In this document: in pieces, positions 1 to 64,000 of the stretch
Position numbering within the stretch: position 1 is the stretch's first letter
Layout of the letters: every line of letters begins with the position of its first letter
Notes under the pieces: generated by a model
What the model was told of the DNA's origin: nothing
Seen by the model: only the letters and a program-made list of their open reading frames with translations
Databases searched by the model: none
Translations under genes and position numbers: made by a program
Origin: Mobula hypostoma
Lineage: Eukaryota
Direction: 5' to 3'
DNA: 64,000 bases
NCBI RefSeq assembly: GCF_963921235.1
Contig: NC_086126.1
Span: 16,120,001-16,184,000 of the forward strand

Positions 1-2570
1 AGGATCCTACACTGCTGCAACTTTACACCTTGGCTCCTAAATCGATGAAAGCCATTGCACCTTATGCCTTCTTAACCACAGACTCAACCTGCACAGCAGC
101 ACTGAGTGTCCTATGGACTTAGATCCCAAGATCCCACGAATCCTCCACACTGCCAAGGGTCTCACATATTAATACTATATTCTGCCATCATATTTGTTAC
201 TACCAAAATGAGCCACCTCACAACTATCTGGGTTGAACTCCATCTGCTACTTGTCAGCCCAGCTCTGCATCCTATCAGTGTCCCGCTGTAACCTCTGGCA
301 GCCCTCCACACTATCCACAACACCCCGAACCTCTGTGTTATCAGCAAATTTACTTAACCATCCCTCCATTTCCTCATCCAGGTCATTTACAAAAATCACG
401 AACAGCAGGGGTCCAAGAACAGATACTTAAGGCAAACCACTGGTCACTGACCTCCGCGCAGAATATTAGCCATCTAGAAACAATCTTTGCATTCTGTGGG
501 CAAGCCAGTTCTGGATCCACAAAACAATGTCCCCTTGGATCCCATGCATCCACACTTTCTCAGTAGGCCTTGAACGGTGTACCTTATCAAATCCCTTGCT
601 GAAATCCATATTCACTACATCTACTGCTCTACCTTCATCAATGTGTTCAGTCACATCCTCAAAAAATTCAGTTCGGCTCGTAAGGTACGACCTACCTTTG
701 GAAAAACCATGCTGACTACTCTAAATCATATTATGCCTTTCGAACTGTTCATAAATCCTGCCTCTCAGGATCTCCTCTGTCAGCTTATCAACCACTGAAG
801 TAAAGCTCACTGATCCATAATTTCCTGGGCTATCTCTACTCCCTTTCTTGAATAAGGGAACAACATCCGCAACCCTTCAATCCTTCGGATCCTCTCCCGT
901 CCCCATTAATGATGTACAGATCATCGCCAGATGATTAGCAATCTCCTCCTTCGCCTCCTCAGGAGCCTGAGGTACATCTCGTCCGGTCCCGGTGACCTAT
1001 TCAACTTGATTCTTTCCAAACCTCCAGCACATCCTCTTACTTAATATCTACCTGCTCAAACTTTTCAATCCGCTGTAAGTCATCCCTACAATCGCCAATG
1101 TCCTTTTCCGGAATGAATACTAAAGCGAAGTATACATTAAGTACCACTGGCAGCTCCTCCGGTTCCATACACACTTTTCCATCGTTACACTTGAGTGCTT
1201 CTATTCTCTCACGCCTTATCCTCTTGCTCTTTGCATACTTGTAGATTGCCTTGGAGTTTTCGTTAATCCTGTCCGCCAAAATCTTCTCCTACCGCTGCTG
1301 TCTCTCCTAATTTCATTCTTAAACTCTTTCCTGCTTGCCTTATGATCTTCTAGCTCTCAGTCATTACCTAGTTTTTTTTTTGAACATTTCATAAGCTCTT
1401 ATTTTCTTCTTGACTAGATTTACAGCAGCCTTTGTACATCACGGTTCCTGTACCTTACCGTCCTTTCCCTGTCTCATTGGAACGTACCTGTGCAGAATCC
1501 CAAGCAAATATCCCCTGAACATTTGCCACATTTCTTCCGTACGTTCCTTGAGAATATCTGTATCCAATTTATGCCTCGAAATTCCTGCTGATAGCCTCAT
1601 CTTTCCTCTTACTCCAATTAAACGGGTTCCTAAGTTGTCTGTTCCTATCCCTCTCCAATGATATGTTAAAGGAGATGGAATTTTGATCACTATCTCCAAA
1701 ATGCTCTCCCACTGAGAGACCTAACACCTGAATGGGTTCATTTCCCACTACCAGATCAAGTGCAGCCTCTCCACTTGTAGGCTCATCTAAAAATTGTGAT
1801 CAACAGTGCCACGCAACCACCTCTTTTGGCTCCCTGCCTTTCCTTTCCGGAACATCTAAGGCCTGGCACTGGAATTAACCATTCCTGCCCATGACTGTTC
1901 CAGGTCTCTGTAAGGGCCACAACATCATAGTTCCAAGTAGATACACATGCTCTAAGTTCAACCGCTTTGTTCATAATACTCCTTGCATTAAAATAGACAC
2001 ATCTCAAACCATCGGTCTGAGCGTGTCCCTTCTCTATCACCAGCCTATCCCCTCTCTGACAGTGTCTCGAAGCTCTTTCTATTTGTGAGCCAACCGCCTC
2101 TTCCTCTATCTCTTCAGTTCGGTTCCCACCCCTCCAGCAATTCTAGTTTAAACGTTTCCCAATAATCTTTGCAAATCTACCCGCCAGTCTTTTGGTCGCG
2201 ATGGGATTCAAGTGCAACCCGTCCGTTTTTTTTTTACAAGTCATGCCTGCCCCAAAAGAGTTCCCAACGATCCAGAAATCTGAATCTCTTGTCTTCTACT
2301 CCAATCTCTCAGCTACGCATTTATCCTCCACCCGATTCTGTTACTATACTCACTGCCGCGTGGCACAGGCGGTAATTCCGAGATTGCTAGCTTTGAAGTC
2401 CTGCTTTGCACCTCCTTCCTTAATCACCTGTAGTCTGTTTTCAGGACCTCTCTATTTTCCTACCTATGTCGTTGGTACCAACATGTACCACGACCTCTGG
2501 TTGTTCTCCTTCCCACTTCAGGATATCGTGGACACAATCAGAAACATCGAACACTGCCACCTTGGAGGCA
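1..2570 (-). mobile_element. Degenerate CR1 LINE (ORF1 esterase remnant, APE endonuclease start, RT), inside the intron of the GPCR whose exon 1 is at 3061-3130
   Basis: Minus-strand fragments LRCVYFNARSIMNKAVELRA (APE endonuclease start) and EGRAVDVVNMDFSKGFDKV...WIQNWLAHR (CR1 RT). Many stops and frameshifts; runs off the window start. Confidence 0.9.
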
Positions 2571-3060
2571 AACAACCAACTTCTGTATATTCAGACATAT
2601 TGAACACGTTTATTAAAATTTCGTAACAGTTTCCTGCTTCAACACGAAACTCCTCACACTTGCTAAAATGTTGCTTCCAGTCGATGGTTTGCTCATTGTT
2701 TCTTACTCCGACAACCGATCACATACAAATGCAGGCTAATAATTAGTGTAACACCCCCGGGCTGTTTCAGCACAAGACCAAAGCCACAGAGACCCGAACG
2801 TCCCACTGTGGATCACAAACCGCTGGAAGATTGCTGCCTTACCCGTTCATTTCCCCTAAAGTCGACGGACTGGCTGAATTCTTGCAGCGGCTTGTTTTTA
2901 GATCCATACACCAGAATACACAATCCTGCTGATTCCATTCCAGTCCGGAAATGCGGAATTCTGGGAATGGGCATGCGACAGTGGAAGCTAGCGATAGAAA
3001 CAATCACAGCATTGGAATTACACTTCATGTCCCACCAATCCCATCTGACACACTACTTAC

Positions 3061-3130
3061 CAGGTATTCCAAAGGCTGAAATAAAAGGATAGTAAATGTC
3101 TTCTATCCGCCAGATGACTGGATACACCAT
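3061..3130 (-). CDS. GPR139-like GPCR paralog C, coding exon 1 (MVYPVIWRIEDIYYPFISAFGIP+G); exon 2 predicted left of the window
   Basis: 70-nt exon from ATG to CCT G|GTAAGT donor. 21 of 23 aa are identical to exon 1 of the complete gene at 48930-48999. Not in the ORF track. Confidence 0.85.
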
Positions 3131-3216
3131 TTCAGTGAGAATCTGTGATTTCTGTTGCTCCTGATTTCACTGCTCCGGCAGACACTCTGAGCTGATGCTT
3201 TCTGAAATAGCCCAGA

Positions 3217-3222
3217 TTTATA
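3217..3222 (-). promoter_or_regulatory. TATA box (TATAAA) of GPCR paralog C
   Basis: TATAAA about 87 bp upstream of the ATG, at a similar position in all three paralogs. Confidence 0.55.
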
Positions 3223-3799
3223 CAGAGGATCAGTCTCCAGAGATAAGTCACCACACTGACTTTCTTAGTTGCAGTTGATTGAAAAAACACTTTAATTGAA
3301 CACCATTGCCTTTGATAAATGTTGGGTTGGTTAAAGAAAAACACATCAAGTGTCTTTGGTATTACCTGAGAAAAATAAGGCCGGTAGCTTTACTTACAAA
3401 GACTGAGCAGATACATTTAAATATTTTATATTTTTGTTGGCTAATTATTCATCTCTCAACGCAGACGAGCGTTGTCATTGCAATTCTGTTCAACAATGCT
3501 TGAATCGTCGAACATGCTTTTTTATCATTATACTCTTTTTTTAATTGAAAACAAGCGCTCTCTCCTACAGGTGCTGATCAATTATACCATTGTTAGTAAC
3601 AGCTGTACAAATATGATGAAGCGAATTCAATGTGGGTGAAATATGGTACGAGACTTCCAAGGAGGTCTCAATTTAGTCGTCGCCTTGTCTTTCCAATGAC
3701 TTTGTGCTTCCGGCGATAACATCAGTTAGGGAAATTTTAAAAGGACAAAATGATTGCATGCTAGAATACCTCATGATTTCAACTGCCCCAATGAAATTG

Positions 3800-4025
3800 G
3801 GTCGCTTTTGAATAACCGTGTTTAGCTATGGTCACTACATCGCCGGAAGATGTAATTAGTCTGGAGATGGGTGCAAAGTTTATCACATAGAAATTCGCTG
3901 GACTAGCAAGCTTGTGTTACAGGGCAAGAATGGATGAAAGGAACCGATTTCTCGGTGGTTAGCAGGCTGAGGGGAGACCTGAGAGAATTTTATAAAACAT
4001 AAGAGATACGTATGGGTTAGAGAAT
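3800..4025 (+). mobile_element. Old CR1 RT 3' fragment
   Basis: gaagatgtaattagtctggag...aggctgaggggagacctgagaga resembles the CR1 RT C-terminus (RLRGDL.E). Confidence 0.6.
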
Positions 4026-4126
4026 CGCAAACAACAGGAATTCTGCAGATGCTGGAAATTCAAGCAACATACATCAAAGTTGCTGGTGAACGCAACAGGC
4101 CAAGCAGCATCTGTAGGAAGAGGTGC

Positions 4127-4162
4127 AGTCGACGTTTCAGGCCGAGACCCTTCGTCAGGACT
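4127..4162 (-). ncRNA. Minimal type I hammerhead ribozyme motif (intact core)
   Basis: Minus strand AGTC-CTGACGA-AGGGTCTCGGCCT-GAAAC-GTC-GACT: CUGANGA and GAAA boxes, GUC cleavage triplet, AGTC/GACT stem I, palindromic ACGT stem III. Confidence 0.7.
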
Positions 4163-4425
4163 AACTGAAGGAAGAGTGAGCAAGGGAAATCCCTGATCCA
4201 GAGCAACCACAGGAACGGTGAGCAGCCAGATGAGGGAGAATGGGAGAGAGGATGAGGGAGCAGTGGGTGAGAGGAGAAGGGGCGGGAGAGGATGAGAAGG
4301 AGAGAGTGAGATGGAGATGAAGAGAAACGATGTTCAAGAATGGAAATATATGAAATTAACTACCAACACACAGAAAAGTTGCTGGTAAACACAGCAGGCC
4401 AGGCAGCATCTATAGGAAGAGGTAC

Positions 4426-4461
4426 AGTCGAAGTTTCGGGCCGAGCGCCTTCGTGAGGACT
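4426..4461 (-). ncRNA. Hammerhead motif with mutated core (likely inactive)
   Basis: AGTC-CTCACGA-AGGCGCTCGGCCC-GAAAC-TTC-GACT; substitutions in the CUGA box and stem III. Confidence 0.5.
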
Positions 4462-6034
4462 AACTGAAAGAAGAGCTAATAAGAGATTTGAAAGTGGGAG
4501 GGGGAGGGGGAGATCCAAAATGATAGGAGAAGTCAGGAGGTGGAGGGATGGAGCCAAGAGCTGGACAGTTCATCGTCAAAAGGAATATGAGAGGATCATG
4601 GGACGGGAGGAATAGGGAGAAAGAAAGGGGAAGGGAGTTGCCCAGCGGATGGGCAATAACGAATGGGGTACGATGTGGAGGTGGGGCATTAACGTTAAAG
4701 TTAGAGAAGTCAATGCTCATGCCATCAGGTTGGAGGCTACCCAGACGGGATATAAGGTGTTGTTCCTCCAACCTGAGTACGGCTTCATCTTTACAGCAGA
4801 GGAGGCCATAGATAGCCGTGGACTAACCTGTAACTTCAGAATAATATCCTTTGTTATATTGATCCAGGATTATTTCCAGTAGACGTGCAAACGGGCGAAG
4901 AAATAACAATGCAGTACACATAACCGTGTACTAAGGAGTTGGTGCAGGGGGATGGTTTCGGTTATTGGTATCATAGAGCTCTCTTCCAGGGCACGTGGGA
5001 CCGGTGCAATGACGACATGTTTTTCTCCCAGGAGCAAACTCCCCCACCAGTATGTTTTCTGGAAGCACTTGGAAGAGTTTTAAATTTGTAGCAACGTGGT
5101 GGGGACGAGTTTTGCACATTGGCAGATCCATTCGGCAGACGGTGAAGGTGAGGTCGTGTAATGCTGAAAGGAAGTCCCGGCGGCTAGAATAATGGTGGGA
5201 CTATAGTGCTGAAGTGTTTATTTGTTTTTGTATCGATAGGTCTTAGGGTGGATTTACAGCATCAACTATTTGCTGTGCATATAAGACCGTAACGATGAAC
5301 TGTACACTGTGAACTCTTGACCCAATAAAGATCACACTCAGCCCAAAGTGAACGTGGAGCACTACACTAGCCTATCTCAAATTGAAGAGGTCACAAGTGT
5401 ACACACACAAGTGTTCGGACTGCAGAGATATAACTATGCACAATTCAAGGAATATGCAGCATGGATGTCTGCATGCACCTTCCTGAGGCAAAACTACGTG
5501 CTGGATGCAGAGACTCATAGAATAGTAGGCAAAGAAAAGAGGAACGATGTCCCTTTTAGGTAGACGGGAAGATGTATTGAGGGTGAATGGCCGTGAAATG
5601 TGAAGAGTAGCACGTGAGGGCAGAGAAAAGGCATCCCGATTCTTGGAGGAGGAACCCGCAGGGGGGCTGGAATCAACAACACACTGCCCAAATCCATGAC
5701 CAACTCATCAATTACTCAGACAATACACCCTGCTGGTGAATGTTCCTCTAACTTCAGACAATCAGGAAAGAAATAAGGCGTCCCTTCCGGCCACTACTTG
5801 ACGGAAAGAGTTGCCGGGTCGAATCGAAGTAGTACGTGTATGCCTATTAAGCGTCGTTTTCAGTACAGCAACAAAAATCGGAGTGCTCCAATGACCCTTT
5901 CTGTACCCGAAGATTCGATTAGAAGGTCGCACTTTCTTATTGTTATCTGGTTCTGAATGTGATCACTACTCCAGCCTGTAACGGGGGTTGCTCAGTTCGT
6001 CCTGTGTTACCTTCTTTGGTGCATGAAATAGAAG

Positions 6035-6580
6035 GGAGTTGCAGAAACTATATAAGTCACCTACACCTGATGGGGTAGAGGCAGTTGAAGAGATCGTGGG
6101 GGCATTAGCAGTGCTCTTTCAAGAATCACTGGGTTCTGGAATGGTTACAAAAGACTGGAAAATTGCAAATGTCATTCCAGTACATAGAACGGAGAGAGAC
6201 AGAAACAGTGAAAACTTTAGGCCAGTCAATCTGATCTCAGTGGTTAGGAAGATGCTGGAATGCACTTTTAAGTCTTAAGTCTCACATTACTTGGAAGGCC
6301 ATGATAAACTACGCCATTGAATGCGTAATTTCATCAGGGAAAATCTTTCTTAACAAATCTTCTGGAAATATTTGAAGAAGCATCAAGCAGTATAGGCAAA
6401 GAGGAATCAGTAGATGTTGTCTCTTTGGATTCTTAGATAGACACATGGCGGTCAGAAAAATAGAGGGCTCAGCGGTAGGGAAATTCTAGGCAGCTTCTGG
6501 AGTAGGTCACATGGTCGGCAGACCATTGTGATCCGAAAGTCCTATGATGTGCTATAGATTTCTATGTTCTTTGTTCCATG
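6035..6580 (+). mobile_element. CR1 RT fragment followed by a CR1 3' tail
   Basis: ORF 6039-6278 DWKIANVIPV...NFRPVNLISVVRKMLE; tail tttctatgttctttgttc near 6560. Confidence 0.8.
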
Positions 6581-6889
6581 AAATGAAATGATATGACAAT
6601 TACATCGACAAAAAATGACATGAATGCATTTCACTTGAAATCGGGAGATCTTTGGAGACGGCGAGGGAACCTTTCTGAACTCACAAAACGTGATAATGCT
6701 CTCAGGGCCAACTGGTCACAGACTGAAACAGCAATAATGTTAAAGTCAGATGTCACACTCTACGCGATCCGTCAAGAAGAACGGTGATACCAGATGCAGA
6801 AGCAACTGTTGTGCCAATAAATACCACGAATTCGACATTCCCACCCGAAATAAATTTCTATTCTAAGTAGACGTACGTCTGTTCTGTGA

Positions 6890-7450
6890 CACGTAGATCA
6901 GATGGTGAAGTAAGTGCCAATCATACTTGCCCTCGTCATGCAGGCACTGGAAGAGCTCGAATATTTTGTTATAGTTGTAAAAGTTATTAATTAGGTCGCG
7001 ATTGGATCACTGTGTGCAGTTCTGGTCACACAACCGTTGGAAGGATGTAAATAAGCTGGAAATGGTGCACATATTTCGCATAAATACTGTCTGGACTAGA
7101 GCGGCTGAGTTACAATTAAATGGGCAGTACTGTTCTCCTTGGTGGTTTACGGGGCGAGGGAAGACCTAATAGAATTTATAAACCACAAGTGCCAAAGATA
7201 GTGTAGACAATCAGCATTATTTTCCCGGGTTAAAAAAGTCCACTACCAGAATTCACAGCTTTAAGGTGAGGGAGAGGGTAAGTTAACAGATGTGCGGGGA
7301 GAAATTATTTCTTTACGTTGAGATTGCTCGGTTCTTGGCACGCACTGTCATGGAGAGTAGAGGAAGCAGTTATGACATTGGCATCGAACAGCTTCCAGAG
7401 AGACAATTGAATATGTAGGAAATGGAGGGATATGGATAACATAGAAAAAG
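6890..7450 (+). mobile_element. Old CR1 3' fragment
   Basis: tgtgtgcagttctggtc (CVQFWS) and downstream CR1 3' motifs, heavily decayed. Confidence 0.7.
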
Positions 7451-8638
7451 AAAAGATTTGTGGCCACGAGGATGGTGTCAGCGCTATGAATGATTCAGAG
7501 CAGGCGTAGGCAGAGTGCATTTTATTGTGACTATCTCAGGATTATTCCCTGTTCCACGCGCAAGCCGGGTAAGAAATAGGAAGGCTGTACAGTTAAAGGT
7601 GTGGCTAAGTTGCAGCAGTGCGATAGTTTCAGTGATACGGGTTAATAGGCTCTCTGTCTGGGCAGCTGAGACCTTTGCAATGTAACAGTTTCACCTCAAA
7701 TGAAAGGGAGCAAAATCCTTTACCAGTTGCTTCGCTGGCGAGTTTATATTAGTGTGGAATGTGGTAGGAACTAATGCTTCAGTCTTGGAGATACTATTTA
7801 GCAGACGGTAGAGGGGAGGTCGGGTAATACTGAAAGTAATTCCAGCTGCAGTCTGGTCGGACTGAGGTGTTGGCGTTTATTTATTTTTTTTGTAGCGATA
7901 CACCGCAGACCACCAAAACTCAGCTGTGTCGATAAGACATGGACAACCCACTCTACACTGTGAACTCCCAACACAACAAAGATGACACTCAGCCCATTGT
8001 GGACAGCGAGCTTTATGCTGGCATTTTTTTTTTCAACACTGGGAAAGACACAGACCTGCACAAACCATTATTACTATTTTTTTTGCCTGCACACAGTGTG
8101 TCCAGTGCTGTTCCAAAGGTCCACAGTAGGGGAGTGAGCCAGGAGAAATCAAACATTCTCCAGCGAATACACAGACTTCTACAACATCAACAAGGTGGGG
8201 TATTGAAGATATACCGGTTGTTTAACCATAACCCCTTACTCTGCTTTGACAGACAGACATGCACACGCACTATACAATATAGAAAATAAAAATTGTCAGG
8301 AGTGAGTTAGAAGGAGAATGAAATCTACAAATGAAGTCCTTCATTAATGATACACCCACATACTGTAAATAACTCAACGTGCTGCGCAGTGAGCCCTCTC
8401 ACACCACGCAGTCAGCCCTCTTGACTACTGTCAGAACCCAGTACAGCACCTGCACTCCAAGGACAGAAATAAATAAAACACTTATACGAAACTGCAATTC
8501 CGGGATTCAAGCAATCACCCGCCTCGCACTGAGTATCCTTCAGAGTATACAGGAGAGAGCACCTCAATTGGAACCTCTTGACTTGATCTCAAATTCACAA
8601 AAGGCATACCTGAAGTCTCCACGTGAGATATAAGATTA

Positions 8639-8659
8639 TCAACAACAACAACAACAACA
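8639..8659. repeat. (AAC)n microsatellite
   Basis: aacaacaacaacaacaaca seen directly. Confidence 0.8.
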
Positions 8660-11600
8660 GCAAAAGCAGATTCCATATAAATCATGGAAGTATTTAGCAT
8701 GGATTGAAGGCTGTCAGACTAGCGAAACAAAAAGCTGCAATAAATTTTCCAGCTAGAGATTTGAAACTTGTGGGGTTCAGCAGCGATAGAAACGTAGAAA
8801 CATTGAAAACCTACAGCACACTGTAATGAAGTCTGGTTCCTGAAGGTAGATGATTATTTCTGCAGCTCAGAAAATAGACATTTGGCAAAATAGATAGGGA
8901 TATGAGTAACAACAGAAACATGAGATTACACAACTTTGATAACTTGGCAGACCAAGAAATAAAAGATAACACAGACAGCGCAGTAAGGCCTTCACCACAG
9001 CCTGAATGGGGAGTGAATATAAGTGATTTGCGCCCTTTCTGTGGTTGGGGCAGCGATCAAATGGACTGTCCGAAGATGGTTCCGTCAAAGCGTCCTCGAT
9101 GTCATTATAAGGCAGACCACCCCATCCCCTTCTGTACATCGATATCAGGGCCGGTTAGCATGATCCATATTCACCTTGTTGGTGTCCTGGACTTGATTGC
9201 CACCGCCGTGCTTTAGATATCAGAAAAACAAGGACATAAGTCTATAATATAACTGAAATCTGACAGATCTGAAGGAAGCATCAAGCATACGAATGACAAA
9301 GCTACATTTTAATAACTGCTGGATCAATTTCTGGAACAACCTCTGCTTCCAGTTTGCAGGCTGCCATTAGGGTTGATGTCGAAGATATGCATGCACACAA
9401 GGACATAATCGTTAAATCGGAAAGGGTTTCAGGAGTACAGGGTAGTAATGTTGCCATTTTAGTTTAGATTATCTTAAAGCTTCTCTTAAAGTTAATCAGT
9501 TGTGCCAATGAGGGACATTTAGCGTGTGTTATGGACATCGGGTATATTTCAAATATTAATTTAGCTGGCAACCAAACTTCAGACATGAGCGTGGATTGTA
9601 CGAGGGGTTATTGATAAGTTCGTCGCCCAAGGTAGAAGGAGTCAGACAGTGCTTACCTGCAATTTTCAATGATCTGAAACAGAAATACCACAAAAGATAT
9701 TAACTTCAAACTTTCTGCATAACCAGCAAAGAGTTGAACTGCACGTGCTTGTAATGAGAGCTGTATAACTTATCTCCTTCTACCTAAGGCCGCGATCTTA
9801 TCAATCACTCCTCGTAGAATAAATTTAAAATGCAGCCCAGAAATTCAGCCTGCAATTGTTCGTATGCAGAAGGAGCTAACCGAATCCTACATGTAATTCA
9901 AAGGAAACATTGTAGAAATATTTTAACTATAGAATGCTTAAGCTGTTACCTTGGATCATTAACAGATAAAATGTCATGTAACGTTGGGTCACGATGCATC
10001 TTTCGAACAGTGTCTCTGTATGATATCTGCTGCCCATTTTTATTGTACAAAACAAATTAATATCCACCGGATTTAGGGACTCTTTGGTGAAATTGTTCAG
10101 GTTCAAAAAAGTGTATTATTTTTCGCTTTAAACAACCTAGTTTATTTAGATAAACCTATTCTAACTGTACTGTTTATAGTTCTTTGATTCAACAACCATA
10201 GAGATGGGTCTCTGAACACGGTACGAGCAATGATGGGGATATCAGTGTGGGATCGTTTTGTTTTCGGACAGCCCAGCCACTAGTATTGAAGATTTTATCA
10301 GCGCCAAGGCAACTCTGGTAACAATTAGCTTCCACAGGCACCATAGACTACATAGTCTACTTTAAATAAGTATTTCACAACCTGTACCAACGAAATTGTA
10401 CAATTATAATTCAGCCTCTGCAAAATGTCATCTGATATAAACCCACATCACTTTTTTTGTCGAGGGTTTTCCTTCCAGTATAATGGCGGAAGTAATTTTG
10501 TTGGATATGCGGTGATTTCACCTCAGCATCAGATGAGGCGGCAGACTGTCTTCTTCCTGTTCTGCTCAAACAGTGCAACATGCTTGCTTGCTCAAAATTT
10601 TTCTTCCTTGCAGCTGGTGATGTAGCGATTATTTACGAAGAGTCCTGTTATGGCTCAGACAACGCAAATAACGATGGAGCCATAAAAACCTCGCGGGTTG
10701 CTCACCTCTTCGGGAACTCGACAAACAACCAAAATAAAAACACAAGCAACGGTGAAATAATTCCGATTTTTCCTGCAATTCCGTTACCACCTGCAATTGC
10801 TATTATAATGCGTACGGCTAATTCAATTGTGATGATTAACAGCAGCTACACCAGAACTTTATTAACTGGCATTGAACCCGAGTGTAATCAGGCTTTCGAT
10901 TTAATTTCAAATTCTACTGATGAATTTAGTACTTTTTATTGTGCCTGTGTTTTCTCTGTCCGTAGAAGCTGATCCAAGTCGTAGAAATGAAGTCGTAAGT
11001 GTGATAAACTTTTATAATGAGAAAATAATCCTTGGTTTTGAATTGCTGAGAGGATATCAAGTGATACTGGATCATTCTTCACATACAACGTGGTAAAGGA
11101 ATTGGCAGCTGTCTTGCTGTTTAAGCATCCGTTCATAAGTGCCCTTACTTTCATAAATCTAAAGGAACTGTTGAAAAGTAGAACAGGGCTCTATAAACAA
11201 GCTTGGCGACATTGACTGAGAAAATTAGGCTCCTGTTGTGAGATTTGCTTCCAGTGGCTCTCGTGGCAATCAACTGCGCCCTAAACAACGAAATATGTTT
11301 ATACCACATGAAATAGGGTTGGAATGTCCTCTGAACTCTACAGTCCGTAAATTCCTTCCTTTTTAATTAAACAGAAGGACATCAATATTACGAATGAAAG
11401 CATGATGCAGTATTGTGTAGCACAAATACAATCTTCTAAAAGTTTCCACAAACAAGAAACTAAATCCCAGAAGAAGACAAGGGGTAGAAAATGTTAGATC
11501 CATCAGCAGGAGAGTGGTTACTGCTGAGACACAACTGATGAAAGAATTGCTTTGAGCTCCCATGACAATATCTCTTTCAATTACTGCTAGCAGAATATAC

Positions 11601-11689
11601 TGTATTGAAGGTTCGAGGAAAGCTGATGAGCGTTCACACATCCCACACGGAGCAATCAGCTCACTCTGCTCTTCTTGGGCACTCGTATG

Positions 11690-11780
11690 GTTGCTGTCAT
11701 TTTAAAGCAGTCAGGAACCACAGATTGCAGCAGTGAGTATTGTAGATGTCCCTGAACGTACCCACCAGTTGATTGATGAT
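11690..11780 (-). mobile_element. Short Rex1/Babar-like LINE RT fragment
   Basis: QLVGTFRDIYN...TALK resembles QLAGVFTDIFN...PTCFK of Rex1-type RT. Confidence 0.5.
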
Positions 11781-12561
11781 GGATGGATATGCCTTTTTCC
11801 CAAGAGTAGAGCAATCTAAAGTCAGACAGCATAAATGTAGGTTAAACGTTAGAAGGGAAATATCTAAAGGATCAATACTCATCTTTATTTGCTATAGATA
11901 TCCACATTCATAAGGAATCGACAATGGTATGTTGACATGACATGAGACAAAAAGCAACATTCAACAATTCTGCAGAACAAAGAACTGTAAAAAAAAAGTT
12001 AGTTTCAATTTCTGATAAAGAAAATTATGCATAGATAAATAAACACCAGCAAATATTTACACTATAAACAACATTGCAAATGGATAGAGGAAGGAGAGTT
12101 GATGTTATCCTGCTGCTTGTACGTGGGAGGGGAGCGGGGTTGGGGTGCTAACGTTTTCTGCAATTTGTTCTTCAGGGTTTAGGGTTTTCCTACTTCGTAA
12201 TGTCTCTGGAGAGTGAAATATTCAGATTATCTAATGAATGAATTTTCGAGTGTTAAGTGGAACCTTTGATTACAGTATTGAATAAAAGGTAGTTAAAATG
12301 TTTACAATGCAGTGCAGTGACTGGGGTAAGAGATGCGAGCATTGAGTTTAAAGAGGCTGGATTTCCATGACGAACTGTCTCTGCAGACCTTGGACACACT
12401 TTAAAGGACCCTGCAAATCAGGTTCTCAGTGATATTTACTTGTTGTTTGTTTGTTTGTTCCTCTCAATTTCTGTCTTATTTTGCACATTAAGTGTTTGGT
12501 CGCCGTGATTTGTGTATAGTTTCTCGTTGATACTATTAATGTTAGTATAATAATATGTTAA

Positions 12562-14545
12562 TATAGAAGCATAGAAACATTGAAAACTTACAGCACCATA
12601 CAGGCCCTCCGACACACAGAGCTGTGAGGAACATGTACCCACATTACACCTACACTTGCTTCACCCGTAGCCGTCTACTTTTCAAAGTTCCATGTAGCCA
12701 TCCAGGTGTCTCTTAAGAAACCCTATCGTTTCCGCTTCCACCGCCACCACCAGCAGCCCATTCCGCGCACTCACCACACTGGGCGTAAAAAAAAACAAAC
12801 TCCCGCAGACATCTCCTCTGTACCTACTTCCAAGCACCTTGAAACTATGCCCTCTCATGCTAGCCATTTCAGCTCTGGGGTAAAGCCTCTGACTATCCAC
12901 AGGACCAATGCCTCTGATTATCCTGAACACCTCCATCAGGTCACCTGTCACCCTCCGTCGCTCCAAGGAGAAAAGCGCGAGTTCACTAAACCTATTCTCA
13001 TAAAGCATGCTCCTCAATACAGTCAACGTCATTGCAAATCTCCTCTGTACCCTTTATATGATTTCCACGTCTTTCCTGTAGTGAGACATCCAGAACTGAG
13101 CACAGTACTCCAAGTGGAGTCTGACCAGCTTCCTATATAGCTGCAACATTACCTCTCGGCTCTTAAAGTCAAACTCACGATTGATGAAGTCCAATAAACA
13201 CTAAGCCTTCTTAACCACAGAGATAACCTTTGTAACAGCTTTGAGTGTCCTCTGGACTCGGAGCCCAGGTTCCCTATTATCCTCCACAAAGCCAAGAGTC
13301 TTATCATTAATGCTATATTCCTCCATTATATTTGAACTACCAAAATGAACCACCCCACCCTTATCTGGGTTAAGTTCCATCGGCCACTTCTCAGCCCAGT
13401 TTTAATTCCTAGCAATGTCCCACTGTAACCTCTGACAGCCCTCCACACTACCCACCACACCTGCAACCTTCGTGTCATCAGCAAATCTAACTAGCCCATT
13501 CCTCAATTTCCTCATCGAGGTCATTTATAAAATCAGAAAGAGTAGGGGTCCCAGAACATATCTGAGGCACACCACTGGTCACCAACCTCCATGCAGCATA
13601 TGAACCGTCTACAACCACTGTTTGCCTTCTGTTGGCAAGCCAGTTCTGGATCCACAAAGCAATGTCCCTTTGGATTCCATGCCTCCCTACTTTCTCAATA
13701 AGCCTTGCATGGGGTGTTTTATGAAATGCCTTGCTGAAATCCATATAAGCTACATCCATGGAGCTACCTTCATCAATGTGTTTAGTCACATTCTCAAAAA
13801 ATTCAATCAGGCACATAAGGCACGATGTGCCTTTCACAAAGCCACGCTGACTATTCCTAATCATATTATGCCTCTCCAAATGTTCATAAATTCTGTCTTT
13901 CTGGATCTTTTCCATCAGCTTAATTAAGATTCACTGGTTAATTTCCTGGGCTATCTCTATTCCCTTGGCTGAATCAGGGAACAACATCCCCAACCCTCCA
14001 ATCCTCCGGAACCTCTCACCTTCTCATTGACGATGCAAAGATCTTCGCCAGAGGCTCAGCAATCTCCCCCATCGCTTCCCACAGTAGCCTGGGGTACATA
14101 GCGTCCGGTCCCAGTGACTTCTCCAGCTTGATGCCTTCCAAAAGCTCCAACACATCCTCGTCCTTAATATATGTATGATTAAGCTTTTTCAGTCCTCTGC
14201 ACGTCATCCGTACATTCGCCAATATCTTTTCCGTAGTTAATACTGAAGCAAAGTATTCATTAATTAGCTCTTCTATCTTCTCCGGTTCCATACACATTTC
14301 CACTGTCCAATGTGATTGGTGCTATCTTTTGACGTCTTATCCTCTTGCTCTTCACATATTTGTAGAATGCCTTAAGATTTTCTTTTAACCTGTTCACCAA
14401 GGCCTTCTCGCGACCCCTTCTGGGTCTCCTTATTTCATTATTAAGCTCATTCCTGTTAGTTTATAATCTTCTAGATCTCTATCATTATCCAGATTTTTGA
14501 AGCTTCCAAAAGCCCGTCCTTTCTTCTTGTCCAGATTTACAACTT
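12562..14545 (-). mobile_element. Degenerate CR1 LINE, 3' half with tail
   Basis: Tail atagaagcatagaaac at 12562; ORFs 12682-13032, 13487-13915 (SQRGFVKGTSCL...YMDFSKAFHK...GVPQ) and 14016-14303 (KSLGPDAMYPRLL). Confidence 0.92.
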
Positions 14546-16299
14546 GATGCTTTCCAAAAGCTCCAGTACATCCCTAATATCTATATGCTCAAGCTTTTTA
14601 GTCGCCTGCAAGTCGTCCCTACAATCGCCAAGATCCTTTTCCGTAGTGAATACTGAAGACTTACCCTATTGCAGTTCACATTCTTGTAGATAGCCTTGGG
14701 GTTTTCCTTCATCCTGTCCGCCAAGGCCTTCGCATGGCACCTTCTGGCTCTCCTAATTTTATTCTTAAGCTCCTTCCTGCCAGCCTTATAGAAACATAGA
14801 AAATAGGTGCAGGAGTAGGCCATTCGGCCCTTCGAGCCTGCACCGCCATTTATTATGATCATGGCTGATCATCCAACTCAGAACCCAGCCTTCCCTCCAT
14901 ACCCCCTGACCCCTGTAGCCACAAGGGCCATATCTAACTTCCTTTTAAACATAGCTAATGAACTGGCCTCAACAGTTTGCTGTGGCAGAGAATTCCACAG
15001 ATTCACCACTCTCTGTGTGAAGAAGTTTTTCCTAACCTCGGTCCTAAAAGGCTTCCCCTCTATCCTCAAACTGTGACCCCTCGTTCTAGACCTCCCCAAC
15101 ATCGGGAACAATCTTCCTGCATCTAGCCTGTCCAATCCCTTTAGGATCTTATACGTTTCAATCAGATCCCCCCTCAATCTTCTAAATTCCAACGAGTACA
15201 AGCCCAGTTCATCCAGTCTTTCTTCATATGAAAGACCTGCCATCCCAGGAATCAATCTGGTGAACCTTCTTTGTACTCCCTCTATGGCAAAGATGTCTTT
15301 CCTCAGATTAGGGGACCAAAACTGCACACAATACTCCAGGTGTGGTCTCACCAAGGCCTTGTACAACTGCAGTAGTACCTCCCTGCTCCTGTACTCGAAT
15401 CCTCTCGCTATAAATGCCAGCATACCGTTCGCCTTTTTCACCGCCTGCTGTACCTGCATGCCCACTTTCAATGACTGGTGTATAATGACACCCAGGTCTC
15501 GTTGCACCTCCCCTTTTCCTAATCGGCCACCATTCAGATAATAATCTGTTTTCCTATTTTTGCCACCAAAGTGGATAACTTCACATTTATCCACATTAAA
15601 TTGCATCTGCCATGAGTTTGCCCACTCACCCAACCTATCCAAGTCACCCTGCATCCTCTTAGCATCCTCCTCACTGCTAACACTGCCACCCAGCTTCGTG
15701 TCATCCGCAAACTTGGAGATGCTGCATTTAATTCCCTCATCCAAGTCATTAATATATATTGTAAACAACTGGGGTCCCAGCACTGAGCCTTGCGGTACCC
15801 CACTAGTCACCGCCTGCCATTCTGAAAAGGTCCCGTTTATTCCCACTCTTTGCTTCCTGTCTGCTAACCAATTCTCCACCCACACCAATACCTTACCCCC
15901 AATACCGTGTGCTTTAAGTTTGCACACTAATCTCCTATGTGGGTCTTCTAGTCTTCTAGATTCATATCATTACCTAATTTTTTTGAACTGTTCGTAAGCT
16001 CTTCTTTTCTTCTTGACTAGATTTACAACCACCTTTGTACACGACGGTTCCTGTACCCTACCATCATTTCCTTATCTCATTGGAACGTACAATGCAGAAC
16101 CGCACGCAAATATCCCCTAAACATTTGCTACATATCTTCCCTACGTTTCCCTGAGAACATCTGTTTCCAGTTTATGCTTCCCTACCTTATCTGTTCATAA
16201 CCCTCTTCAAAGCTAAGGTAAAGGGGATAGAGTTGTGATGAGTTCCACTGAACGATATGGCACATGACCAGGTTCATTTCCCAATACCAGATCAAGTAC
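14546..16299 (-). mobile_element. Second CR1 segment (linker/endonuclease end), split by a younger CR1 and cut at its right end by a Gypsy LTR
   Basis: 14546-14788 repeats sequence already seen at about 14125-14460. The host sequence resumes at 15943 (tcttctag) and runs to gatcaagtac at 16299. Confidence 0.75.
14789..15942 (-). mobile_element. Young 5'-truncated CR1 copy with uninterrupted RT C-terminal ORF (14878-15927, 349 aa)
   Basis: GVPQGSVLGPQLF, KFADDTKL, RPHLEYCVQFWSP with no stops; 3' tail atagaaacatagaaaatagg. Same family as 38960-42237. Confidence 0.95.
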
Positions 16300-16673
16300 T
16301 GTTGCAAGGACGAGGCTGAGAACGAACCCAAGTGCACCCAGGAGCACGGAGGTAAATTCATGAGGCGTTAGCACCGCCGCGAACGGGGAACCGGTATCCA
16401 GGACAGTCTTTTCACGGATACCAGGTTTACATAGAGCATCCAGGAAATGATGAGGAGATTAGAACTGACAGTCCCATGAAATCAGAAAACGAGGTTTACT
16501 CACACTAGAGTCGACCAACGAACTGGCAAAGCATGGCTGTGCCACCCGCGTTTTATCCAATGTTCGTTAATGTGCTGCAATTTGTGGAACTCGGAATGAT
16601 TGGAAATCAGACGAGGGGATGAAGGCCTATTTAAGGATGTAATAGCAAGATGGGAAATTGCCAGACCATGACA
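16300..16673 (-). repeat. Gypsy 3' LTR (374 bp) with adjacent polypurine tract at about 16678-16698
   Basis: Minus strand TGTCATGGTCTGG...TTGCAACA termini; G-rich PPT immediately upstream; AGTAAA poly(A)-like signal near 16495-16500. Confidence 0.8.
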
Positions 16674-19600
16674 ATACAACCCCCCCTCCACCGCCCCCAC
16701 CACAACAGGATCCTCCAGGGTTGTCCGGATGGTCCCGATAGAAGTCTTGGATGAGTGAGTGGACCAGGAAGTAGGAGCAGGGAACGCAGGAACGCTCCTC
16801 TGGGCCGTACCCTTCACAGTCGACCAGGTATTGGAGGACCCTGCCCCGACGGCGCACATCTGGTAGCCGCCGGATGGTGTATGCCGGGTGGTTGTTGATG
16901 AGCCGGGCGGCTGGAGGGGTTTCGGTCGGAGGACACAAGGGGCTGAAGGAAAGTGGTTTAAATTGGGAAAGATGAAAAGTAGGGTGGATGTGCATAGATC
17001 TTGGCAGTTTAAGTCGGACTGCTGTGGGGTTGATGATACTTTCGACCTTGAAAGTTCCCAGGAAGCGAGGGGCGAGTTTCTTAGGCTTGTCTTTGCGAGG
17101 GATGTCAAACCATCTGCGCAAGTCGATACTCAGGCGAAGCAGTCCATTGTCGATTGGCAATTCTCCTATTGCGATAGGCTGATCTGAGCAGGGCCGTGCG
17201 TGAGACCTCCCAAAACTTGCGGCACCGATGGATATGGGCCTGAACAGACGGCACTGAAATATCCTCTTTTTGCGCGGGGAACAGCGGAGGTTGGTACCCA
17301 AGGGAGCGCTCGAATGGAGGCATTCCGATGGTAGTACGAACCAGAGAGTTGTGTGCGTACTCAAGCCACGCGAGATGGTCACTCGAAGTAGCCGGATTGT
17401 TGCTTGTAATACAACGTGGCATCGCCTTCAAGTCCTGGTTGACCTGATCCGTTTGCCGGTTCGTCTGTGGGTGAAAGCCGGGTGACAGGCTAACGGAGGC
17501 ACACCAGGGTTGACAGAAGGCCTTCCATACCTGCGAGATGAATCGGGGACCTCGATCGGAGACGTTGAGGCGGAAGTCGTGGCGGACGAGAAGGCCTGCG
17601 GTTTCTTGAGCAGAAGGGTGTTTCGGGAAGGCTACAAAGTGCACCGTGTTGGAGAACCGGTCTACCACAGTGAGTACGTTAGTATTTCTGTGTGAAGGGG
17701 GTGGACCGGTGACAAAATCGAGGGCAATGTGCGACTAAGGACAACAAGGGACAGGTAGGGGACGAAAGAAACACGCAGGTGGCCGATGGGAGGCTTTTCC
17801 ACGGGCACAGATGGAACATGCAGAGACACAGGAACGGGTATCCGCTTCCATGGAAGGACACCAAAGTTTTTTTTTCAGGAGAGCCAGGGTTCAATCACTC
17901 CCGGGGTGGCAGGCGAAGCGAGATGTGTGCCCCCACCGAAGAAACTGAAGTCTGACGGAATCAGGCGCAAAAAGGCGATCGGCTGGTCCATTGCCGGGGT
18001 CAGGGTCATCCCGTTGGGCTTCCTTTGCTATGGACTGAATCTCCTCAGTGAAGGTTGCCACCACACAGGATAGTGGGAGGATAGTCTCTGGGCAGGAAAT
18101 GTCCTCCTTGGAGTTATATTGGCGGGCGAGTGCGTCCGTCTTCCGATTCTTGGACCCTGTACGGCATGTAACGTTAAACTTGAACCGTCCAAAAAGTAAT
18201 GCCCAACGGATATGGCGGAAGTTCAAACGTTTGGCAGTCTGCATATATCCCAGGATCTTATGATCAGTCCAAACAATAAACGGGTGTTCCGTCCCTTCCA
18301 ACCACTGCCTCCACTCCTCCACTGCTAGCTCGACCGCCAGTAGTTCCCGGTTCCCCACGTCGTAATTGCGCTCGGCAGGGGACAGTCGGCGAGAAAAGAA
18401 GGGACAGGATTGCTCCTATCCCAGATTCGGAGGCGTCAACCTCAACAATGAAATGAGGTCAGGGGTCCGGTGGACCAGGATGCGAGCGGTTGTGAACCGC
18501 CTCTTCAGGTCAGTGTATGCCGAATCAGCCTCGGAATCCCAATAAAATGGTGCGGTAGACGAGTTAAGCCGGGTGAAGGGCGCCGCCACCCTTCTGTAAT
18601 ACCTGATAAATCGGCGAGAAAAGTTTGCAAACCCCAAAGGCCGCTGAAGTTGCTTGCGTCTGATGGGTCTGGGCTACTCTTCCACCGCTCGGATCTTCTC
18701 GGGATCTGCACTCACCTGCCCGCTCTCGATGATGTATCCCAGGAATCTGACCAAAAGGACGTGGAACTCACATTTCTCCGCCTTCACAAATAAGTTGTTC
18801 TCCCACAGTCCCTGGAGGATTAGACGGACATGCTGAATGTGTTTCTGGGGGCTGCTAGAATATATTATGATATCATCTAGGTAGACGAACACGAAACGAT
18901 TAATGAAGACCCCTCATTACATCATAGATTGGGGCTTGAAAAACGGCGGGTGCATTGGTGTGGCCAAACGTCATGACCAAGTATTCGAGGTGGCCCAAAC
19001 GTGTATTGAAGGCCGTCTTCCACTCGTCTCCCTCTCTCATACTGACCAGGTAGTAGGCGCTCCATATGTCCATCTTCGAGAGGATGGTGTCTCCGTGAAG
19101 TGGTGGAAATGCCGAGACATTGAGGGGTCGTGGGTACTTATTTTAACCGTTATGTTTTTTAGACCTCGGTAATCAGTACAGGGACGAAAAGACCCAACCT
19201 TCTTATTTACAAAGAAGAACCCGGCGACCACCGGGGAGGATGAAGGTCGAATAATGCCCGCGGAAGAGTCTCACTAGCCACTGTATTTCTCCATGGCCAC
19301 TCTCTGCGGTCCGGATAAATTACAAAGACGACTGGTGGGTAACGAGGCCCCGGGGAGACGGTCGATAGCGCAATCATACGGGCGGTACGGAGGCAGTGAG
19401 AGAACCCGTTGTTTGCTGAATACCTGTCCCAGGTCATGGTATTCTGCGGGGACTCCGGACAAGTCGAGAGGTTCCAATACGGGCGGGGTCCCGATAGCCT
19501 CCCTAGGGGATGGAGCCGACCGCAGACAGGTGGTTTGGCTAAACGGGCTATTCTCCCGGTAGACCAGTCGAGGTAGAGGTTGTGGTGGTTCAACCAGGGA

Positions 19601-19830
19601 TATTCTAGGACTACATGGCCTTGTGGAGAATGGATAGATTAAATCGTACGTTCTCTCGATGGCTTCCGGGCAGAGTCAAGGTCAGGAGGGCGTACAGTGG
19701 GTAACCTGAGCCAGCAGTTTTCCGTCCAGCGCCCGGGCCTCCAGACGGGTATTTAACGGCTCCCGAGGTAATCAGGCTTACGAAGCTATGTGCTCGTCCA
19801 GCACATTTCCCTCAATACTGGAATACAGGA
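16300..19830 (-). mobile_element. Decayed Ty3/Gypsy chromovirus-type LTR retrotransposon (protease remnant-RT-RNase H-integrase-chromodomain-3' LTR); gag and 5' LTR absent
   Basis: [11 protein letters not shown] (RT), [19 protein letters not shown] (RNase H), VSDRGPRFISQVW/GFHPQTN (integrase), [12 protein letters not shown] (GPY/F), [16 protein letters not shown] (chromodomain). Confidence 0.93.
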
Positions 19831-19834
19831 AGCT

Positions 19835-21410
19835 GTAACTCCACGCTTAAATATTGTATTGGAGCGATAGGAAGGTAGCCAGAGGGGCGGAGTTGCTCTG
19901 CTGGTAAGGAATGATATCAAATAGTTCGAAGGATATGATATAGGATTGGAAAATATTGAATCATTGCGGGTTGAGTTACTAAGGTAAAAAATAAACCCTT
20001 ATAGGAGTTATATACAGACCTGCAAACAGTAGCTGGGGTGTGGACTGCATATTACTAAGGGAAATATTAAAAGAGTATCAAAAGGACAGTGTCATGATCG
20101 TCAGTGGAGATTTTAACAGGCAGGTAGATGAAGAAAATCAGGTTGGTAATGCATCTAGGAGACTGAACTTATTGAATTCCTATAAGATAGTTGTACATTA
20201 GTTTGCAATGAGATAATTAGGGTATCAGCGATACCAAATTGTAAATTACACAATGGATCGGAGGCTATTGGGGAGAACAGATAAAGGAACCCTGAGGAGG
20301 CAGTGATCACGTTATGATTGAGGTGAACATGAAATGTAACAGATTGAAACTAACGTCTGACGTTGCAGCGTTGCAGTGCTGTAGAAAAAAATACAGATAG
20401 GAATTGTCAAAAGTAAATTGGAAGGATATGCTGGCAGGGGTGATATTTGTGCAGAAATGGAATGGGTTTCTCGGAAAAATGAGGAAGATGCAGGATAAAT
20501 AAGGCCCAAAGACGAAGAAATATTCAGATAGCAAAATAGTACAACCGGAGAGACAAGGGAATTCAAAGCGAAATTAAAAGTAAAAGAGATGGCATACAAC
20601 AAAACAAACGGAAGATGGAGGATTTGAAAGCTTGTAGAATATTACGGAGTGCTTCTAAAATACTGATTAGGAGGGTAAAGATGAAATATAATGCAAGCTA
20701 GCTAGCAATATCAAAGTTGGTAGAAAAGGCCACGGCGAGAAATGAACGGAAGACGAGAGTGGATAACGGACCGCTGGAAAGTGACATCATAGAAACAAAA
20801 AAAGGAGATGGCTGATGAACTACATAAGTATTTTACATCAGTCCGCACTTTGGAAGAATTGAGGGAAGAGAAGTGAGTGCAGCTAGTATTACAAACGAGA
20901 AGCTGCTCAAAAAGTTCAAGACCTAAAGGTACTTAAGTCAGCCCCACCAGATGAACTACATGCTAGAGATTGTGGAGACATTAGAAATTATCTTTCAAGA
21001 ATTAGTGGACTATGACTTGGTTCCGGAAAATTGCAAATGTCACTCCACTCTTTAAGAAACGGGCGATTCAGCATAATGAAAGTTATAGATAAGTTAGTCT
21101 GAACTCAGTGGTTGGCAAGAGTCAATCGTTCAGGATGAGGTTCTGGTGTACTTGCGGACACTGGACAAGATAGGATAGAACAAGCACAGTTTCCTTACGA
21201 GAACATCTTGTCTGACGAACCTGTTGAAATTATTGGAGAACATTACAGGTAGGATAGATAATGGGAATACAATGGATGTTGTATACTTAGATTTCAGAAA
21301 GCCTTTGACTGGAGGGTGGCAAGGCTCGAGCATTGGTTGATCGGTAGGAGGCAGCGAGTAGGAATAACAATATCATTTTTTGGTTGGCTACCAGTGTCTG
21401 GTGGTGACCA
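19835..21410 (+). mobile_element. Degenerate CR1 (endonuclease to RT)
   Basis: DRKVARG..VALLVRND, GDFN, SDHVMIE, KIANVTPLFKK and DVVYLDFRKAFD remnants. Confidence 0.8.
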
Positions 21411-21434
21411 GTGCAAAATCCTGTTTATTACAGA

Positions 21435-21940
21435 TGGAGCGAAGGAGCGGTTCTCCAAACTATGTCGCGTCTCACCGATGTAGATATGGCCGCACCGGGA
21501 CTATCTAAAACAACGGATGACCCCGGCAGATTCTCGGATGAAGTGTTTTCTCACCTGGAATAACTGCTTGTGGGCCTGAGAGAGAACGTGAATGGGAAGG
21601 TGTAGTACTTCGACCACTTTCAGGGATTTTTGCCAGGAGAGAAATCGGTGGGCATGGACGAATTAACAAAGGAATCACGAGCGTTCCCTGCAGAAAGCGG
21701 AGAGCGGTCTGCGGAGGAGACAGTGAAGATGCAATTGCAGTTGGATCCTGTTGAAGACGACGGAACTTATGGAGAATGACGTGCTAGATATGGATGCTCA
21801 TGGACTGTTGGTGAGGTGGTAAAAACAAGAGGAAATTTATCTCTGTTAAGGATGAGGAAGGGTGTGTTTAGTGCATATGGCCGTGAAATTGAGGAGAAGT
21901 GAATGAGTGCACCGCCAATGATAACGGAAGAGTAAACGCA
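21435..21940 (-). mobile_element. Penelope-like GIY-YIG endonuclease fragment
   Basis: Minus-strand translation FQVRKHF...SRCGHIYIGETR near 21470-21560. Confidence 0.65.
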
Positions 21941-22578
21941 TTCTTTGAAGTAGAATCCGGAGAGAGGTTGGAATCAACAGCACACTTCCCTTGGTCCATG
22001 ACCGTCAAGTCGTTCCCTGCATATTTACTTAGACAATAAATCCTGTTGATCAATGGTCTTTTCATTAACAGCCAATAAGAGCAGAATGGGGGACTGTCCT
22101 GCGGCTAATGTTTTACGCAAGGAGTGAACGAATCGAAAAGGAAACCCAGAAAGTATCCGTTTTGGAGGAGGAAGGGGTGTCTAGTAAGCGTCGATTTCAG
22201 TTAACAAATAAACCTCTGAGTGATCCGGTAACATCCACTGTACCCGGACATCATATTAACAGGTCGCCATTTCGCATTGGTTTCTGGTGCGAAATGCAAG
22301 TAGTATTCCAGCCAGTCACGGCAGCTGCTCAGTTTATGCTGTCTTCCTTGGTGCATAAAACAAAAGAGAGTTACAGAGGTAGATCACTCACCTGGATCAC
22401 ATACTGTACAACCCAGGGCTCTGAAAGGTGTGGATGAAGAGATAGCGGAGGCATAAGTAATTCTCTATAAAGGGTAACTAGATTCTGCAATGATTCCGGG
22501 AGACTGGAAAATTACACATGTCATTCCAGTTTCACGAAGAAAGATGTGCAGAAAAAAAAGAAAGGAAACTATAGGCCA

Positions 22579-23215
22579 ACAAACAACAGGAATTCTGCAG
22601 ATGCTGGAAATTCAAGCAACATACATCAAAGTTGCTGGTGAACGCAGCAGGCCAAGTAGCATCTGTAGGAAGAGGTGCAGTCGACGTTTCAGGCCGAGAC
22701 CCTTCGTCAGGACTAACTGAAGGAAGAGTGAGTAAGGGATTTGAAAGTTGGAGGGGGAGGGGGAGATCCAAAATGATAGGAGAAGACAGGAGGGGGAGGG
22801 ACAGAGCCGAGAGCTGGACAGGTGATAGGTAAAAGGGGATACGAGAGGAACATGGGACAGGAGGTCCGGGAAGAAAGACGGGGGGGGTGGGGCGGGGGTG
22901 ACCCAGAGAATGGGCAAGAGGTATATTCAGAGAGACAGAGGGAGAAAAATGAGAGTGAGAGAAAGAATGTGTGCATAAAAATGAGTAACAGATGGGGTAC
23001 GAGGGGGAGGTGGGGCCTTAGCGGAAGTTAGAGAAGTCGATGTTCATGTCATCAGGTTGGAGGCTACCCAGACGGAATATAAGGTGTTGTTCCTCCAACC
23101 TGAGTGTGGCTTCATCTTTACAGTAGAGGAGGCCGTGGATAGACATGTCAGAATGGGAATGGGATGTGGAATTAAAATGTGTGACCACTGGGAGATCCTG
23201 CTTTCTCTGACGGAC
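22579..23215 (-). mobile_element. Penelope-like element 3' end with 12-bp target-site duplication
   Basis: Flanked by aactataggcca at 22567-22578 and 23216-23227; contains EEQHLIFRLGSLQPD on the minus strand and the pLTR. Confidence 0.88.
22679..22714 (-). ncRNA. Minimal type I hammerhead ribozyme motif (intact; identical to 4127-4162)
   Basis: AGTC-CTGACGA-AGGGTCTCGGCCT-GAAAC-GTC-GACT. Confidence 0.7.
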
Positions 23216-24315
23216 AACTATAGGCCAGGTAGTCGAAGCTCAGTGGTTGAGGGGAATAAACAAACATTTGATAGTTCAGGGGCTCTATTCACTGGAATTC
23301 AGAGAATGAGGGGTGACCTGATTGAAACCTATCGAATGGTGAAAATCCTTGATAGAGTGAATGTGGAGCGAATGTTTCCTATGGTGGTAAAGTTTATAAT
23401 CAGAGAAGAAGGCTTCAGAATAGAGGTGTTTCCTTTCAGAATGGAACTGAGGAGGAATATCTTTAGTAAAAGAGTGGCGAATCTGTGGAATGCTTTGCTG
23501 AAAGGGTGTCCACATGTATGTTTAAAGCAGAGGTTGATGGATTCTTCATTGGTAAGGGCAGGAATGATACGATGAGAAGTTAGTAGATTTTGGCAGCAAG
23601 ATAACCCGAGCAGACATGATGAAAGGGCGTAGTAACCTCGATGGACAAGATAGCCATGTTCTGCTCCTTCATCTTGCGGTTTTATGGTCTTATGGATCCG
23701 TTCAGAAGAAAATTTTTCTAGCGTTTATTAACAAAACATAGCAAGACTAGAGGATGTCGATTAATCTATTTCAAAGTCGTAACAATGCCTGAGCAATGAC
23801 CAATTCCCCAGGTAATCACCTCACATTCATGACTGGTAAGTGCAAAGGAACGCCCACTACTTATCTATTCTCGACCATTCTGGTACAGATATATTATGAT
23901 AAGGGACATGTTGATGTAATTCTTTCTACAATTATTATATTTACTTTATCGTCAGATGCTGACATTCAGTGATAATAAAACGAAACAAAAATCGTATAAA
24001 CAAAAATGTCAATGTTTGGATTACATAAGGATTTATTTTTAGGTATTGCGTATGTATTCAATAACATGCAGAGATTTTGTCAACATTGCAATTGCTGAAC
24101 GAATCAGATTAATTCCTGTTCAAATGCTTGCAATCAGCCATAGTTGTCGGGAATTCATGATATCCCAGTCAAGAATCCATCCGTGAAGACAATAATAACC
24201 ATATCCACTGATCGGTTGTATATTCAGACCCGAAATTGCGGTCGCTTGCAGCTCAAATCCAATACTCTTCAAATAATAGTTGTGAAATTTGAAGAAGGAA
24301 TGATGTTTTTGCATT

Positions 24316-25190
24316 TTATTTGCAAATCCCGCCCATTGCTACAAAGAGGTACCTCGCTCCATTTTGCAGCTCTTTCCTGAATTTTCTCTGTGTTAGCCCG
24401 TAGATACACGTGTTGGTGCAGGTACTGAGCGAAGCGAACATAAAGGCAGATACTTGCAGGATGTAGGTTGGTTTGCTAAAATATCTGTCTGAGTACGTAT
24501 AGTTTTCGACTTGCCAGTTCATAGAATGTACGACAGTTGGCATCCAAAGTAATATAAAATTGGTTGATAGAGCGAACAACAGAATCATTGACTTTCTCCG
24601 CTTTGTCACCTCTGGATCATTACGGTTTTTGCTGCTTTTCTGAAGTACCTGGCGAACTCTATTTGTCACTATAATCCGTTTGATGGTTAAAACATTAAAT
24701 AGTAAAATTAAACAGATTGGTAGTAACGGTATTGTGATGCCGTGAAATACCTGATAGGCTTTCCACAGGGGTGACGTGAAGTATTCAGCTACGGTGACGC
24801 AACGCCATCGATCCACTGTAAAGTAAAATGGAATGGCCTGAGCACAACACGCTGCACTCACTGTGACTACCACCACAGCCGCTGTTCTCTCGGTGCAATA
24901 TCGGATCTGCAGCTTTTGACAGCAGATGGCAACGCATCGATCGAAAGTGAAAGCCACCGTCAACCAAACCGAAGAGTCCCAGGTTGCGAGACTCAGGACA
25001 AGTAGCACAGAACACGCGGGAGTTCGGAGCAAGAAATTAGCATACGCATAGATGTAATTTATCCTCAGTAATATAATAACAATGATGACGTAAATCAGAT
25101 CGGCTACCGCCATGGCCAGCAGGTAGAGAGTGATGCATTTGGACAGACCGCATTTGCCGCGGGACAGGATCACAATCGCTGTTAAATTAA
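24316..25190 (-). CDS. GPR139-like GPCR paralog A, exon 2 (with exon 1 at 27675-27744 gives 314 aa)
   Basis: Acceptor tttatttcag|TTAATTTA in phase 1. 7TM class A pattern: NLTAIVILSRGKCGLSK, MAVADL, FTFDRCVAIC, LWMP, CTNTCIY. Frame intact. Confidence 0.92.
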
Positions 25191-25269
25191 CTGAAATAAA
25201 TTATTGAAGATAAATCATTATCAGTTATCGCAGAATGATTAGTGTGACTGTACTTCTCTAGTCTGAGTT

Positions 25270-26485
25270 GTAATCGATCGGATTAATGAAGGAAGAGCAG
25301 TAGATGTAGTGTATATGGATTTCAGCAAGGCAGTTGATAAGGTAACCCATGCAAGGCTTATTGAGAAAGTAAGGAGGCATGGGATCCAAGGGGACATTGC
25401 TTTGTGGATGCAGAACTGGCTTGCCAACAGAAGGCAAAGAGTGATTGTAGACGGGTCATATTCTGCATGGAGGTCGGTCACCAGTGGTGTGCCTCAGGGA
25501 TCTGTTCTGGGACAGTTACTCTTCGCGATTTTTATAAATGTCCTGGATCAGGAGGTGGGGGGATGGGTTAGTAAGTTTGCTGGTGACACAAATGTTGGAG
25601 GTGTTGTGGATAGTGTGGAGGGCTGTCAGAGGTTACAGTGCGACATTGATAGGATGCAAAACTGGGCTGAGAACTGGGTGATGGAGGTCGAGATAAGTGT
25701 GCAGTGGTTCATTTTGGTAGGTCAAATTTGATGGCAGAGTATAGTATTAATGGTAAGAGTCTTGGCAGTGTGGAGGATCAGAGGGATCTTTGAGTCCGAG
25801 ACCATAGGACGCTCAAAGCAGCTGCGCAGGTTGACTCTGTGGTTAAGAAAGCGTACGATATTTTGGCCTTCATCAATCGTGGAACTGAATTTAGGAACTG
25901 GGGAGGTAATGCTACAGCTATATAGGACCCTGATCAGACCCCACCTGGGGTACTGTGCTCAGTTCTGGTCACCTCACTGCAGGAAGGATGTGAAAACCAT
26001 AGAAAGGGAGCAGAGGAGATTTACAAGGACTTTGCCTGGATTGAGGAGCATGCTGTATGAGAATAGGTAGAGTGAACTCGGCCTGTTCTCCTTGGAACGA
26101 CAGAAAATGAAAGGTGACCTGATAGAGGTGTATAAGATGATGAGAGGCATTGATCGTATGGGTAGTCAGTGGCTTTCTCCCAGGACTGAAATGGTTGCCA
26201 CAAACGGACACAGGTTAAGGTGCTGGGGAGTAAGTACAGAGGAGATATCAGGGGTAAGTTTTTAACTCAGTAAGCGGTGAATGCGTAGAATGGGCTGCCG
26301 TCAACGGTGGTGGAGGCGGATACGATGGGGTATTTTGAGAGACTTTTGGATAGGTATATGGAGCTCAGAAAAATAGAGGGTTATGGGTATGCCTAGTAAT
26401 TTCTAAGGTAGGGACATGTTCGACACAACTTTGTGGGCCGAAGGTCCTGTATTGTTCTGCAAGTTTTCTGTGTTTCTATGTTCAC
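25270..26485 (+). mobile_element. 5'-truncated CR1 in the intron of GPCR A (antisense to the gene)
   Basis: YMDFSKAVDKV...GVPQGSVLG...KFAGDT; RPHLGYCAQFWSP; tail tttctgtgtttctatgttc. Confidence 0.92.
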
Positions 26486-27674
26486 TATGGGCCGTTATCT
26501 GGTGTCAGGATAACAGTCCATTTACACTAACTGAGAGGGAATGCGGTTGACCAGATCAAACTCCTCTCGTTACGATGTACAAATCAGATCTCACCAATTT
26601 CCCATCCAGCTGTTAAACATCAGACGGAACGGAGAAACGGCAGCAACCGCCGGTTTGATGACAAACCTATCCTTGCTGGGAGAAACAGGTAGATAATGCA
26701 CAGGCAATCTACTCCCTCAAAATCATATTTCCTTTGTATGACTGCATTTTCACTGCTATCGGGGAAGACTCATGAGAAAGTGTCATCAAATGGCAGATAC
26801 CAAAGTAAATCGTCTGAAATATTCAGGACCGAGGTGCATCGGAAGGTTGTCCAAATTTTATGTAATTTAAGTACAATTGTCAAACGGCGTGAAATGGTAC
26901 CACCATTTATTTCTTACACTGAATAGCACTGCAGTGCTTATGTATTAATTCTCAACTAAAACTTAAAGCACGTGGACGGTATAGAGACAATCTATTGTTA
27001 ATTCCGTCAGTCTCTACTGACAGCAGAGCAAGAATCTGGTTAACGTGGAGAGAGATTTGAACAGAGGATAATACTTGGGACTTAAACACTAACTGCAACG
27101 CGTCAGGTTTCCTGGTCCAAAAAGTAAACATTGAATGTATTATGAGTTGAAGTATGCTGGGTCTGCTGGCGGCCAGAGACAGATCGAACGGTTCAGAGCT
27201 GACCCAGCGGTGAGCGGGCATGGTGAGCACTTGCAATCAGGATGTTACGGGAAGTAGTATCTTTACAACCTGCTCTAATGAAGTCCTCGTGTAGGGTCCT
27301 TTTCAAAGATGCTGCCTGACCTGCTGAGTTCCACGAACATTGTTTGTATGGTATTTTCATGTCTGCGTCTTTTTAAAGCGTGTTTAAATATTTTTGGCAC
27401 GCAATTAGGTCAACAATATTACAACCTGGTAATGTATGCTTGTGTTAAAATCATAGTAATATATACATAAATATATCAAACACCTCAATCATATACACAT
27501 GTAAAATTAAACCAGTAAACTTACACGAATTACAATTAGAATATATATTAGCAGCGCAAGATTATTTTCTTTGTCTAATTACACAAAAACATGCACTGGA
27601 CCGCATATTTCCTTTGGTTGTCAAGTACAGTTTATCTACGATGCCCCGAGCGAAGTACAAAGACATCAGATTAC

Positions 27675-27744
27675 CTGGAACACCGAGTGCTGCAAGCACC
27701 GGGCAGTAAATTCTGACGATGTTGTAAATTGCGGAATATCCCAT
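27675..27744 (-). CDS. GPR139-like GPCR paralog A, coding exon 1 (MGYSAIYNIVRIYCPVLAALGVP+G)
   Basis: 70 nt ending CCA G|GTAATC; splices in frame to 25190, giving GVP-V-NLTAIVIL (TM1 with the conserved Asn). Confidence 0.9.
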
Positions 27745-27814
27745 TTTCTACCCGAAACGGCGAACAGTTGCACACATTATCCCAATTGCCTGCATTTGTT
27801 GATTAGAAGAGTTC

Positions 27815-27821
27815 TTTTATA
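27815..27821 (-). promoter_or_regulatory. TATA box (TATAAAA) of GPCR A
   Basis: About 72 bp upstream of the ATG; same placement as in paralogs B and C. Confidence 0.55.
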
Positions 27822-28299
27822 CCACTCGGAACCACGATTAAATCAGTTCGTGCTACCATTGGTGCAATTAGAAGGAATTCATTGAACAAACACGAAGTGT
27901 TAACCATTTTTACTCATTGTGTCATTGTCGATATATTTAGCTCTTCAATGTTAATTATAAGTGCATTGATTTTATGTTCCTTCGAAATATATTCAGTGGA
28001 GACAGTCCGTGCAGTTCTGTTTCGCAACGTTTGACTTGCGAAACAGAAAACATTTTATCATTATATGCTTTATTTTTTTTTTCTGGAACACCAGCGGAAT
28101 GTGCATTTACCGATCAATTATAACATTGTCAGTATCAGGTTTGTCAAAGATGAAGTGAGTTCAATATGTGTAAAATGTGCGATGAGACTTCCTTGGAGGG
28201 GACAGTTTTGTCGCTGTCTTGTCTTTCCACTGCTGTTAGTGCTTTGGGCGACAGCTGTCGCCAGTTAATATTTCAAAGTGCAATTTGGCTGCGTGTCCA

Positions 28300-30200
28300 A
28301 ATATTATCACGAGTTCAACACGCCCACCCAATCTGAGCCACCGCAGAAGCAACGGTTTGTACCACAGCTCCACCACCCGCAGATTTAAGAAATTTCTCTT
28401 CTCCTCTGTTCTAAATGGACGACCCACTTTACTGTGCCTTGCAGACTAGATGCTAGAGGAAGTGTGCCGCACCGTTACTGTCATCATACTGGCTTTGGAG
28501 GTGTTGTAGTATCGTGTTACAATTGTTCGAATTATTAGTTAGGTCGCACTTGGATGACGTTATGTAGTTTCTGCTCGCCACACCATAGGAAGGATGTAAT
28601 TAAGCTGGAAATAGTGCAAATATTTCACATGGTATTGTCTTGACTGAAGTGCTTGAGTGAGGGCAGGTGAGACGTTTGCAATGAAGACAGGTTTCACCTT
28701 TTAGCCCTTGTTAAATGTCTGCTGCTCGCTGCCCTATCTGTGATTCTCTTAGACATATAAACTGGTATCAGGAGTCCTCCTCATCATCCCTGCTCCAGTG
28801 CCTGCCATGGCACATGCTTTCTTAACCACTGCATCAACCATGGTAGGCACTGCCGGGAAGATACAGAATTGTATCGGAAGATTCCTCTGTATGTCAAATT
28901 GTTAAAGGTCGTATCATTAGCAGCGTAAGGTGTCATACCATTTGATCTCAAAATATGAAATAACACATACTTGTCCAGACTAAACCCGATACGGTGATTG
29001 TTTGCCCATATCGACAAAGGAAAAATATCCTGCTGCATCCTTTCTAAACAGTCTATAATGCCACCAATCTTTGTATCATGCACAAACGGAGAACTACACC
29101 CACACACATGTCGTGAGAGGATCTGAAGATGCTGGAAGGCTAGGATAACACATGCAAAAGGCTGGAGGAAGTCAGCAGACCAGACAGCACATCTGGAAAA
29201 GGTAAAACAGTCGAAGTTTCGGAACAAGACTGTCCGTCAGGATAGATTTACACCCAACCATGTCTTCATGCAAGACACTTACCTCTAGAGAGAATATATC
29301 TAATTGAACTGTGCTTTCTATATTCAATGGCAAAACCACTTCTGAAACCTACAATCGAACTGTACGCCTTTTTTTTGTGATGATTCGTGTCTCTTTCAGA
29401 ATTCACACAGTAATTCCTTCAGTACCACGATTTTGGCTGTTTTGTCGCAAGACACCATTGCAGTAGCCTTCTAATCATCCGGCAGCACACTTATAGCAGG
29501 TGAGGAAGGAAATCTAATTGGCAAACTCTCTGCTATTGCAATCTACGTTGTATTTGCTACTTTCTGCATTTTAAGGGACTCCTAGAAAGCTACACTGAGC
29601 TTAGAGAAATAGCGAACTATGGGTAACCCTCGTTAATTTCTAACTATGTGTTCCCCATAGCATGGTGGGCCGTAACTTGTCCCGAGTGCAAGGTCTCTTA
29701 ACAGCCCCAAAAGCATCTGCCTTCACCACCATCCCGAGCAGTAAACTCCGCACATTTTCTGTGTTTAAAAGTTAACGTCAGACATTCCAGCTCTCCTACA
29801 CTTTCCTCCAATCACCTTAGAATTTTGCCTCCTTGTTTTAGCATCTCCGACTTTGGGTAACATTCCCCGGATGTCCCCTCATTTAATGTCTCCTATCATT
29901 TTGTATCCCTCCATCCAGTTACCTCTCATCCTGCTTCCTGGTGGCAGCATTGGGAAGCGAGCATCGCCTGGATGACGGAGTCCTTGGTGATGGATGCTGC
30001 TTTCCTGTGATAGCCCTCTTTATAGATGTGTTCAGAGGTGAGGACGGCTTTACCTGTGATAGATTGGGTGCATCCACAACTTTTCAATTGTTATTGCATT
30101 CAAGGGCATTGGTGTTTCTAAACCAGACCAGTCAGGCTCTTCTCCACTATAGATCTAGAGAACATTGCCAAAGTTTCAGATCACGTGCTAAATCTGCACA
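28300..30200. mobile_element. Mosaic of short decayed CR1, Penelope-pLTR and Rex1-like fragments
   Basis: CR1 3' motifs at 28330-28660; HDTKIGG RT remnant at 28780-29100 (-); decayed pLTR/hammerhead at 29120-29245; CR1 tail pieces at 29570-29940; Rex1-like 3' piece at 29940-30200. Confidence 0.55.
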
Positions 30201-30699
30201 AACTGACATAGCATACGATGTAAATGCTGGGAAATATTTCCACGATGCCAACAAATTCCGCTCATCGGAGCCTCTACACTAAGACAATCTCAGACAGTGT
30301 TGGGGAAATTACAGTCAGACACTACTCTGTTGTTTTTACTAGTTTCCGGAACCTGCCTACATTTCTGTTCCTCTTTCTGCTGCTGGCATTTCAAAAATCT
30401 TTGGAAATTGAAACACACATCAGTCAAAGTTCCCCTTTGTCACCTCTCTGCTGCATTCTGAGGGATGTCCAGTGGGATTGGGGGATAGATACCGTCCATG
30501 AATTGAAGTCCATTATCGTGGTTGTTCTGTTCTCTGTCCTTGAAGTACTGTAGTTGTTCTCGTGCTTAATGGTGCTGTACAGTGCTGTGAGTTTTATTGT
30601 TCTGTGTCCCGGCAGTGAAGGTCTAGATATTGTAAAGTTCACTGTCCCTGTAGTCAAATGTTGACTTTTCTTTTGCAGTCACATATGCAGGGCATGTTT

Positions 30700-32130
30700 A
30701 TACCAGAGATAGACCATTCCCTTTCTTACAGCGCGGGCCAGATGTTGTTATGATCTCTGTTCTTACAGTACGGTGCCGGCAGTTTAAACATTATAATTAA
30801 CTGCATGTGGTCTGTGTCTCCCAATATACTAAATTCCCCCAAAGGACCTACCCATCAAAATAGTTCGAGAGACCCAACAGCACCTCCTCTTTAGTATCAA
30901 CACGGCACAGAATATCACCGTACTGCCTTTCTCATCACGCTTTCCTCCTTGTACTTTTCCGTAGTGATCACCAGTATTCATTTTCTACCTTGCATGCTAA
31001 CTATGGCTCCGGGCAAAAACTCCCACCTTTGTCTTCGGATGGTCCTGTCCTCTCCCCAATATACTGTTGTTTTCTTTGTATGCATAAGATAAGATGCCTT
31101 GGGATTCTCATTGATCGTCCTGAATGAGGACATTTCCTGGTAACTCTTCACCTTCCTGAGACATTATGTGACATGTTTCTTGATTCCTATATGTTCCTCC
31201 AAGACCCTGTCTAATTTCATCCTCCTTGTCCTTACATATGGCTCCCTCACATTTTTAAACAAATGCAATATTTCTCATCACCCTAATTTCCTGACCATCT
31301 TTGTCGTTCTCTACCCTCCTCACAGGGACAGGGAACTGCTAAATTCTGACCGGCAGGGCTGTACGTGACTCTCGGATGTCAGACATCAGCTAACATCAGC
31401 TGCATCCAGTAATAACCACTAACATCAGCTCCCAGACAACTCTCTATGACACCTGCCCAGTTCTTCCACAAGTTTACAATCATCGACCTGCAGGTCCAAA
31501 CGCATTCTTATCAACAACCATCTGAAACCCTCCAGAATTAAGATTCATAAAGCTTTCCGAATTAAATTCCAATCATTTTTCTAGGTTCATTTCCCAATAC
31601 CATACCAAGTATGTCTCCCTCCCTGGGGGACCATCTGCATACTGTTTCTGGAAACCTTCTTGAACAGACCAAACAAATAATGTCCCATCCGCTCAATGCC
31701 TTTACTGACCTGTAGCTCTGGATCCCAACACCCCCTCCACATGCCACCTGATAAAAGCCGTCAGGGTGGCTCCAGCAAGCTTTCCTGAGAGAATATTACT
31801 TCCCCTTCACTGTAACCAATCCCTGTTACACCAGTCCCACTTATACTGGAAGAGAGACCAATGATCTGTGTTCCTGATGTCCCCACTACTGTACCAAATT
31901 GTTAGCCACAGATTTAAGTATGCCTACTTAACATATCTTACCTCGCAAGCATGTGGCACCTGAAATAATCCTGAAATCACCACCCGAGAGTTCCCGTTTC
32001 CTAACTTTCTGCCCGACTCCTTAAATTCTCTTTACAGGACCTTGTCTCTCTGCTGTTAGTTCTAATAAGGATCATGACCTCTGGCTATTCATCCTGCCCT
32101 TTCAGAATGGCCCCTGTCTTCTCAGAGACA
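30700..32130 (-). mobile_element. Highly decayed CR1 (ORF1/endonuclease region)
   Basis: ctaggttcatttcccaataccataccaagt matches the LDLVLGNEP segment of the other CR1 copies; ORF1-like remnants at 31950-32120. Confidence 0.6.
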
Positions 32131-32549
32131 TCCTTGGCCATGGCATGATTGGGTTAACTCACCCTCCTGCAATCTCACACATTTCCACACATACCCCTGT
32201 CTGTGCCCCCGCTGAAGTGTTTGCTTCACGTGCTTCATATCTTTCCATCCCCGTGTATTTATATGCTTTTTAATAGCCTGTTCGTAATGAATATTGTTTG
32301 GAAATTCATTCATTGCCTTCTTCTTTAATTCAGCTCAGGGAATGTACTATACATTCGCAAACAATGGCGACGGCACACGTGTTGAAACCACACAATTTGT
32401 TAGAACTCGTACTATTGTAATATAGAACAAAAAACTGATGTCTATAGTAGTAGCTGTACATAATTGAAAACAATACTTATCTTCCACTAAACAAGCCGAT
32501 CTCTGTGACTGAAGTAAACAACAGATTCCGCAATTTCACAGAACCAGTT

Positions 32550-33440
32550 TTCTATCTATCTCTCTCTCCCGCTCTGTCTCTCCCACTCCCTCTCCCTCTA
32601 TCCCTCTCCCTCTCTCTCTGTCGCTCTTTCTGTCTCTGTCTCTCTCCCCCTCTCTCTCCCCCCTGTCTCTTCCACTCCCTCTCCCTCTATCCCTCTCCCT
32701 CGCTCTCTGCCGTTGTCTCTGTCTCTGTCTCTCTCTCCCTCTCTCTCTCCCCCCGTCTCTCCCACTCCCTCTCCCTCTATCCCTCTCCCCCTCTCTCTNN
32801 NNNNNNNNNNNNNNNNNNNNNNNNNNNNNNNNNNNNNNNNNNNNNNNNNNNNNNNNNNNNNNNNNNNNNNNNNNNNNNNNNNNNNNNNNNNNNNNNNNNN
32901 NNNNNNNNNNNNNNNNNNNNNNNNNNNNNNNNNNNNNNNNNNNNNNNCCCTCTCTCTCTATCCCGCTCCCTCTCTCTCTGTCGCTGTCTCTGTCTCTGTC
33001 TCTCTCTCCCTCTCTGTCTTTCTATCTCCCTCTTCCTCACGATGTCTTATTCTCTTCACTATCTCGCTCTCTCTCTCATTGTTTTCTCTGCCTCTCCCAC
33101 AGGCCTACTCCCTCGCACTCACTCTTGCGTCATCTTTCTCGTGTCCAATCCGTCGCGCTGTCCCCCTCACGTGCTCTCCTTCGCGCCCTCTCCATCACGC
33201 CAACTCCCTCGAGCCCTCTCTCCTTCTCGCGATGTCTCCTTCTGTCGCTCTCCCTCGCGCTCACCATCGCCATCACGCTCTCCCTCACGCCCTGTAGATC
33301 ACGCTCACTCTAGCGGCATCTCCATGGCACCCCCTCCCTCACGTGCACTCCTGCGCGCCCTTTACTCGCGATGTCTCATTCGCTCTCTCCCTCGCGCTGT
33401 CTGCTGCGCGCGCTCACTTTCCCAATCTCTCTATCTCTCA
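32550..33440. repeat. CT-rich low-complexity/microsatellite tract spanning an assembly gap (N 32799-32947)
   Basis: Direct inspection. Confidence 0.9.
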
Positions 33441-33697
33441 TAGAACTACAAGTGAACGCAACGGTACTTTGTCTCCAATTGTGAAACAGAAAATATTCTC
33501 TTACAGGAAGATATTCAAGTTGGCAGAAAGAAAAAAAAATACAGGTAGAGAAGGAGAACAAAAAATGTGAAGGAAAGGACGTGTTTTCACGGGAGCAGGA
33601 GTGGTTGCTGCAGACGTAAATATACTCCCAGATCAGGCAGGTTTCTCAGAACCGGGAAGCAGTGGTAACAGGTTCGCCTCACACTTCAATTTAACAG

Positions 33698-35171
33698 TGT
33701 CATGGTCTGGTCCGTGAAGTCAGCTTTCCAGTTGACGGTTCGGTCCATCGATACTCATTCCATGTTTTCCCTTGTTCTGTTGGGGTACCTCTATTGAGGC
33801 ACACGATTTTCATTTTGGGCACCCATATGAATAGTTCCTCAGTTCAGCTTGGGTTGCTGGACTGTTCCCTTCCCTTGCCCTTCCTTCTGTAACCCTTGCC
33901 TGAAGCCTCGCCTGCAACCTTTCGCCTAAAGCCTCGCATGCTACCCTTCGCCTGAAGCGTCTCCTGCGTCCTCACCTATTCTCGCCGTCAAATTCATCGC
34001 CGGAGCTGGACAGGAGCCTGGCTGTGTCCAGATAAGGAACTGTCTTTCGTTTTTTGGAACTGTCTCTTTGTGTCCTCGCCTTCGTCAGGTAGGCCCTGCT
34101 GTTTGCGGCTACCTTGAGAAGGAACTGTCTCTGTAACCACACTTTCCTTATCTAGGTCCGGCCGTTTGCCGCTACCTAGTGTTGGGAACCGTCTCGTCGT
34201 GTTCGGCATTCTGTGTATGAGTCCCGGCCCGACGTCCTGTTCCCAAGGAGGGTCCCGGCTCTGTGTTCCATGTTCCTGTCTCTCAAGACCTAGGCTGTCT
34301 GTTCCGCGTTCCTGTCTCCCGAGTCCAAGGCTCTGTGTTCTGCGTTCCTGTGTTCCATGACCAAGGCTCTGTGTTCCGCGTTCCTGTCTCCCAAGACCAA
34401 TGCTCTGTGTTCGGCGTTCCTGTCTACCAAGGCGAAGGTGCTGTATTCCTCATTCCTGTCTCCCAAGACCAAGGCTCTATGTTCCGCGTTCCTGTCTCCC
34501 AAGATCAAGTCTGTGCTCCGCGTTCCTGTCTTCCAAGACCAAGGCTCTGGGGTCAGCGTTCCTGTTTCCGCGTTCCTGTGTTCTGCGATCCGTGTTCTTG
34601 TCTCCCAAGACCAAGGCTCTGTCTTCCGCGTTCCTGTCTCCCAAGATCAAGGCTCTGTCTTCCGCGTTTCTGTCTCCCAAGACCAAGGCTCTGTGTTCCT
34701 CATTCCTGTCTCCCAAGACCAAAGCTCTGTGTTCCTCGCTCCTGTCTCCCAAGACCTTGTTTCTGTGTTCCGCGATCCTGTCTCCCGCGTTCCTTTCTGC
34801 CAAGACCAAGGGTCTGTGCTCCAGTCTCCCAAGTCCATGTTTGAGATTCGTGTCCTCATCCAGTTCTGGTCCCACGTCCTGCCCCGGAGTCCCGCATCCT
34901 GCCCTCGACGAGACCAGAGTCCGACACCGGTTCAAGATCCTGATACCGGATCCCTGCCCAGTCTCTGGCTCGGAGTCCTTGTCCAGGTTCCAAGTTCCTA
35001 TTTCCTCGTAGAGGTCCCTCTTTCCTAACCAATGTCTCAGCCCAAGCCTGTGTTCTTGTCCCACCTCTATCTGTGTTCAGTCCCGTCCTTAATTCTAGTC
35101 CAGTCCAGTTCATTGTACTTCAGTGTCTGTGTCTTGCATTTGGGTCCGATCCCAGCGCCCCCTTTGTGACA
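33698..35171 (+). mobile_element. Large solo LTR (Gypsy-type) inflated by internal tandem repeats
   Basis: TGTCA...TGACA termini. The first 13 nt (TGTCATGGTCTGG) are identical to the start of the Gypsy LTR at 16673 and the 3' end is similar (TGCATTTGGGTCC vs TGCACTTGGGTTC). No clean TSD. Confidence 0.7.
34240..34840 (+). repeat. 36-bp tandem repeat, about 15-16 diverged copies (CCAAGACCAAGGCTCTGTGTTCCGCGTTCCTGTCTC)
   Basis: Head-to-tail units; translate as repeated QDQGSVFRVPVS. Confidence 0.92.
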
Positions 35172-35269
35172 CAGAGAGGGACGTGAGGCGCGAGGAAGGT
35201 TTTTCAGGGATGGTGAGGTCAGTGATGCCGTCGGGATCAGCTGTAACCAGCTGTTTTGTAACTCTAAAG

Positions 35270-35470
35270 CAACACACACCAAATGGAAAAGAGTAAAGTG
35301 TTAACAGGACTCTGATGAAGGGTTTCGGCCTGAAACGTCGACAGTTTATTATTTTCCGCAAAATGCTGCCCGGTCTGCTGAGTTGCTCCAACATTTTGTG
35401 TGATGAAAAGAGTAAACAGTCGACGTTTCGTGGCGAGACCCTTCATCAGGATCTGATTTTGTGCGTGTTC
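35270..35470. mobile_element. Pair of short non-coding Penelope-derived pLTR units in opposite orientation, each with a hammerhead core
   Basis: Plus strand CTGATGA-AGGGTTTCGGCCT-GAAACGTC at 35312-35339; minus strand CTGATGA-AGGGTCTCGCCAC-GAAACGTC at 35422-35449; duplicated gaaaagagtaaa at about 35286 and 35405. Confidence 0.7.
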
Positions 35471-35571
35471 TTTTGTATTTCGATCGAATGCAGATTCTCA
35501 CATGACTGTTTTGTTATTCTGTTCATCACATTGTTTCCATTTACCCACAAGGGTGGGGATAAAACAGGCCG

Positions 35572-36177
35572 TGTCGTACTGGACCAACCGATGCAAAGAC
35601 AAAGTACCACAAAAACACTAACACACGTAATTCTTTCTCAAACCTTTATTCTTTACTCATAGCCTGTTATGGGGGAAGTTACAGACTGGTCTCGCAAAAG
35701 AGCCAGTGCAGACACGGCCCCCGAATTACACAGTTCTCCACAATTTATAACATGGGTCAGGTAGCAGGAAATCTTACGAATACAGGTTTAGACAGTATTA
35801 GAATCATTTCAATCACATGCTAAGATGCAATTAGATGTAAAATAATGATTGGTCGGTTAATTGTAATTATTTTACGCCAAAGCTAGCCCATCAATTCCTC
35901 ATTCGGACCCTTCCCCTTTTCTCCGGAGCATTCTAGCCCCTACACTATACTTCCCATATTTAGCTATACCTTGAGCTGCTTCGGCAAGATCAGATAGCTC
36001 CATATTTGAGCCTTTGCCTATATTTAGACAATAATGACTAGTACGTCACCGGTTGTTGGATAAAGCTTCTTTCTGACTGTTCAAAACAGTAAGCTAAGGC
36101 GCCCACAAAGTTATTGATCATTAATTAATCATTGTTATTAGTCTACACCCATATTTACCTACCCCGTCACGCCATCA
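35572..36177 (-). repeat. ERV 3' LTR
   Basis: TGATGG...CGACA on the minus strand; roughly 88-90% identical by eye to 46025-46630; TATAAA near 35744-35749 and AATAAA at 35645-35650. Confidence 0.95.
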
Positions 36178-36188
36178 TTCCCCCCTTT
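36178..36188 (-). other. ERV polypurine tract
   Basis: AAAGGGGGGAA immediately upstream of the 3' LTR. Confidence 0.9.
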
Positions 36189-36190
36189 CA

Positions 36191-37509
36191 TCATACCATG
36201 ATGACCAAGCAAATGGGAGTCGTGCTGAGCGCCATCAGTCTTTCCGTGAAAAGTCGGCATCCAACATTTAGGCAGGTCATTATCACACAGCAAGCTATAA
36301 TTATAACAATGAGGATAATTAGCCCATGCTGTAAATAAGACCCCCATGATCCTCCCTGCAACCACCCCAACCAGTCATCCCTCTTCCCCGAACCTTGCCT
36401 GATGTCATCCAATTGTTTCTTCATAGACTGAATGGCATGGGTCACGTTGTATGATTCGTCAGTAACATGGGTGATGAATTTGTCTCCGACTATGGCGCAT
36501 ATCCCTCCCTGTTGGGCCGGAATTAATCCTGGTCTGCTGTGCGTAGAGTCGCAACTCCACCAGTTCTCAGTTAACAGCCTCCAGACCTTCCACCGTTCTG
36601 TTTCCCAATATCATCAGCCCACAAATCAGGAAGTCGAGGGTCTTTGCAGCTATGGTCCCCGCCGAAACCCCTAGAGAGACAGTCCTCAGAACCCCATAGC
36701 CCAGAGAAGAACCCAGAGTAATAGGCTTCCTCCGGTCAGTACAGAATTCCTTACTCACGGCTCGAGCTGTCAGTCGCTGTCGAACGTGGGCATCCTGAGG
36801 GCAGGGAACAGAAAGTAGTCCAATTGTTCCTACTGCAAGGAGGTTAAGCAGAGTGGTGGTAGCTGTCGTATAGGTAGCGTTGAACAATAACACATATCCT
36901 GTCTTGGCCCTGTGACAGGAAATTTTGTAACTCACTATTTTATCATGCCACAAGTCCCTGCACCTGCCGACACATGAGTCTCATTGCAATATCCACATAC
37001 ATGCTGAATTATATTAAGGAGGCGCTCGCATTGCTCGTGGATACATTTGCAAGAGAATATTCCCCGGTCTATCCTACATCGGAAGTCCGGATAATGTTTC
37101 TGCAGGCAAGGTATCTCCCTGGGAACCCTAGGAAAGACGTATCCCTCTCCCTCCCCTGCAAAACGGAAGGGGTAATCCGCAGTGCCCTCGCCAGTAGTCT
37201 CAACACCCACTCTCTTGATGCACTTTCCCATAGCCCCCCTTTTAAGCTTTCCTCTTATCCCATTACATTCTGTCCCGATCTATCCTCCACTATTAAGTCA
37301 TGTTCCACCCAATGTAACCCTGATGGGTTAGCAACAAACAATGCTTCTACAGATTTTACCGAAGGGTAACATGCAGTATGGTTACCATGCAGACGCATAT
37401 GAGTCTTATAAAATAAATTGTCTTCCAAGCGTAATACCGCGGAGGTAGTTATGATAGTGAGAAGCCCAGGAATAGTCTTTAGTCCACCTGCGGAGCCCAT
37501 CGTTTGCAA
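36191..37509 (-). pseudogene. env: ERV envelope (frameshifted): signal peptide, short Cys-rich SU, TM with internal fusion loop, ISD region and membrane anchor
   Basis: ORF pieces 37255-37509, 36935-37231, 36567-36953 and 36191-36445; AQQGGICAIVGDK(F)ITHV after ELRLYAQQTR; anchor GLIILIVIIIACCVIM. Confidence 0.88.
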
Positions 37510-38959
37510 TCACTTAGGTGGATACAGTGGCTGTGCCCTCGAACTTTAACGGCCGTAGGGGTTTGCAGTAGTATCTGGAATGGTCCTTTTCCCCGGGGTC
37601 CAAGCTTGGAGCGCTCCCAATCCCTGATCAGTACCGAGTCTCCCATTTTCAACTCCGGCCACTCCGTTCCCTGACCTCCAGTCTCCTTAAAGGTATTCTG
37701 TACCTGGGAGTGAGAAACTTTAGAGAGGATGTTAGTTGACGAAAGTACTTCTGGAATTCGTCCCCCATGACATTTAGATCAATTTGGATGGGAGGCTGCA
37801 TGTCAGCGTCCCATTGGGTCCTTCAAGGGCGCCCATAAACACTTTGAGCTGCAGATACCCCTGTAGTGGAGTGTGGGGTAATTCCCATATGGTATAAAGG
37901 CAGCGGAAGGACCTTCAGCCAACTCAGTCCGGTTTCGGACATGAACTTAGACAGCTTGTTTATCAGGGTGCCGTTGGCCCGTTCCACTATTCCTGCAGCT
38001 TTCGGGTGGTAGGCGCAATGAAAATGCTGTTCGATGCGCAGCACCTCACACAGTTCTTTATTTGTATTTCCTAAAAGTGAGGGCCAGTGTCCGAACTTAT
38101 TTGTCTGGGCAATCCGAATCTCGGTATAATCTCTGTAAGCACCAACCTTACCACCGTAGAAGCTTTATTACTGGTGGTCGGAAAGGCTTCAATCCATCTA
38201 CTGAGCACATCTACAATTACTGAGCAATGCTTACAACAGTACAGGCGTGGTAGTTCGATAAAATCAAGCTGAATACATTCAAACGGGCCACTTGGCAAGG
38301 GGGATTTTCCTGGGGCACACTTTACTCCCTTTCCCGCCTTTGTCTTTTGCCAAATCGAGCATGCTTCTATTTTTGCTGCAGCAGCTCCCTCCAGCATGGG
38401 GTGCCCCCATGTGCGGAGCAAAATATTACTCATTCCCCCCTTGCCAAAGTTGGTGTCCGTATGCAAGCAATCGAGCAACATAGGCAGCAATGCATTAGGA
38501 ATACAAACTTGCCAACCGCGGTATGCCAGAGGCCCGTGGACACCGATGCACACATCCGTGCGTCTTCCAAAGTTGTTTTTCTGAATCAGGGGCGTCCCCC
38601 TGGAGTTTTTGAACTGTAGCCCTTTCTGGAGTGCCCGGCGCTCGGAGTGTTTTAGTCAGGGTGGAGGTCAATTGTTCTGCAGTAAAGATTATAACGGTCA
38701 ACTCCTGCGCAGTCTGCTTGGCAGCCAAATCGGTCCAGTTATTTCATTTATCACTGCAGATTCGTCTTTTCGATGAGCCGAATATTTAATAATGGCGATT
38801 TTTTTCGGGGAGGTGTATGGCCTGAAGGAGGTTCCCTACATACATGGCATTCTGGATGGGGGTCCCGGAGGAGGTGAGGAAAAGGTTCCGTTGCAGACAG
38901 TCATGAGGAGGCTCAGTCAACTCAGCAAGTGCCGTCTCTAAAAATGTAGCAGGGTTGAT
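37510..38959 (-). pseudogene. pol: ERV pol 3' part (connection, partly deleted RNase H, integrase)
   Basis: INPATFL...PHDC joined directly to FLTSSGTPIQN; integrase DDE motifs in ORFs 38071-38553 and 37823-38044. Confidence 0.88.
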
Positions 38960-41900
38960 ACAGAAACATAGAAAATAGGTGCAGGAGTAGGTCATTCGGC
39001 CCTTCGAGCCTGCACCATCATTCAGTACGATCATGGCTGATTATCCAACTCAGAACCCTGAACCTGCCTTCTCTCCATCCTCCCTGATCCCTTTAGCCAC
39101 AAGGGTCATATCTAACTCCCTCTTAAATACAGACAATGAACTGGCCTCAACTGTTTCCTGTGGCAGAGGATACCACAGATTCACTACTCTCTGTGTGAAG
39201 AAGTTTTTCCTCATCTCGGTCCTGAAACGCTTCCCCTTTATCCTCAAACTGTGACCCCTCGTTCTGGACTTCCCGAACATCAGGAACAATCTTCCTGCAT
39301 CTAACCTGTCCAATCCCTTTCGAATTTTATACGTTTAAATCAGATGCCCCCTCAATTTTCTAAATTCCAGCAAGTATAAGCCTAGTTCATCCAGTCTTTC
39401 ATCATTTGAAAGTCCTGCCATCCCAGGAATCAATATGGTGAACCTTCTTTGTAGTACCTATATGGCAAGGATGTCTTTCTTCAGATTAGGGGACCGAAAC
39501 TGCACTCAATACTCCAGGTGTGGTCTCACCAAGCCCTTGTACAACTGCAGTAGTACCTCTCTGCTCCTGTACTGGAATCCTCTTGCTATGAATGACAGCA
39601 TACCATTCGCCTTTTTCACCGCCTGCTGTACCTGCATGCCCACTTTCAATGACTGGTGTACAATGAAACCCAGGTCTCGTTGCACCTGCCCTTTTCCGAA
39701 TCGGCCACCATTCCGATAATAATCTGTTTTCCTGTTTTTGCCACCAAAATGGATAACCTCACATTTATCCACATTAAATTGCATCTACCATGAATTTGCC
39801 CACTCACCTAACGTATCCAAGTCACCCTGCATCCTCTTAGCATCCTCCTCACAGCTAACACTGCCGCCCAGCTTCGTGTCATCCGCAAACTTGGAGATGC
39901 TGCATTTAATTCCCTCGTCTAAGTTATTAATATATATTGTAAACAACTGGGGTCCTGGCGCTGAGCCTTGCGGTACCGCAGTAGTTACTGCCTGCCATTC
40001 TGAAAAGGCCCCGTTTATTCACACTCTTTGCTTACTATCTGCCAACAAGTTGTTTATCCATATCAATACCATACCTTCAATACCGTGTGCATTACGTGTT
40101 CACACTAATCTCCTGTGTGGGGCCTTGTCAAAAGCCTTTTGAAAATCCAAATATACCTCATTCACTGGTTCTCCCCATCCACTCTACTAGTTACATCTTC
40201 AAAAAATTCTATGAGCTTCATCAGACATGATTTTCCTTTAACAAATCCATGCTGACTTTGTCCGATAATTTCACCGCTTTCCAAATGTGCTGTTATCACA
40301 TCTTTGATAACTGACTCTAGCATTTTCCCGACCACCGATGTTAGGCTAACTGGTCTATAATTCCCCGGTTTCTCTCTCCCTCCTTTTTTAAAAAGCACGG
40401 TTACATTAGCCACCCTCCAATCCTCAGGAACTAGTCCAGAATCTAAAGAGTTTTGAAAAAAAAATTATCACTAATGCATTCACTATTTCTTGGGCTACTT
40501 CCTTAAGCACTCTGGGATGCAGACCATCTGGCCCTGGGGATTTTTCTGCCTTTAATCCCGTCAATTTACCTAACACCACCTCCCTACTAACATATATTTC
40601 CCTCAGTTCCTCCAACTCACTAGACCCTCGGTCCCCTACTATTTCTGGAAGATTATTTATGTTCTCCTTAGTGAAGACAGAACCAAAGTAGTTATTCAAA
40701 TGATCTGCCATGTCCTTGTTCCTCATGATCAATTCACATGTTCTGACTGTAAGGGACCTACATTTGTCTTAACCAATCCTTTTCTTTTCACATATCTATA
40801 AAAGATTTTACATTCAGTTTTTATGTTCCCTGCCAGCTTTCTCTCATAATTTTTTTCCCTTTCCTAATTAAGCTCTTTGTCCTCCTGTGCTGGACTCTGA
40901 ATTTCTCCCAGTCCTCAGGTGTGCCGCTTTTTCTGGCTAATTTGTATGTTTCTTCTTTGGAAATGATACTATCCCTAATTTCCCTTGTCAGCCACGGGTG
41001 TACTACCTTCCCTTGTTTATGCTTTTGCCAAACCCGGTGAACAATTGTTGTAGTTCATCCATGCGACCTTTAAATACTTGCCACTGCATATCCACCGTCA
41101 ACCCTTTAAGTATCATTTGCCAGTCTGTCTTAGCTAATTCACGACTCATACCTTCAAAGTTACCCTTCTTTAAGTTCAGAACCTTTGTTACTGAATTAAC
41201 TATGTCATTCTCCATTTTAATGAAGAATTCCACCATATTATGGTCACTCTTACCGAAGGGGCCTCGCACTAACTCTAACTAACTCTTCCTCATTGCTCAA
41301 TACCCAGTCTAGAATGGCCTGCGAATATTCCTTGCATTGACACACAAATACTTCAGGCTTGCGTTTACAAGACTCTTAGCCCTTAAACAATTATGTTGAA
41401 AAGTGGCCCATTTTGATTTTTGCCCTGGATTTGCAGGCCTGCCACTTTTACTTTTCACCGTACTAGTTTTTGCTTCTAACCTCAGTTTACAGCCCCCTGT
41501 CTCTCTACTCTTGTTCCTATCCCCTGCCACATTAGTTTAACTCCTCCTGAACAACAGTAGCAAATGCTCCCCCTAGGACATTGGTTCCAGTCCAGCCCTG
41601 GTGCAAACCGTCCTGGTTGTACCGGTCCCTCCTCCTCCAGAACTGGTTCCATCGCCCCAGAAATTTGAATCCCTCTCCTTTGCACCAATTTTCAAGCCAT
41701 GTATTCATCTGAAATATCCTCCTATTTCTACTCTGACTAGCACGTGGCACTGGCAACAATCCAGAGATTATTACCTTTGTCGTCCTACTTTTTAGTTTAT
41801 CTCCTAACTCCTTAAATTCACCTTGTAGGACCTCATCCCGTTTTTTTTTCCTGTATCTGTGGTACCTATGTGCACCACGACCACTGGCTGTGCACCCTCC

Positions 41901-42237
41901 CACTCCAGAATGTCCTGTAGCCGCTCAGAGATATCCTTGCCCCTTGTACCAGGGAGGAATCATACCCTCCTGGAGTCTCGTTTGCCGCCGCAGAAACGCC
42001 TATCTATTCCCCTATCACTATGCCTCTCCCACTCCTTTTCCTTCCCTCCTGTGCCACAGAGCCACCCTTGGTGACGCGAACTCGACTGCTGCCTTCCCCT
42101 GATGAGCCATCTCCCCCAACAGTATCCAAAACAGTATATCTGTTTAGGAGGGATATGACCTCAGGGGACTCCTGCACTACCTGCTTTACTACTGCGCTGT
42201 TCACTGGCCTCCCATTCCCTTTCTACCTGTTTAGCCT
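38960..42237 (-). mobile_element. Long CR1 LINE inserted into ERV pol (ORF1 SGNH-esterase region, partly deleted endonuclease, RT, tail)
   Basis: KVIISGLLPVPRAS...DGLH (CR1 ORF1 esterase), KSDHNMVEF, NYRPVSLTSVVGKMLE; tail cagaaacatagaaaatagg at 38960. Confidence 0.93.
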
Positions 42238-43300
42238 GGTATCACCGTATGCAAAGGTGAGCAGTGGGTTACTAAGTGATGCTAATTTATAACGGCTTAG
42301 TCTGGCCTGAGTCAGATGTTCGGTTTGGTGGGTGGTCAGCAGCGCTACAATGCTGTGGGACGAATAGACTGTAACTGGCTGTGGGAGGGTGATGTTGGAA
42401 GCAGCCGTAACTAGGGAGTAAATGGCCGGGAGCATCTGCGAACAGCGGGGTGATCGCTTCGCTACGGGGTCTAACATTAGGGAATAATAGGCAATAGGCC
42501 TGCGTGTATCTCCATGAGTCTGAGTGAGAACTGCAGTGGCGCAATGATCTAAAACATTCACAGAAAGCTGGAACGGACGGTCATAGAGTGGGAGGCCGAG
42601 AGCAGGTGCCCTCGAGAGGGATTTCTTCAACTCCTCAAAAGCCTCTCCCCGTTGCTGAGTTAGCTCTAGGGGCCCCGTAAGCGAACGTGAAGCCAGAGAG
42701 CTAAATGCTTTGCATGCAGAGCGACATTGGGAATCCACTGTCTGCAAACGTTTACCAGCCCAAGGAAAGCACGCATGGCTTTCGGCGTGGATGGCAGGGA
42801 CGTCGCAAGGACTGGGGTCACCCTTTCTGGGGTGAGCTGCCTTTCGGTTGCACTCAAAAGGGTTCCCAGAAATCTCACTTGCCGTTGGGTTCTCTTTGCT
42901 TTTCGGGGAGGGATCACGTAACCCCACGAATGCAGAGCATTCAGAAGCGCATTGGTGTCCTGTAGGTTTGAGGTTTCTGACGGGCTTGCCAGTAGGAGGT
43001 CGTCTACGTACTGGAGCCCCCGAGAAATTGTAAACTGTAAATGTCTAAGCTGCCTATGTAATATCTGCGAGAAAATGATGGGGTAGTGCACGAACCCTTG
43101 GGGTAACCTAGTCTAAGTGCACTGCTGATCTTGAAAGGTAGATGCAAAAAGGTACTATGACTCGGGAGCAAGGGGAATTGCAAAAAAGAAAAAACGCATG
43201 CTGCAGATCGACTATGGTAATAACTTGGGAGACCGGTGGAATGTTGCTTAAAATCGTAGGGACCACCGGATGCACAGGCTGCACAATTTCATGCTTTACT
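42238..43300 (-). pseudogene. pol: ERV pol RT domain (N-terminus and protease deleted)
   Basis: VHPVVPTIL...IVDLQHAFF, LPQGFVHYP, LQYVDDLLL, LSRAPALGLP, RPIAYYSLMLDPVA. Confidence 0.9.
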
Positions 43301-44777
43301 CTGGTTGGCTTGGAATCCTTGCTGTAACTCCAAAAATGCTCAACTGCCCTCTTCATGGCCTGCTTATTCCTATCTGGTCAGTCTATATCAGTTCTAATAG
43401 CCTTGGACACGTCCTCGGGGAAGCACTGCAATATCATTGAATTAAACTGGGGCGAAGTATTGCCAGGCATTATAGGCGGCATCACCAGCGTAGGCTGCAT
43501 AAAGGGAGCAGAAGTGTTCCCAAAAATCGCAACAGTCTTCTCCCGCCTGTGGGCGGCACTCAGGGACCTTAACGATGTCTGCGGGGCGCTGCAAAGCCTT
43601 CTTTAGAGCCTTCGTTGTTTTGTCCATCTGTTCTGCGGGCGGGGTTGCGGTGGAAAAGGACTCCCAATTGGCATGATCCCCTGCAGCTTCTTCTTTTTTT
43701 CTCCTGTTCACTGGTCGCAACAGCCATGCAGCACAAGCTAAAAAGATCCTGCGGAGTCGCCTGAAACATTTGGGTTGTACCAACCAAATAATCGATAAAT
43801 CCCTCGGGATCCTTTTTTCCTGTTCGGGGCCTGATTCATGATCATACACATTTCTTGTGGCTTTCAAGGAGCATAAACCTGCATAGTAGCCGCCTGGTTC
43901 GGCTGCCCTACCCTAGGGTTAGAAACGGTCCTGTTGGGAAATTGCCCCGGGTTCCCTCTCCCTCTGGGTCTCGAGTCTTCGGAATCATCATTTTCAATAC
44001 TAGAGTGATAACCAGTATCCGTCTCAGGGTCTATCAGGGGGCCATCTCCCACCAAAAGGTTTCGTCGCTTCCTAGCCTGGCTCCTATTACTCACCCGTCG
44101 CCGAAGTTATCCCCCGGTTCGGGAGGCTGTTGGGCATGGGGGCGGTGTATTCGGAGGTGCTTGGGGTTGGGCAGCCATAACGTTATATGGGGGTGGCGGC
44201 GCCGTGCGTTGGGGTCGAATGCAGGCAACTGGAATGCGCCATACCTCCTCCTCCTCAGTCTCATTTTAATTAAAGAGCATGGGCAGTCCACACAGGTCAA
44301 GACGTCCCTCAGTTTTACTTTTTCTGGCTCCATCATAACCTTCCGTCTATCCTTAGCCCACCTATCTCTTTTTTCCCTATCCTGTTTTTCCTTATTCTTA
44401 TCGTGATCCTCGCACAGTCCTTTTAATATTTCCCACCGTTTCGAATTTCCTTCATTGTCACATACACTAATCCCTCTGCGACGTGCTTTGTGCTCCCAGC
44501 TACTTTGCTTAGATCTGTTATTTAATTCCTCGGCCGTTATTCTCCGATTGGACATTTAAACCTTCCATTTTTGTCCGGTATTACGCTTCCAAATTACTTC
44601 TTCTGCCTTTAGACAGTTATCTAAATCCCAGGTCCCACCCAGAGGCCAAATTCCACTCCCCAATTTCTTACTTAGGTAAGCCGATAACCTTCGGTAAACA
44701 TTCTCTCTCTCTGGGTCATCTTTACAAAGTTTAAACAATGGCGTGTTGTTTACAGACTTATCTAATGTCTGCCCCAT
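43300..44777 (-). pseudogene. gag: ERV gag (degenerate, 3' end deleted)
   Basis: MGQTLDK myristoylation-type start, WPLGGTWD, and capsid-like DIVKVPECRPQAGEDCCDFWEHF (MHR-like). Confidence 0.8.
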
Positions 44778-45324
44778 GCTTCCTAATCGGTGTGGTCAGC
44801 CACCTCCTTTTCTCACTCCCAGTTCAGGGTCCCGACATTCGCCTGGGGGATTTCCCCTCTTAACAACCGGTCTAAGGCTGGGTGCTGATACTCCAGAGTG
44901 CGGCTTTACTACCTTATAATCTATAACCCCTACTCCCCGTTAATCTTGTGCCGTGTCTCTCTGCACCCAGTTCAAGGTCCTGACCTTCGCGTGGGGGATT
45001 TCCCTTCTTAACAATCGGTCTAAGGCAGGGTGCTGAGACAGGCAAATTGTCACAAGTATATCCCAAAACGTATTTACAGCATCCGGATAGATTGCAGAGG
45101 AGAGTCACTTCCCCTGTGTTTGGCCAGACCTCTGCTCTGCCTTGTGCTCATCAATTTACTGCGCTACACGCCCCGGCCCCCCACGCCAATTAGAATGGTT
45201 ATTAGCTCCAAAATGTAATAGGTTACTGTCACTAACCCGCTGACCAATTTGCTGTAACACACTCAAAGAAAATGTAATATATCACTACCAATTATCCGCT
45301 GCCCAATTTGTTAGCACTGGCAGG

Positions 45325-45729
45325 CTTTAAAGCCAGGCTTTTACTCTTTGGAGAGAAGGAGGATGAGAGGGGACATGATAGAGGTGTACAAGATAATAAG
45401 AGGAATAGATAGAGTGGATAGCCAGCGCCTCTTCCCCAGGGGACCACTGCTGAAAATAAGAGGGCATGGCTTTGAGGTAAGGGGTGGGAAGTTCAAGGGG
45501 GATATTAGAGGAAGGTTTTTTACTCAGAGAGTGGTTGGTGCGTGGAATGCACTGCCTGAGTCAGTGGTGGAGGCAGATACACTAGTGAAGTTTAAGAGAC
45601 TACTAGACAGGTGTACGGAGGAATTTAAGGTGGGGGCTTATATGGGAGATAGGGTTTGAGGGTCGGCACAACATTGTGGGCCGAAAGGCCTGTACTGTGC
45701 TGTACTATTCTATGTTCTATGTTCTATGT
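45325..45729 (+). mobile_element. Short CR1 3' fragment inserted in the ERV leader
   Basis: ERRRMRGDMIEVYK...FFTQRVVGAWNALP; (ttctatg)3 tail. Confidence 0.92.
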
Positions 45730-46001
45730 ATCACAATACTTCGTCGGGGACTGTAACCCCTTACCTTACCTTATACTCCGTTGGGGACTCTAGCCTCTCT
45801 TTTAACCTGTGGTACTCGGACGATCTCAGCTCAGATTTCGGAAGGAGTCTGTCAGAGGATTACCCGCCAGACGAGGGGATCGTCAAAGTGGGCCATGAAT
45901 GAGAGAGGTCAAGGTAAATCTTACCTTGTGGGCCCACCTGTCTCAGGTCACCGCCATCGAGCCAACCGCTGGCACCGCCTCACGACAACCACGTTTTTGG
46001 A

Positions 46002-46021
46002 CTCCTGACTTTGGCTCGCCA
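46002..46021 (-). other. ERV primer-binding site, tRNA-Arg(ACG)-like
   Basis: TGGCGAGCCAaaGtCAGGAG, 3 nt after the 5' LTR, versus TGGCGAGCCAGCCAGGAG expected (from memory) for the vertebrate tRNA-Arg(ACG) 3' end. Confidence 0.75.
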
Positions 46022-46024
46022 AAT

Positions 46025-46630
46025 TGTCGTACTGGACCGACCGATGCAAAGACAAGGTATAAGAAAAACACTAACACGCGTAATTCTTTTTCAAACCTTT
46101 ATTCTTTACTCATAGCCTGCTATGGGGGAAGTTAGAGACTGATCGCCCAAAAGAGCCAGTCCAGACACTGCCCCCGAATTACACAATTCTCCACAATTTA
46201 TAACATTGATCAGGTAGCAGGAACTCTTACGATTACAAGTTTAGATAATATTAGAATCATTTTAATTGCATGCTAAGATACAATTAGATGTAAAATAATC
46301 ATTGGTCAGTTAGTTATAATTATTTTAAGCCAAAGCTAGCCCATCAGTTCCTCATTCAGACCCTTCCCCTTTTCTCCAGAACATTCTAGCCCCTACACTA
46401 TGCTTCCCATATTTAGCAATACCTTGAGCTGCTTCTGCAAGATCAGGTAGTTCTTTTCTTTAGCCTTTGCCTGTCTTTACAGAACAACGACTAGTACGTC
46501 ACCGGTTGTTGGGTAAAGCTTCTTTTGGACTGCCCAAAACAGTAAGTTAAGGCGCCCACAAGGTGATTGATCATTAATTCATCATTGTTCTGAGTCTATA
46601 CCCCAATTTACCTACCCCTTCACACCATCA
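46025..46630 (-). repeat. ERV 5' LTR
   Basis: Colinear with 35572-36177; AATAAA at 46098-46103. Confidence 0.95.
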
Positions 46631-46669
46631 GGAGCATGAGGGCAGTTGAATTGCAGTACTTTACAGCAT

Positions 46670-47577
46670 TTATTTCTCACGTTTCATGAGTTTAAAGATC
46701 CGATTCAGTGGGCATTTCACAGCATTCTGTAGTTCCTCTCGAAATTTGCTCTGAGTCAGTGCGTACACACAGGTATTGGTGCAGGAACTGAGAATCTGCA
46801 GCAATTCAGATGTGTGTCCTGTGATGTAACGGGGATCCGTGAGAGAATAAACAAAACTCCTTGAAATCCGTCTGTAGATATAAAATACCACGTATGTTCC
46901 CCACAACAATATGAAACTACCGGTTATGCTGAAGAGCAAAACGATGGATTTGCGTCGGTTCTCCATCTCCCGGTCCTTGTCATTCGCTCTACTGCTTTGT
47001 CCCCGGAGACCCCTGCGGGCTCGACTGGCCGCTAAAATCCGCCTGACAGTCAGAATATTGAACAGCAACATTAGAAAGAATGGGAAACATGGGGTTAAAA
47101 TGAGTTGAAACATCACAAATGCCGCCCATGAGGAAGAGTTTGTGAAGCTCGGTGTATAAACACAGCCCCAGGGAAAACCATCAATTATTTCTTCAGGTTC
47201 GTGTATAAAGCCCCAGGGAACAGTCTCCAAACAGGCCAGCACACTCACTGTCCCGATAACCACAGCCGCCGTTCTCTCGGTGCAATATTTTGTTCTCAAT
47301 TTCCCACAGCAAATAGCCACAAATCGATCGACGGTGAAAGCGGCAGTCAGCCAGACTGAGGCCGCAGTGCTCGCAGAAACCAACCATTGACCAAGTCTGC
47401 ACACAGGAGTGATTCGCAGGAATGATCGCGGAAAATAAATCTTAGAAGTCCACTTTAGTAGCGGTTCCGAGAAAACGACCAGGAGATCGGCCGCTGCCAT
47501 TCCCACCAGGTAACGAGTGATACATTTGGAGAGACCGCACTTTCCCCGGGACAGGATCACAATCGCCACCAAGTTCG
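46670..47577 (-). CDS. GPR139-like GPCR paralog B, exon 2 (with exon 1 at 48930-48999 gives 325 aa)
   Basis: Acceptor ctgtctcccttccag|CGAACTTG in phase 1; ANLVAIVILSRGKCGLSK, MAAADLL, FTVDRFVAICC, CTNTCVY; frame intact. Confidence 0.93.
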
Positions 47578-48929
47578 CTGGAAGGGAGACAGGGAACAGC
47601 AAGTCGAGAAAATACTGAGCAGAAGACAATGCAGCAATTTGTAATATCCTGTAATATTGTTGCATTTAGCGGTGGGAGGGTCTGGAGAGGGCGCAGAGCT
47701 GCCGGAGACAGAGAAGGAGTTTACACAGTAAAATAAATTCTTTGTGATCTGAACACGGATTCCTTACTGATGACCGAAATGTACAGTGTCAACGGAAAGT
47801 TAAAGCTGGGTAACTACCTCCTCAGAGTAAATACTGGAAGGGACATTTTCTACCGGCGCCTTCCGGGTCTCGTCAGGGTGAAATGAATAAATCCGGACGC
47901 TTATGGCGGGATTCTTCCATTAGACAATCATCAACTTCCATGGCGATTCCCGTCAGCGACAGAACAGCCGAAGGACGGAACAAAAACATGAAATGCAGGA
48001 AACGCTCATCCAGGGAAAACAGAATATGTGGAAAATCAGTTAAAGTAGCTTTCCTCAGAACTGTTCTCAGAGAGACCCCTGACACGAGGGTTAACTGGTT
48101 TCTCTTTCCATACAAGCTGCTTGGGGCTTAGTGTTACCAGCATTCCCTGAGTTTGTTTCCTATTCCAGCATTTACCACCTCACTGACTTTACAACAGAAC
48201 ATTGACTGATTCCAACAGATACAGCGCGGTCTGACACAACCTCACAGACAGACATGACGCCTCCCGCTGAATCCATCACAGGGAAACAGCGGAGCGGAAT
48301 TGAAACTCGGTGCCTTAGTCAGAAGTCTGTAACGGTGTGAGGTGCAGATGTAATATAAAACATTTCACAGTATTGACAAATATGAAGCACCACGTCGGTT
48401 GTGTTAATTGACTCAGCATCGACTTCATTGTGTCTTCTATCAACTGCTTTATATTCAGTGATATCGCAGACATTTACTAAAAATCCACATCAGTTTCGTG
48501 TTACAACACGGAACTCCTCACATTTGCTGAAGTGTTACTACAGTCGATGGCTTGATTGTTGCTCCTAAGTGGACAAACACATTCAAATAATCAATTTACA
48601 TAAGTTCCGCGGGGTGTATAAACACAATATTTGTAAATATAGTGCAGCTGCTACAAGACCAAAAGCAGAGAGCCGAACATCCCATAATTAATCACAAACC
48701 GCTGGAAGAACGCTGCCTGACCCGCCCAGTCCCACAGAAATTGGTCGATTCGCCGAATTCCTGCAGCGGTTTGTTTTTAGATAGTAATCCCAGCAACTAT
48801 CGTCCCGGTGTTTCCACTCCACTCCTGAAATGCGGAATACGGGGACTGGAAAGATACAGTTTAAACCGGCGCAGTATCAATCACACCAAACTTCAACATC
48901 CACCCAGGGCAGCTGACACTGCGGCTCAC

Positions 48930-48999
48930 CGGGAATTCCAAAGGCTGAAATGAAAGGATAGTAAACGTCTTCTATGCGCCGGATGACTGGATACACCAT
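48930..48999 (-). CDS. GPR139-like GPCR paralog B, coding exon 1 (MVYPVIRRIEDVYYPFISAFGIP+G)
   Basis: 70 nt ending CCC G|GTGAGC; splices in frame to 47577. Not in the ORF track. Confidence 0.9.
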
Positions 49000-49078
49000 T
49001 TCAGTGTGAACCTGTGATTTATTTTGCCCTCGCATTCACAGCTCCGGCAGACAGCTGATGCATTCCAAGTGGCCCTGA

Positions 49079-49084
49079 TTTATA
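49079..49084 (-). promoter_or_regulatory. TATA box (TATAAA) of GPCR B
   Basis: About 80 bp upstream of the ATG; aligns with 3217-3222. Confidence 0.55.
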
Positions 49085-49424
49085 CAGAAGTTCTGTCTCC
49101 AGAGATACGGTTATACACCTCAGTACCTTTCTTAGTTACAGTTGCTTAAACCAACACCTTAATTCAGTAACAATGTCTCTATTGTAAATATTGGGGCGAT
49201 TGGACACAAAAACATCAACAGTCTTTGGCATTACCTCAGCAGTGTCTCTGGTGGAAATAGGCCGGTAGATTTACTTTCAAAGACTCAGCTTTGTTACGAA
49301 GCAGCTACGCTTACAGATTTCATCCTTTTGTTGGTTAATTATTCATCTCTGAACGGAGACCAGCGACACTGACCGATCCCTACCCCTGCCCCTGCAGTTT
49401 CCCATTTTGAACTGTCCTTCAGTC

Positions 49425-50010
49425 NNNNNNNNNNNNNNNNNNNNNNNNNNNNNNNNNNNNNNNNNNNNNNNNNNNNNNNNNNNNNNNNNNNNNNNNNNNN
49501 NNNNNNNNNNNNNNNNNNNNNNNNNNNNNNNNNNNNNNNNNNNNNNNNNNNNNNNNNNNNNNNNNNNNNNNNNNNNNNNNNNNNNNNNNNNNNNNNNNNN
49601 NNNNNNNNNNNNNNNNNNNNNNNNNNNNNNNNNNNNNNNNNNNNNNNNNNNNNNNNNNNNNNNNNNNNNNNNNNNNNNNNNNNNNNNNNNNNNNNNNNNN
49701 NNNNNNNNNNNNNNNNNNNNNNNNNNNNNNNNNNNNNNNNNNNNNNNNNNNNNNNNNNNNNNNNNNNNNNNNNNNNNNNNNNNNNNNNNNNNNNNNNNNN
49801 NNNNNNNNNNNNNNNNNNNNNNNNNNNNNNNNNNNNNNNNNNNNNNNNNNNNNNNNNNNNNNNNNNNNNNNNNNNNNNNNNNNNNNNNNNNNNNNNNNNN
49901 NNNNNNNNNNNNNNNNNNNNNNNNNNNNNNNNNNNNNNNNNNNNNNNNNNNNNNNNNNNNNNNNNNNNNNNNNNNNNNNNNNNNNNNNNNNNNNNNNNNN
50001 NNNNNNNNNN
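49425..50010. other. Assembly gap
   Basis: Run of N. Confidence 1.
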
Positions 50011-50521
50011 TTATAGTGACTGTCCTGCTGTGCATACTATTTATTATAAGTTACTACAAATTGCACATTACACACTTAGACAGAGACAAAACGTAAAGAT
50101 TTTTACTTCTCATGTATATGAAGGATGTAAGAAATGAAATCAGTAGAATTAAAATACACAAACACAAATTCGAACAAAGATGCAATAGTGAGACCGAGAT
50201 CAGGATGGAAACGGAAAAATATGCATGTTGCTGATGTACAAATACGAGAAAATTTGAAAATGTTGGAAATCCAAGACAGCACAAGGAACTCTGCTCAGAT
50301 CCTCCAGCATTTTGTGTGTCATGTTGCTGATGTAACAGTCTATAATGGGTATCTCAGATCTGTCAAAGGACAAAATAAGTCGATATTAAATAGTTCAATC
50401 TGCAAAGGAATGAGTAGACTGTTAAATACTACAAAAACACTGGAAATTGGCAGATGAATAGGAATATGGCGGCTGGAAAAGACCGAGAGAAAGACGACCG
50501 TGAGGTACATTGTTAGAAGTA

Positions 50522-50525
<4 letters not shown>

Positions 50526-50568
<43 letters not shown>
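50526..50568. repeat. (GA)n microsatellite
   Basis: Direct inspection. Confidence 0.95.
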
Positions 50569-50571
<3 letters not shown>

Positions 50572-50689
50572 GTGAAGAATTTTGTCAAGAATAAAAAGGA
50601 AAAGTAAAGTACGTCAAGTTTTGGAAGTTGGATCAAGTGGAGTAGTTGAATATTATACAGAATCAAGAAAAGAACTAAAAATGGAATTT

Positions 50690-52430
50690 ACAAAAGCCAA
50701 GACGGGCAAAAGTCCTTGGCAAGTAGAATTAAGGTGAATCCCAAGGCACAAAGAATTAAGGTGAATCCCAAGACACTCTACACATATATCAAGGCAAGAA
50801 AATAACTGAGGAGAGGATAGGACCCATCAAGGATAAAGAGGGGAACTTTTGCTTGGATCCAGAGAAATACATATTAAGTAATTTGCTTCAATATTTACCA
50901 GAGGAAAAATATGTGGACAAGTCGACAGTGCTGCATGTATAAATATGTTAGGGAGTCAAGGAGGAGGAAGTATTGGGTCTCCTAATGAGTATTAAGGTTA
51001 ATAACATCCTGGGGCCTGAGACTGTTTTGCCCTTGACTGGCAGCATCATATCCTTCCTAGGCACAGACGAGTACCCAGAGGACGGGTCAGTGGCGAATGT
51101 TAAACCTGCATGTAAGAAGGGAACAGGAAAACATCCAGAGAACTGTTGACCGGTAGGTCCTACGTCCTTTGTGCAAATATTGCCGGGGAAACTTCTTCGA
51201 GATTGGATATATGAGCTTTTGGAATCCAGGGCCTAATTAGGGAGAGCCATCATTTCTTCATTTGCGGCAGGTCCTATATTCACAACCTGATTGAGTTCCT
51301 GACAAAGTGACGAAAAACATAGATGAAGATAGAGTTCATGATGTCGTCCACATAGATTTTACTAAAGCATTTAACAAAGTCCCTCTTAATTAAAGAAAGT
51401 GTTTGAAGAGACTTCTTCGAGCTGGAGGTCAGTAATGCGGGGCGATCTGCCGGGATCTGTGCTGGGACTTCTGCTATTTGTGAAATATTAAAATGACCGG
51501 GATGAAAGTGTAGATGGGTGGTATAATACGTTTTTGAATGATTCCAAGAGTGGTGCAGTTGTGGATAGTGAAGAAGACTGGAAAAGAACACAGCGCAATG
51601 TAGATCATTCTCAGATAGGGACAGTGAAATGGCAGATGGAGCTGAACACTGATAAATGTGAAATGTTACACCTTGGTAGACCAAAAGCAAGTAGTAAAGG
51701 GTTAAGGGGAAGACCATCAACAGTGTTGCTGAACAGAGAGGTTTGAGGTCCAAGTTTACAGCTCCTTGAAAGTGACTACTTAGGTCAATCTGCAGTTAAG
51801 ATGCTTATCAAATGCTTGCTCATATTAGCTGAGTTATTGAGCTCAAAGTTCAAATGATAATGTTGCAGCTTTGAAAAGCCTCTGGTTGGGTCACATCTCC
51901 AGTACTGCATATAGTTCTGGTTGACCCAGTATAAGAAGGATTTCGAGGCATTGGAGTAGGAGCAGAAGAAGTTTACCAGGATGTTTTCTGTTTGAAATGG
52001 CGTGTACTAACATAACTGTCCTGACAAACTTGGGCTGTTTTCTTTGAAGTATCAGAGGTTGAGGGGAGATCGGATAGAGGTTTATAACAACATGCGAGGC
52101 GCAGATAGAGTAGATATGGAGTGTCTTTATCACATGTTAGGAATATCCAATACATTGAAGGTGAGGAGGTTAGTTTGAAAGGAGATGTAAGTGGTATGTT
52201 TTTTTACTCAGAGTGCTGGACTGGTGGAGATATATACATTAGAGATTTTTACAGAACGTTTAAGTAGGTACATGAACATGAGGAGGATAGATGGAGATGG
52301 ACTTTGTGTTGGACGGAAGAATTAGCTTTGGGGGCAGCGGGGTTACTTATTTACTTTTCAGATTGTTTGGCACGATATTATGGCCAAACGGTCTGTTGTT
52401 GTGCTGTACCATTCAATGATTTGTTCCATA
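50690..52430 (+). mobile_element. Degenerate CR1 (linker to 3' end)
   Basis: KWQMELNTDKCEMLHLG, DFTKAFNKV and EYCI.FW remnants; internal 27-bp tandem duplication agaattaaggtgaatcccaag at about 50725-50780. Confidence 0.8.
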
Positions 52431-52634
52431 TGCTGGGAACCAGTATGACAGAGCTGAACGTAACCCAACAGTTTTACAAGTAGACGATGGGTGCAACATG
52501 AATGTAAGGAAGAACAAGCCAATGATGGGTCCAAATTCAAACAGAGAAAAGAGTCAAATTATACCACAGAGGCAACGTTTGAAAAGACAAAGAATACATG
52601 ATTGAAGGACTGCATGTCGTCTACTGAATGCCTA

Positions 52635-52960
52635 ATCTGTGGCATTGAACTCTGGCGACCTAGGAAAACCAGGTATGATTTGCGGAGGGCTATTTCAAGG
52701 GCAAAGAGGCAAATTCGAATGAGGTTCGAGCTGAGATCGGATGTTCGACAACGCAGGCAGGGTTTGCAAGACATTACATCCTACAAGGCGGTACCCAATA
52801 GCATGAATGGCAGTGATGTTTCACCACCAGACAAACTCAACGACTTCTATGCCTGCTTTGAAAGGGAGAAGTTCCCTGCTGCATCTAATGACCCAGTGAT
52901 CTCTGTCTCAGAGAACGATGTTAGGCTGTGTTTAAAGAGAGTGAACCCTCGCAAGGCAGA
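52635..52960 (+). mobile_element. Rex1/Babar-like LINE fragment
   Basis: RYDLRRAISRAKRQ...GLQDITSYK...LNDFYACFE...VNPRKA. Confidence 0.75.
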
Positions 52961-53799
52961 GCTTTACAAATGGGGGTGTGGGTGACCTTTTAGAATAGTG
53001 GTAAGGAGGAATTAATTTAGCCAATGAGTTGTGAGTCTGTTGAATTTTCTACGACAGTCTGGGATGAAGGATAAGTCCTTGGAATATTTAAGGAGAATGT
53101 TAGTGATCGGTCAGGACTTCAAAGGGTATGGTCAGAATGCAGGTGTATGGGGTGAGTGGATTCCGGGATCCGCTATGATGCACTGGCAGATCAGACATGA
53201 TTCTGCTTTTGCAGAAAAAGGGGATGAAAGGAGATTTGACAGGGGTGTACAAGAGAGAAAAAAAGGATAGATAGTGTGGGCATCCTGTGTCTCTTCACCG
53301 GACTGGCAATGGCTAACACGAGAGGATATACCTTTTAGGTAGCCGTAGGAAATTACAAGAGGATGGGTGCCAAAGTCAGTTTTAGTTTACACACAGAGAA
53401 TGTTGAGTGTTTGGAACTCCCTGCCACGGTGGTGCTGTAAGGAAAGAGTTGACTGTGATTCCTCCTTGGCTTATGCTGAAATAAAACGGTTGTCTGTAAC
53501 AAAACAGTGTCAGCTTAGAGTGGCATTGTTTTGAGGAAGTACAAGACAACCAGTCTACAGCAATATTTTCAGAGAGTCGAGTGCAGCCATAATAGTTTAC
53601 GTGGTGAAAAACATTTTTGTCTGGGCTGAAGGTCATCAAAGTTCGGGTGGGTGCAGCAAGATTTAAATATACCAGAGTAAGTTGTTTTAAAGGGGATAAA
53701 ATTGAACATGTTCTTTGATGCAAGGTGGAAAGAGAGTTGTCTAAGGGTAGACCACAGCTGGAGCTGTAATAGGGAACCGAACGTTGAGAGGGAAAGAAA

Positions 53800-54005
53800 A
53801 AGACAGCATGAGAGAGAGAGAGAGATAGACAGAGTGACAGGATGAGGCAGAGAAAGGGAGAGATAGAGAGCCAAAGACAGAAAGCAAGATAGGAAGAGCA
53901 AGAAAGGGAGAAATGAGAGAGTGCAAGAGAGACAGTGAGAGACAGATAGGGAAAGACAGAGACAGAGGGATACAGATAGAGAGATAGAAAAAGAGAGTGA
54001 GAGAA
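53800..54005. repeat. GA-rich low-complexity tract
   Basis: Direct inspection. Confidence 0.8.
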
Positions 54006-54369
54006 CTGGCGGCGTGACATTGTCAGATCCCTGACTCCTCCAATATTGCAGAAATTGGCTTGTTTAGTGGATGATCAGTATTATTTTGAGGACTGTATTG
54101 CTGCTACTGTAGACATTAGTTTGCCTTTCGGTATTGAAATCGTAGGAGTTGGCATAAAGTACTTTGCTTTAATACGAGTGCAGTAATTCCTTTGTAAGAA
54201 AATGCATATATGAATGCCGTGAGCTGAATTGAAAAAAAGAACACAGAATGACAGTTAAAACCATTTTCATTTCAAGAGGCTTTCAGATAAGCTCAAGAAT
54301 ATACGGAGTTGGAATCACATGCAGCAAAGACTTTAGCGGGGGTGGAGTGGGGGACACAGATAAGAGTAT

Positions 54370-57140
54370 CTGTGGAAATGAGTGAGATTGCAGGATGATG
54401 TGATACCTCCATCATGCCAGGGCAGCGTCAGCAGCCAGAGATCGTTGTCTTTATTAGAACTTAGAATAGAGAGAAGGTCCTGCAAATAGAATTTAGGTAG
54501 TTGGGTCGAAAGTTAAGAAGTAGGTACTCTTGGGTGGTGATCTCAGGATTAATTCAGGTCCCACATTCTTGCGAGGTAAGAGTTGTTAAGGTGGTAAGCT
54601 GCCTTATGATGTTGGAGGTCCTGGAGTCGTCAGTGTCACCGGTTACTTCACATGAGGGAAGTTCACCAGCTGCAGTTCCTGACTGACAATGTGATGGAAA
54701 TTGAGATGGTGATCGACAGACCAAGGATCGTCTAGGACATTGACACCAGATCATTAGTGTGGTCAGACAGAAGTTGCAGGATCCACAAAGCTTAGTTTCC
54801 ATGCCTCACAAATAGAGAAAGGTTGTTGACAGTGCAAGGGAGAGTGCAGGCAAGTGATAGAGAAGGGACGCGCTCAGACCGAAGGTTTGAGATGTGTCTA
54901 TTTTAACACAAGGAGTGTTCTGAACAAAGCAGATGAGCTTTGCTGGGTGTTAGGTGTTTCAGAAAGAACAAAGAGGGAGGCAAAAAAGGTGGGACGTGGA
55001 ACTGTTGATCACAGATAGTGTCACTGCTACAAAAAAGATAGACGCCATGGAGGGATTGTCTATGGAGTCTCTGTGGTTGGAAGTTAAGAACACAAAGGGG
55101 TCAATAATTTCACTGGTGTTTATCATAGGCCGCCCAATAGTAACAGGGCTATCGAGGAGCAGATAGGGAAACAGATCCTAGAAAGGTGTAATAATAACAG
55201 AGTTGGCGTGATGGGAGATTTTAATTTCCCAAATATCGATTGGCATCTCCCGAGAGCGAGGAATTTAGATGGGGTGGAGTTTTTTTTTAGGTGTGTTCAG
55301 GAAGGCTTCTTGACACAATACGTAGATAAGCTTACAACAGGAAAGATTGTACTTGATTTGGTATTGGGAAATGAATCTGGTCAGGTGTGTCAGTTCTCAG
55401 TGGGAGAGCATTTTGAAAATAGTGATCATAATTCTGTCTCCTTTACAATAGCATTGGAGAGAGATAGGAGCAGACCAGTTAGAAAAGCATTTAATTGGAA
55501 TAAGGGAAATTATGAGGTTTAAATTGGAAACAGGGAAAAGTACGGAAGAAATGTGACAAATATTCAGGGGATATTTGTGTGGAGTTGTGTATAGGGACGT
55601 TCCAATGAGACAAGGATGTTATGGTAGGGTATAGGAACCGTGGTGTACAAAAGCTGTAATAAATCTTGTCAAGAAGAAAACGAATGCCTACAAAAGGTTC
55701 AGGGATCTAGGTAATGTTAGAGATCTATAACATAATAAGACTGATAGGAAGGAACATAAGAAGGATATTAGGAGAGCCAGAAGGGGCCATGAAAAGACCT
55801 TGGCGGGCAAGATTAAGGAAACCCCAAAGCATTCTACAAATATGTGAACAGCAAGAGGGTAAGACATGAAAAGATAGGACCTATCAAGTGTGACAGTGGA
55901 AAAGTGTGTATGGAACGGGAGGAAATAGCAGAGGTACTTCATGAGTACTTTACTTCAGTATTCACTACGGAAAAGGATCTTGATGATTGCAGTGATGACT
56001 TTCAGCAGATTGAAAAGCTTGAGCATGTAGATATTAAGAAAGAGGATGTGCTGGAGCCTTTGCAAAGCATCATTGGATAAGTCGCCGGGACTGTAGGAGA
56101 TGTACCCCAGGCTACTGTGTGAAGCGACGGAAGAGATTGCTGAGCCTCTAGCGATGATCTTTGCATCATCAATAGGGACGGTAGAGTTTCCGAAGGATTG
56201 GAGGGTTGCGGATGTTGTTCCTTTATTCAAGAAAGGGAGTAGAGATAGCCCAGGAAATTATAGACCAGTAAGTCTCACCTCACTCGTTGGTACGTTGATG
56301 GGGGAGAACGTGAGGGACAGGATTTATGAACATTTGGAGAGTTATAATATGTGTACGGGGTCTTTCTTTTTGTTAAATTTTAAATGCCGTCTTCGTTATG
56401 TTAATCTGGGGAATGCGGCTTTGTTGTGCTTTAACTCTGAAGCGAGTTTGCACTAGCAGTTTGTTTTACTTTAAAGTAGATAACCGCCTTCTATTAGCCA
56501 ATGGGTGGTTATGTATCCTTTTGTTTTCGGATACCATGCTGTATGATATGTCTGTGGACTGAGTTTTGGCTGGGAGTCGGAGGAGAGACGAGGAGGACCG
56601 CGGACGGTCGGAGAGGCTCCGGTCGATCACTCCGGGTGGTCCCGAACCGTGAGTCGACAAGATCCGGGTGGACGTCTGAAGTCGAATTGAGCTCCAACTG
56701 TAGCGCGAGAAGAACTTGGACTTTGATAAGTGTGGCGCCTTTTTTTTTTCATTACTTTCCTTTCTGTATCAACTGCATGTTAATGTCATAGAATTAGTAA
56801 TATCTATAAAGTGTATTTGTTAAAATTTACTAGGTGTGCTGGCTGATGATTGATGTTTGTGGTTGATTCGGGCTGCGACTGACCCTGTGGGAAGTGTTGA
56901 GGCGGGTGCTGGGCGGGATTTTCCCAAGACATACACGAGCCAATATAACGGAACGTTACATATGATTAGAAGTAGTCAGCATGGCTTTGTCAAAGGCAGG
57001 TCGTGCCTTACGAGCGTGATTGGATTTTATGAGGATGTGGCTAAACACATTGATGAAGGAAGAGCAGTAAGTGTCGTGTATATGGATTTCAGCAAGGCAT
57101 TTGATAAGGTACCCCTTGCAAGTCTTACTGAGAAAGTAGA
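54370..57140 (+). mobile_element. Degenerate CR1 (ORF1 remnant, endonuclease, RT N-half) interrupted by a solo LTR
   Basis: MGDFNFPNIDW, LDLVLGNE, SDHNSV, NYRPVSLTSLVG, SQHGFVKGRSCLT, YMDFSKAFDKVP. Confidence 0.88.
56352..56960. mobile_element. Solo LTR (609 bp) with 4-bp TSD
   Basis: TGTACG...CGTTACA termini; TATG duplicated at 56348-56351 and 56961-56964. Removing it restores the CR1 frame ESYNMIRSSQHG. Confidence 0.88.
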
Positions 57141-57144
57141 CAGG

Positions 57145-58210
57145 TCACAATAGCCACTGCTCTGCAACCCGTCCTTGTACATCTGAAGAAGAAGGATGCA
57201 TGCGTGGGAGTTCTGTTCTTGAATTGTGTTCGGCATTCAAGACCATTATTCTATCCCAGCTCGACAAGAATCACAGTGACCCCAGCTTTGACCCTGCCTT
57301 GTGCAGCTGGATCCTGGACATCCCGTCAGATCAGCAGAAGGTGGTTAGATTGGGCTCGCTCACCTTCATCCTTCTGACTTTCAATACAGGATCCCCTCAG
57401 GCCTGTGTTCTTAGTCCCCTCCTTTACTCCCTGTATACCCATGACTGTGTCGTCACCCACAGCTCCAATCTGCTAATTAAATTTGCCGACGACACTACAT
57501 TAAGCATTATCTTCAACAATAACGAGGTGGCCTACAGGGATAGTCACCACGCTGACCCAGTGGTGTCAAGAAAACACCCTCTCCTTCAATGACGCAAACA
57601 CAAAGGAGCTGGTTGTGGATTACAGGAGGAATGGAGATGGACTAGCCCCTATTGACAACAATGGATCTGGGTTTGAGAGCCTAAATAGTTTAAGTTCCTC
57701 AGCATTCAATTCACCGGGGACCTCACGTGGTCTGTACACATCAGCTGTATAGTGAGAAGGTATTACAGTACCGGTTTCACCTCAGACAGTTGAGGCGGTT
57801 TGGTATAGGTTCCCAAATCCTAAGAACTTTCTACAGGAGCTCAATTGAGAGCATCCTGACTGGCTGCATCACTGCCTGGTATAGGAACTGTACCTCCCCG
57901 AATCGCAGGACTCTGCACAGAGGGGTGCAGATGGTCAGGGCATACGTAGTTTTGAAGTTCCCATGATTCAGGACATTTACAAGGACAGGTGTGTAAAAAG
58001 GCCACGTAGGACCATTGGGACCCGAATCATCCCATGCACAATCTATTCCAGCTGACACCAACCAGGAAATGGTACGGCAGCATAAAAGCCAGGACCAAAA
58101 GGCTACGGGATACCTTCTTCCAACAGGCCGGCAGATTGATTAATTCACCTGATTTGAGAGTCCTCCATATAACATTGACTGTTCTATTTATTATAAATTG
58201 TTATAAAGTA
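57145..58210 (+). mobile_element. Rex1/Babar-like LINE, RT to 3' end
   Basis: SAFKTII...LCSWILD...TGSPQACVLSPLLYSLYTHDC...KFADDTT; FYRSSIESILTGCITAWY. Confidence 0.85.
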
Positions 58211-58689
58211 CAATAATTGGGATTTGTTGCCACAGACAGGTGTGGAGGCCAAGCCATTCAGTACAAAAGGAAGATATATGGGTCTTTGATTTGTCAGTGC
58301 ATCAAAGGCTTGTGGAGAATAGGTAAGAGAATGGCGTTAAAAGGGATAAAAGAATCAGCCATCCTGGAATGGTGGAGCAGATAGGATTTGGCTGAATAGC
58401 CTAATTCTGACTCTATTTCTTATGGTCCAAGCACAGTCATAAATGACACATGGCTGAGGGAAGGACAAAATGGGCAGCCCAGTGTTCCGGGAAACAACGA
58501 TGCGTGGAAGAGGGGAAGGGGGTCGGGGTTACCGTCTTGAATGCAATGGACAAAATAATGATCTGTATAGAGGACATCTTTTGTACCTGAAACATCTAAC
58601 AAGGCCTTATGGATACCACTTATACATAAGGATAGGGTATCATAGAAACCCCAACAGTCATCAGAAATTGGAATCAATAAAGAAGACAA

Positions 58690-59600
58690 GACAGAGTTTA
58701 TGTTGCATTAGGAGTATGAAGGCATTTGGTTTCCGAACTGAAGCACACAAAAAAAACCTCTATAAATGTACCTTGGAGAGCATTGTGACAAAGGCTGCAT
58801 CACTGTCTGGTGGGTGTGGGAGGGGTGAGAGTGGGCTACTGCATAGGACCGAAAGAAGCTATCGGACGTTGTAAAATTAGTCAGTACCCAAGACGTCTTC
58901 AAAGAGCGATGACCCAGAAAGGTGACCTCCGTGATTAAGGACCTCCATCATCCAAGACATGTCCTCTTCTCATTGTTATGATCAGGAAGGAGGTACACAA
59001 GCCTGAAGGCGCAGACTCAATGATTGAAGAACAGCTTTCTCCCCTCTGCCATACGGTTTATAAATAGGTATTGAACCCATGAACACGACGTTACTTTTTA
59101 AATATATATTATTTCCGTATTTGCACTATTTTTCATCGGTTCAATATGCATATACACCTACCGTTATTGATTCACTTTTTTCTCCTGTCTAGATTGCCAT
59201 GTATTGAATTGAACTGCTGCTGCTATGTTAACAAACTTCGCAACACATCCCGGTCATAATAAACCTGATTCTGAATTAAGGGATTCTTGATCAGGCTGAG
59301 GAGTAGGCTGAGGAATGATCAATGGTGTTCAGTGTAGATGAGTGAGGAGTGGGAATTTGTGAAGTCATATCAGAGGAGGAGTTTGTGAACACATACCAGT
59401 CTCTCACAAACAAAGTGACTCCCCTCTATTAATTCCGTCTGCATTTCCTGCTGCCTCGGGAAAGCAGTTAGCATAATCAAAGGAACATCGCACCCCTGTC
59501 ATTCTCTCTTCCCACAACTTCCATTAGGCAGCAGACAAAGAGGAGTGAGGACGCACACCACCAGGATTAAAGACAACTTCCCACCCACAGGTAGTGTGCT
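58690..59600 (+). mobile_element. Rex1-like 3' fragments
   Basis: LYKCTLESIVT..., HPRHVLFSLL.SGRRY; tail aataaacctgattctga near 59260. Confidence 0.65.
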
Positions 59601-59659
59601 TAATAAAGTATTCATCCCCCCGCCCCCACCCCCGCCCCCCGCGGCTTGGGTTTTCACGT

Positions 59660-62600
59660 TTTTCTTTTCTTTTTTCAATATTTTATTAATTTCTTACATA
59701 AACGAATACAGAGTACAGTAGGATATATACGTATATCTATTACAATATATTGAAATCACAGATGAAGTGTAATTACCGAAAATCGATATAAACTAAATTT
59801 ATACATGATATTGAAAAGAAGTAATTTTATTATACAAAAAAATCTAAACCCAGTACCAGAAAACAGAAACAAACAAAAAAAAAAACCTGTTTGGGTAAAA
59901 AAAAGTAAAGAAAAAAATCCCTAACATATAGTAAATCATATTATTAGCTAACACTTGAGCTTAATAGCAGATCAAAGATTTTGCAAATAATTCAAAAAAG
60001 TTCCCCACAATGTTAAAAAAATCTTGTCTCGGTTGAGAAATTGAACAGCTAATATTCTCTAAATTTAATCAAGACATAACATCATGTAACCAATGAGTAG
60101 AAGTAGGCAGAGTGGCATCCTGCCACTTAAGCAACAATGCCATCCTGGCTATAAGAGAAATAAAGGTCAAAATATGCAGATCATGTGTCTCCAAAGCAAT
60201 GTAATTTCCTCCAACATTACCAAATAAGGCAGTCAAAGGATTAGGTTTAAAATTTACTTAAAAAGCACTGAAAAAGTTTGAAATACTTCTTTCCAATATT
60301 TTTCAAGACTCGGACAAGTCCAAAACATATGGATTAGTGAAGATTCTCCGTTATTACATCTATCACAATCTGAATGAAAACGAGATAGCTTATCTTTAGA
60401 CTTATGGGTTCCAGGAACCACATTAAATTGTAGAAAGGAGTGACGGGCACATAACGATGAGGTATTAAACAATTTAAAAGTTTCATTCCAAGTGTCCTCA
60501 GAAATTGAAATCTGTAAATTGTGTTCCCAAAGATTTTTAATTGTACCTAAAGGAATATTTCTCATTCCCAACAACATACCATAAATATTAGATATTGATG
60601 CATTATGAAAGGGCTTCAAAGTAAAAGTCAAACCAAGGCAATTTTTATCTGGACTTTTAGGAAATGTATGTACTTGAGAGCGTAAAACGTCTCTAATTTG
60701 TAAATACCGAAAAAAGTGAGTTCTCGGTAGGCTGTTCTTAACTGACAGTTGTTCAAATGATGATAGACTGTCTCCAACAAACAAATCGGGAAAATATTTA
60801 ATACCCAATTCATTCCACTCTTTAAAAACTACATCATACATAGAAGGTTTGTAAAATAATTAGAAAAAATGAGACTGGAAAGTGAAAATCTCAATAAACC
60901 AAAATATTTTCTAAAATGTACCCAAATCCTCAAATTGTGTTTATCTGCAGAATTATCAGTTCAATTGCTTAAAGATAAAGGATTTGAGGATCCGAAAAGA
61001 TAAATGATAGGAAGTTTATTAACAGAGTTAACTTCTAAAGAAACCCAGACCCGGCAGTCCTCTCGATTAATATAGTATAACTAAAACGTAAGATTGCGTA
61101 TATTGACTGCCCAGTTATAAAAGCTAAAATTGGATAAATCTAAACCTCCATTCTTTTTAGCTTTTTGAGGATGAACCTTATTTTGTTTTCCATATTTTTA
61201 TTAATTTTCTTCATAGGAGAATACAGAGTTCAAGAAAAAATGTCAAATACATTATACTAAATCGCACATAGAAACTCCTTACTCTATATTCATAAAAATT
61301 AATTAATTCATAATATTGAATATTGAACTTTGTTTAAAAGAGACATTTTATGTTTTTCCATATATAAGAAGATATAATAAAATGCAAAGAATCAAAGAAG
61401 GATTTAGGAAATAAAACAGGTATGGTTTGAAATAAATATTAAAAAATAGGCAAAATATAGATTTTAATAGAATTGATTCGGCCAATCAACGATAAAGAGA
61501 GGGGTGAGAAATTTGATAGTGCCTTCTTAAGATAATCCAGAACTGTAAAAAAAGAAACCTTAAAAAGGAATAGTCATAGTCATCGTCATAGTCAAAGTCA
61601 TATTTTATTGATCCCGAGGGAAATTGGTTTTCGTTGCAGTTGCACCACAAATAATTAAATAGTAATAAACCCATAAATAATTAATTAGTAATATGTAAAC
61701 TATGCCAGGAAATAAGTCCAGGCCCAGCCTTTTGGCTCAGGGTGTCTGACCCTCCAAGGGAGGAGTTATAAAGTTTGATGGCCACAGGCAGGAATGACTT
61801 CCTATGACGCTCAGTGTTGAATCTCGGTGGGAATGAGACTCTGGCTGAATGTACTCCTGTGCCCAATCAGTACATTATGTAGTGGATGGGAGATATTGTC
61901 CAAGATGGCATGCAACTTGGACAGCATCCTCTTTTCAGACACCACCGTCAGAGAGTCCAGTTCCATCCCACAACATCACTGGCCTTACGAATGAGTTTGT
62001 TGATTCTGTTGGTGTCTGCTACCCTCAGCCTGCTGCCCCAGCACACGAAAGCAAAGATGATCGCACTGACCACCACAGACTCGTAGAACATCCTCAGCAT
62101 CGTACGACAGATATTATAGGACCACAGTCCCCTCAGGAAATAGAGACGGCTCTGATCCTTCTTGTAGACAGTCTCAGTGTTCTTTGACCTGTCCGGTTTA
62201 TTGTCAATTCGTATCCCCAGGTATTTGTAATCCTCCACCATGTCCACACTAACCCCCTGGATGGAAACAGGGGTCACCGGTGCCTTAGCCCTCCTCAGGT
62301 CTACCACCAGCTCCTTAGTCTTTTTGACATTAAGCTGCAGATAGTTCTGCTCATATTTATAATTCTGAATAATTGTTACGCCCAAATAAGTAAATTTATT
62401 TCTTGGAATTTTATGAGGAAGTTTCGTATTAACTAATATCAAGTTATTTAAAGAAAAACGTTCTCTCTTATGAAAGTTAAGTTTATATCCTGAAAACTGA
62501 CTAAAGCAGGAGAGTAAAGAAAGTAGAGAAGGTAAAAACGACTCCACATTGGAAATGTAGAGCAAACGGTCATCAGCATAAAGCGAAACTTTGTGGGCAA

Positions 62601-62692
62601 TACTCCTCCTTAAAATGCCGGTGATATCATTAGATTCCCTGAAAGCAATAGCTAAAAGTTCTAAGACCAAATCAAAAAGCAAAGGACTCAAA
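59660..62692 (-). mobile_element. Fish-type L1 ORF2 3' portion (RT core to C-terminal Zn knuckle and tail), interrupted
   Basis: LSPLLFDL..., SLYADD, FSGYKLN, YLGVTI, GGLDLSNF..YNWA, CDRC...HMFWTC; T-rich tail at about 59660-59680. Confidence 0.85.
61570..62350 (-). mobile_element. Rex1/Babar-like 3' fragment inserted in the L1
   Basis: LQLNVKKTKELVVDLRR, YKYLG, MFYESVV; (gactat)n tail at 61570-61600. Confidence 0.85.
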
Positions 62693-62694
62693 GA

Positions 62695-64000
62695 ATTTCA
62701 ATTCTAATCGACAATTCAGTTTCTTTCGTTCAACATAATCTAGTGTCTGATACCAATGGGCGTTTTGTTATAGTGTCAGGGAAATTAAATAAGAAATTAA
62801 TTGGTTTTGCTGATTTGTATGCCCGGAATATAGATGATCCAGGCTTTTTAGAACGTTTTTTTTTCGCTTTTATCAGATTTAAGTTTATATTCTTCGGATT
62901 TAAAAGGAGACTTCAGCTGTTGTTTAGATCCTTATTTTTATCGTTCTTCTTCTAAATGGTTGATTTGTAGTAGATCTATCTCCTTTATTTTTTTTTCTAA
63001 TGAAATGTGATATTGTTGAAGTTTTGCGTTTTTTGCATCCAACAGATAAAAAGTATTCATTTTTTCTCATGTTCAGTATACATATTCCAGGAGTGATTTT
63101 TTTTTTTTGTTAAGAGCCAACTGATTCCATTGGTTCAATCCTGTGAATATAAAGAAATTGCTGTTTCAGATCATGCTCCTGTGTTTTTATCTTTAAATCT
63201 TCTGGGTGTCTCCAAAATAAACATATTCTGGCTTTTTAATCCAACTTTGCTATCAGATAAAGATTTTTTAAACAATTTTTGGAGGGAATACGGATGGGAT
63301 ACTTTTGAGGCTTATATATGAGGTCAAATTATTGCTTTAACCGCAAGTTTTAAGAAAAAAAAGCTAACAAGGAGAGAATTGAATTAGCCAATCAGTTGAA
63401 ATAATTTGACCAAAAATATGCTTTGGCTCCCGATCCTGTTTTATACAGAAGGCGTTTTGAAATTAAAACAAAATACGATCTGCTCTTAACTTATCCAATT
63501 GAAATGCAACTTTTAAAACTTAAAAGAGTCAGTTTTATGTTCATGGAGATAAAACGGGTAAACTATTTCCTAACCGATCAAAGACCTTATTAGTCAAACG
63601 TCAAATTAAATAAATTTTGTAAAGCTAATGGTGATAAAACATCTGATCATTTAGAATTAAGCGCTGCTTTTAGATCAGTCTACTCCAAATTTTGGAATTC
63701 TGATCCTCCTAAAGATAATATTTTAATAAATAACTTTTTAGGTTATTTTTAGCTCGATTAATCATCGATGATATTCAGAAATTGTTGAATCAACCTATTT
63801 TTTTTATTAGGAAATTGCGAGGTTGTTCACTCTTTGCACTCGGGGAAGGCTCCAAATCCTGATGGACATTCTGTGGAGTTTCATAAAGCTTTTTTCCCTC
63901 TTTGCTTATGCCTCGTTTATATTCAGTACTTTCGACTCTTTTAAATTCGGTAATTTTACACAATCTTTTTTATGAAGCCTCCATTTCGCTTATCCTAAAA
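62695..64000 (+). mobile_element. L1 ORF2 endonuclease-to-RT segment in inverted orientation
   Basis: SDTNGRFVIVSG, LYARN, SDHAPV, WLFNPTLL, GKAPNPDG..VEF, FYEASISLILK; runs off the window end. Confidence 0.85.

Follow-up and report, generated by a model that had tools for sequence, protein, structure and literature searches.

Two complete receptor genes and the start of a third

The window analysed here, a 64,000-nt stretch of the Mobula hypostoma genome (NC_086126.1), carries on its minus strand two complete two-exon seven-transmembrane (7TM) receptor genes, denoted A and B, and part of a third, C, all within 46 kb (Table 1). An HMM of the canonical N-termini of the family, encoded by exon 1, had three matches across the whole window (E 9e-12, 6e-11 and 1e-9), with the next candidate at E 1.3. 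Each of the three genes has a TATA box and a 70-nt coding exon 1, a length that sets the following intron in phase 1 within TM1, at the codon directly preceding N1.50. Only a few residues precede TM1, in keeping with the very short N-termini described in the first-pass annotation. That annotation had also proposed three same-strand paralogs of identical architecture, which holds for A and B over their full length and for C over the promoter, exon 1 and donor site only.

Gene A encodes 314 aa in a CDS of 945 nt whose only stop is the terminal one; its exon 1 went undetected in DNA similarity searches, being too diverged from those of B and C. The product of gene B is 325 aa long, and a long ORF opening at an ATG at 47665 was rejected as a read-through of the 3' end of the gene B intron. 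The exon-1 regions of genes C and B are ~70-73% identical across roughly 500-950 bp, with the first ~480 nt of the gene C intron homologous to the gene B intron (self-blastn, 2577-3471 vs 48441-49365). Neither tblastn nor six-frame hmmsearch detected a third exon 2 within the window, including positions 1-3060, and exon 2 of gene C is therefore expected beyond the window start.

Two assembly gaps interrupt the region. The smaller lies 5 kb upstream of the ATG of gene A and 13.7 kb downstream of the stop codon of gene B, flanked on both sides by one imperfect CT-rich repeat. Because no receptor exon adjoins it, it raises no question of reading frame; that the sequence is continuous here is unprovable, so the adjacency of A and B depends on the scaffold. 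The larger gap may conceal the distal promoter of gene B. Overall, the window probably holds a section of a tandem receptor-gene cluster, each gene intact and under its own promoter, from a large family of class-A orphan receptors that expanded in elasmobranchs.

Table 1. Receptor gene features, repeats and assembly gaps in the window.
Feature	Position	Strand	Details
Gene C intron (partial)	1..3060	-	leaves the window; >3 kb already
LINE-derived repeat in gene C intron	5-2092		self-blastn, e.g. 5-1424 vs 13131-14541
Gene C donor GTAAGT	3060-3055	-	follows exon 1
Gene C exon 1	3061..3130	-	70 nt, 23 codons + 1 base; exon-1 HMM E 9e-12
Gene C TATA box	3217..3222	-	87-92 nt upstream of ATG; aligned with gene B TATA
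Gene A exon 2	24316..25190	-	TM1 end to stop; 291 codons + stop; Pfam 7tm_1 E 2.7e-15
Gene A intron	25191..27674	-	2484 nt, GT-AG, phase 1; GTAATC donor, ...TTTCAG acceptor
LINE fragment in gene A intron	25282-26480		~1.2 kb
Gene A exon 1	27675..27744	-	70 nt; exon-1 HMM E 5.5e-11; translation
Gene A TATA box	27815..27821	-	71-77 nt upstream of ATG
Assembly gap	32799..32947	.	149 N; intergenic, between genes A and B
Gene B exon 2	46670..47577	-	TM1 end to stop; Pfam 7tm_1 E 3.7e-23; splice check
Gene B intron	47578..48929	-	1352 nt, GT-AG, phase 1; GTGAGC donor, ...TTCCAG acceptor
Gene B exon 1	48930..48999	-	70 nt; exon-1 HMM E 1e-9
Gene B TATA box	49079..49084	-	80-85 nt upstream of ATG; aligned with gene C TATA
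Second assembly gap	49425..50010	.	586 N; 426 nt upstream of gene B ATG

An elasmobranch family of class-A receptors

Both complete products scored above the curated Pfam 7tm_1 cutoff of 30.5 bits (82.8 bits for B, 57 for A). The AlphaFold2 model, which covers gene B exon 2 only and so includes TM1 in part, has a pLDDT of 83.4 and a pTM of 0.80 and displays the expected helices, helix 8 and a hairpin in ECL2, and its Foldseek matches in the PDB were all class-A receptors (TM-score about 0.7). The signature motifs quoted in the first-pass annotation were present in both A and B, namely those of ICL1 (IVILSRGKCGLSKCIT), ICL2 (DRxVAICCxKLxxxYCTERTAAVV), late ICL3 (DxExxxRRKSxxLLF) and helix 8 (LTQxKFRxELQN), together with NTCxY. 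Of 240 family members, at least 97% retain N1.50, D2.50, D3.49-R3.50, both cysteines of the C3.25-ECL2 pair, P5.50, W6.48, N7.49 and Y7.53; position 3.51 is F or C. Threonine replaces P6.50 in gene B and in 141/240 members, and P7.50 in 231/240. The substitution of NTCxY for NPxxY is thus real but not specific to this array, as P7.50 is also lost in human GPR139 (NFFLY) and in non-elasmobranch relatives.

The closest proteins came from Mobula, Hemitrygon and Hypanus. Searches at E<=1e-10 returned 2117 and 1606 relatives, elasmobranch throughout among the matches listed; these figures count non-redundant proteins over about 20 shark and ray species, not gene copies in the source genome. At E<=1e-30 the relatives formed 136 clusters at 50% identity, of which the divergent ones were likewise elasmobranch, and in catshark and bamboo shark, accessions numbered consecutively along a single contig indicate tandem runs. 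The proposal of an expanding family was thereby borne out. Outside the elasmobranchs, relatives were found in salamanders, coelacanth and some teleosts, with one or few sequences per species among those sampled.

In a tree of family members and their non-elasmobranch relatives, the elasmobranch proteins were monophyletic (support 99), with a salamander sister group (99), and contained an A-type and a B-type clade, each holding both sharks and rays. On the sequence evidence, gene A is A-type and genes B and C are B-type, the two subfamilies having separated before the shark-ray divergence. The intron occurs at the same position and in the same phase in a skate paralogue and in a teleost relative (Odontesthes), and is absent from an amphioxus relative. 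The family would descend from an ancient relative of GPR139 in which the tiny coding exon 1 and the phase-1 TM1 intron were already present.

Automatic annotation gives these proteins misleading names, among them GPR139, GPR15-like and galanin-, vasopressin- or capa-receptor-like, and our full-text literature searches found no paper on the elasmobranch expansion. One Logan contig lacks exon 1, and other Logan-derived proteins start in intron read-through or within exon 2; these sequences therefore look genomic rather than spliced.

A conserved inner face, a variable outer half and candidate ligands

Genes A and B are identical at 59.6% of 166 intracellular-side residues vs 24.4% of 135 extracellular-side residues (Fisher p = 8.5e-10), which confirms the contrast between a conserved inner and a divergent outer face drawn from the first reading of the sequence. 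The conserved residues are frequently encoded by different codons, and their conservation is thus attributable to selection rather than to recent gene conversion. Inner-side entropy is very low, recent clades included. The differences between gene B and its nearest relatives are 2-3 times commoner in the outer half, and those between gene A and its closest relatives are distributed near-evenly between the inner and outer sides. Between A and B, omega was 0.09 inside and 0.31 outside, in a comparison at saturation (dS about 3), and the outer half may be under relaxed constraint.

We then compared the positions that we take to line the ligand pocket, a generic class-A list with approximate numbering and not one taken from model coordinates, with the other outer-helix positions. 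Variability was higher at the pocket positions in the whole family (2.13 vs 1.59 bits, p=0.006), in B-type genes (1.84 vs 1.14 bits, p=0.005) and in a recent myliobatiform B clade (1.21 vs 0.57 bits, p=0.005). A-type genes had no pocket-specific excess on the same list (1.48 vs 1.39 bits, p=0.6). On this list, the suggestion that pockets diversify while the coupling face is retained holds for the family as a whole and for the B-type, but not for the A-type. We infer that the combination of a conserved signalling face with a diversifying pocket reflects diversification of ligands.

A receptor of this design would bind its ligand in the transmembrane pocket, beneath the very short N-terminus, and its ECL2 would form a hairpin tethered to TM3 via the C3.25-ECL2 disulfide. 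The pocket lining would vary gene by gene, and the signal would be relayed by a near-invariant cytoplasmic face (ICL1 SRGKCGLSKC, DRF/DRC, the Cys-rich ICL2, the start of TM6, NTxxY and helix 8), which presumably couples to one common G protein. It is plausible, if less likely than not, that the ligands are many small, probably external, molecules, in a chemosensory type of use. The family shares with OR and TAAR genes its large gene number, tandem clusters, lineage-specific bursts and compact genes with their own promoters, as well as conservation of the putative G-protein face and, in B-type genes, hypervariability at pocket positions. It differs from them in having an intron-split coding region and in bearing no specific homology to either group, and no O/E-type sites were found at the three promoters, itself weak evidence.

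Elasmobranchs are known for keen chemical senses. Published surveys nevertheless credit them with very few OR, TAAR and V1R genes, and with a V2R set of modest size (for example PMC6368271). A class-A family with more than 2,000 non-redundant members in ~20 species, a conserved signalling face and hypervariable pockets is an obvious candidate to fill this gap, and may represent a set of sensory receptors that has escaped notice. It is somewhat doubtful, but conceivable, that sharks and rays have in it their missing large set of odorant or tastant receptors, expressed one per cell in chemosensory epithelia, olfactory or other, and compensating for the tiny OR, TAAR and V1R sets. A GPR139-like ancestor would then have given rise to one more chemoreceptor family of vertebrates; if the family is not chemosensory, receptor evolution has gone through a burst that is still to be explained and that serves some other role.

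One such role would lie in internal signalling. Neuropeptide, immune or somatosensory receptors would then have expanded in this lineage, much as chemokine receptors or rodent Mrgprs did, and their variable pockets would track co-expanded endogenous peptides or metabolites. The structural neighbours of the gene B model are opioid, somatostatin, neurotensin, galanin and C3a receptors, the sequence matches that rank directly behind GPR139 are the PrRP receptor and chemokine receptors, and the predicted ECL2 beta-hairpin is of the kind that peptide receptors have; in addition, GPR139 itself is a brain receptor, reportedly responsive to peptides as well as amino acids (PMC5218887). However, an N-terminus of a few residues offers little surface for large ligands, and the number of genes is well beyond that of any known endogenous-ligand receptor family, so that we regard this alternative as unlikely.

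The expansion might instead be mostly non-functional, a passive spread in repeat-rich DNA with many copies, perhaps including gene A, in decay, so that the observed pattern would reflect old constraint. The window is indeed rich in LINE and Ty3/gypsy remains, which extend into the introns of A and C, and gene A has, besides its near-even differences from its closest relatives, a C in place of Y in the conserved exon-1 YYP. Many annotated relatives are also truncated or have odd N-termini, although truncated models are to be expected where annotators miss a 70-nt exon lying kilobases upstream. Against decay, the ORFs of A and B are complete, both genes have TATA boxes and splice in the canonical way, and D2.50, DR, W6.48, N7.49, Y7.53 and both disulfide cysteines are found in at least 98% of the 240 members. 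Together with the low inner-side entropy within recent clades, this makes the explanation highly improbable.

Relation to GPR139, GPR142 and GPR210

Among receptors of solved structure, GPR139 was the top sequence match, whether the query was A, B or a family profile built from 63 sequences. With the profile it reached 8.7e-20 (74 bits), a margin of 21 bits over the next PDB match, the PrRP receptor (2.1e-13, 53 bits); individually, A and B are about 25% identical to it (E 4e-8 and 6e-11). The description of A, B and C as GPR139-like is therefore supported in a broad sense. GPR139, a human orphan class-A receptor (PDB 7VUG-7VUJ, 9M42), likewise has G-x-P-x-N in TM1, valine in place of W4.50 and an N-x-x-x-Y without P7.50. 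In contrast to the elasmobranch family, it has Asp at the position aligned with C3.25, where the family has a cysteine pairing with ECL2, and it mostly lacks the five cytoplasmic cysteines that the family conserves. Its N-terminus is much longer, and it exists as one copy, compared with hundreds in the family. GPR142 is the sister of GPR139 and also a receptor for aromatic amino acids, and would likewise be a distant relative.

A stricter identity with GPR139 or GPR142 was not supported. Agonists of GPR139 require F109(3x33), H187(5x43), W241(6x48) and N271(7x38), plus R244(6x51) (PMC5430874). At the equivalents of F109/H187/W241/R244/N271, gene B has S, Q, W, Y and E and gene A has L, H, W, T and F; all five residues are kept in 0/240 members, and W alone in 115/240. 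An aromatic amino-acid ligand consequently cannot be inferred for the family, and strict orthology to GPR139 was rejected on the low identity, the loss of agonist-pocket residues and the placement of the family, together with its salamander, coelacanth and teleost relatives, in a clade of its own. That A, B and C are duplicated GPR139/GPR142-type sensors, all detecting L-Trp/L-Phe or related peptides, is thus very improbable, even with GPR139 as the top match and the TM1 motif and P7.50 loss in common.

The salamander, coelacanth and caecilian relatives that we compared (n=3) are only remotely similar to human GPR139. With this family, the GPR139 lineage would comprise a third branch, outside the mammals, that has a history of its own. 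GPR210A and GPR210B, orphan clades related to GPR139/142, were named for coelacanth, gar and teleosts in a survey that did not report elasmobranch members or an expansion (PMC6504862). Their taxonomic profile matches that of the relatives found here in Latimeria, Odontesthes and Engraulis, which may correspond to them. All three have the short N-terminus and the ICL1 motif in common with the elasmobranch family, and the Odontesthes gene also shares its phase-1 TM1 intron, whereas the closest outgroup in our tree is the salamander gene rather than these coelacanth and teleost genes of GPR210 profile.

Gene structures and their placement on the scaffold

Two complete receptor ORFs, genes A and B, were found in the window, both on the minus strand and both matching Pfam 7tm_1. 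An HMM built from the canonical N-termini of the receptor family gave exactly three exon-1 matches in the window, in A, in B and in a third gene, C, whose first exon is a near-copy of that of B. The first exon of A was not found by DNA similarity to those of B and C because it is too diverged, and was recovered with the peptide HMM. All donors carry GT and both acceptors AG, and the spliced coding sequences of A (945 nt, 314 aa) and B (978 nt, 325 aa) contain one stop apiece, at the end. The intron is in phase 1 and interrupts the codon preceding N1.50, and each of the three genes has a TATA box 71-92 nt ahead of its ATG. The long ORF beginning with an ATG at 47665 is intron read-through; a polypyrimidine tract and an AG come before the N1.50 codon.

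The first-pass annotation had described an array of three same-strand paralogues with a common architecture. The architecture (a 70-nt first exon in A, B and C, and the phase-1 intron) was recovered, and all the motifs quoted are present in A and B; as for the array, A and B are complete and on the same strand, but C is represented in the window by exon 1 without exon 2, its intron there already exceeding 3 kb. The window has no third paralogue that is complete, since permissive tblastn and six-frame hmmsearch returned two exon 2s only. LINE fragments lie within the introns of both C and A. Retrocopying or transposon capture was rejected as the origin of the copies, because every copy has kept the intron and its own TATA promoter.

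The placement of A and B as same-strand neighbours rests on the scaffold across the first of two N runs, 5 kb upstream of the A start codon and 13.7 kb downstream of the B stop. The repeat matches on both flanks, which fits an unresolved repeat rather than an unrelated join. ORFs spanning this gap are translated CT repeat and no receptor exon touches it, so the reading frame across it is irrelevant.

Coordinates of genes, sites, gaps and repeats in the window
Feature	Position	Strand	Remarks
Gene A	24316-27744	minus	
Gene A exon 1	27744-27675	minus	70 nt
Gene B exon 1	48999-48930	minus	70 nt
Gene C exon 1	3130-3061	minus	70 nt
Cysteine sites, A	25150-25100, 24930-24890	minus	approximate
Cysteine sites, B	47540-47520, 47310-47280	minus	approximate
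P6.50 site, B	about 46900	minus	
Non-coding element, A	28060-28300	minus	~200 bp
Non-coding element, C	3530-3770	minus	~200 bp
N run 1	32799-32947		within imperfect CT-rich repeat extending on both flanks
N run 2	49425-50010		upstream of B
Segment pair	35572-36177 / 46025-46630		606 bp, 89% identical
Tandem array	34257-34786		36-nt unit, 14.8 copies, 79% matches
Retroelement pair	14787-15943 / 38959-40121		90% identical
Dense retroelement debris	5-2092, 14878-18358, 25282-26480, 38071-40121, 42223-42927, 60254-62691		

A large elasmobranch family

Database searches at E<=1e-10 returned 2117 (query B) and 1606 (query A) non-redundant relatives, and all of the matches listed for the two queries (238/238) were of shark or ray origin. 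Gene B shares 83% identity with proteins of Mobula and Hemitrygon, and gene A 77-81% with proteins of Mobula and Hypanus, so the window is of ray origin. When 1.84 billion 50%-identity representatives were searched with a profile, 136 clusters matched at E<=1e-30. The ten divergent full-length clusters examined were also elasmobranch, with the possible exception of a UniProt entry without a name that may come from a chimaera, and consecutive accessions on one contig in several of them indicate tandem runs. A and B look functional and belong to an elasmobranch family of orphan receptors, very large and related to GPR139. The first matches beyond elasmobranchs came from salamanders, coelacanth, two teleosts, amphioxus and a caecilian; the three relatives compared with human GPR139 (salamander, coelacanth and caecilian) showed remote similarity to it. 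A 2019 Ensembl GPCR survey (PMC6504862) gave the names GPR210A and GPR210B to orphan clades related to GPR139/142 in coelacanth, gar and fishes, which are probably the same outgroup genes.

In a quick maximum-likelihood tree (LG+G4), elasmobranch monophyly and the salamanders as sister group each received a support of 99, with deep nodes provisional given the short search and long outgroup branches. Sharks and rays occur in both the A-type and the B-type clade, and the A/B split is thus older than the shark-ray divergence; the later bursts are lineage-specific. A skate paralogue and a relative in the teleost Odontesthes bonariensis, the latter with a first exon of 79 nt, carry a phase-1 intron after G-I-P, at the same place as the ray genes. 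The relative in amphioxus (Branchiostoma lanceolatum) has no intron; on the vertebrate side, therefore, it was either acquired or kept.

Most of the relatives listed bear the automatic name "probable GPR139", and other names within the family include GPR15-like, GPR39-like, galanin receptor 2b-like, vasopressin V2 receptor-like, capa receptor-like and tachykinin-like receptor 86C. Upstream exons that are spurious, or fused reverse-transcriptase domains, occur in many of the gene models. Most of the closest relatives of gene A (P0121-P0129) are annotated as 265-aa proteins without TM1, a shortfall that probably reflects an overlooked 70-nt exon. A full-text literature search found no paper describing the elasmobranch expansion; what appears undescribed is its scale, taxonomic restriction and pocket diversification, the class of receptor and its closest relative being known already.

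Conserved inner face, variable pocket and possible ligands

With inner and outer topology assigned from the helices of an AlphaFold2 model and anchor residues, identity between A and B is 59.6% across the intracellular side versus 24.4% across the extracellular side (p = 8.5e-10), which upholds the contrast between the two faces noted in the first-pass annotation. Across the family, entropy is 0.81 bits on the intracellular and 1.58 bits on the extracellular side. Between gene B and its nearest relatives, 9-12% of inner and 24-33% of outer positions differ, whereas the differences between A and its own are almost even. Recent gene conversion is rejected as the source of the conserved face, because 41-73% of identical residues are encoded by different codons, as is often seen in the conserved loops; dN/dS between A and B was uninformative, synonymous sites being saturated.

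The 28 generic class-A pocket positions were compared with the remaining outer-helix positions. Entropy was higher in the pocket across the whole family (2.13 vs 1.59 bits, p = 0.006), among B-type genes (1.84 vs 1.14, p = 0.005) and in a recent myliobatiform B clade (1.21 vs 0.57, p = 0.005), but not among A-type genes (1.48 vs 1.39, p = 0.6). The earlier suggestion of pocket diversification thus holds for the family and its B-type genes and fails for the A-type. A single signalling interface is common to the family members, and the ligand pocket diversifies, at least in the B-type branch; odorant-type receptor families behave in this way. By this analogy, a candidate chemosensory role, as first proposed, is reasonable.

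Internal peptide or immune signalling is a less probable alternative. The AlphaFold2 model of B is confident (pLDDT 83) and shows an ordinary class-A fold in which ECL2 forms a hairpin; the Foldseek matches are generic class-A peptide receptors, with GPR139 only at rank 16, and so do not discriminate. OR-style O/E sites numbered 30 in the window against 26.5 expected, with none at the promoters.

By sequence, GPR139 is the top solved-structure match of both B (4e-8) and A (6e-11). A 63-sequence family profile matched it at 8.7e-20 and 74 bits, versus 53 bits for the next receptor, in an alignment extending through exon 1 (YYP...G-x-P-x-N); P7.50 is missing in GPR139 too (NFFLY). The family is nevertheless not GPR139 itself, and the label "GPR139-like" is apt in the sense of nearest solved relative. 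GPR139 agonists including Trp and Phe require F109, H187, W241 and N271, as found by mutagenesis, with R244 a modelled hydrogen-bond partner whose mutants are not surface-expressed (PMC5430874). The equivalents of F109/H187/W241/N271/R244 are S/Q/W/E/Y in B and L/H/W/F/T in A; these positions are hypervariable in the elasmobranch family, and none of 240 members keeps all five. A GPR139-like amino-acid ligand is thus not supported, and duplicated Trp/Phe sensors are, despite the kinship, a very improbable reading. Passive decay of the copies is just as hard to credit beside the conserved inner face.

A-type genes, including P0121-P0129, have DRC where B-type genes have DRF, and gene A carries C for Y within the YYP that is conserved in exon 1. 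Position 6.50 of the CWxP motif in TM6 is Thr in B and 141 of the 240 members, so that the proline-kink residue is dispensable in much of the family; it is Pro in A and 77 others. Five cytoplasmic cysteines, two in ICL1 (KCGLSKC) and three in ICL2 (ICCxKLxxKYC), recur in 81-97% of the 240 members and could form a palmitoylation or metal-binding cluster; the aligned GPR139 sequence is without most of them.

Non-coding elements and repeats

The ~200-bp element found 320-640 nt upstream of the A and C ATGs is 81% identical between the two, above the identity of their first exons and 5'UTRs, and may be a regulatory element common to both genes or part of a repeat. The corresponding site upstream of B lies within the second N run. 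It is not put forward as a regulatory element of the whole family, since it was not found upstream of the skate paralogue. An Rfam scan of the window gave no matches. One copy of the 606-bp pair starts 40 nt past the B stop and no coding homology adjoins the other; the segment is either a repeat in the B 3'UTR or a remnant of the 3' end of a lost paralogue. The retroelement debris consists of LINE reverse-transcriptase pieces and Ty3/gypsy-type RNase H, integrase and SH3 fragments, all apparently broken.

Follow-up and report, generated by a model that had tools for sequence, protein, structure and literature searches.

Where filoviruses and reptarenaviruses got their glycoproteins from is a long-standing question. 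Ectodomains of shark and skate endogenous retroviruses (ERVs) have been placed as the sister group of Ebola, Marburg, Lloviu, and Mengla GP2 (posterior probability [PP], 0.83), with Tapajos virus grouping with lizard elements and the Mabuya envelope Mab-Env2 tabulated with an N-terminal match (Barreat & Katzourakis 2024, PMC11521997). The passages of that paper on this clade deal with the ectodomain only and leave the fusion loop, the missing third cysteine, the cleavage site, and the fold of the surface subunit (SU) undiscussed. ASLV and the alpha-like envelopes carry a Cys-flanked internal fusion peptide and a sequon in HR1 (PMC3758190; PMC13568524), as does the family described here. Alpha-like envelopes were later extended to reptiles, caecilians, and bats, and Cys-flanked forms with a gamma-like pol are described from bats, reptiles, and amphibians; in the sections on these envelopes, the reports are from tetrapods only and sharks go unmentioned (PMC13568524). 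The chondrichthyan candidates of Proudley et al. 2026 (bioRxiv 10.64898/2026.05.06.723177), according to their description of the selection, were filtered for R-X-X-R and all have CX6CC. Chen et al. (bioRxiv 10.1101/2021.11.23.469661) describe CXnC variants in anamniotes and new envelopes unlike the alpharetroviral N terminus. A term search of Horie 2021 found nothing there that ties GP to retroviruses. No prior description of a Cys-flanked loop in chondrichthyan envelopes was found in a literature search whose scope lay outside subscription papers, Henzy 2017 (percomORF), Cornelis 2017 (Mab-Env), and Chen et al.'s figures and supplementary material (where S1 Fig scores "Alpha_FP").

Here, we report the decayed env gene of an old ERV in a cartilaginous fish, found in 64,000 nucleotides of the Mobula hypostoma genome (the window; NC_086126.1, positions 16,120,001 to 16,184,000). 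The gene is one copy of a multicopy class I ERV env, now decayed, whose ancestor likely relied for cell entry on a class I fusogen of filovirus style, with a predicted disulfide-closed internal loop and a likely cut at a noncanonical basic site.

Provirus structure

The window copy is a dead fossil on the minus strand. Its 5' LTR (46025 to 46630; TG...CA; 606 nt) and 3' LTR (35572 to 36177; 606 nt) align without gaps at 88.9% identity (K2P, 0.12), and LTR pair distances across copies run from 0.02 to 0.17. If substitutions accumulate at an assumed 1-2.5e-9 per site per year, a value uncalibrated for the host, the window copy would be ~24-60 My old. The primer-binding site (46002 to 46021, minus strand) complements host tRNA-Arg(ACG) genes and is slightly decayed here and exact in copy L021. 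The leader contains a ~400-bp nonproviral repeat (45329 to 45730, no strand assigned), which copies L021 and L031 do not have. A decayed gag ending in capsid (43290 to 44777, minus strand; ends approximate) was so labelled from where it lies and from its resemblance to related elements, with no Pfam match in the region. Capsid is fused straight to mid-reverse transcriptase (RT) at ~43290, and nucleocapsid, protease, and the start of RT are absent. This in-frame join is common to 9/12 long copies examined (L021 to L032 plus the window), being full-length in L021, L022, L024, L026, L027, L030, L031, L032, and the window, partial in L023, L025, and L028, and absent in L029. What amplified was likely a defective element that kept env and depended on a helper for its spread.

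The pol gene comprises a decayed RT (YVDD) and connection/RNase H-like region (42237 to 43290, minus strand; Pfam RVT_1 and RT_RNaseH) and, beyond an insertion, the RNase H end, the integrase core (rve), and an MLV-type integrase C-terminal domain (37479 to 38959, minus strand; MLVIN_C, E 5e-13). The insertion is a 3.3-kb LINE, likely of CR1/L2 type, with RT and an esterase-like ORF1 (38960 to 42236, minus strand); the ORF1 is a GDSL/esterase-like remnant, and kindred repeats lie elsewhere in the window. A polypurine tract (36178 to 36190, minus strand) adjoins the 3' LTR.

The pol is that of a class I ERV. Among solved structures, the best relatives of its RT are the MLV/XMRV enzymes (E 6e-27, versus 3e-12 for foamy virus), and the nearest named RT is a Mobula protein (78%), followed by Amblyraja, Scyliorhinus, and Leucoraja. 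A 4-bp target-site duplication was read in three copies (L022, L030, and L031), and 2/4 bases match in the window copy; such 4-bp duplications are typical of class I.

An intact single-exon open reading frame for a rhodopsin-family GPCR (46670 to 47665, minus strand; 331 aa; 7tm_1, E 4e-23) has its stop codon ~40 bp before the 5' LTR, which may supply or disturb the 3' end of this neighbouring reading frame. The sequence downstream of the provirus (34152 to 34867 and 32531 to 33270) contains a 36-bp tandem array as well as a CT-rich microsatellite region.

Envelope gene

The env was read by three-frame translation of 36100 to 37560 (minus strand). A signal peptide and a Cys-rich SU of ~240 aa (36765 to 37500, minus strand; placed with tblastn against an intact whale-shark relative) are disrupted by stops and frameshifts, with the SU-terminal Cys at 36803. 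The SU/transmembrane subunit (TM) junction, RQRLTAR (36762 to 36782, minus strand), is basic and is not a canonical R-x-K/R-R furin site. TM then opens with polar residues (AVSKEF), followed by a predicted internal fusion loop, C-x39-C (36621 to 36743, minus strand), whose first Cys (36743) is TM residue 7 and whose second Cys is at 36623. The Gly/hydrophobic segment between them begins ~15 residues into TM, and its 11-residue hydropathy windows reach ~+1.35. Next come HR1 with a sequon, the ISD, a CX6C loop without a third Cys, and a second sequon (36446 to 36620, minus strand). The HR1 stretch after the second loop Cys reads LICGLMILGNRT (sequon N at 36602) and is followed by a stop (36569 to 36567), ELRLYAQQTR, a frame change, QQGGICAIVGDK (Cys at 36499), and DESYNVT (N at 36448). 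HR2, a Trp-rich membrane-proximal region, a membrane anchor (~36270 to 36325), and a short tail complete the gene (36191 to 36445, minus strand).

Translation reproduced the basic VRQRLTAR, the polar AVSKEF start, and the exact C-x39-C around the Gly/hydrophobic segment that a preliminary description of this DNA had picked out. Its reading of the frame holds for the motifs, which are present, but glossed over the stop, a gap of 11 nt or more against most other copies by which part of the ISD is lost, and the loss of the second cysteine of the CX6C loop. It also passed over the motif of the family, which is CX6C in place of the CX6CC of Ebola/ASLV, without the third cysteine that defines the avian gamma type and GP2.

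Besides the window itself, the Mobula genome contains at least 42 DNA matches at 77-93%, and conservation was scored in the 20 best of the 42, the window copy included, some misses being misaligned frameshifted copies. The first loop Cys is present in 19/20 copies and the second in 17/20, the HR1 sequon in 17/20, the second sequon in 13/20, and the two CX6C cysteines in 16/20 and 15/20. The ISD, partly deleted in the window copy, is found in other copies and in relatives. A third Cys (CX6CC) occurs in 0/20 copies and in none of the family proteins, and a canonical R-x-K/R-R stands at the junction in 0/20 copies. Sawshark, whale shark, horn shark, cloudy catshark, and manta proteins have the same design. 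The loop cysteine pair, singled out for checking beforehand, is more than chance, because it is kept in so many copies and its spacing stays at 39-43 residues in the shark and ray relatives. Relatives P0019 and P0020 have canonical furin sites at the aligned junction, which fixes its position.

A second family branch (P0021, P0202-P0215, and P0013), which includes a 52-member cluster in Scyliorhinus torazame with some proteins of 664 aa, has an extra Cys-rich N-terminal domain of ~150-170 aa ahead of the SU core; this domain may be a receptor-binding module in its own right.

Under the definitions of Henzy & Johnson, a gamma-type Env has an ISD, CX6CC, and an N-terminal fusion peptide after a furin site; the family has the first and neither of the others. 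With the avian gamma-type/alpha-like Env it has in common, at sequence level, the Cys-flanked segment and not CX6CC. Since CX6CC is missing, the family is not a strict member of either type. The syncytin-like envelopes of Proudley et al. likewise belong to shark and ray class I ERVs with an ISD and, going by the selection described there, differ from this family in having the R-X-X-R junction and CX6CC.

Kinship with filovirus GP2

The window's own env pieces gave no relevant Pfam match, and phmmer with the window loop piece found 0 PDB matches at E<=10, so profiles were needed. Profile A1, built only from fish-type sequences, was searched against PDB and returned filovirus GP2 at the top (E 7e-18), ungapped from just before the second loop Cys through HR2, followed by CAS virus GP2 (E 9e-9) and syncytin-2 (E 3e-7); ASLV was absent from its PDB matches at E<=10. 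The wider profile A2 reached ASLV at E 1e-6, level with syncytin-1; its filovirus E-values are not independent, because it contains Tapajos GP, and A1 was used instead. Judged by sequence profile, filovirus GP2 is the solved structure nearest to the TM, a result that bears out the GP2 likeness claimed in the preliminary description. The pairing of a class I pol with a filovirus/ASLV-like fusogen proposed there stands for the pol and the GP2-like TM, but kinship with ASLV is no closer than with syncytins.

Its two sequons, NRT and NVT, do fall at GP2-equivalent columns. They were rejected as a sign of GP2 kinship, since both also occur in 39/114 loopless rows of the ordinary gamma type.

The best viral matches of the ectodomain are filovirus, Tapajos, and CAS virus GPs, as for the published cartilaginous-fish clade. 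The Fig. 6 loci of PMC11521997 (Chiloscyllium, Scyliorhinus, Amblyraja, and Leucoraja), as presented with that figure, have the same ERV context, host group, GP2-like HR1-ISD-HR2, and best viral matches and a similarly short LTR-to-LTR length. The element most likely belongs to this clade, tied to filovirus GP2 by Barreat & Katzourakis 2024. It is also part of a wider loop-bearing envelope group with lizard Mab-Env2, Tapajos virus GP, squamate ERV envelopes, and mammalian filovirus GP2.

Within that group, filovirus GP (Ebola, Sudan, Marburg, Mengla, and Lloviu) also has a Cys-bounded internal segment (C-x44-C, versus C-x39-C here) and an ungapped HR1-ISD-CX6C-HR2 alignment that includes both sequons, and a GP1-like SU core is predicted for the family. 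The two differ in that filovirus GP2 has CX6CC where the family has CX6C, the loop sequences are not significantly alike, the SU here is short and without detectable GP1 sequence similarity, and the genome here is retroviral. Tapajos GP and Mab-Env2 are similar to the family in length (461-470 aa), in their Cys-bounded loop (C-x37-C), and in having no third Cys; they differ in a CX7C motif, a TM identity of 23-30%, and reptile hosts. ASLV differs in CX6CC, a class II pol, and a TM sequence no closer than those of syncytins. Reptarenavirus GP2 (CAS virus) has HR1-CX6C-HR2 homology weaker than the filovirus match. Squamate ERV envelopes P0080, P0095, P0108, P0129, and P0150 (Pseudonaja, Ahaetulla, and Phrynocephalus among them) have Cys-bounded loops of 42-52 residues and no third Cys.

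Surface subunit and structure models

A full-length env model was of low confidence (pLDDT 58; pTM 0.33; loop under pLDDT 50). VIA gave helix matches only for it, and Foldseek matches were weak, with EAV-HP Env at E 2e-4 and a TM-score of 0.12 (a lead only). For the SU model, Foldseek returned nothing at E<=0.001 in PDB or BFVD, and alpharetroviral SU was absent from the VIA list, an absence that excludes nothing. In the ESM Atlas, the SU part scored 0.92-0.93 against avian gp85 clusters, an uncalibrated lead. Sequence homology of SU to Tapajos or mammalian filovirus GP1 was not above shuffles; the SU start is homologous with the Tapajos/Mab-Env2 lineage, significantly so for Mab-Env2, and an SU-terminal cysteine motif is common to both. 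We infer that SU is a compact, GP1-like beta-sandwich.

Sister group and alternative explanations

Trees were built without an ASLV row and without a reptarenavirus row. P0195, labelled Zaire ebolavirus, is not an independent Ebola row, because its GP2 ectodomain is of Marburg type. A 64-row tree computed without the trait columns puts all 33 loop-bearing rows on one side, with weak support (77/80), and places the TM apart from ordinary gamma-type envelopes of fish, a point that the preliminary description had put up for checking. An ordinary fish gamma-type envelope with an N-proximal fusion peptide, in which the cysteines are incidental or bonded to SU in place of the third Cys and convergence or slow evolution accounts for the GP2 likeness, would be in keeping with that weak support and with raw TM identities, which are higher to ordinary fish envelopes (35-39%) than to filoviruses (26-31%). 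Among the best 150 of 786 matches examined from a 1.84-billion-entry search were Mab-Env2, Tapajos virus GP, squamate ERV envelopes, and Mengla, Lloviu, and Marburg GPs, with many gamma-type envelopes ranking above the filovirus GPs, and the sequons, as noted, are common in ordinary envelopes. We nevertheless hold this explanation to be improbable. In the family, as in filoviruses, Tapajos, Mab-Env2, and squamate envelopes, the second loop Cys occupies exactly the column that it has in GP2, 35 residues ahead of the ISD Asp, and each full-length loop row has a partner Cys 37-52 residues upstream; a cysteine stands at this column in 45 of the 162 aligned rows, and 108 of the 117 rows without one have CX6CC. 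Less credible still is transfer in the opposite direction, in which a filovirus-like RNA virus would have given the retrovirus its env. Unrooted trees are silent on direction, but all gamma-type retroviral envelopes have the ISD/CX6C module, which is reported absent from fish filoviruses in the discussion of PMC11521997, and loop-bearing envelopes occur widely among the ERVs of sharks, rays, and squamates.

A much stronger contender, to which we give somewhat less than an even chance, is that the family is closest to the Tapajos virus/Mab-Env2 lineage, that it resembles Ebola-type GP2 through the common descent of all loop-bearing envelopes, and that mammalian filoviruses took GP from another loop lineage, e.g., squamate ERVs. 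One unrooted tree (near-duplicates removed; 30 nonloop rows kept, 6 chosen and 24 random) joins the fish envelopes to Tapajos/Mab-Env2 (78/94) and mammalian filoviruses to squamate loop envelopes (91/81). The common lack of the third Cys, the SU start, and the SU-terminal cysteine motif agree with it, as does the loop sequence, which resembles squamate and Tapajos loops (0/500 shuffles) and is not clearly like mammalian filovirus loops (15-196 of 500 shuffles). A second unrooted tree, with P0010, P0038, P0080, P0027, and P0007 left out, instead joins the fish envelopes to mammalian filoviruses (90/86), as does the published PP of 0.83, and no gap is needed to align the family with GP2, whereas alignment with Tapajos and Mab-Env2 calls for CX7C and a gap of 2 residues. 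Both sister-group alternatives were retained by an AU test (p-AU, 0.072 and 0.27). The choice alters the sister group only and leaves the mechanism unaffected.

Proposed entry mechanism

For the ancestral filovirus-style fusogen, a proprotein convertase reading the P1 and P6 Arg would have cleaved after the conserved Arg. Outside P0019 and P0020, the junction agrees with the general convertase motif (Arg at P1 and P6) and overlaps an S1P-type site, R-x-aliphatic-Z, as these motifs are given in PMC8310232. By analogy with GP2 and ASLV, the two TM cysteines would bond and close the internal loop, and after cleavage the hydrophobic loop tip would insert into the target membrane; HR1 and HR2 would then refold into a six-helix bundle. 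This loop-fusion model draws on the accounts of GP2 and ASLV in PMC9967133 and PMC3758190. SU and TM were likely held noncovalently or by a different bond, because the third cysteine is missing. The window copy itself produces no protein of this kind.

Implications

The bearing on the origin of filovirus GP that the preliminary description saw is supported. The link itself is not new: the tie between GP2 and shark ERVs is published (PMC11521997), as is, for tetrapods, a class I pol with a Cys-flanked-loop env (PMC13568524). With the evolutionary link to GP2 already known, what is added here is anatomy beyond the ectodomain, namely, the loop, the missing third Cys, and the SU motifs, as further characters that can be mapped on trees.

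The prospect of host co-option, also raised there, is without support in this genome, as the window copy is broken and there is no full-length stop-free env among 106 protein matches (92 of 1111 candidates scored). Surveys that filter envelopes for CX6CC and a furin site likely miss the family, and tests for co-option in rays and sharks have probably passed it over.

Almost the full extent of Tapajos virus GP can be aligned with Mab-Env2 (P0026 and P0040; 28% over 434 aa), and capture there therefore covered SU as well as TM. An internal loop together with a likely GP1-like SU in a fish family supports capture of a whole env, and we suggest that filoviruses likely took their whole envelope from such a virus. 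More tentatively, and with the balance leaning slightly the other way, the shark and ray ERV family may keep the ancestral whole filovirus spike (GP1-like SU, Cys-closed loop, and GP2-like core), with mammalian filoviruses and, separately, Tapajos virus having captured the full env, and not an ectodomain alone, from a single ancient lineage of loop-bearing retroviruses that has its root in cartilaginous fish. If so, the internal-loop design would date to early jawed vertebrates, and the SU-TM disulfide would have been gained or lost within the lineage.
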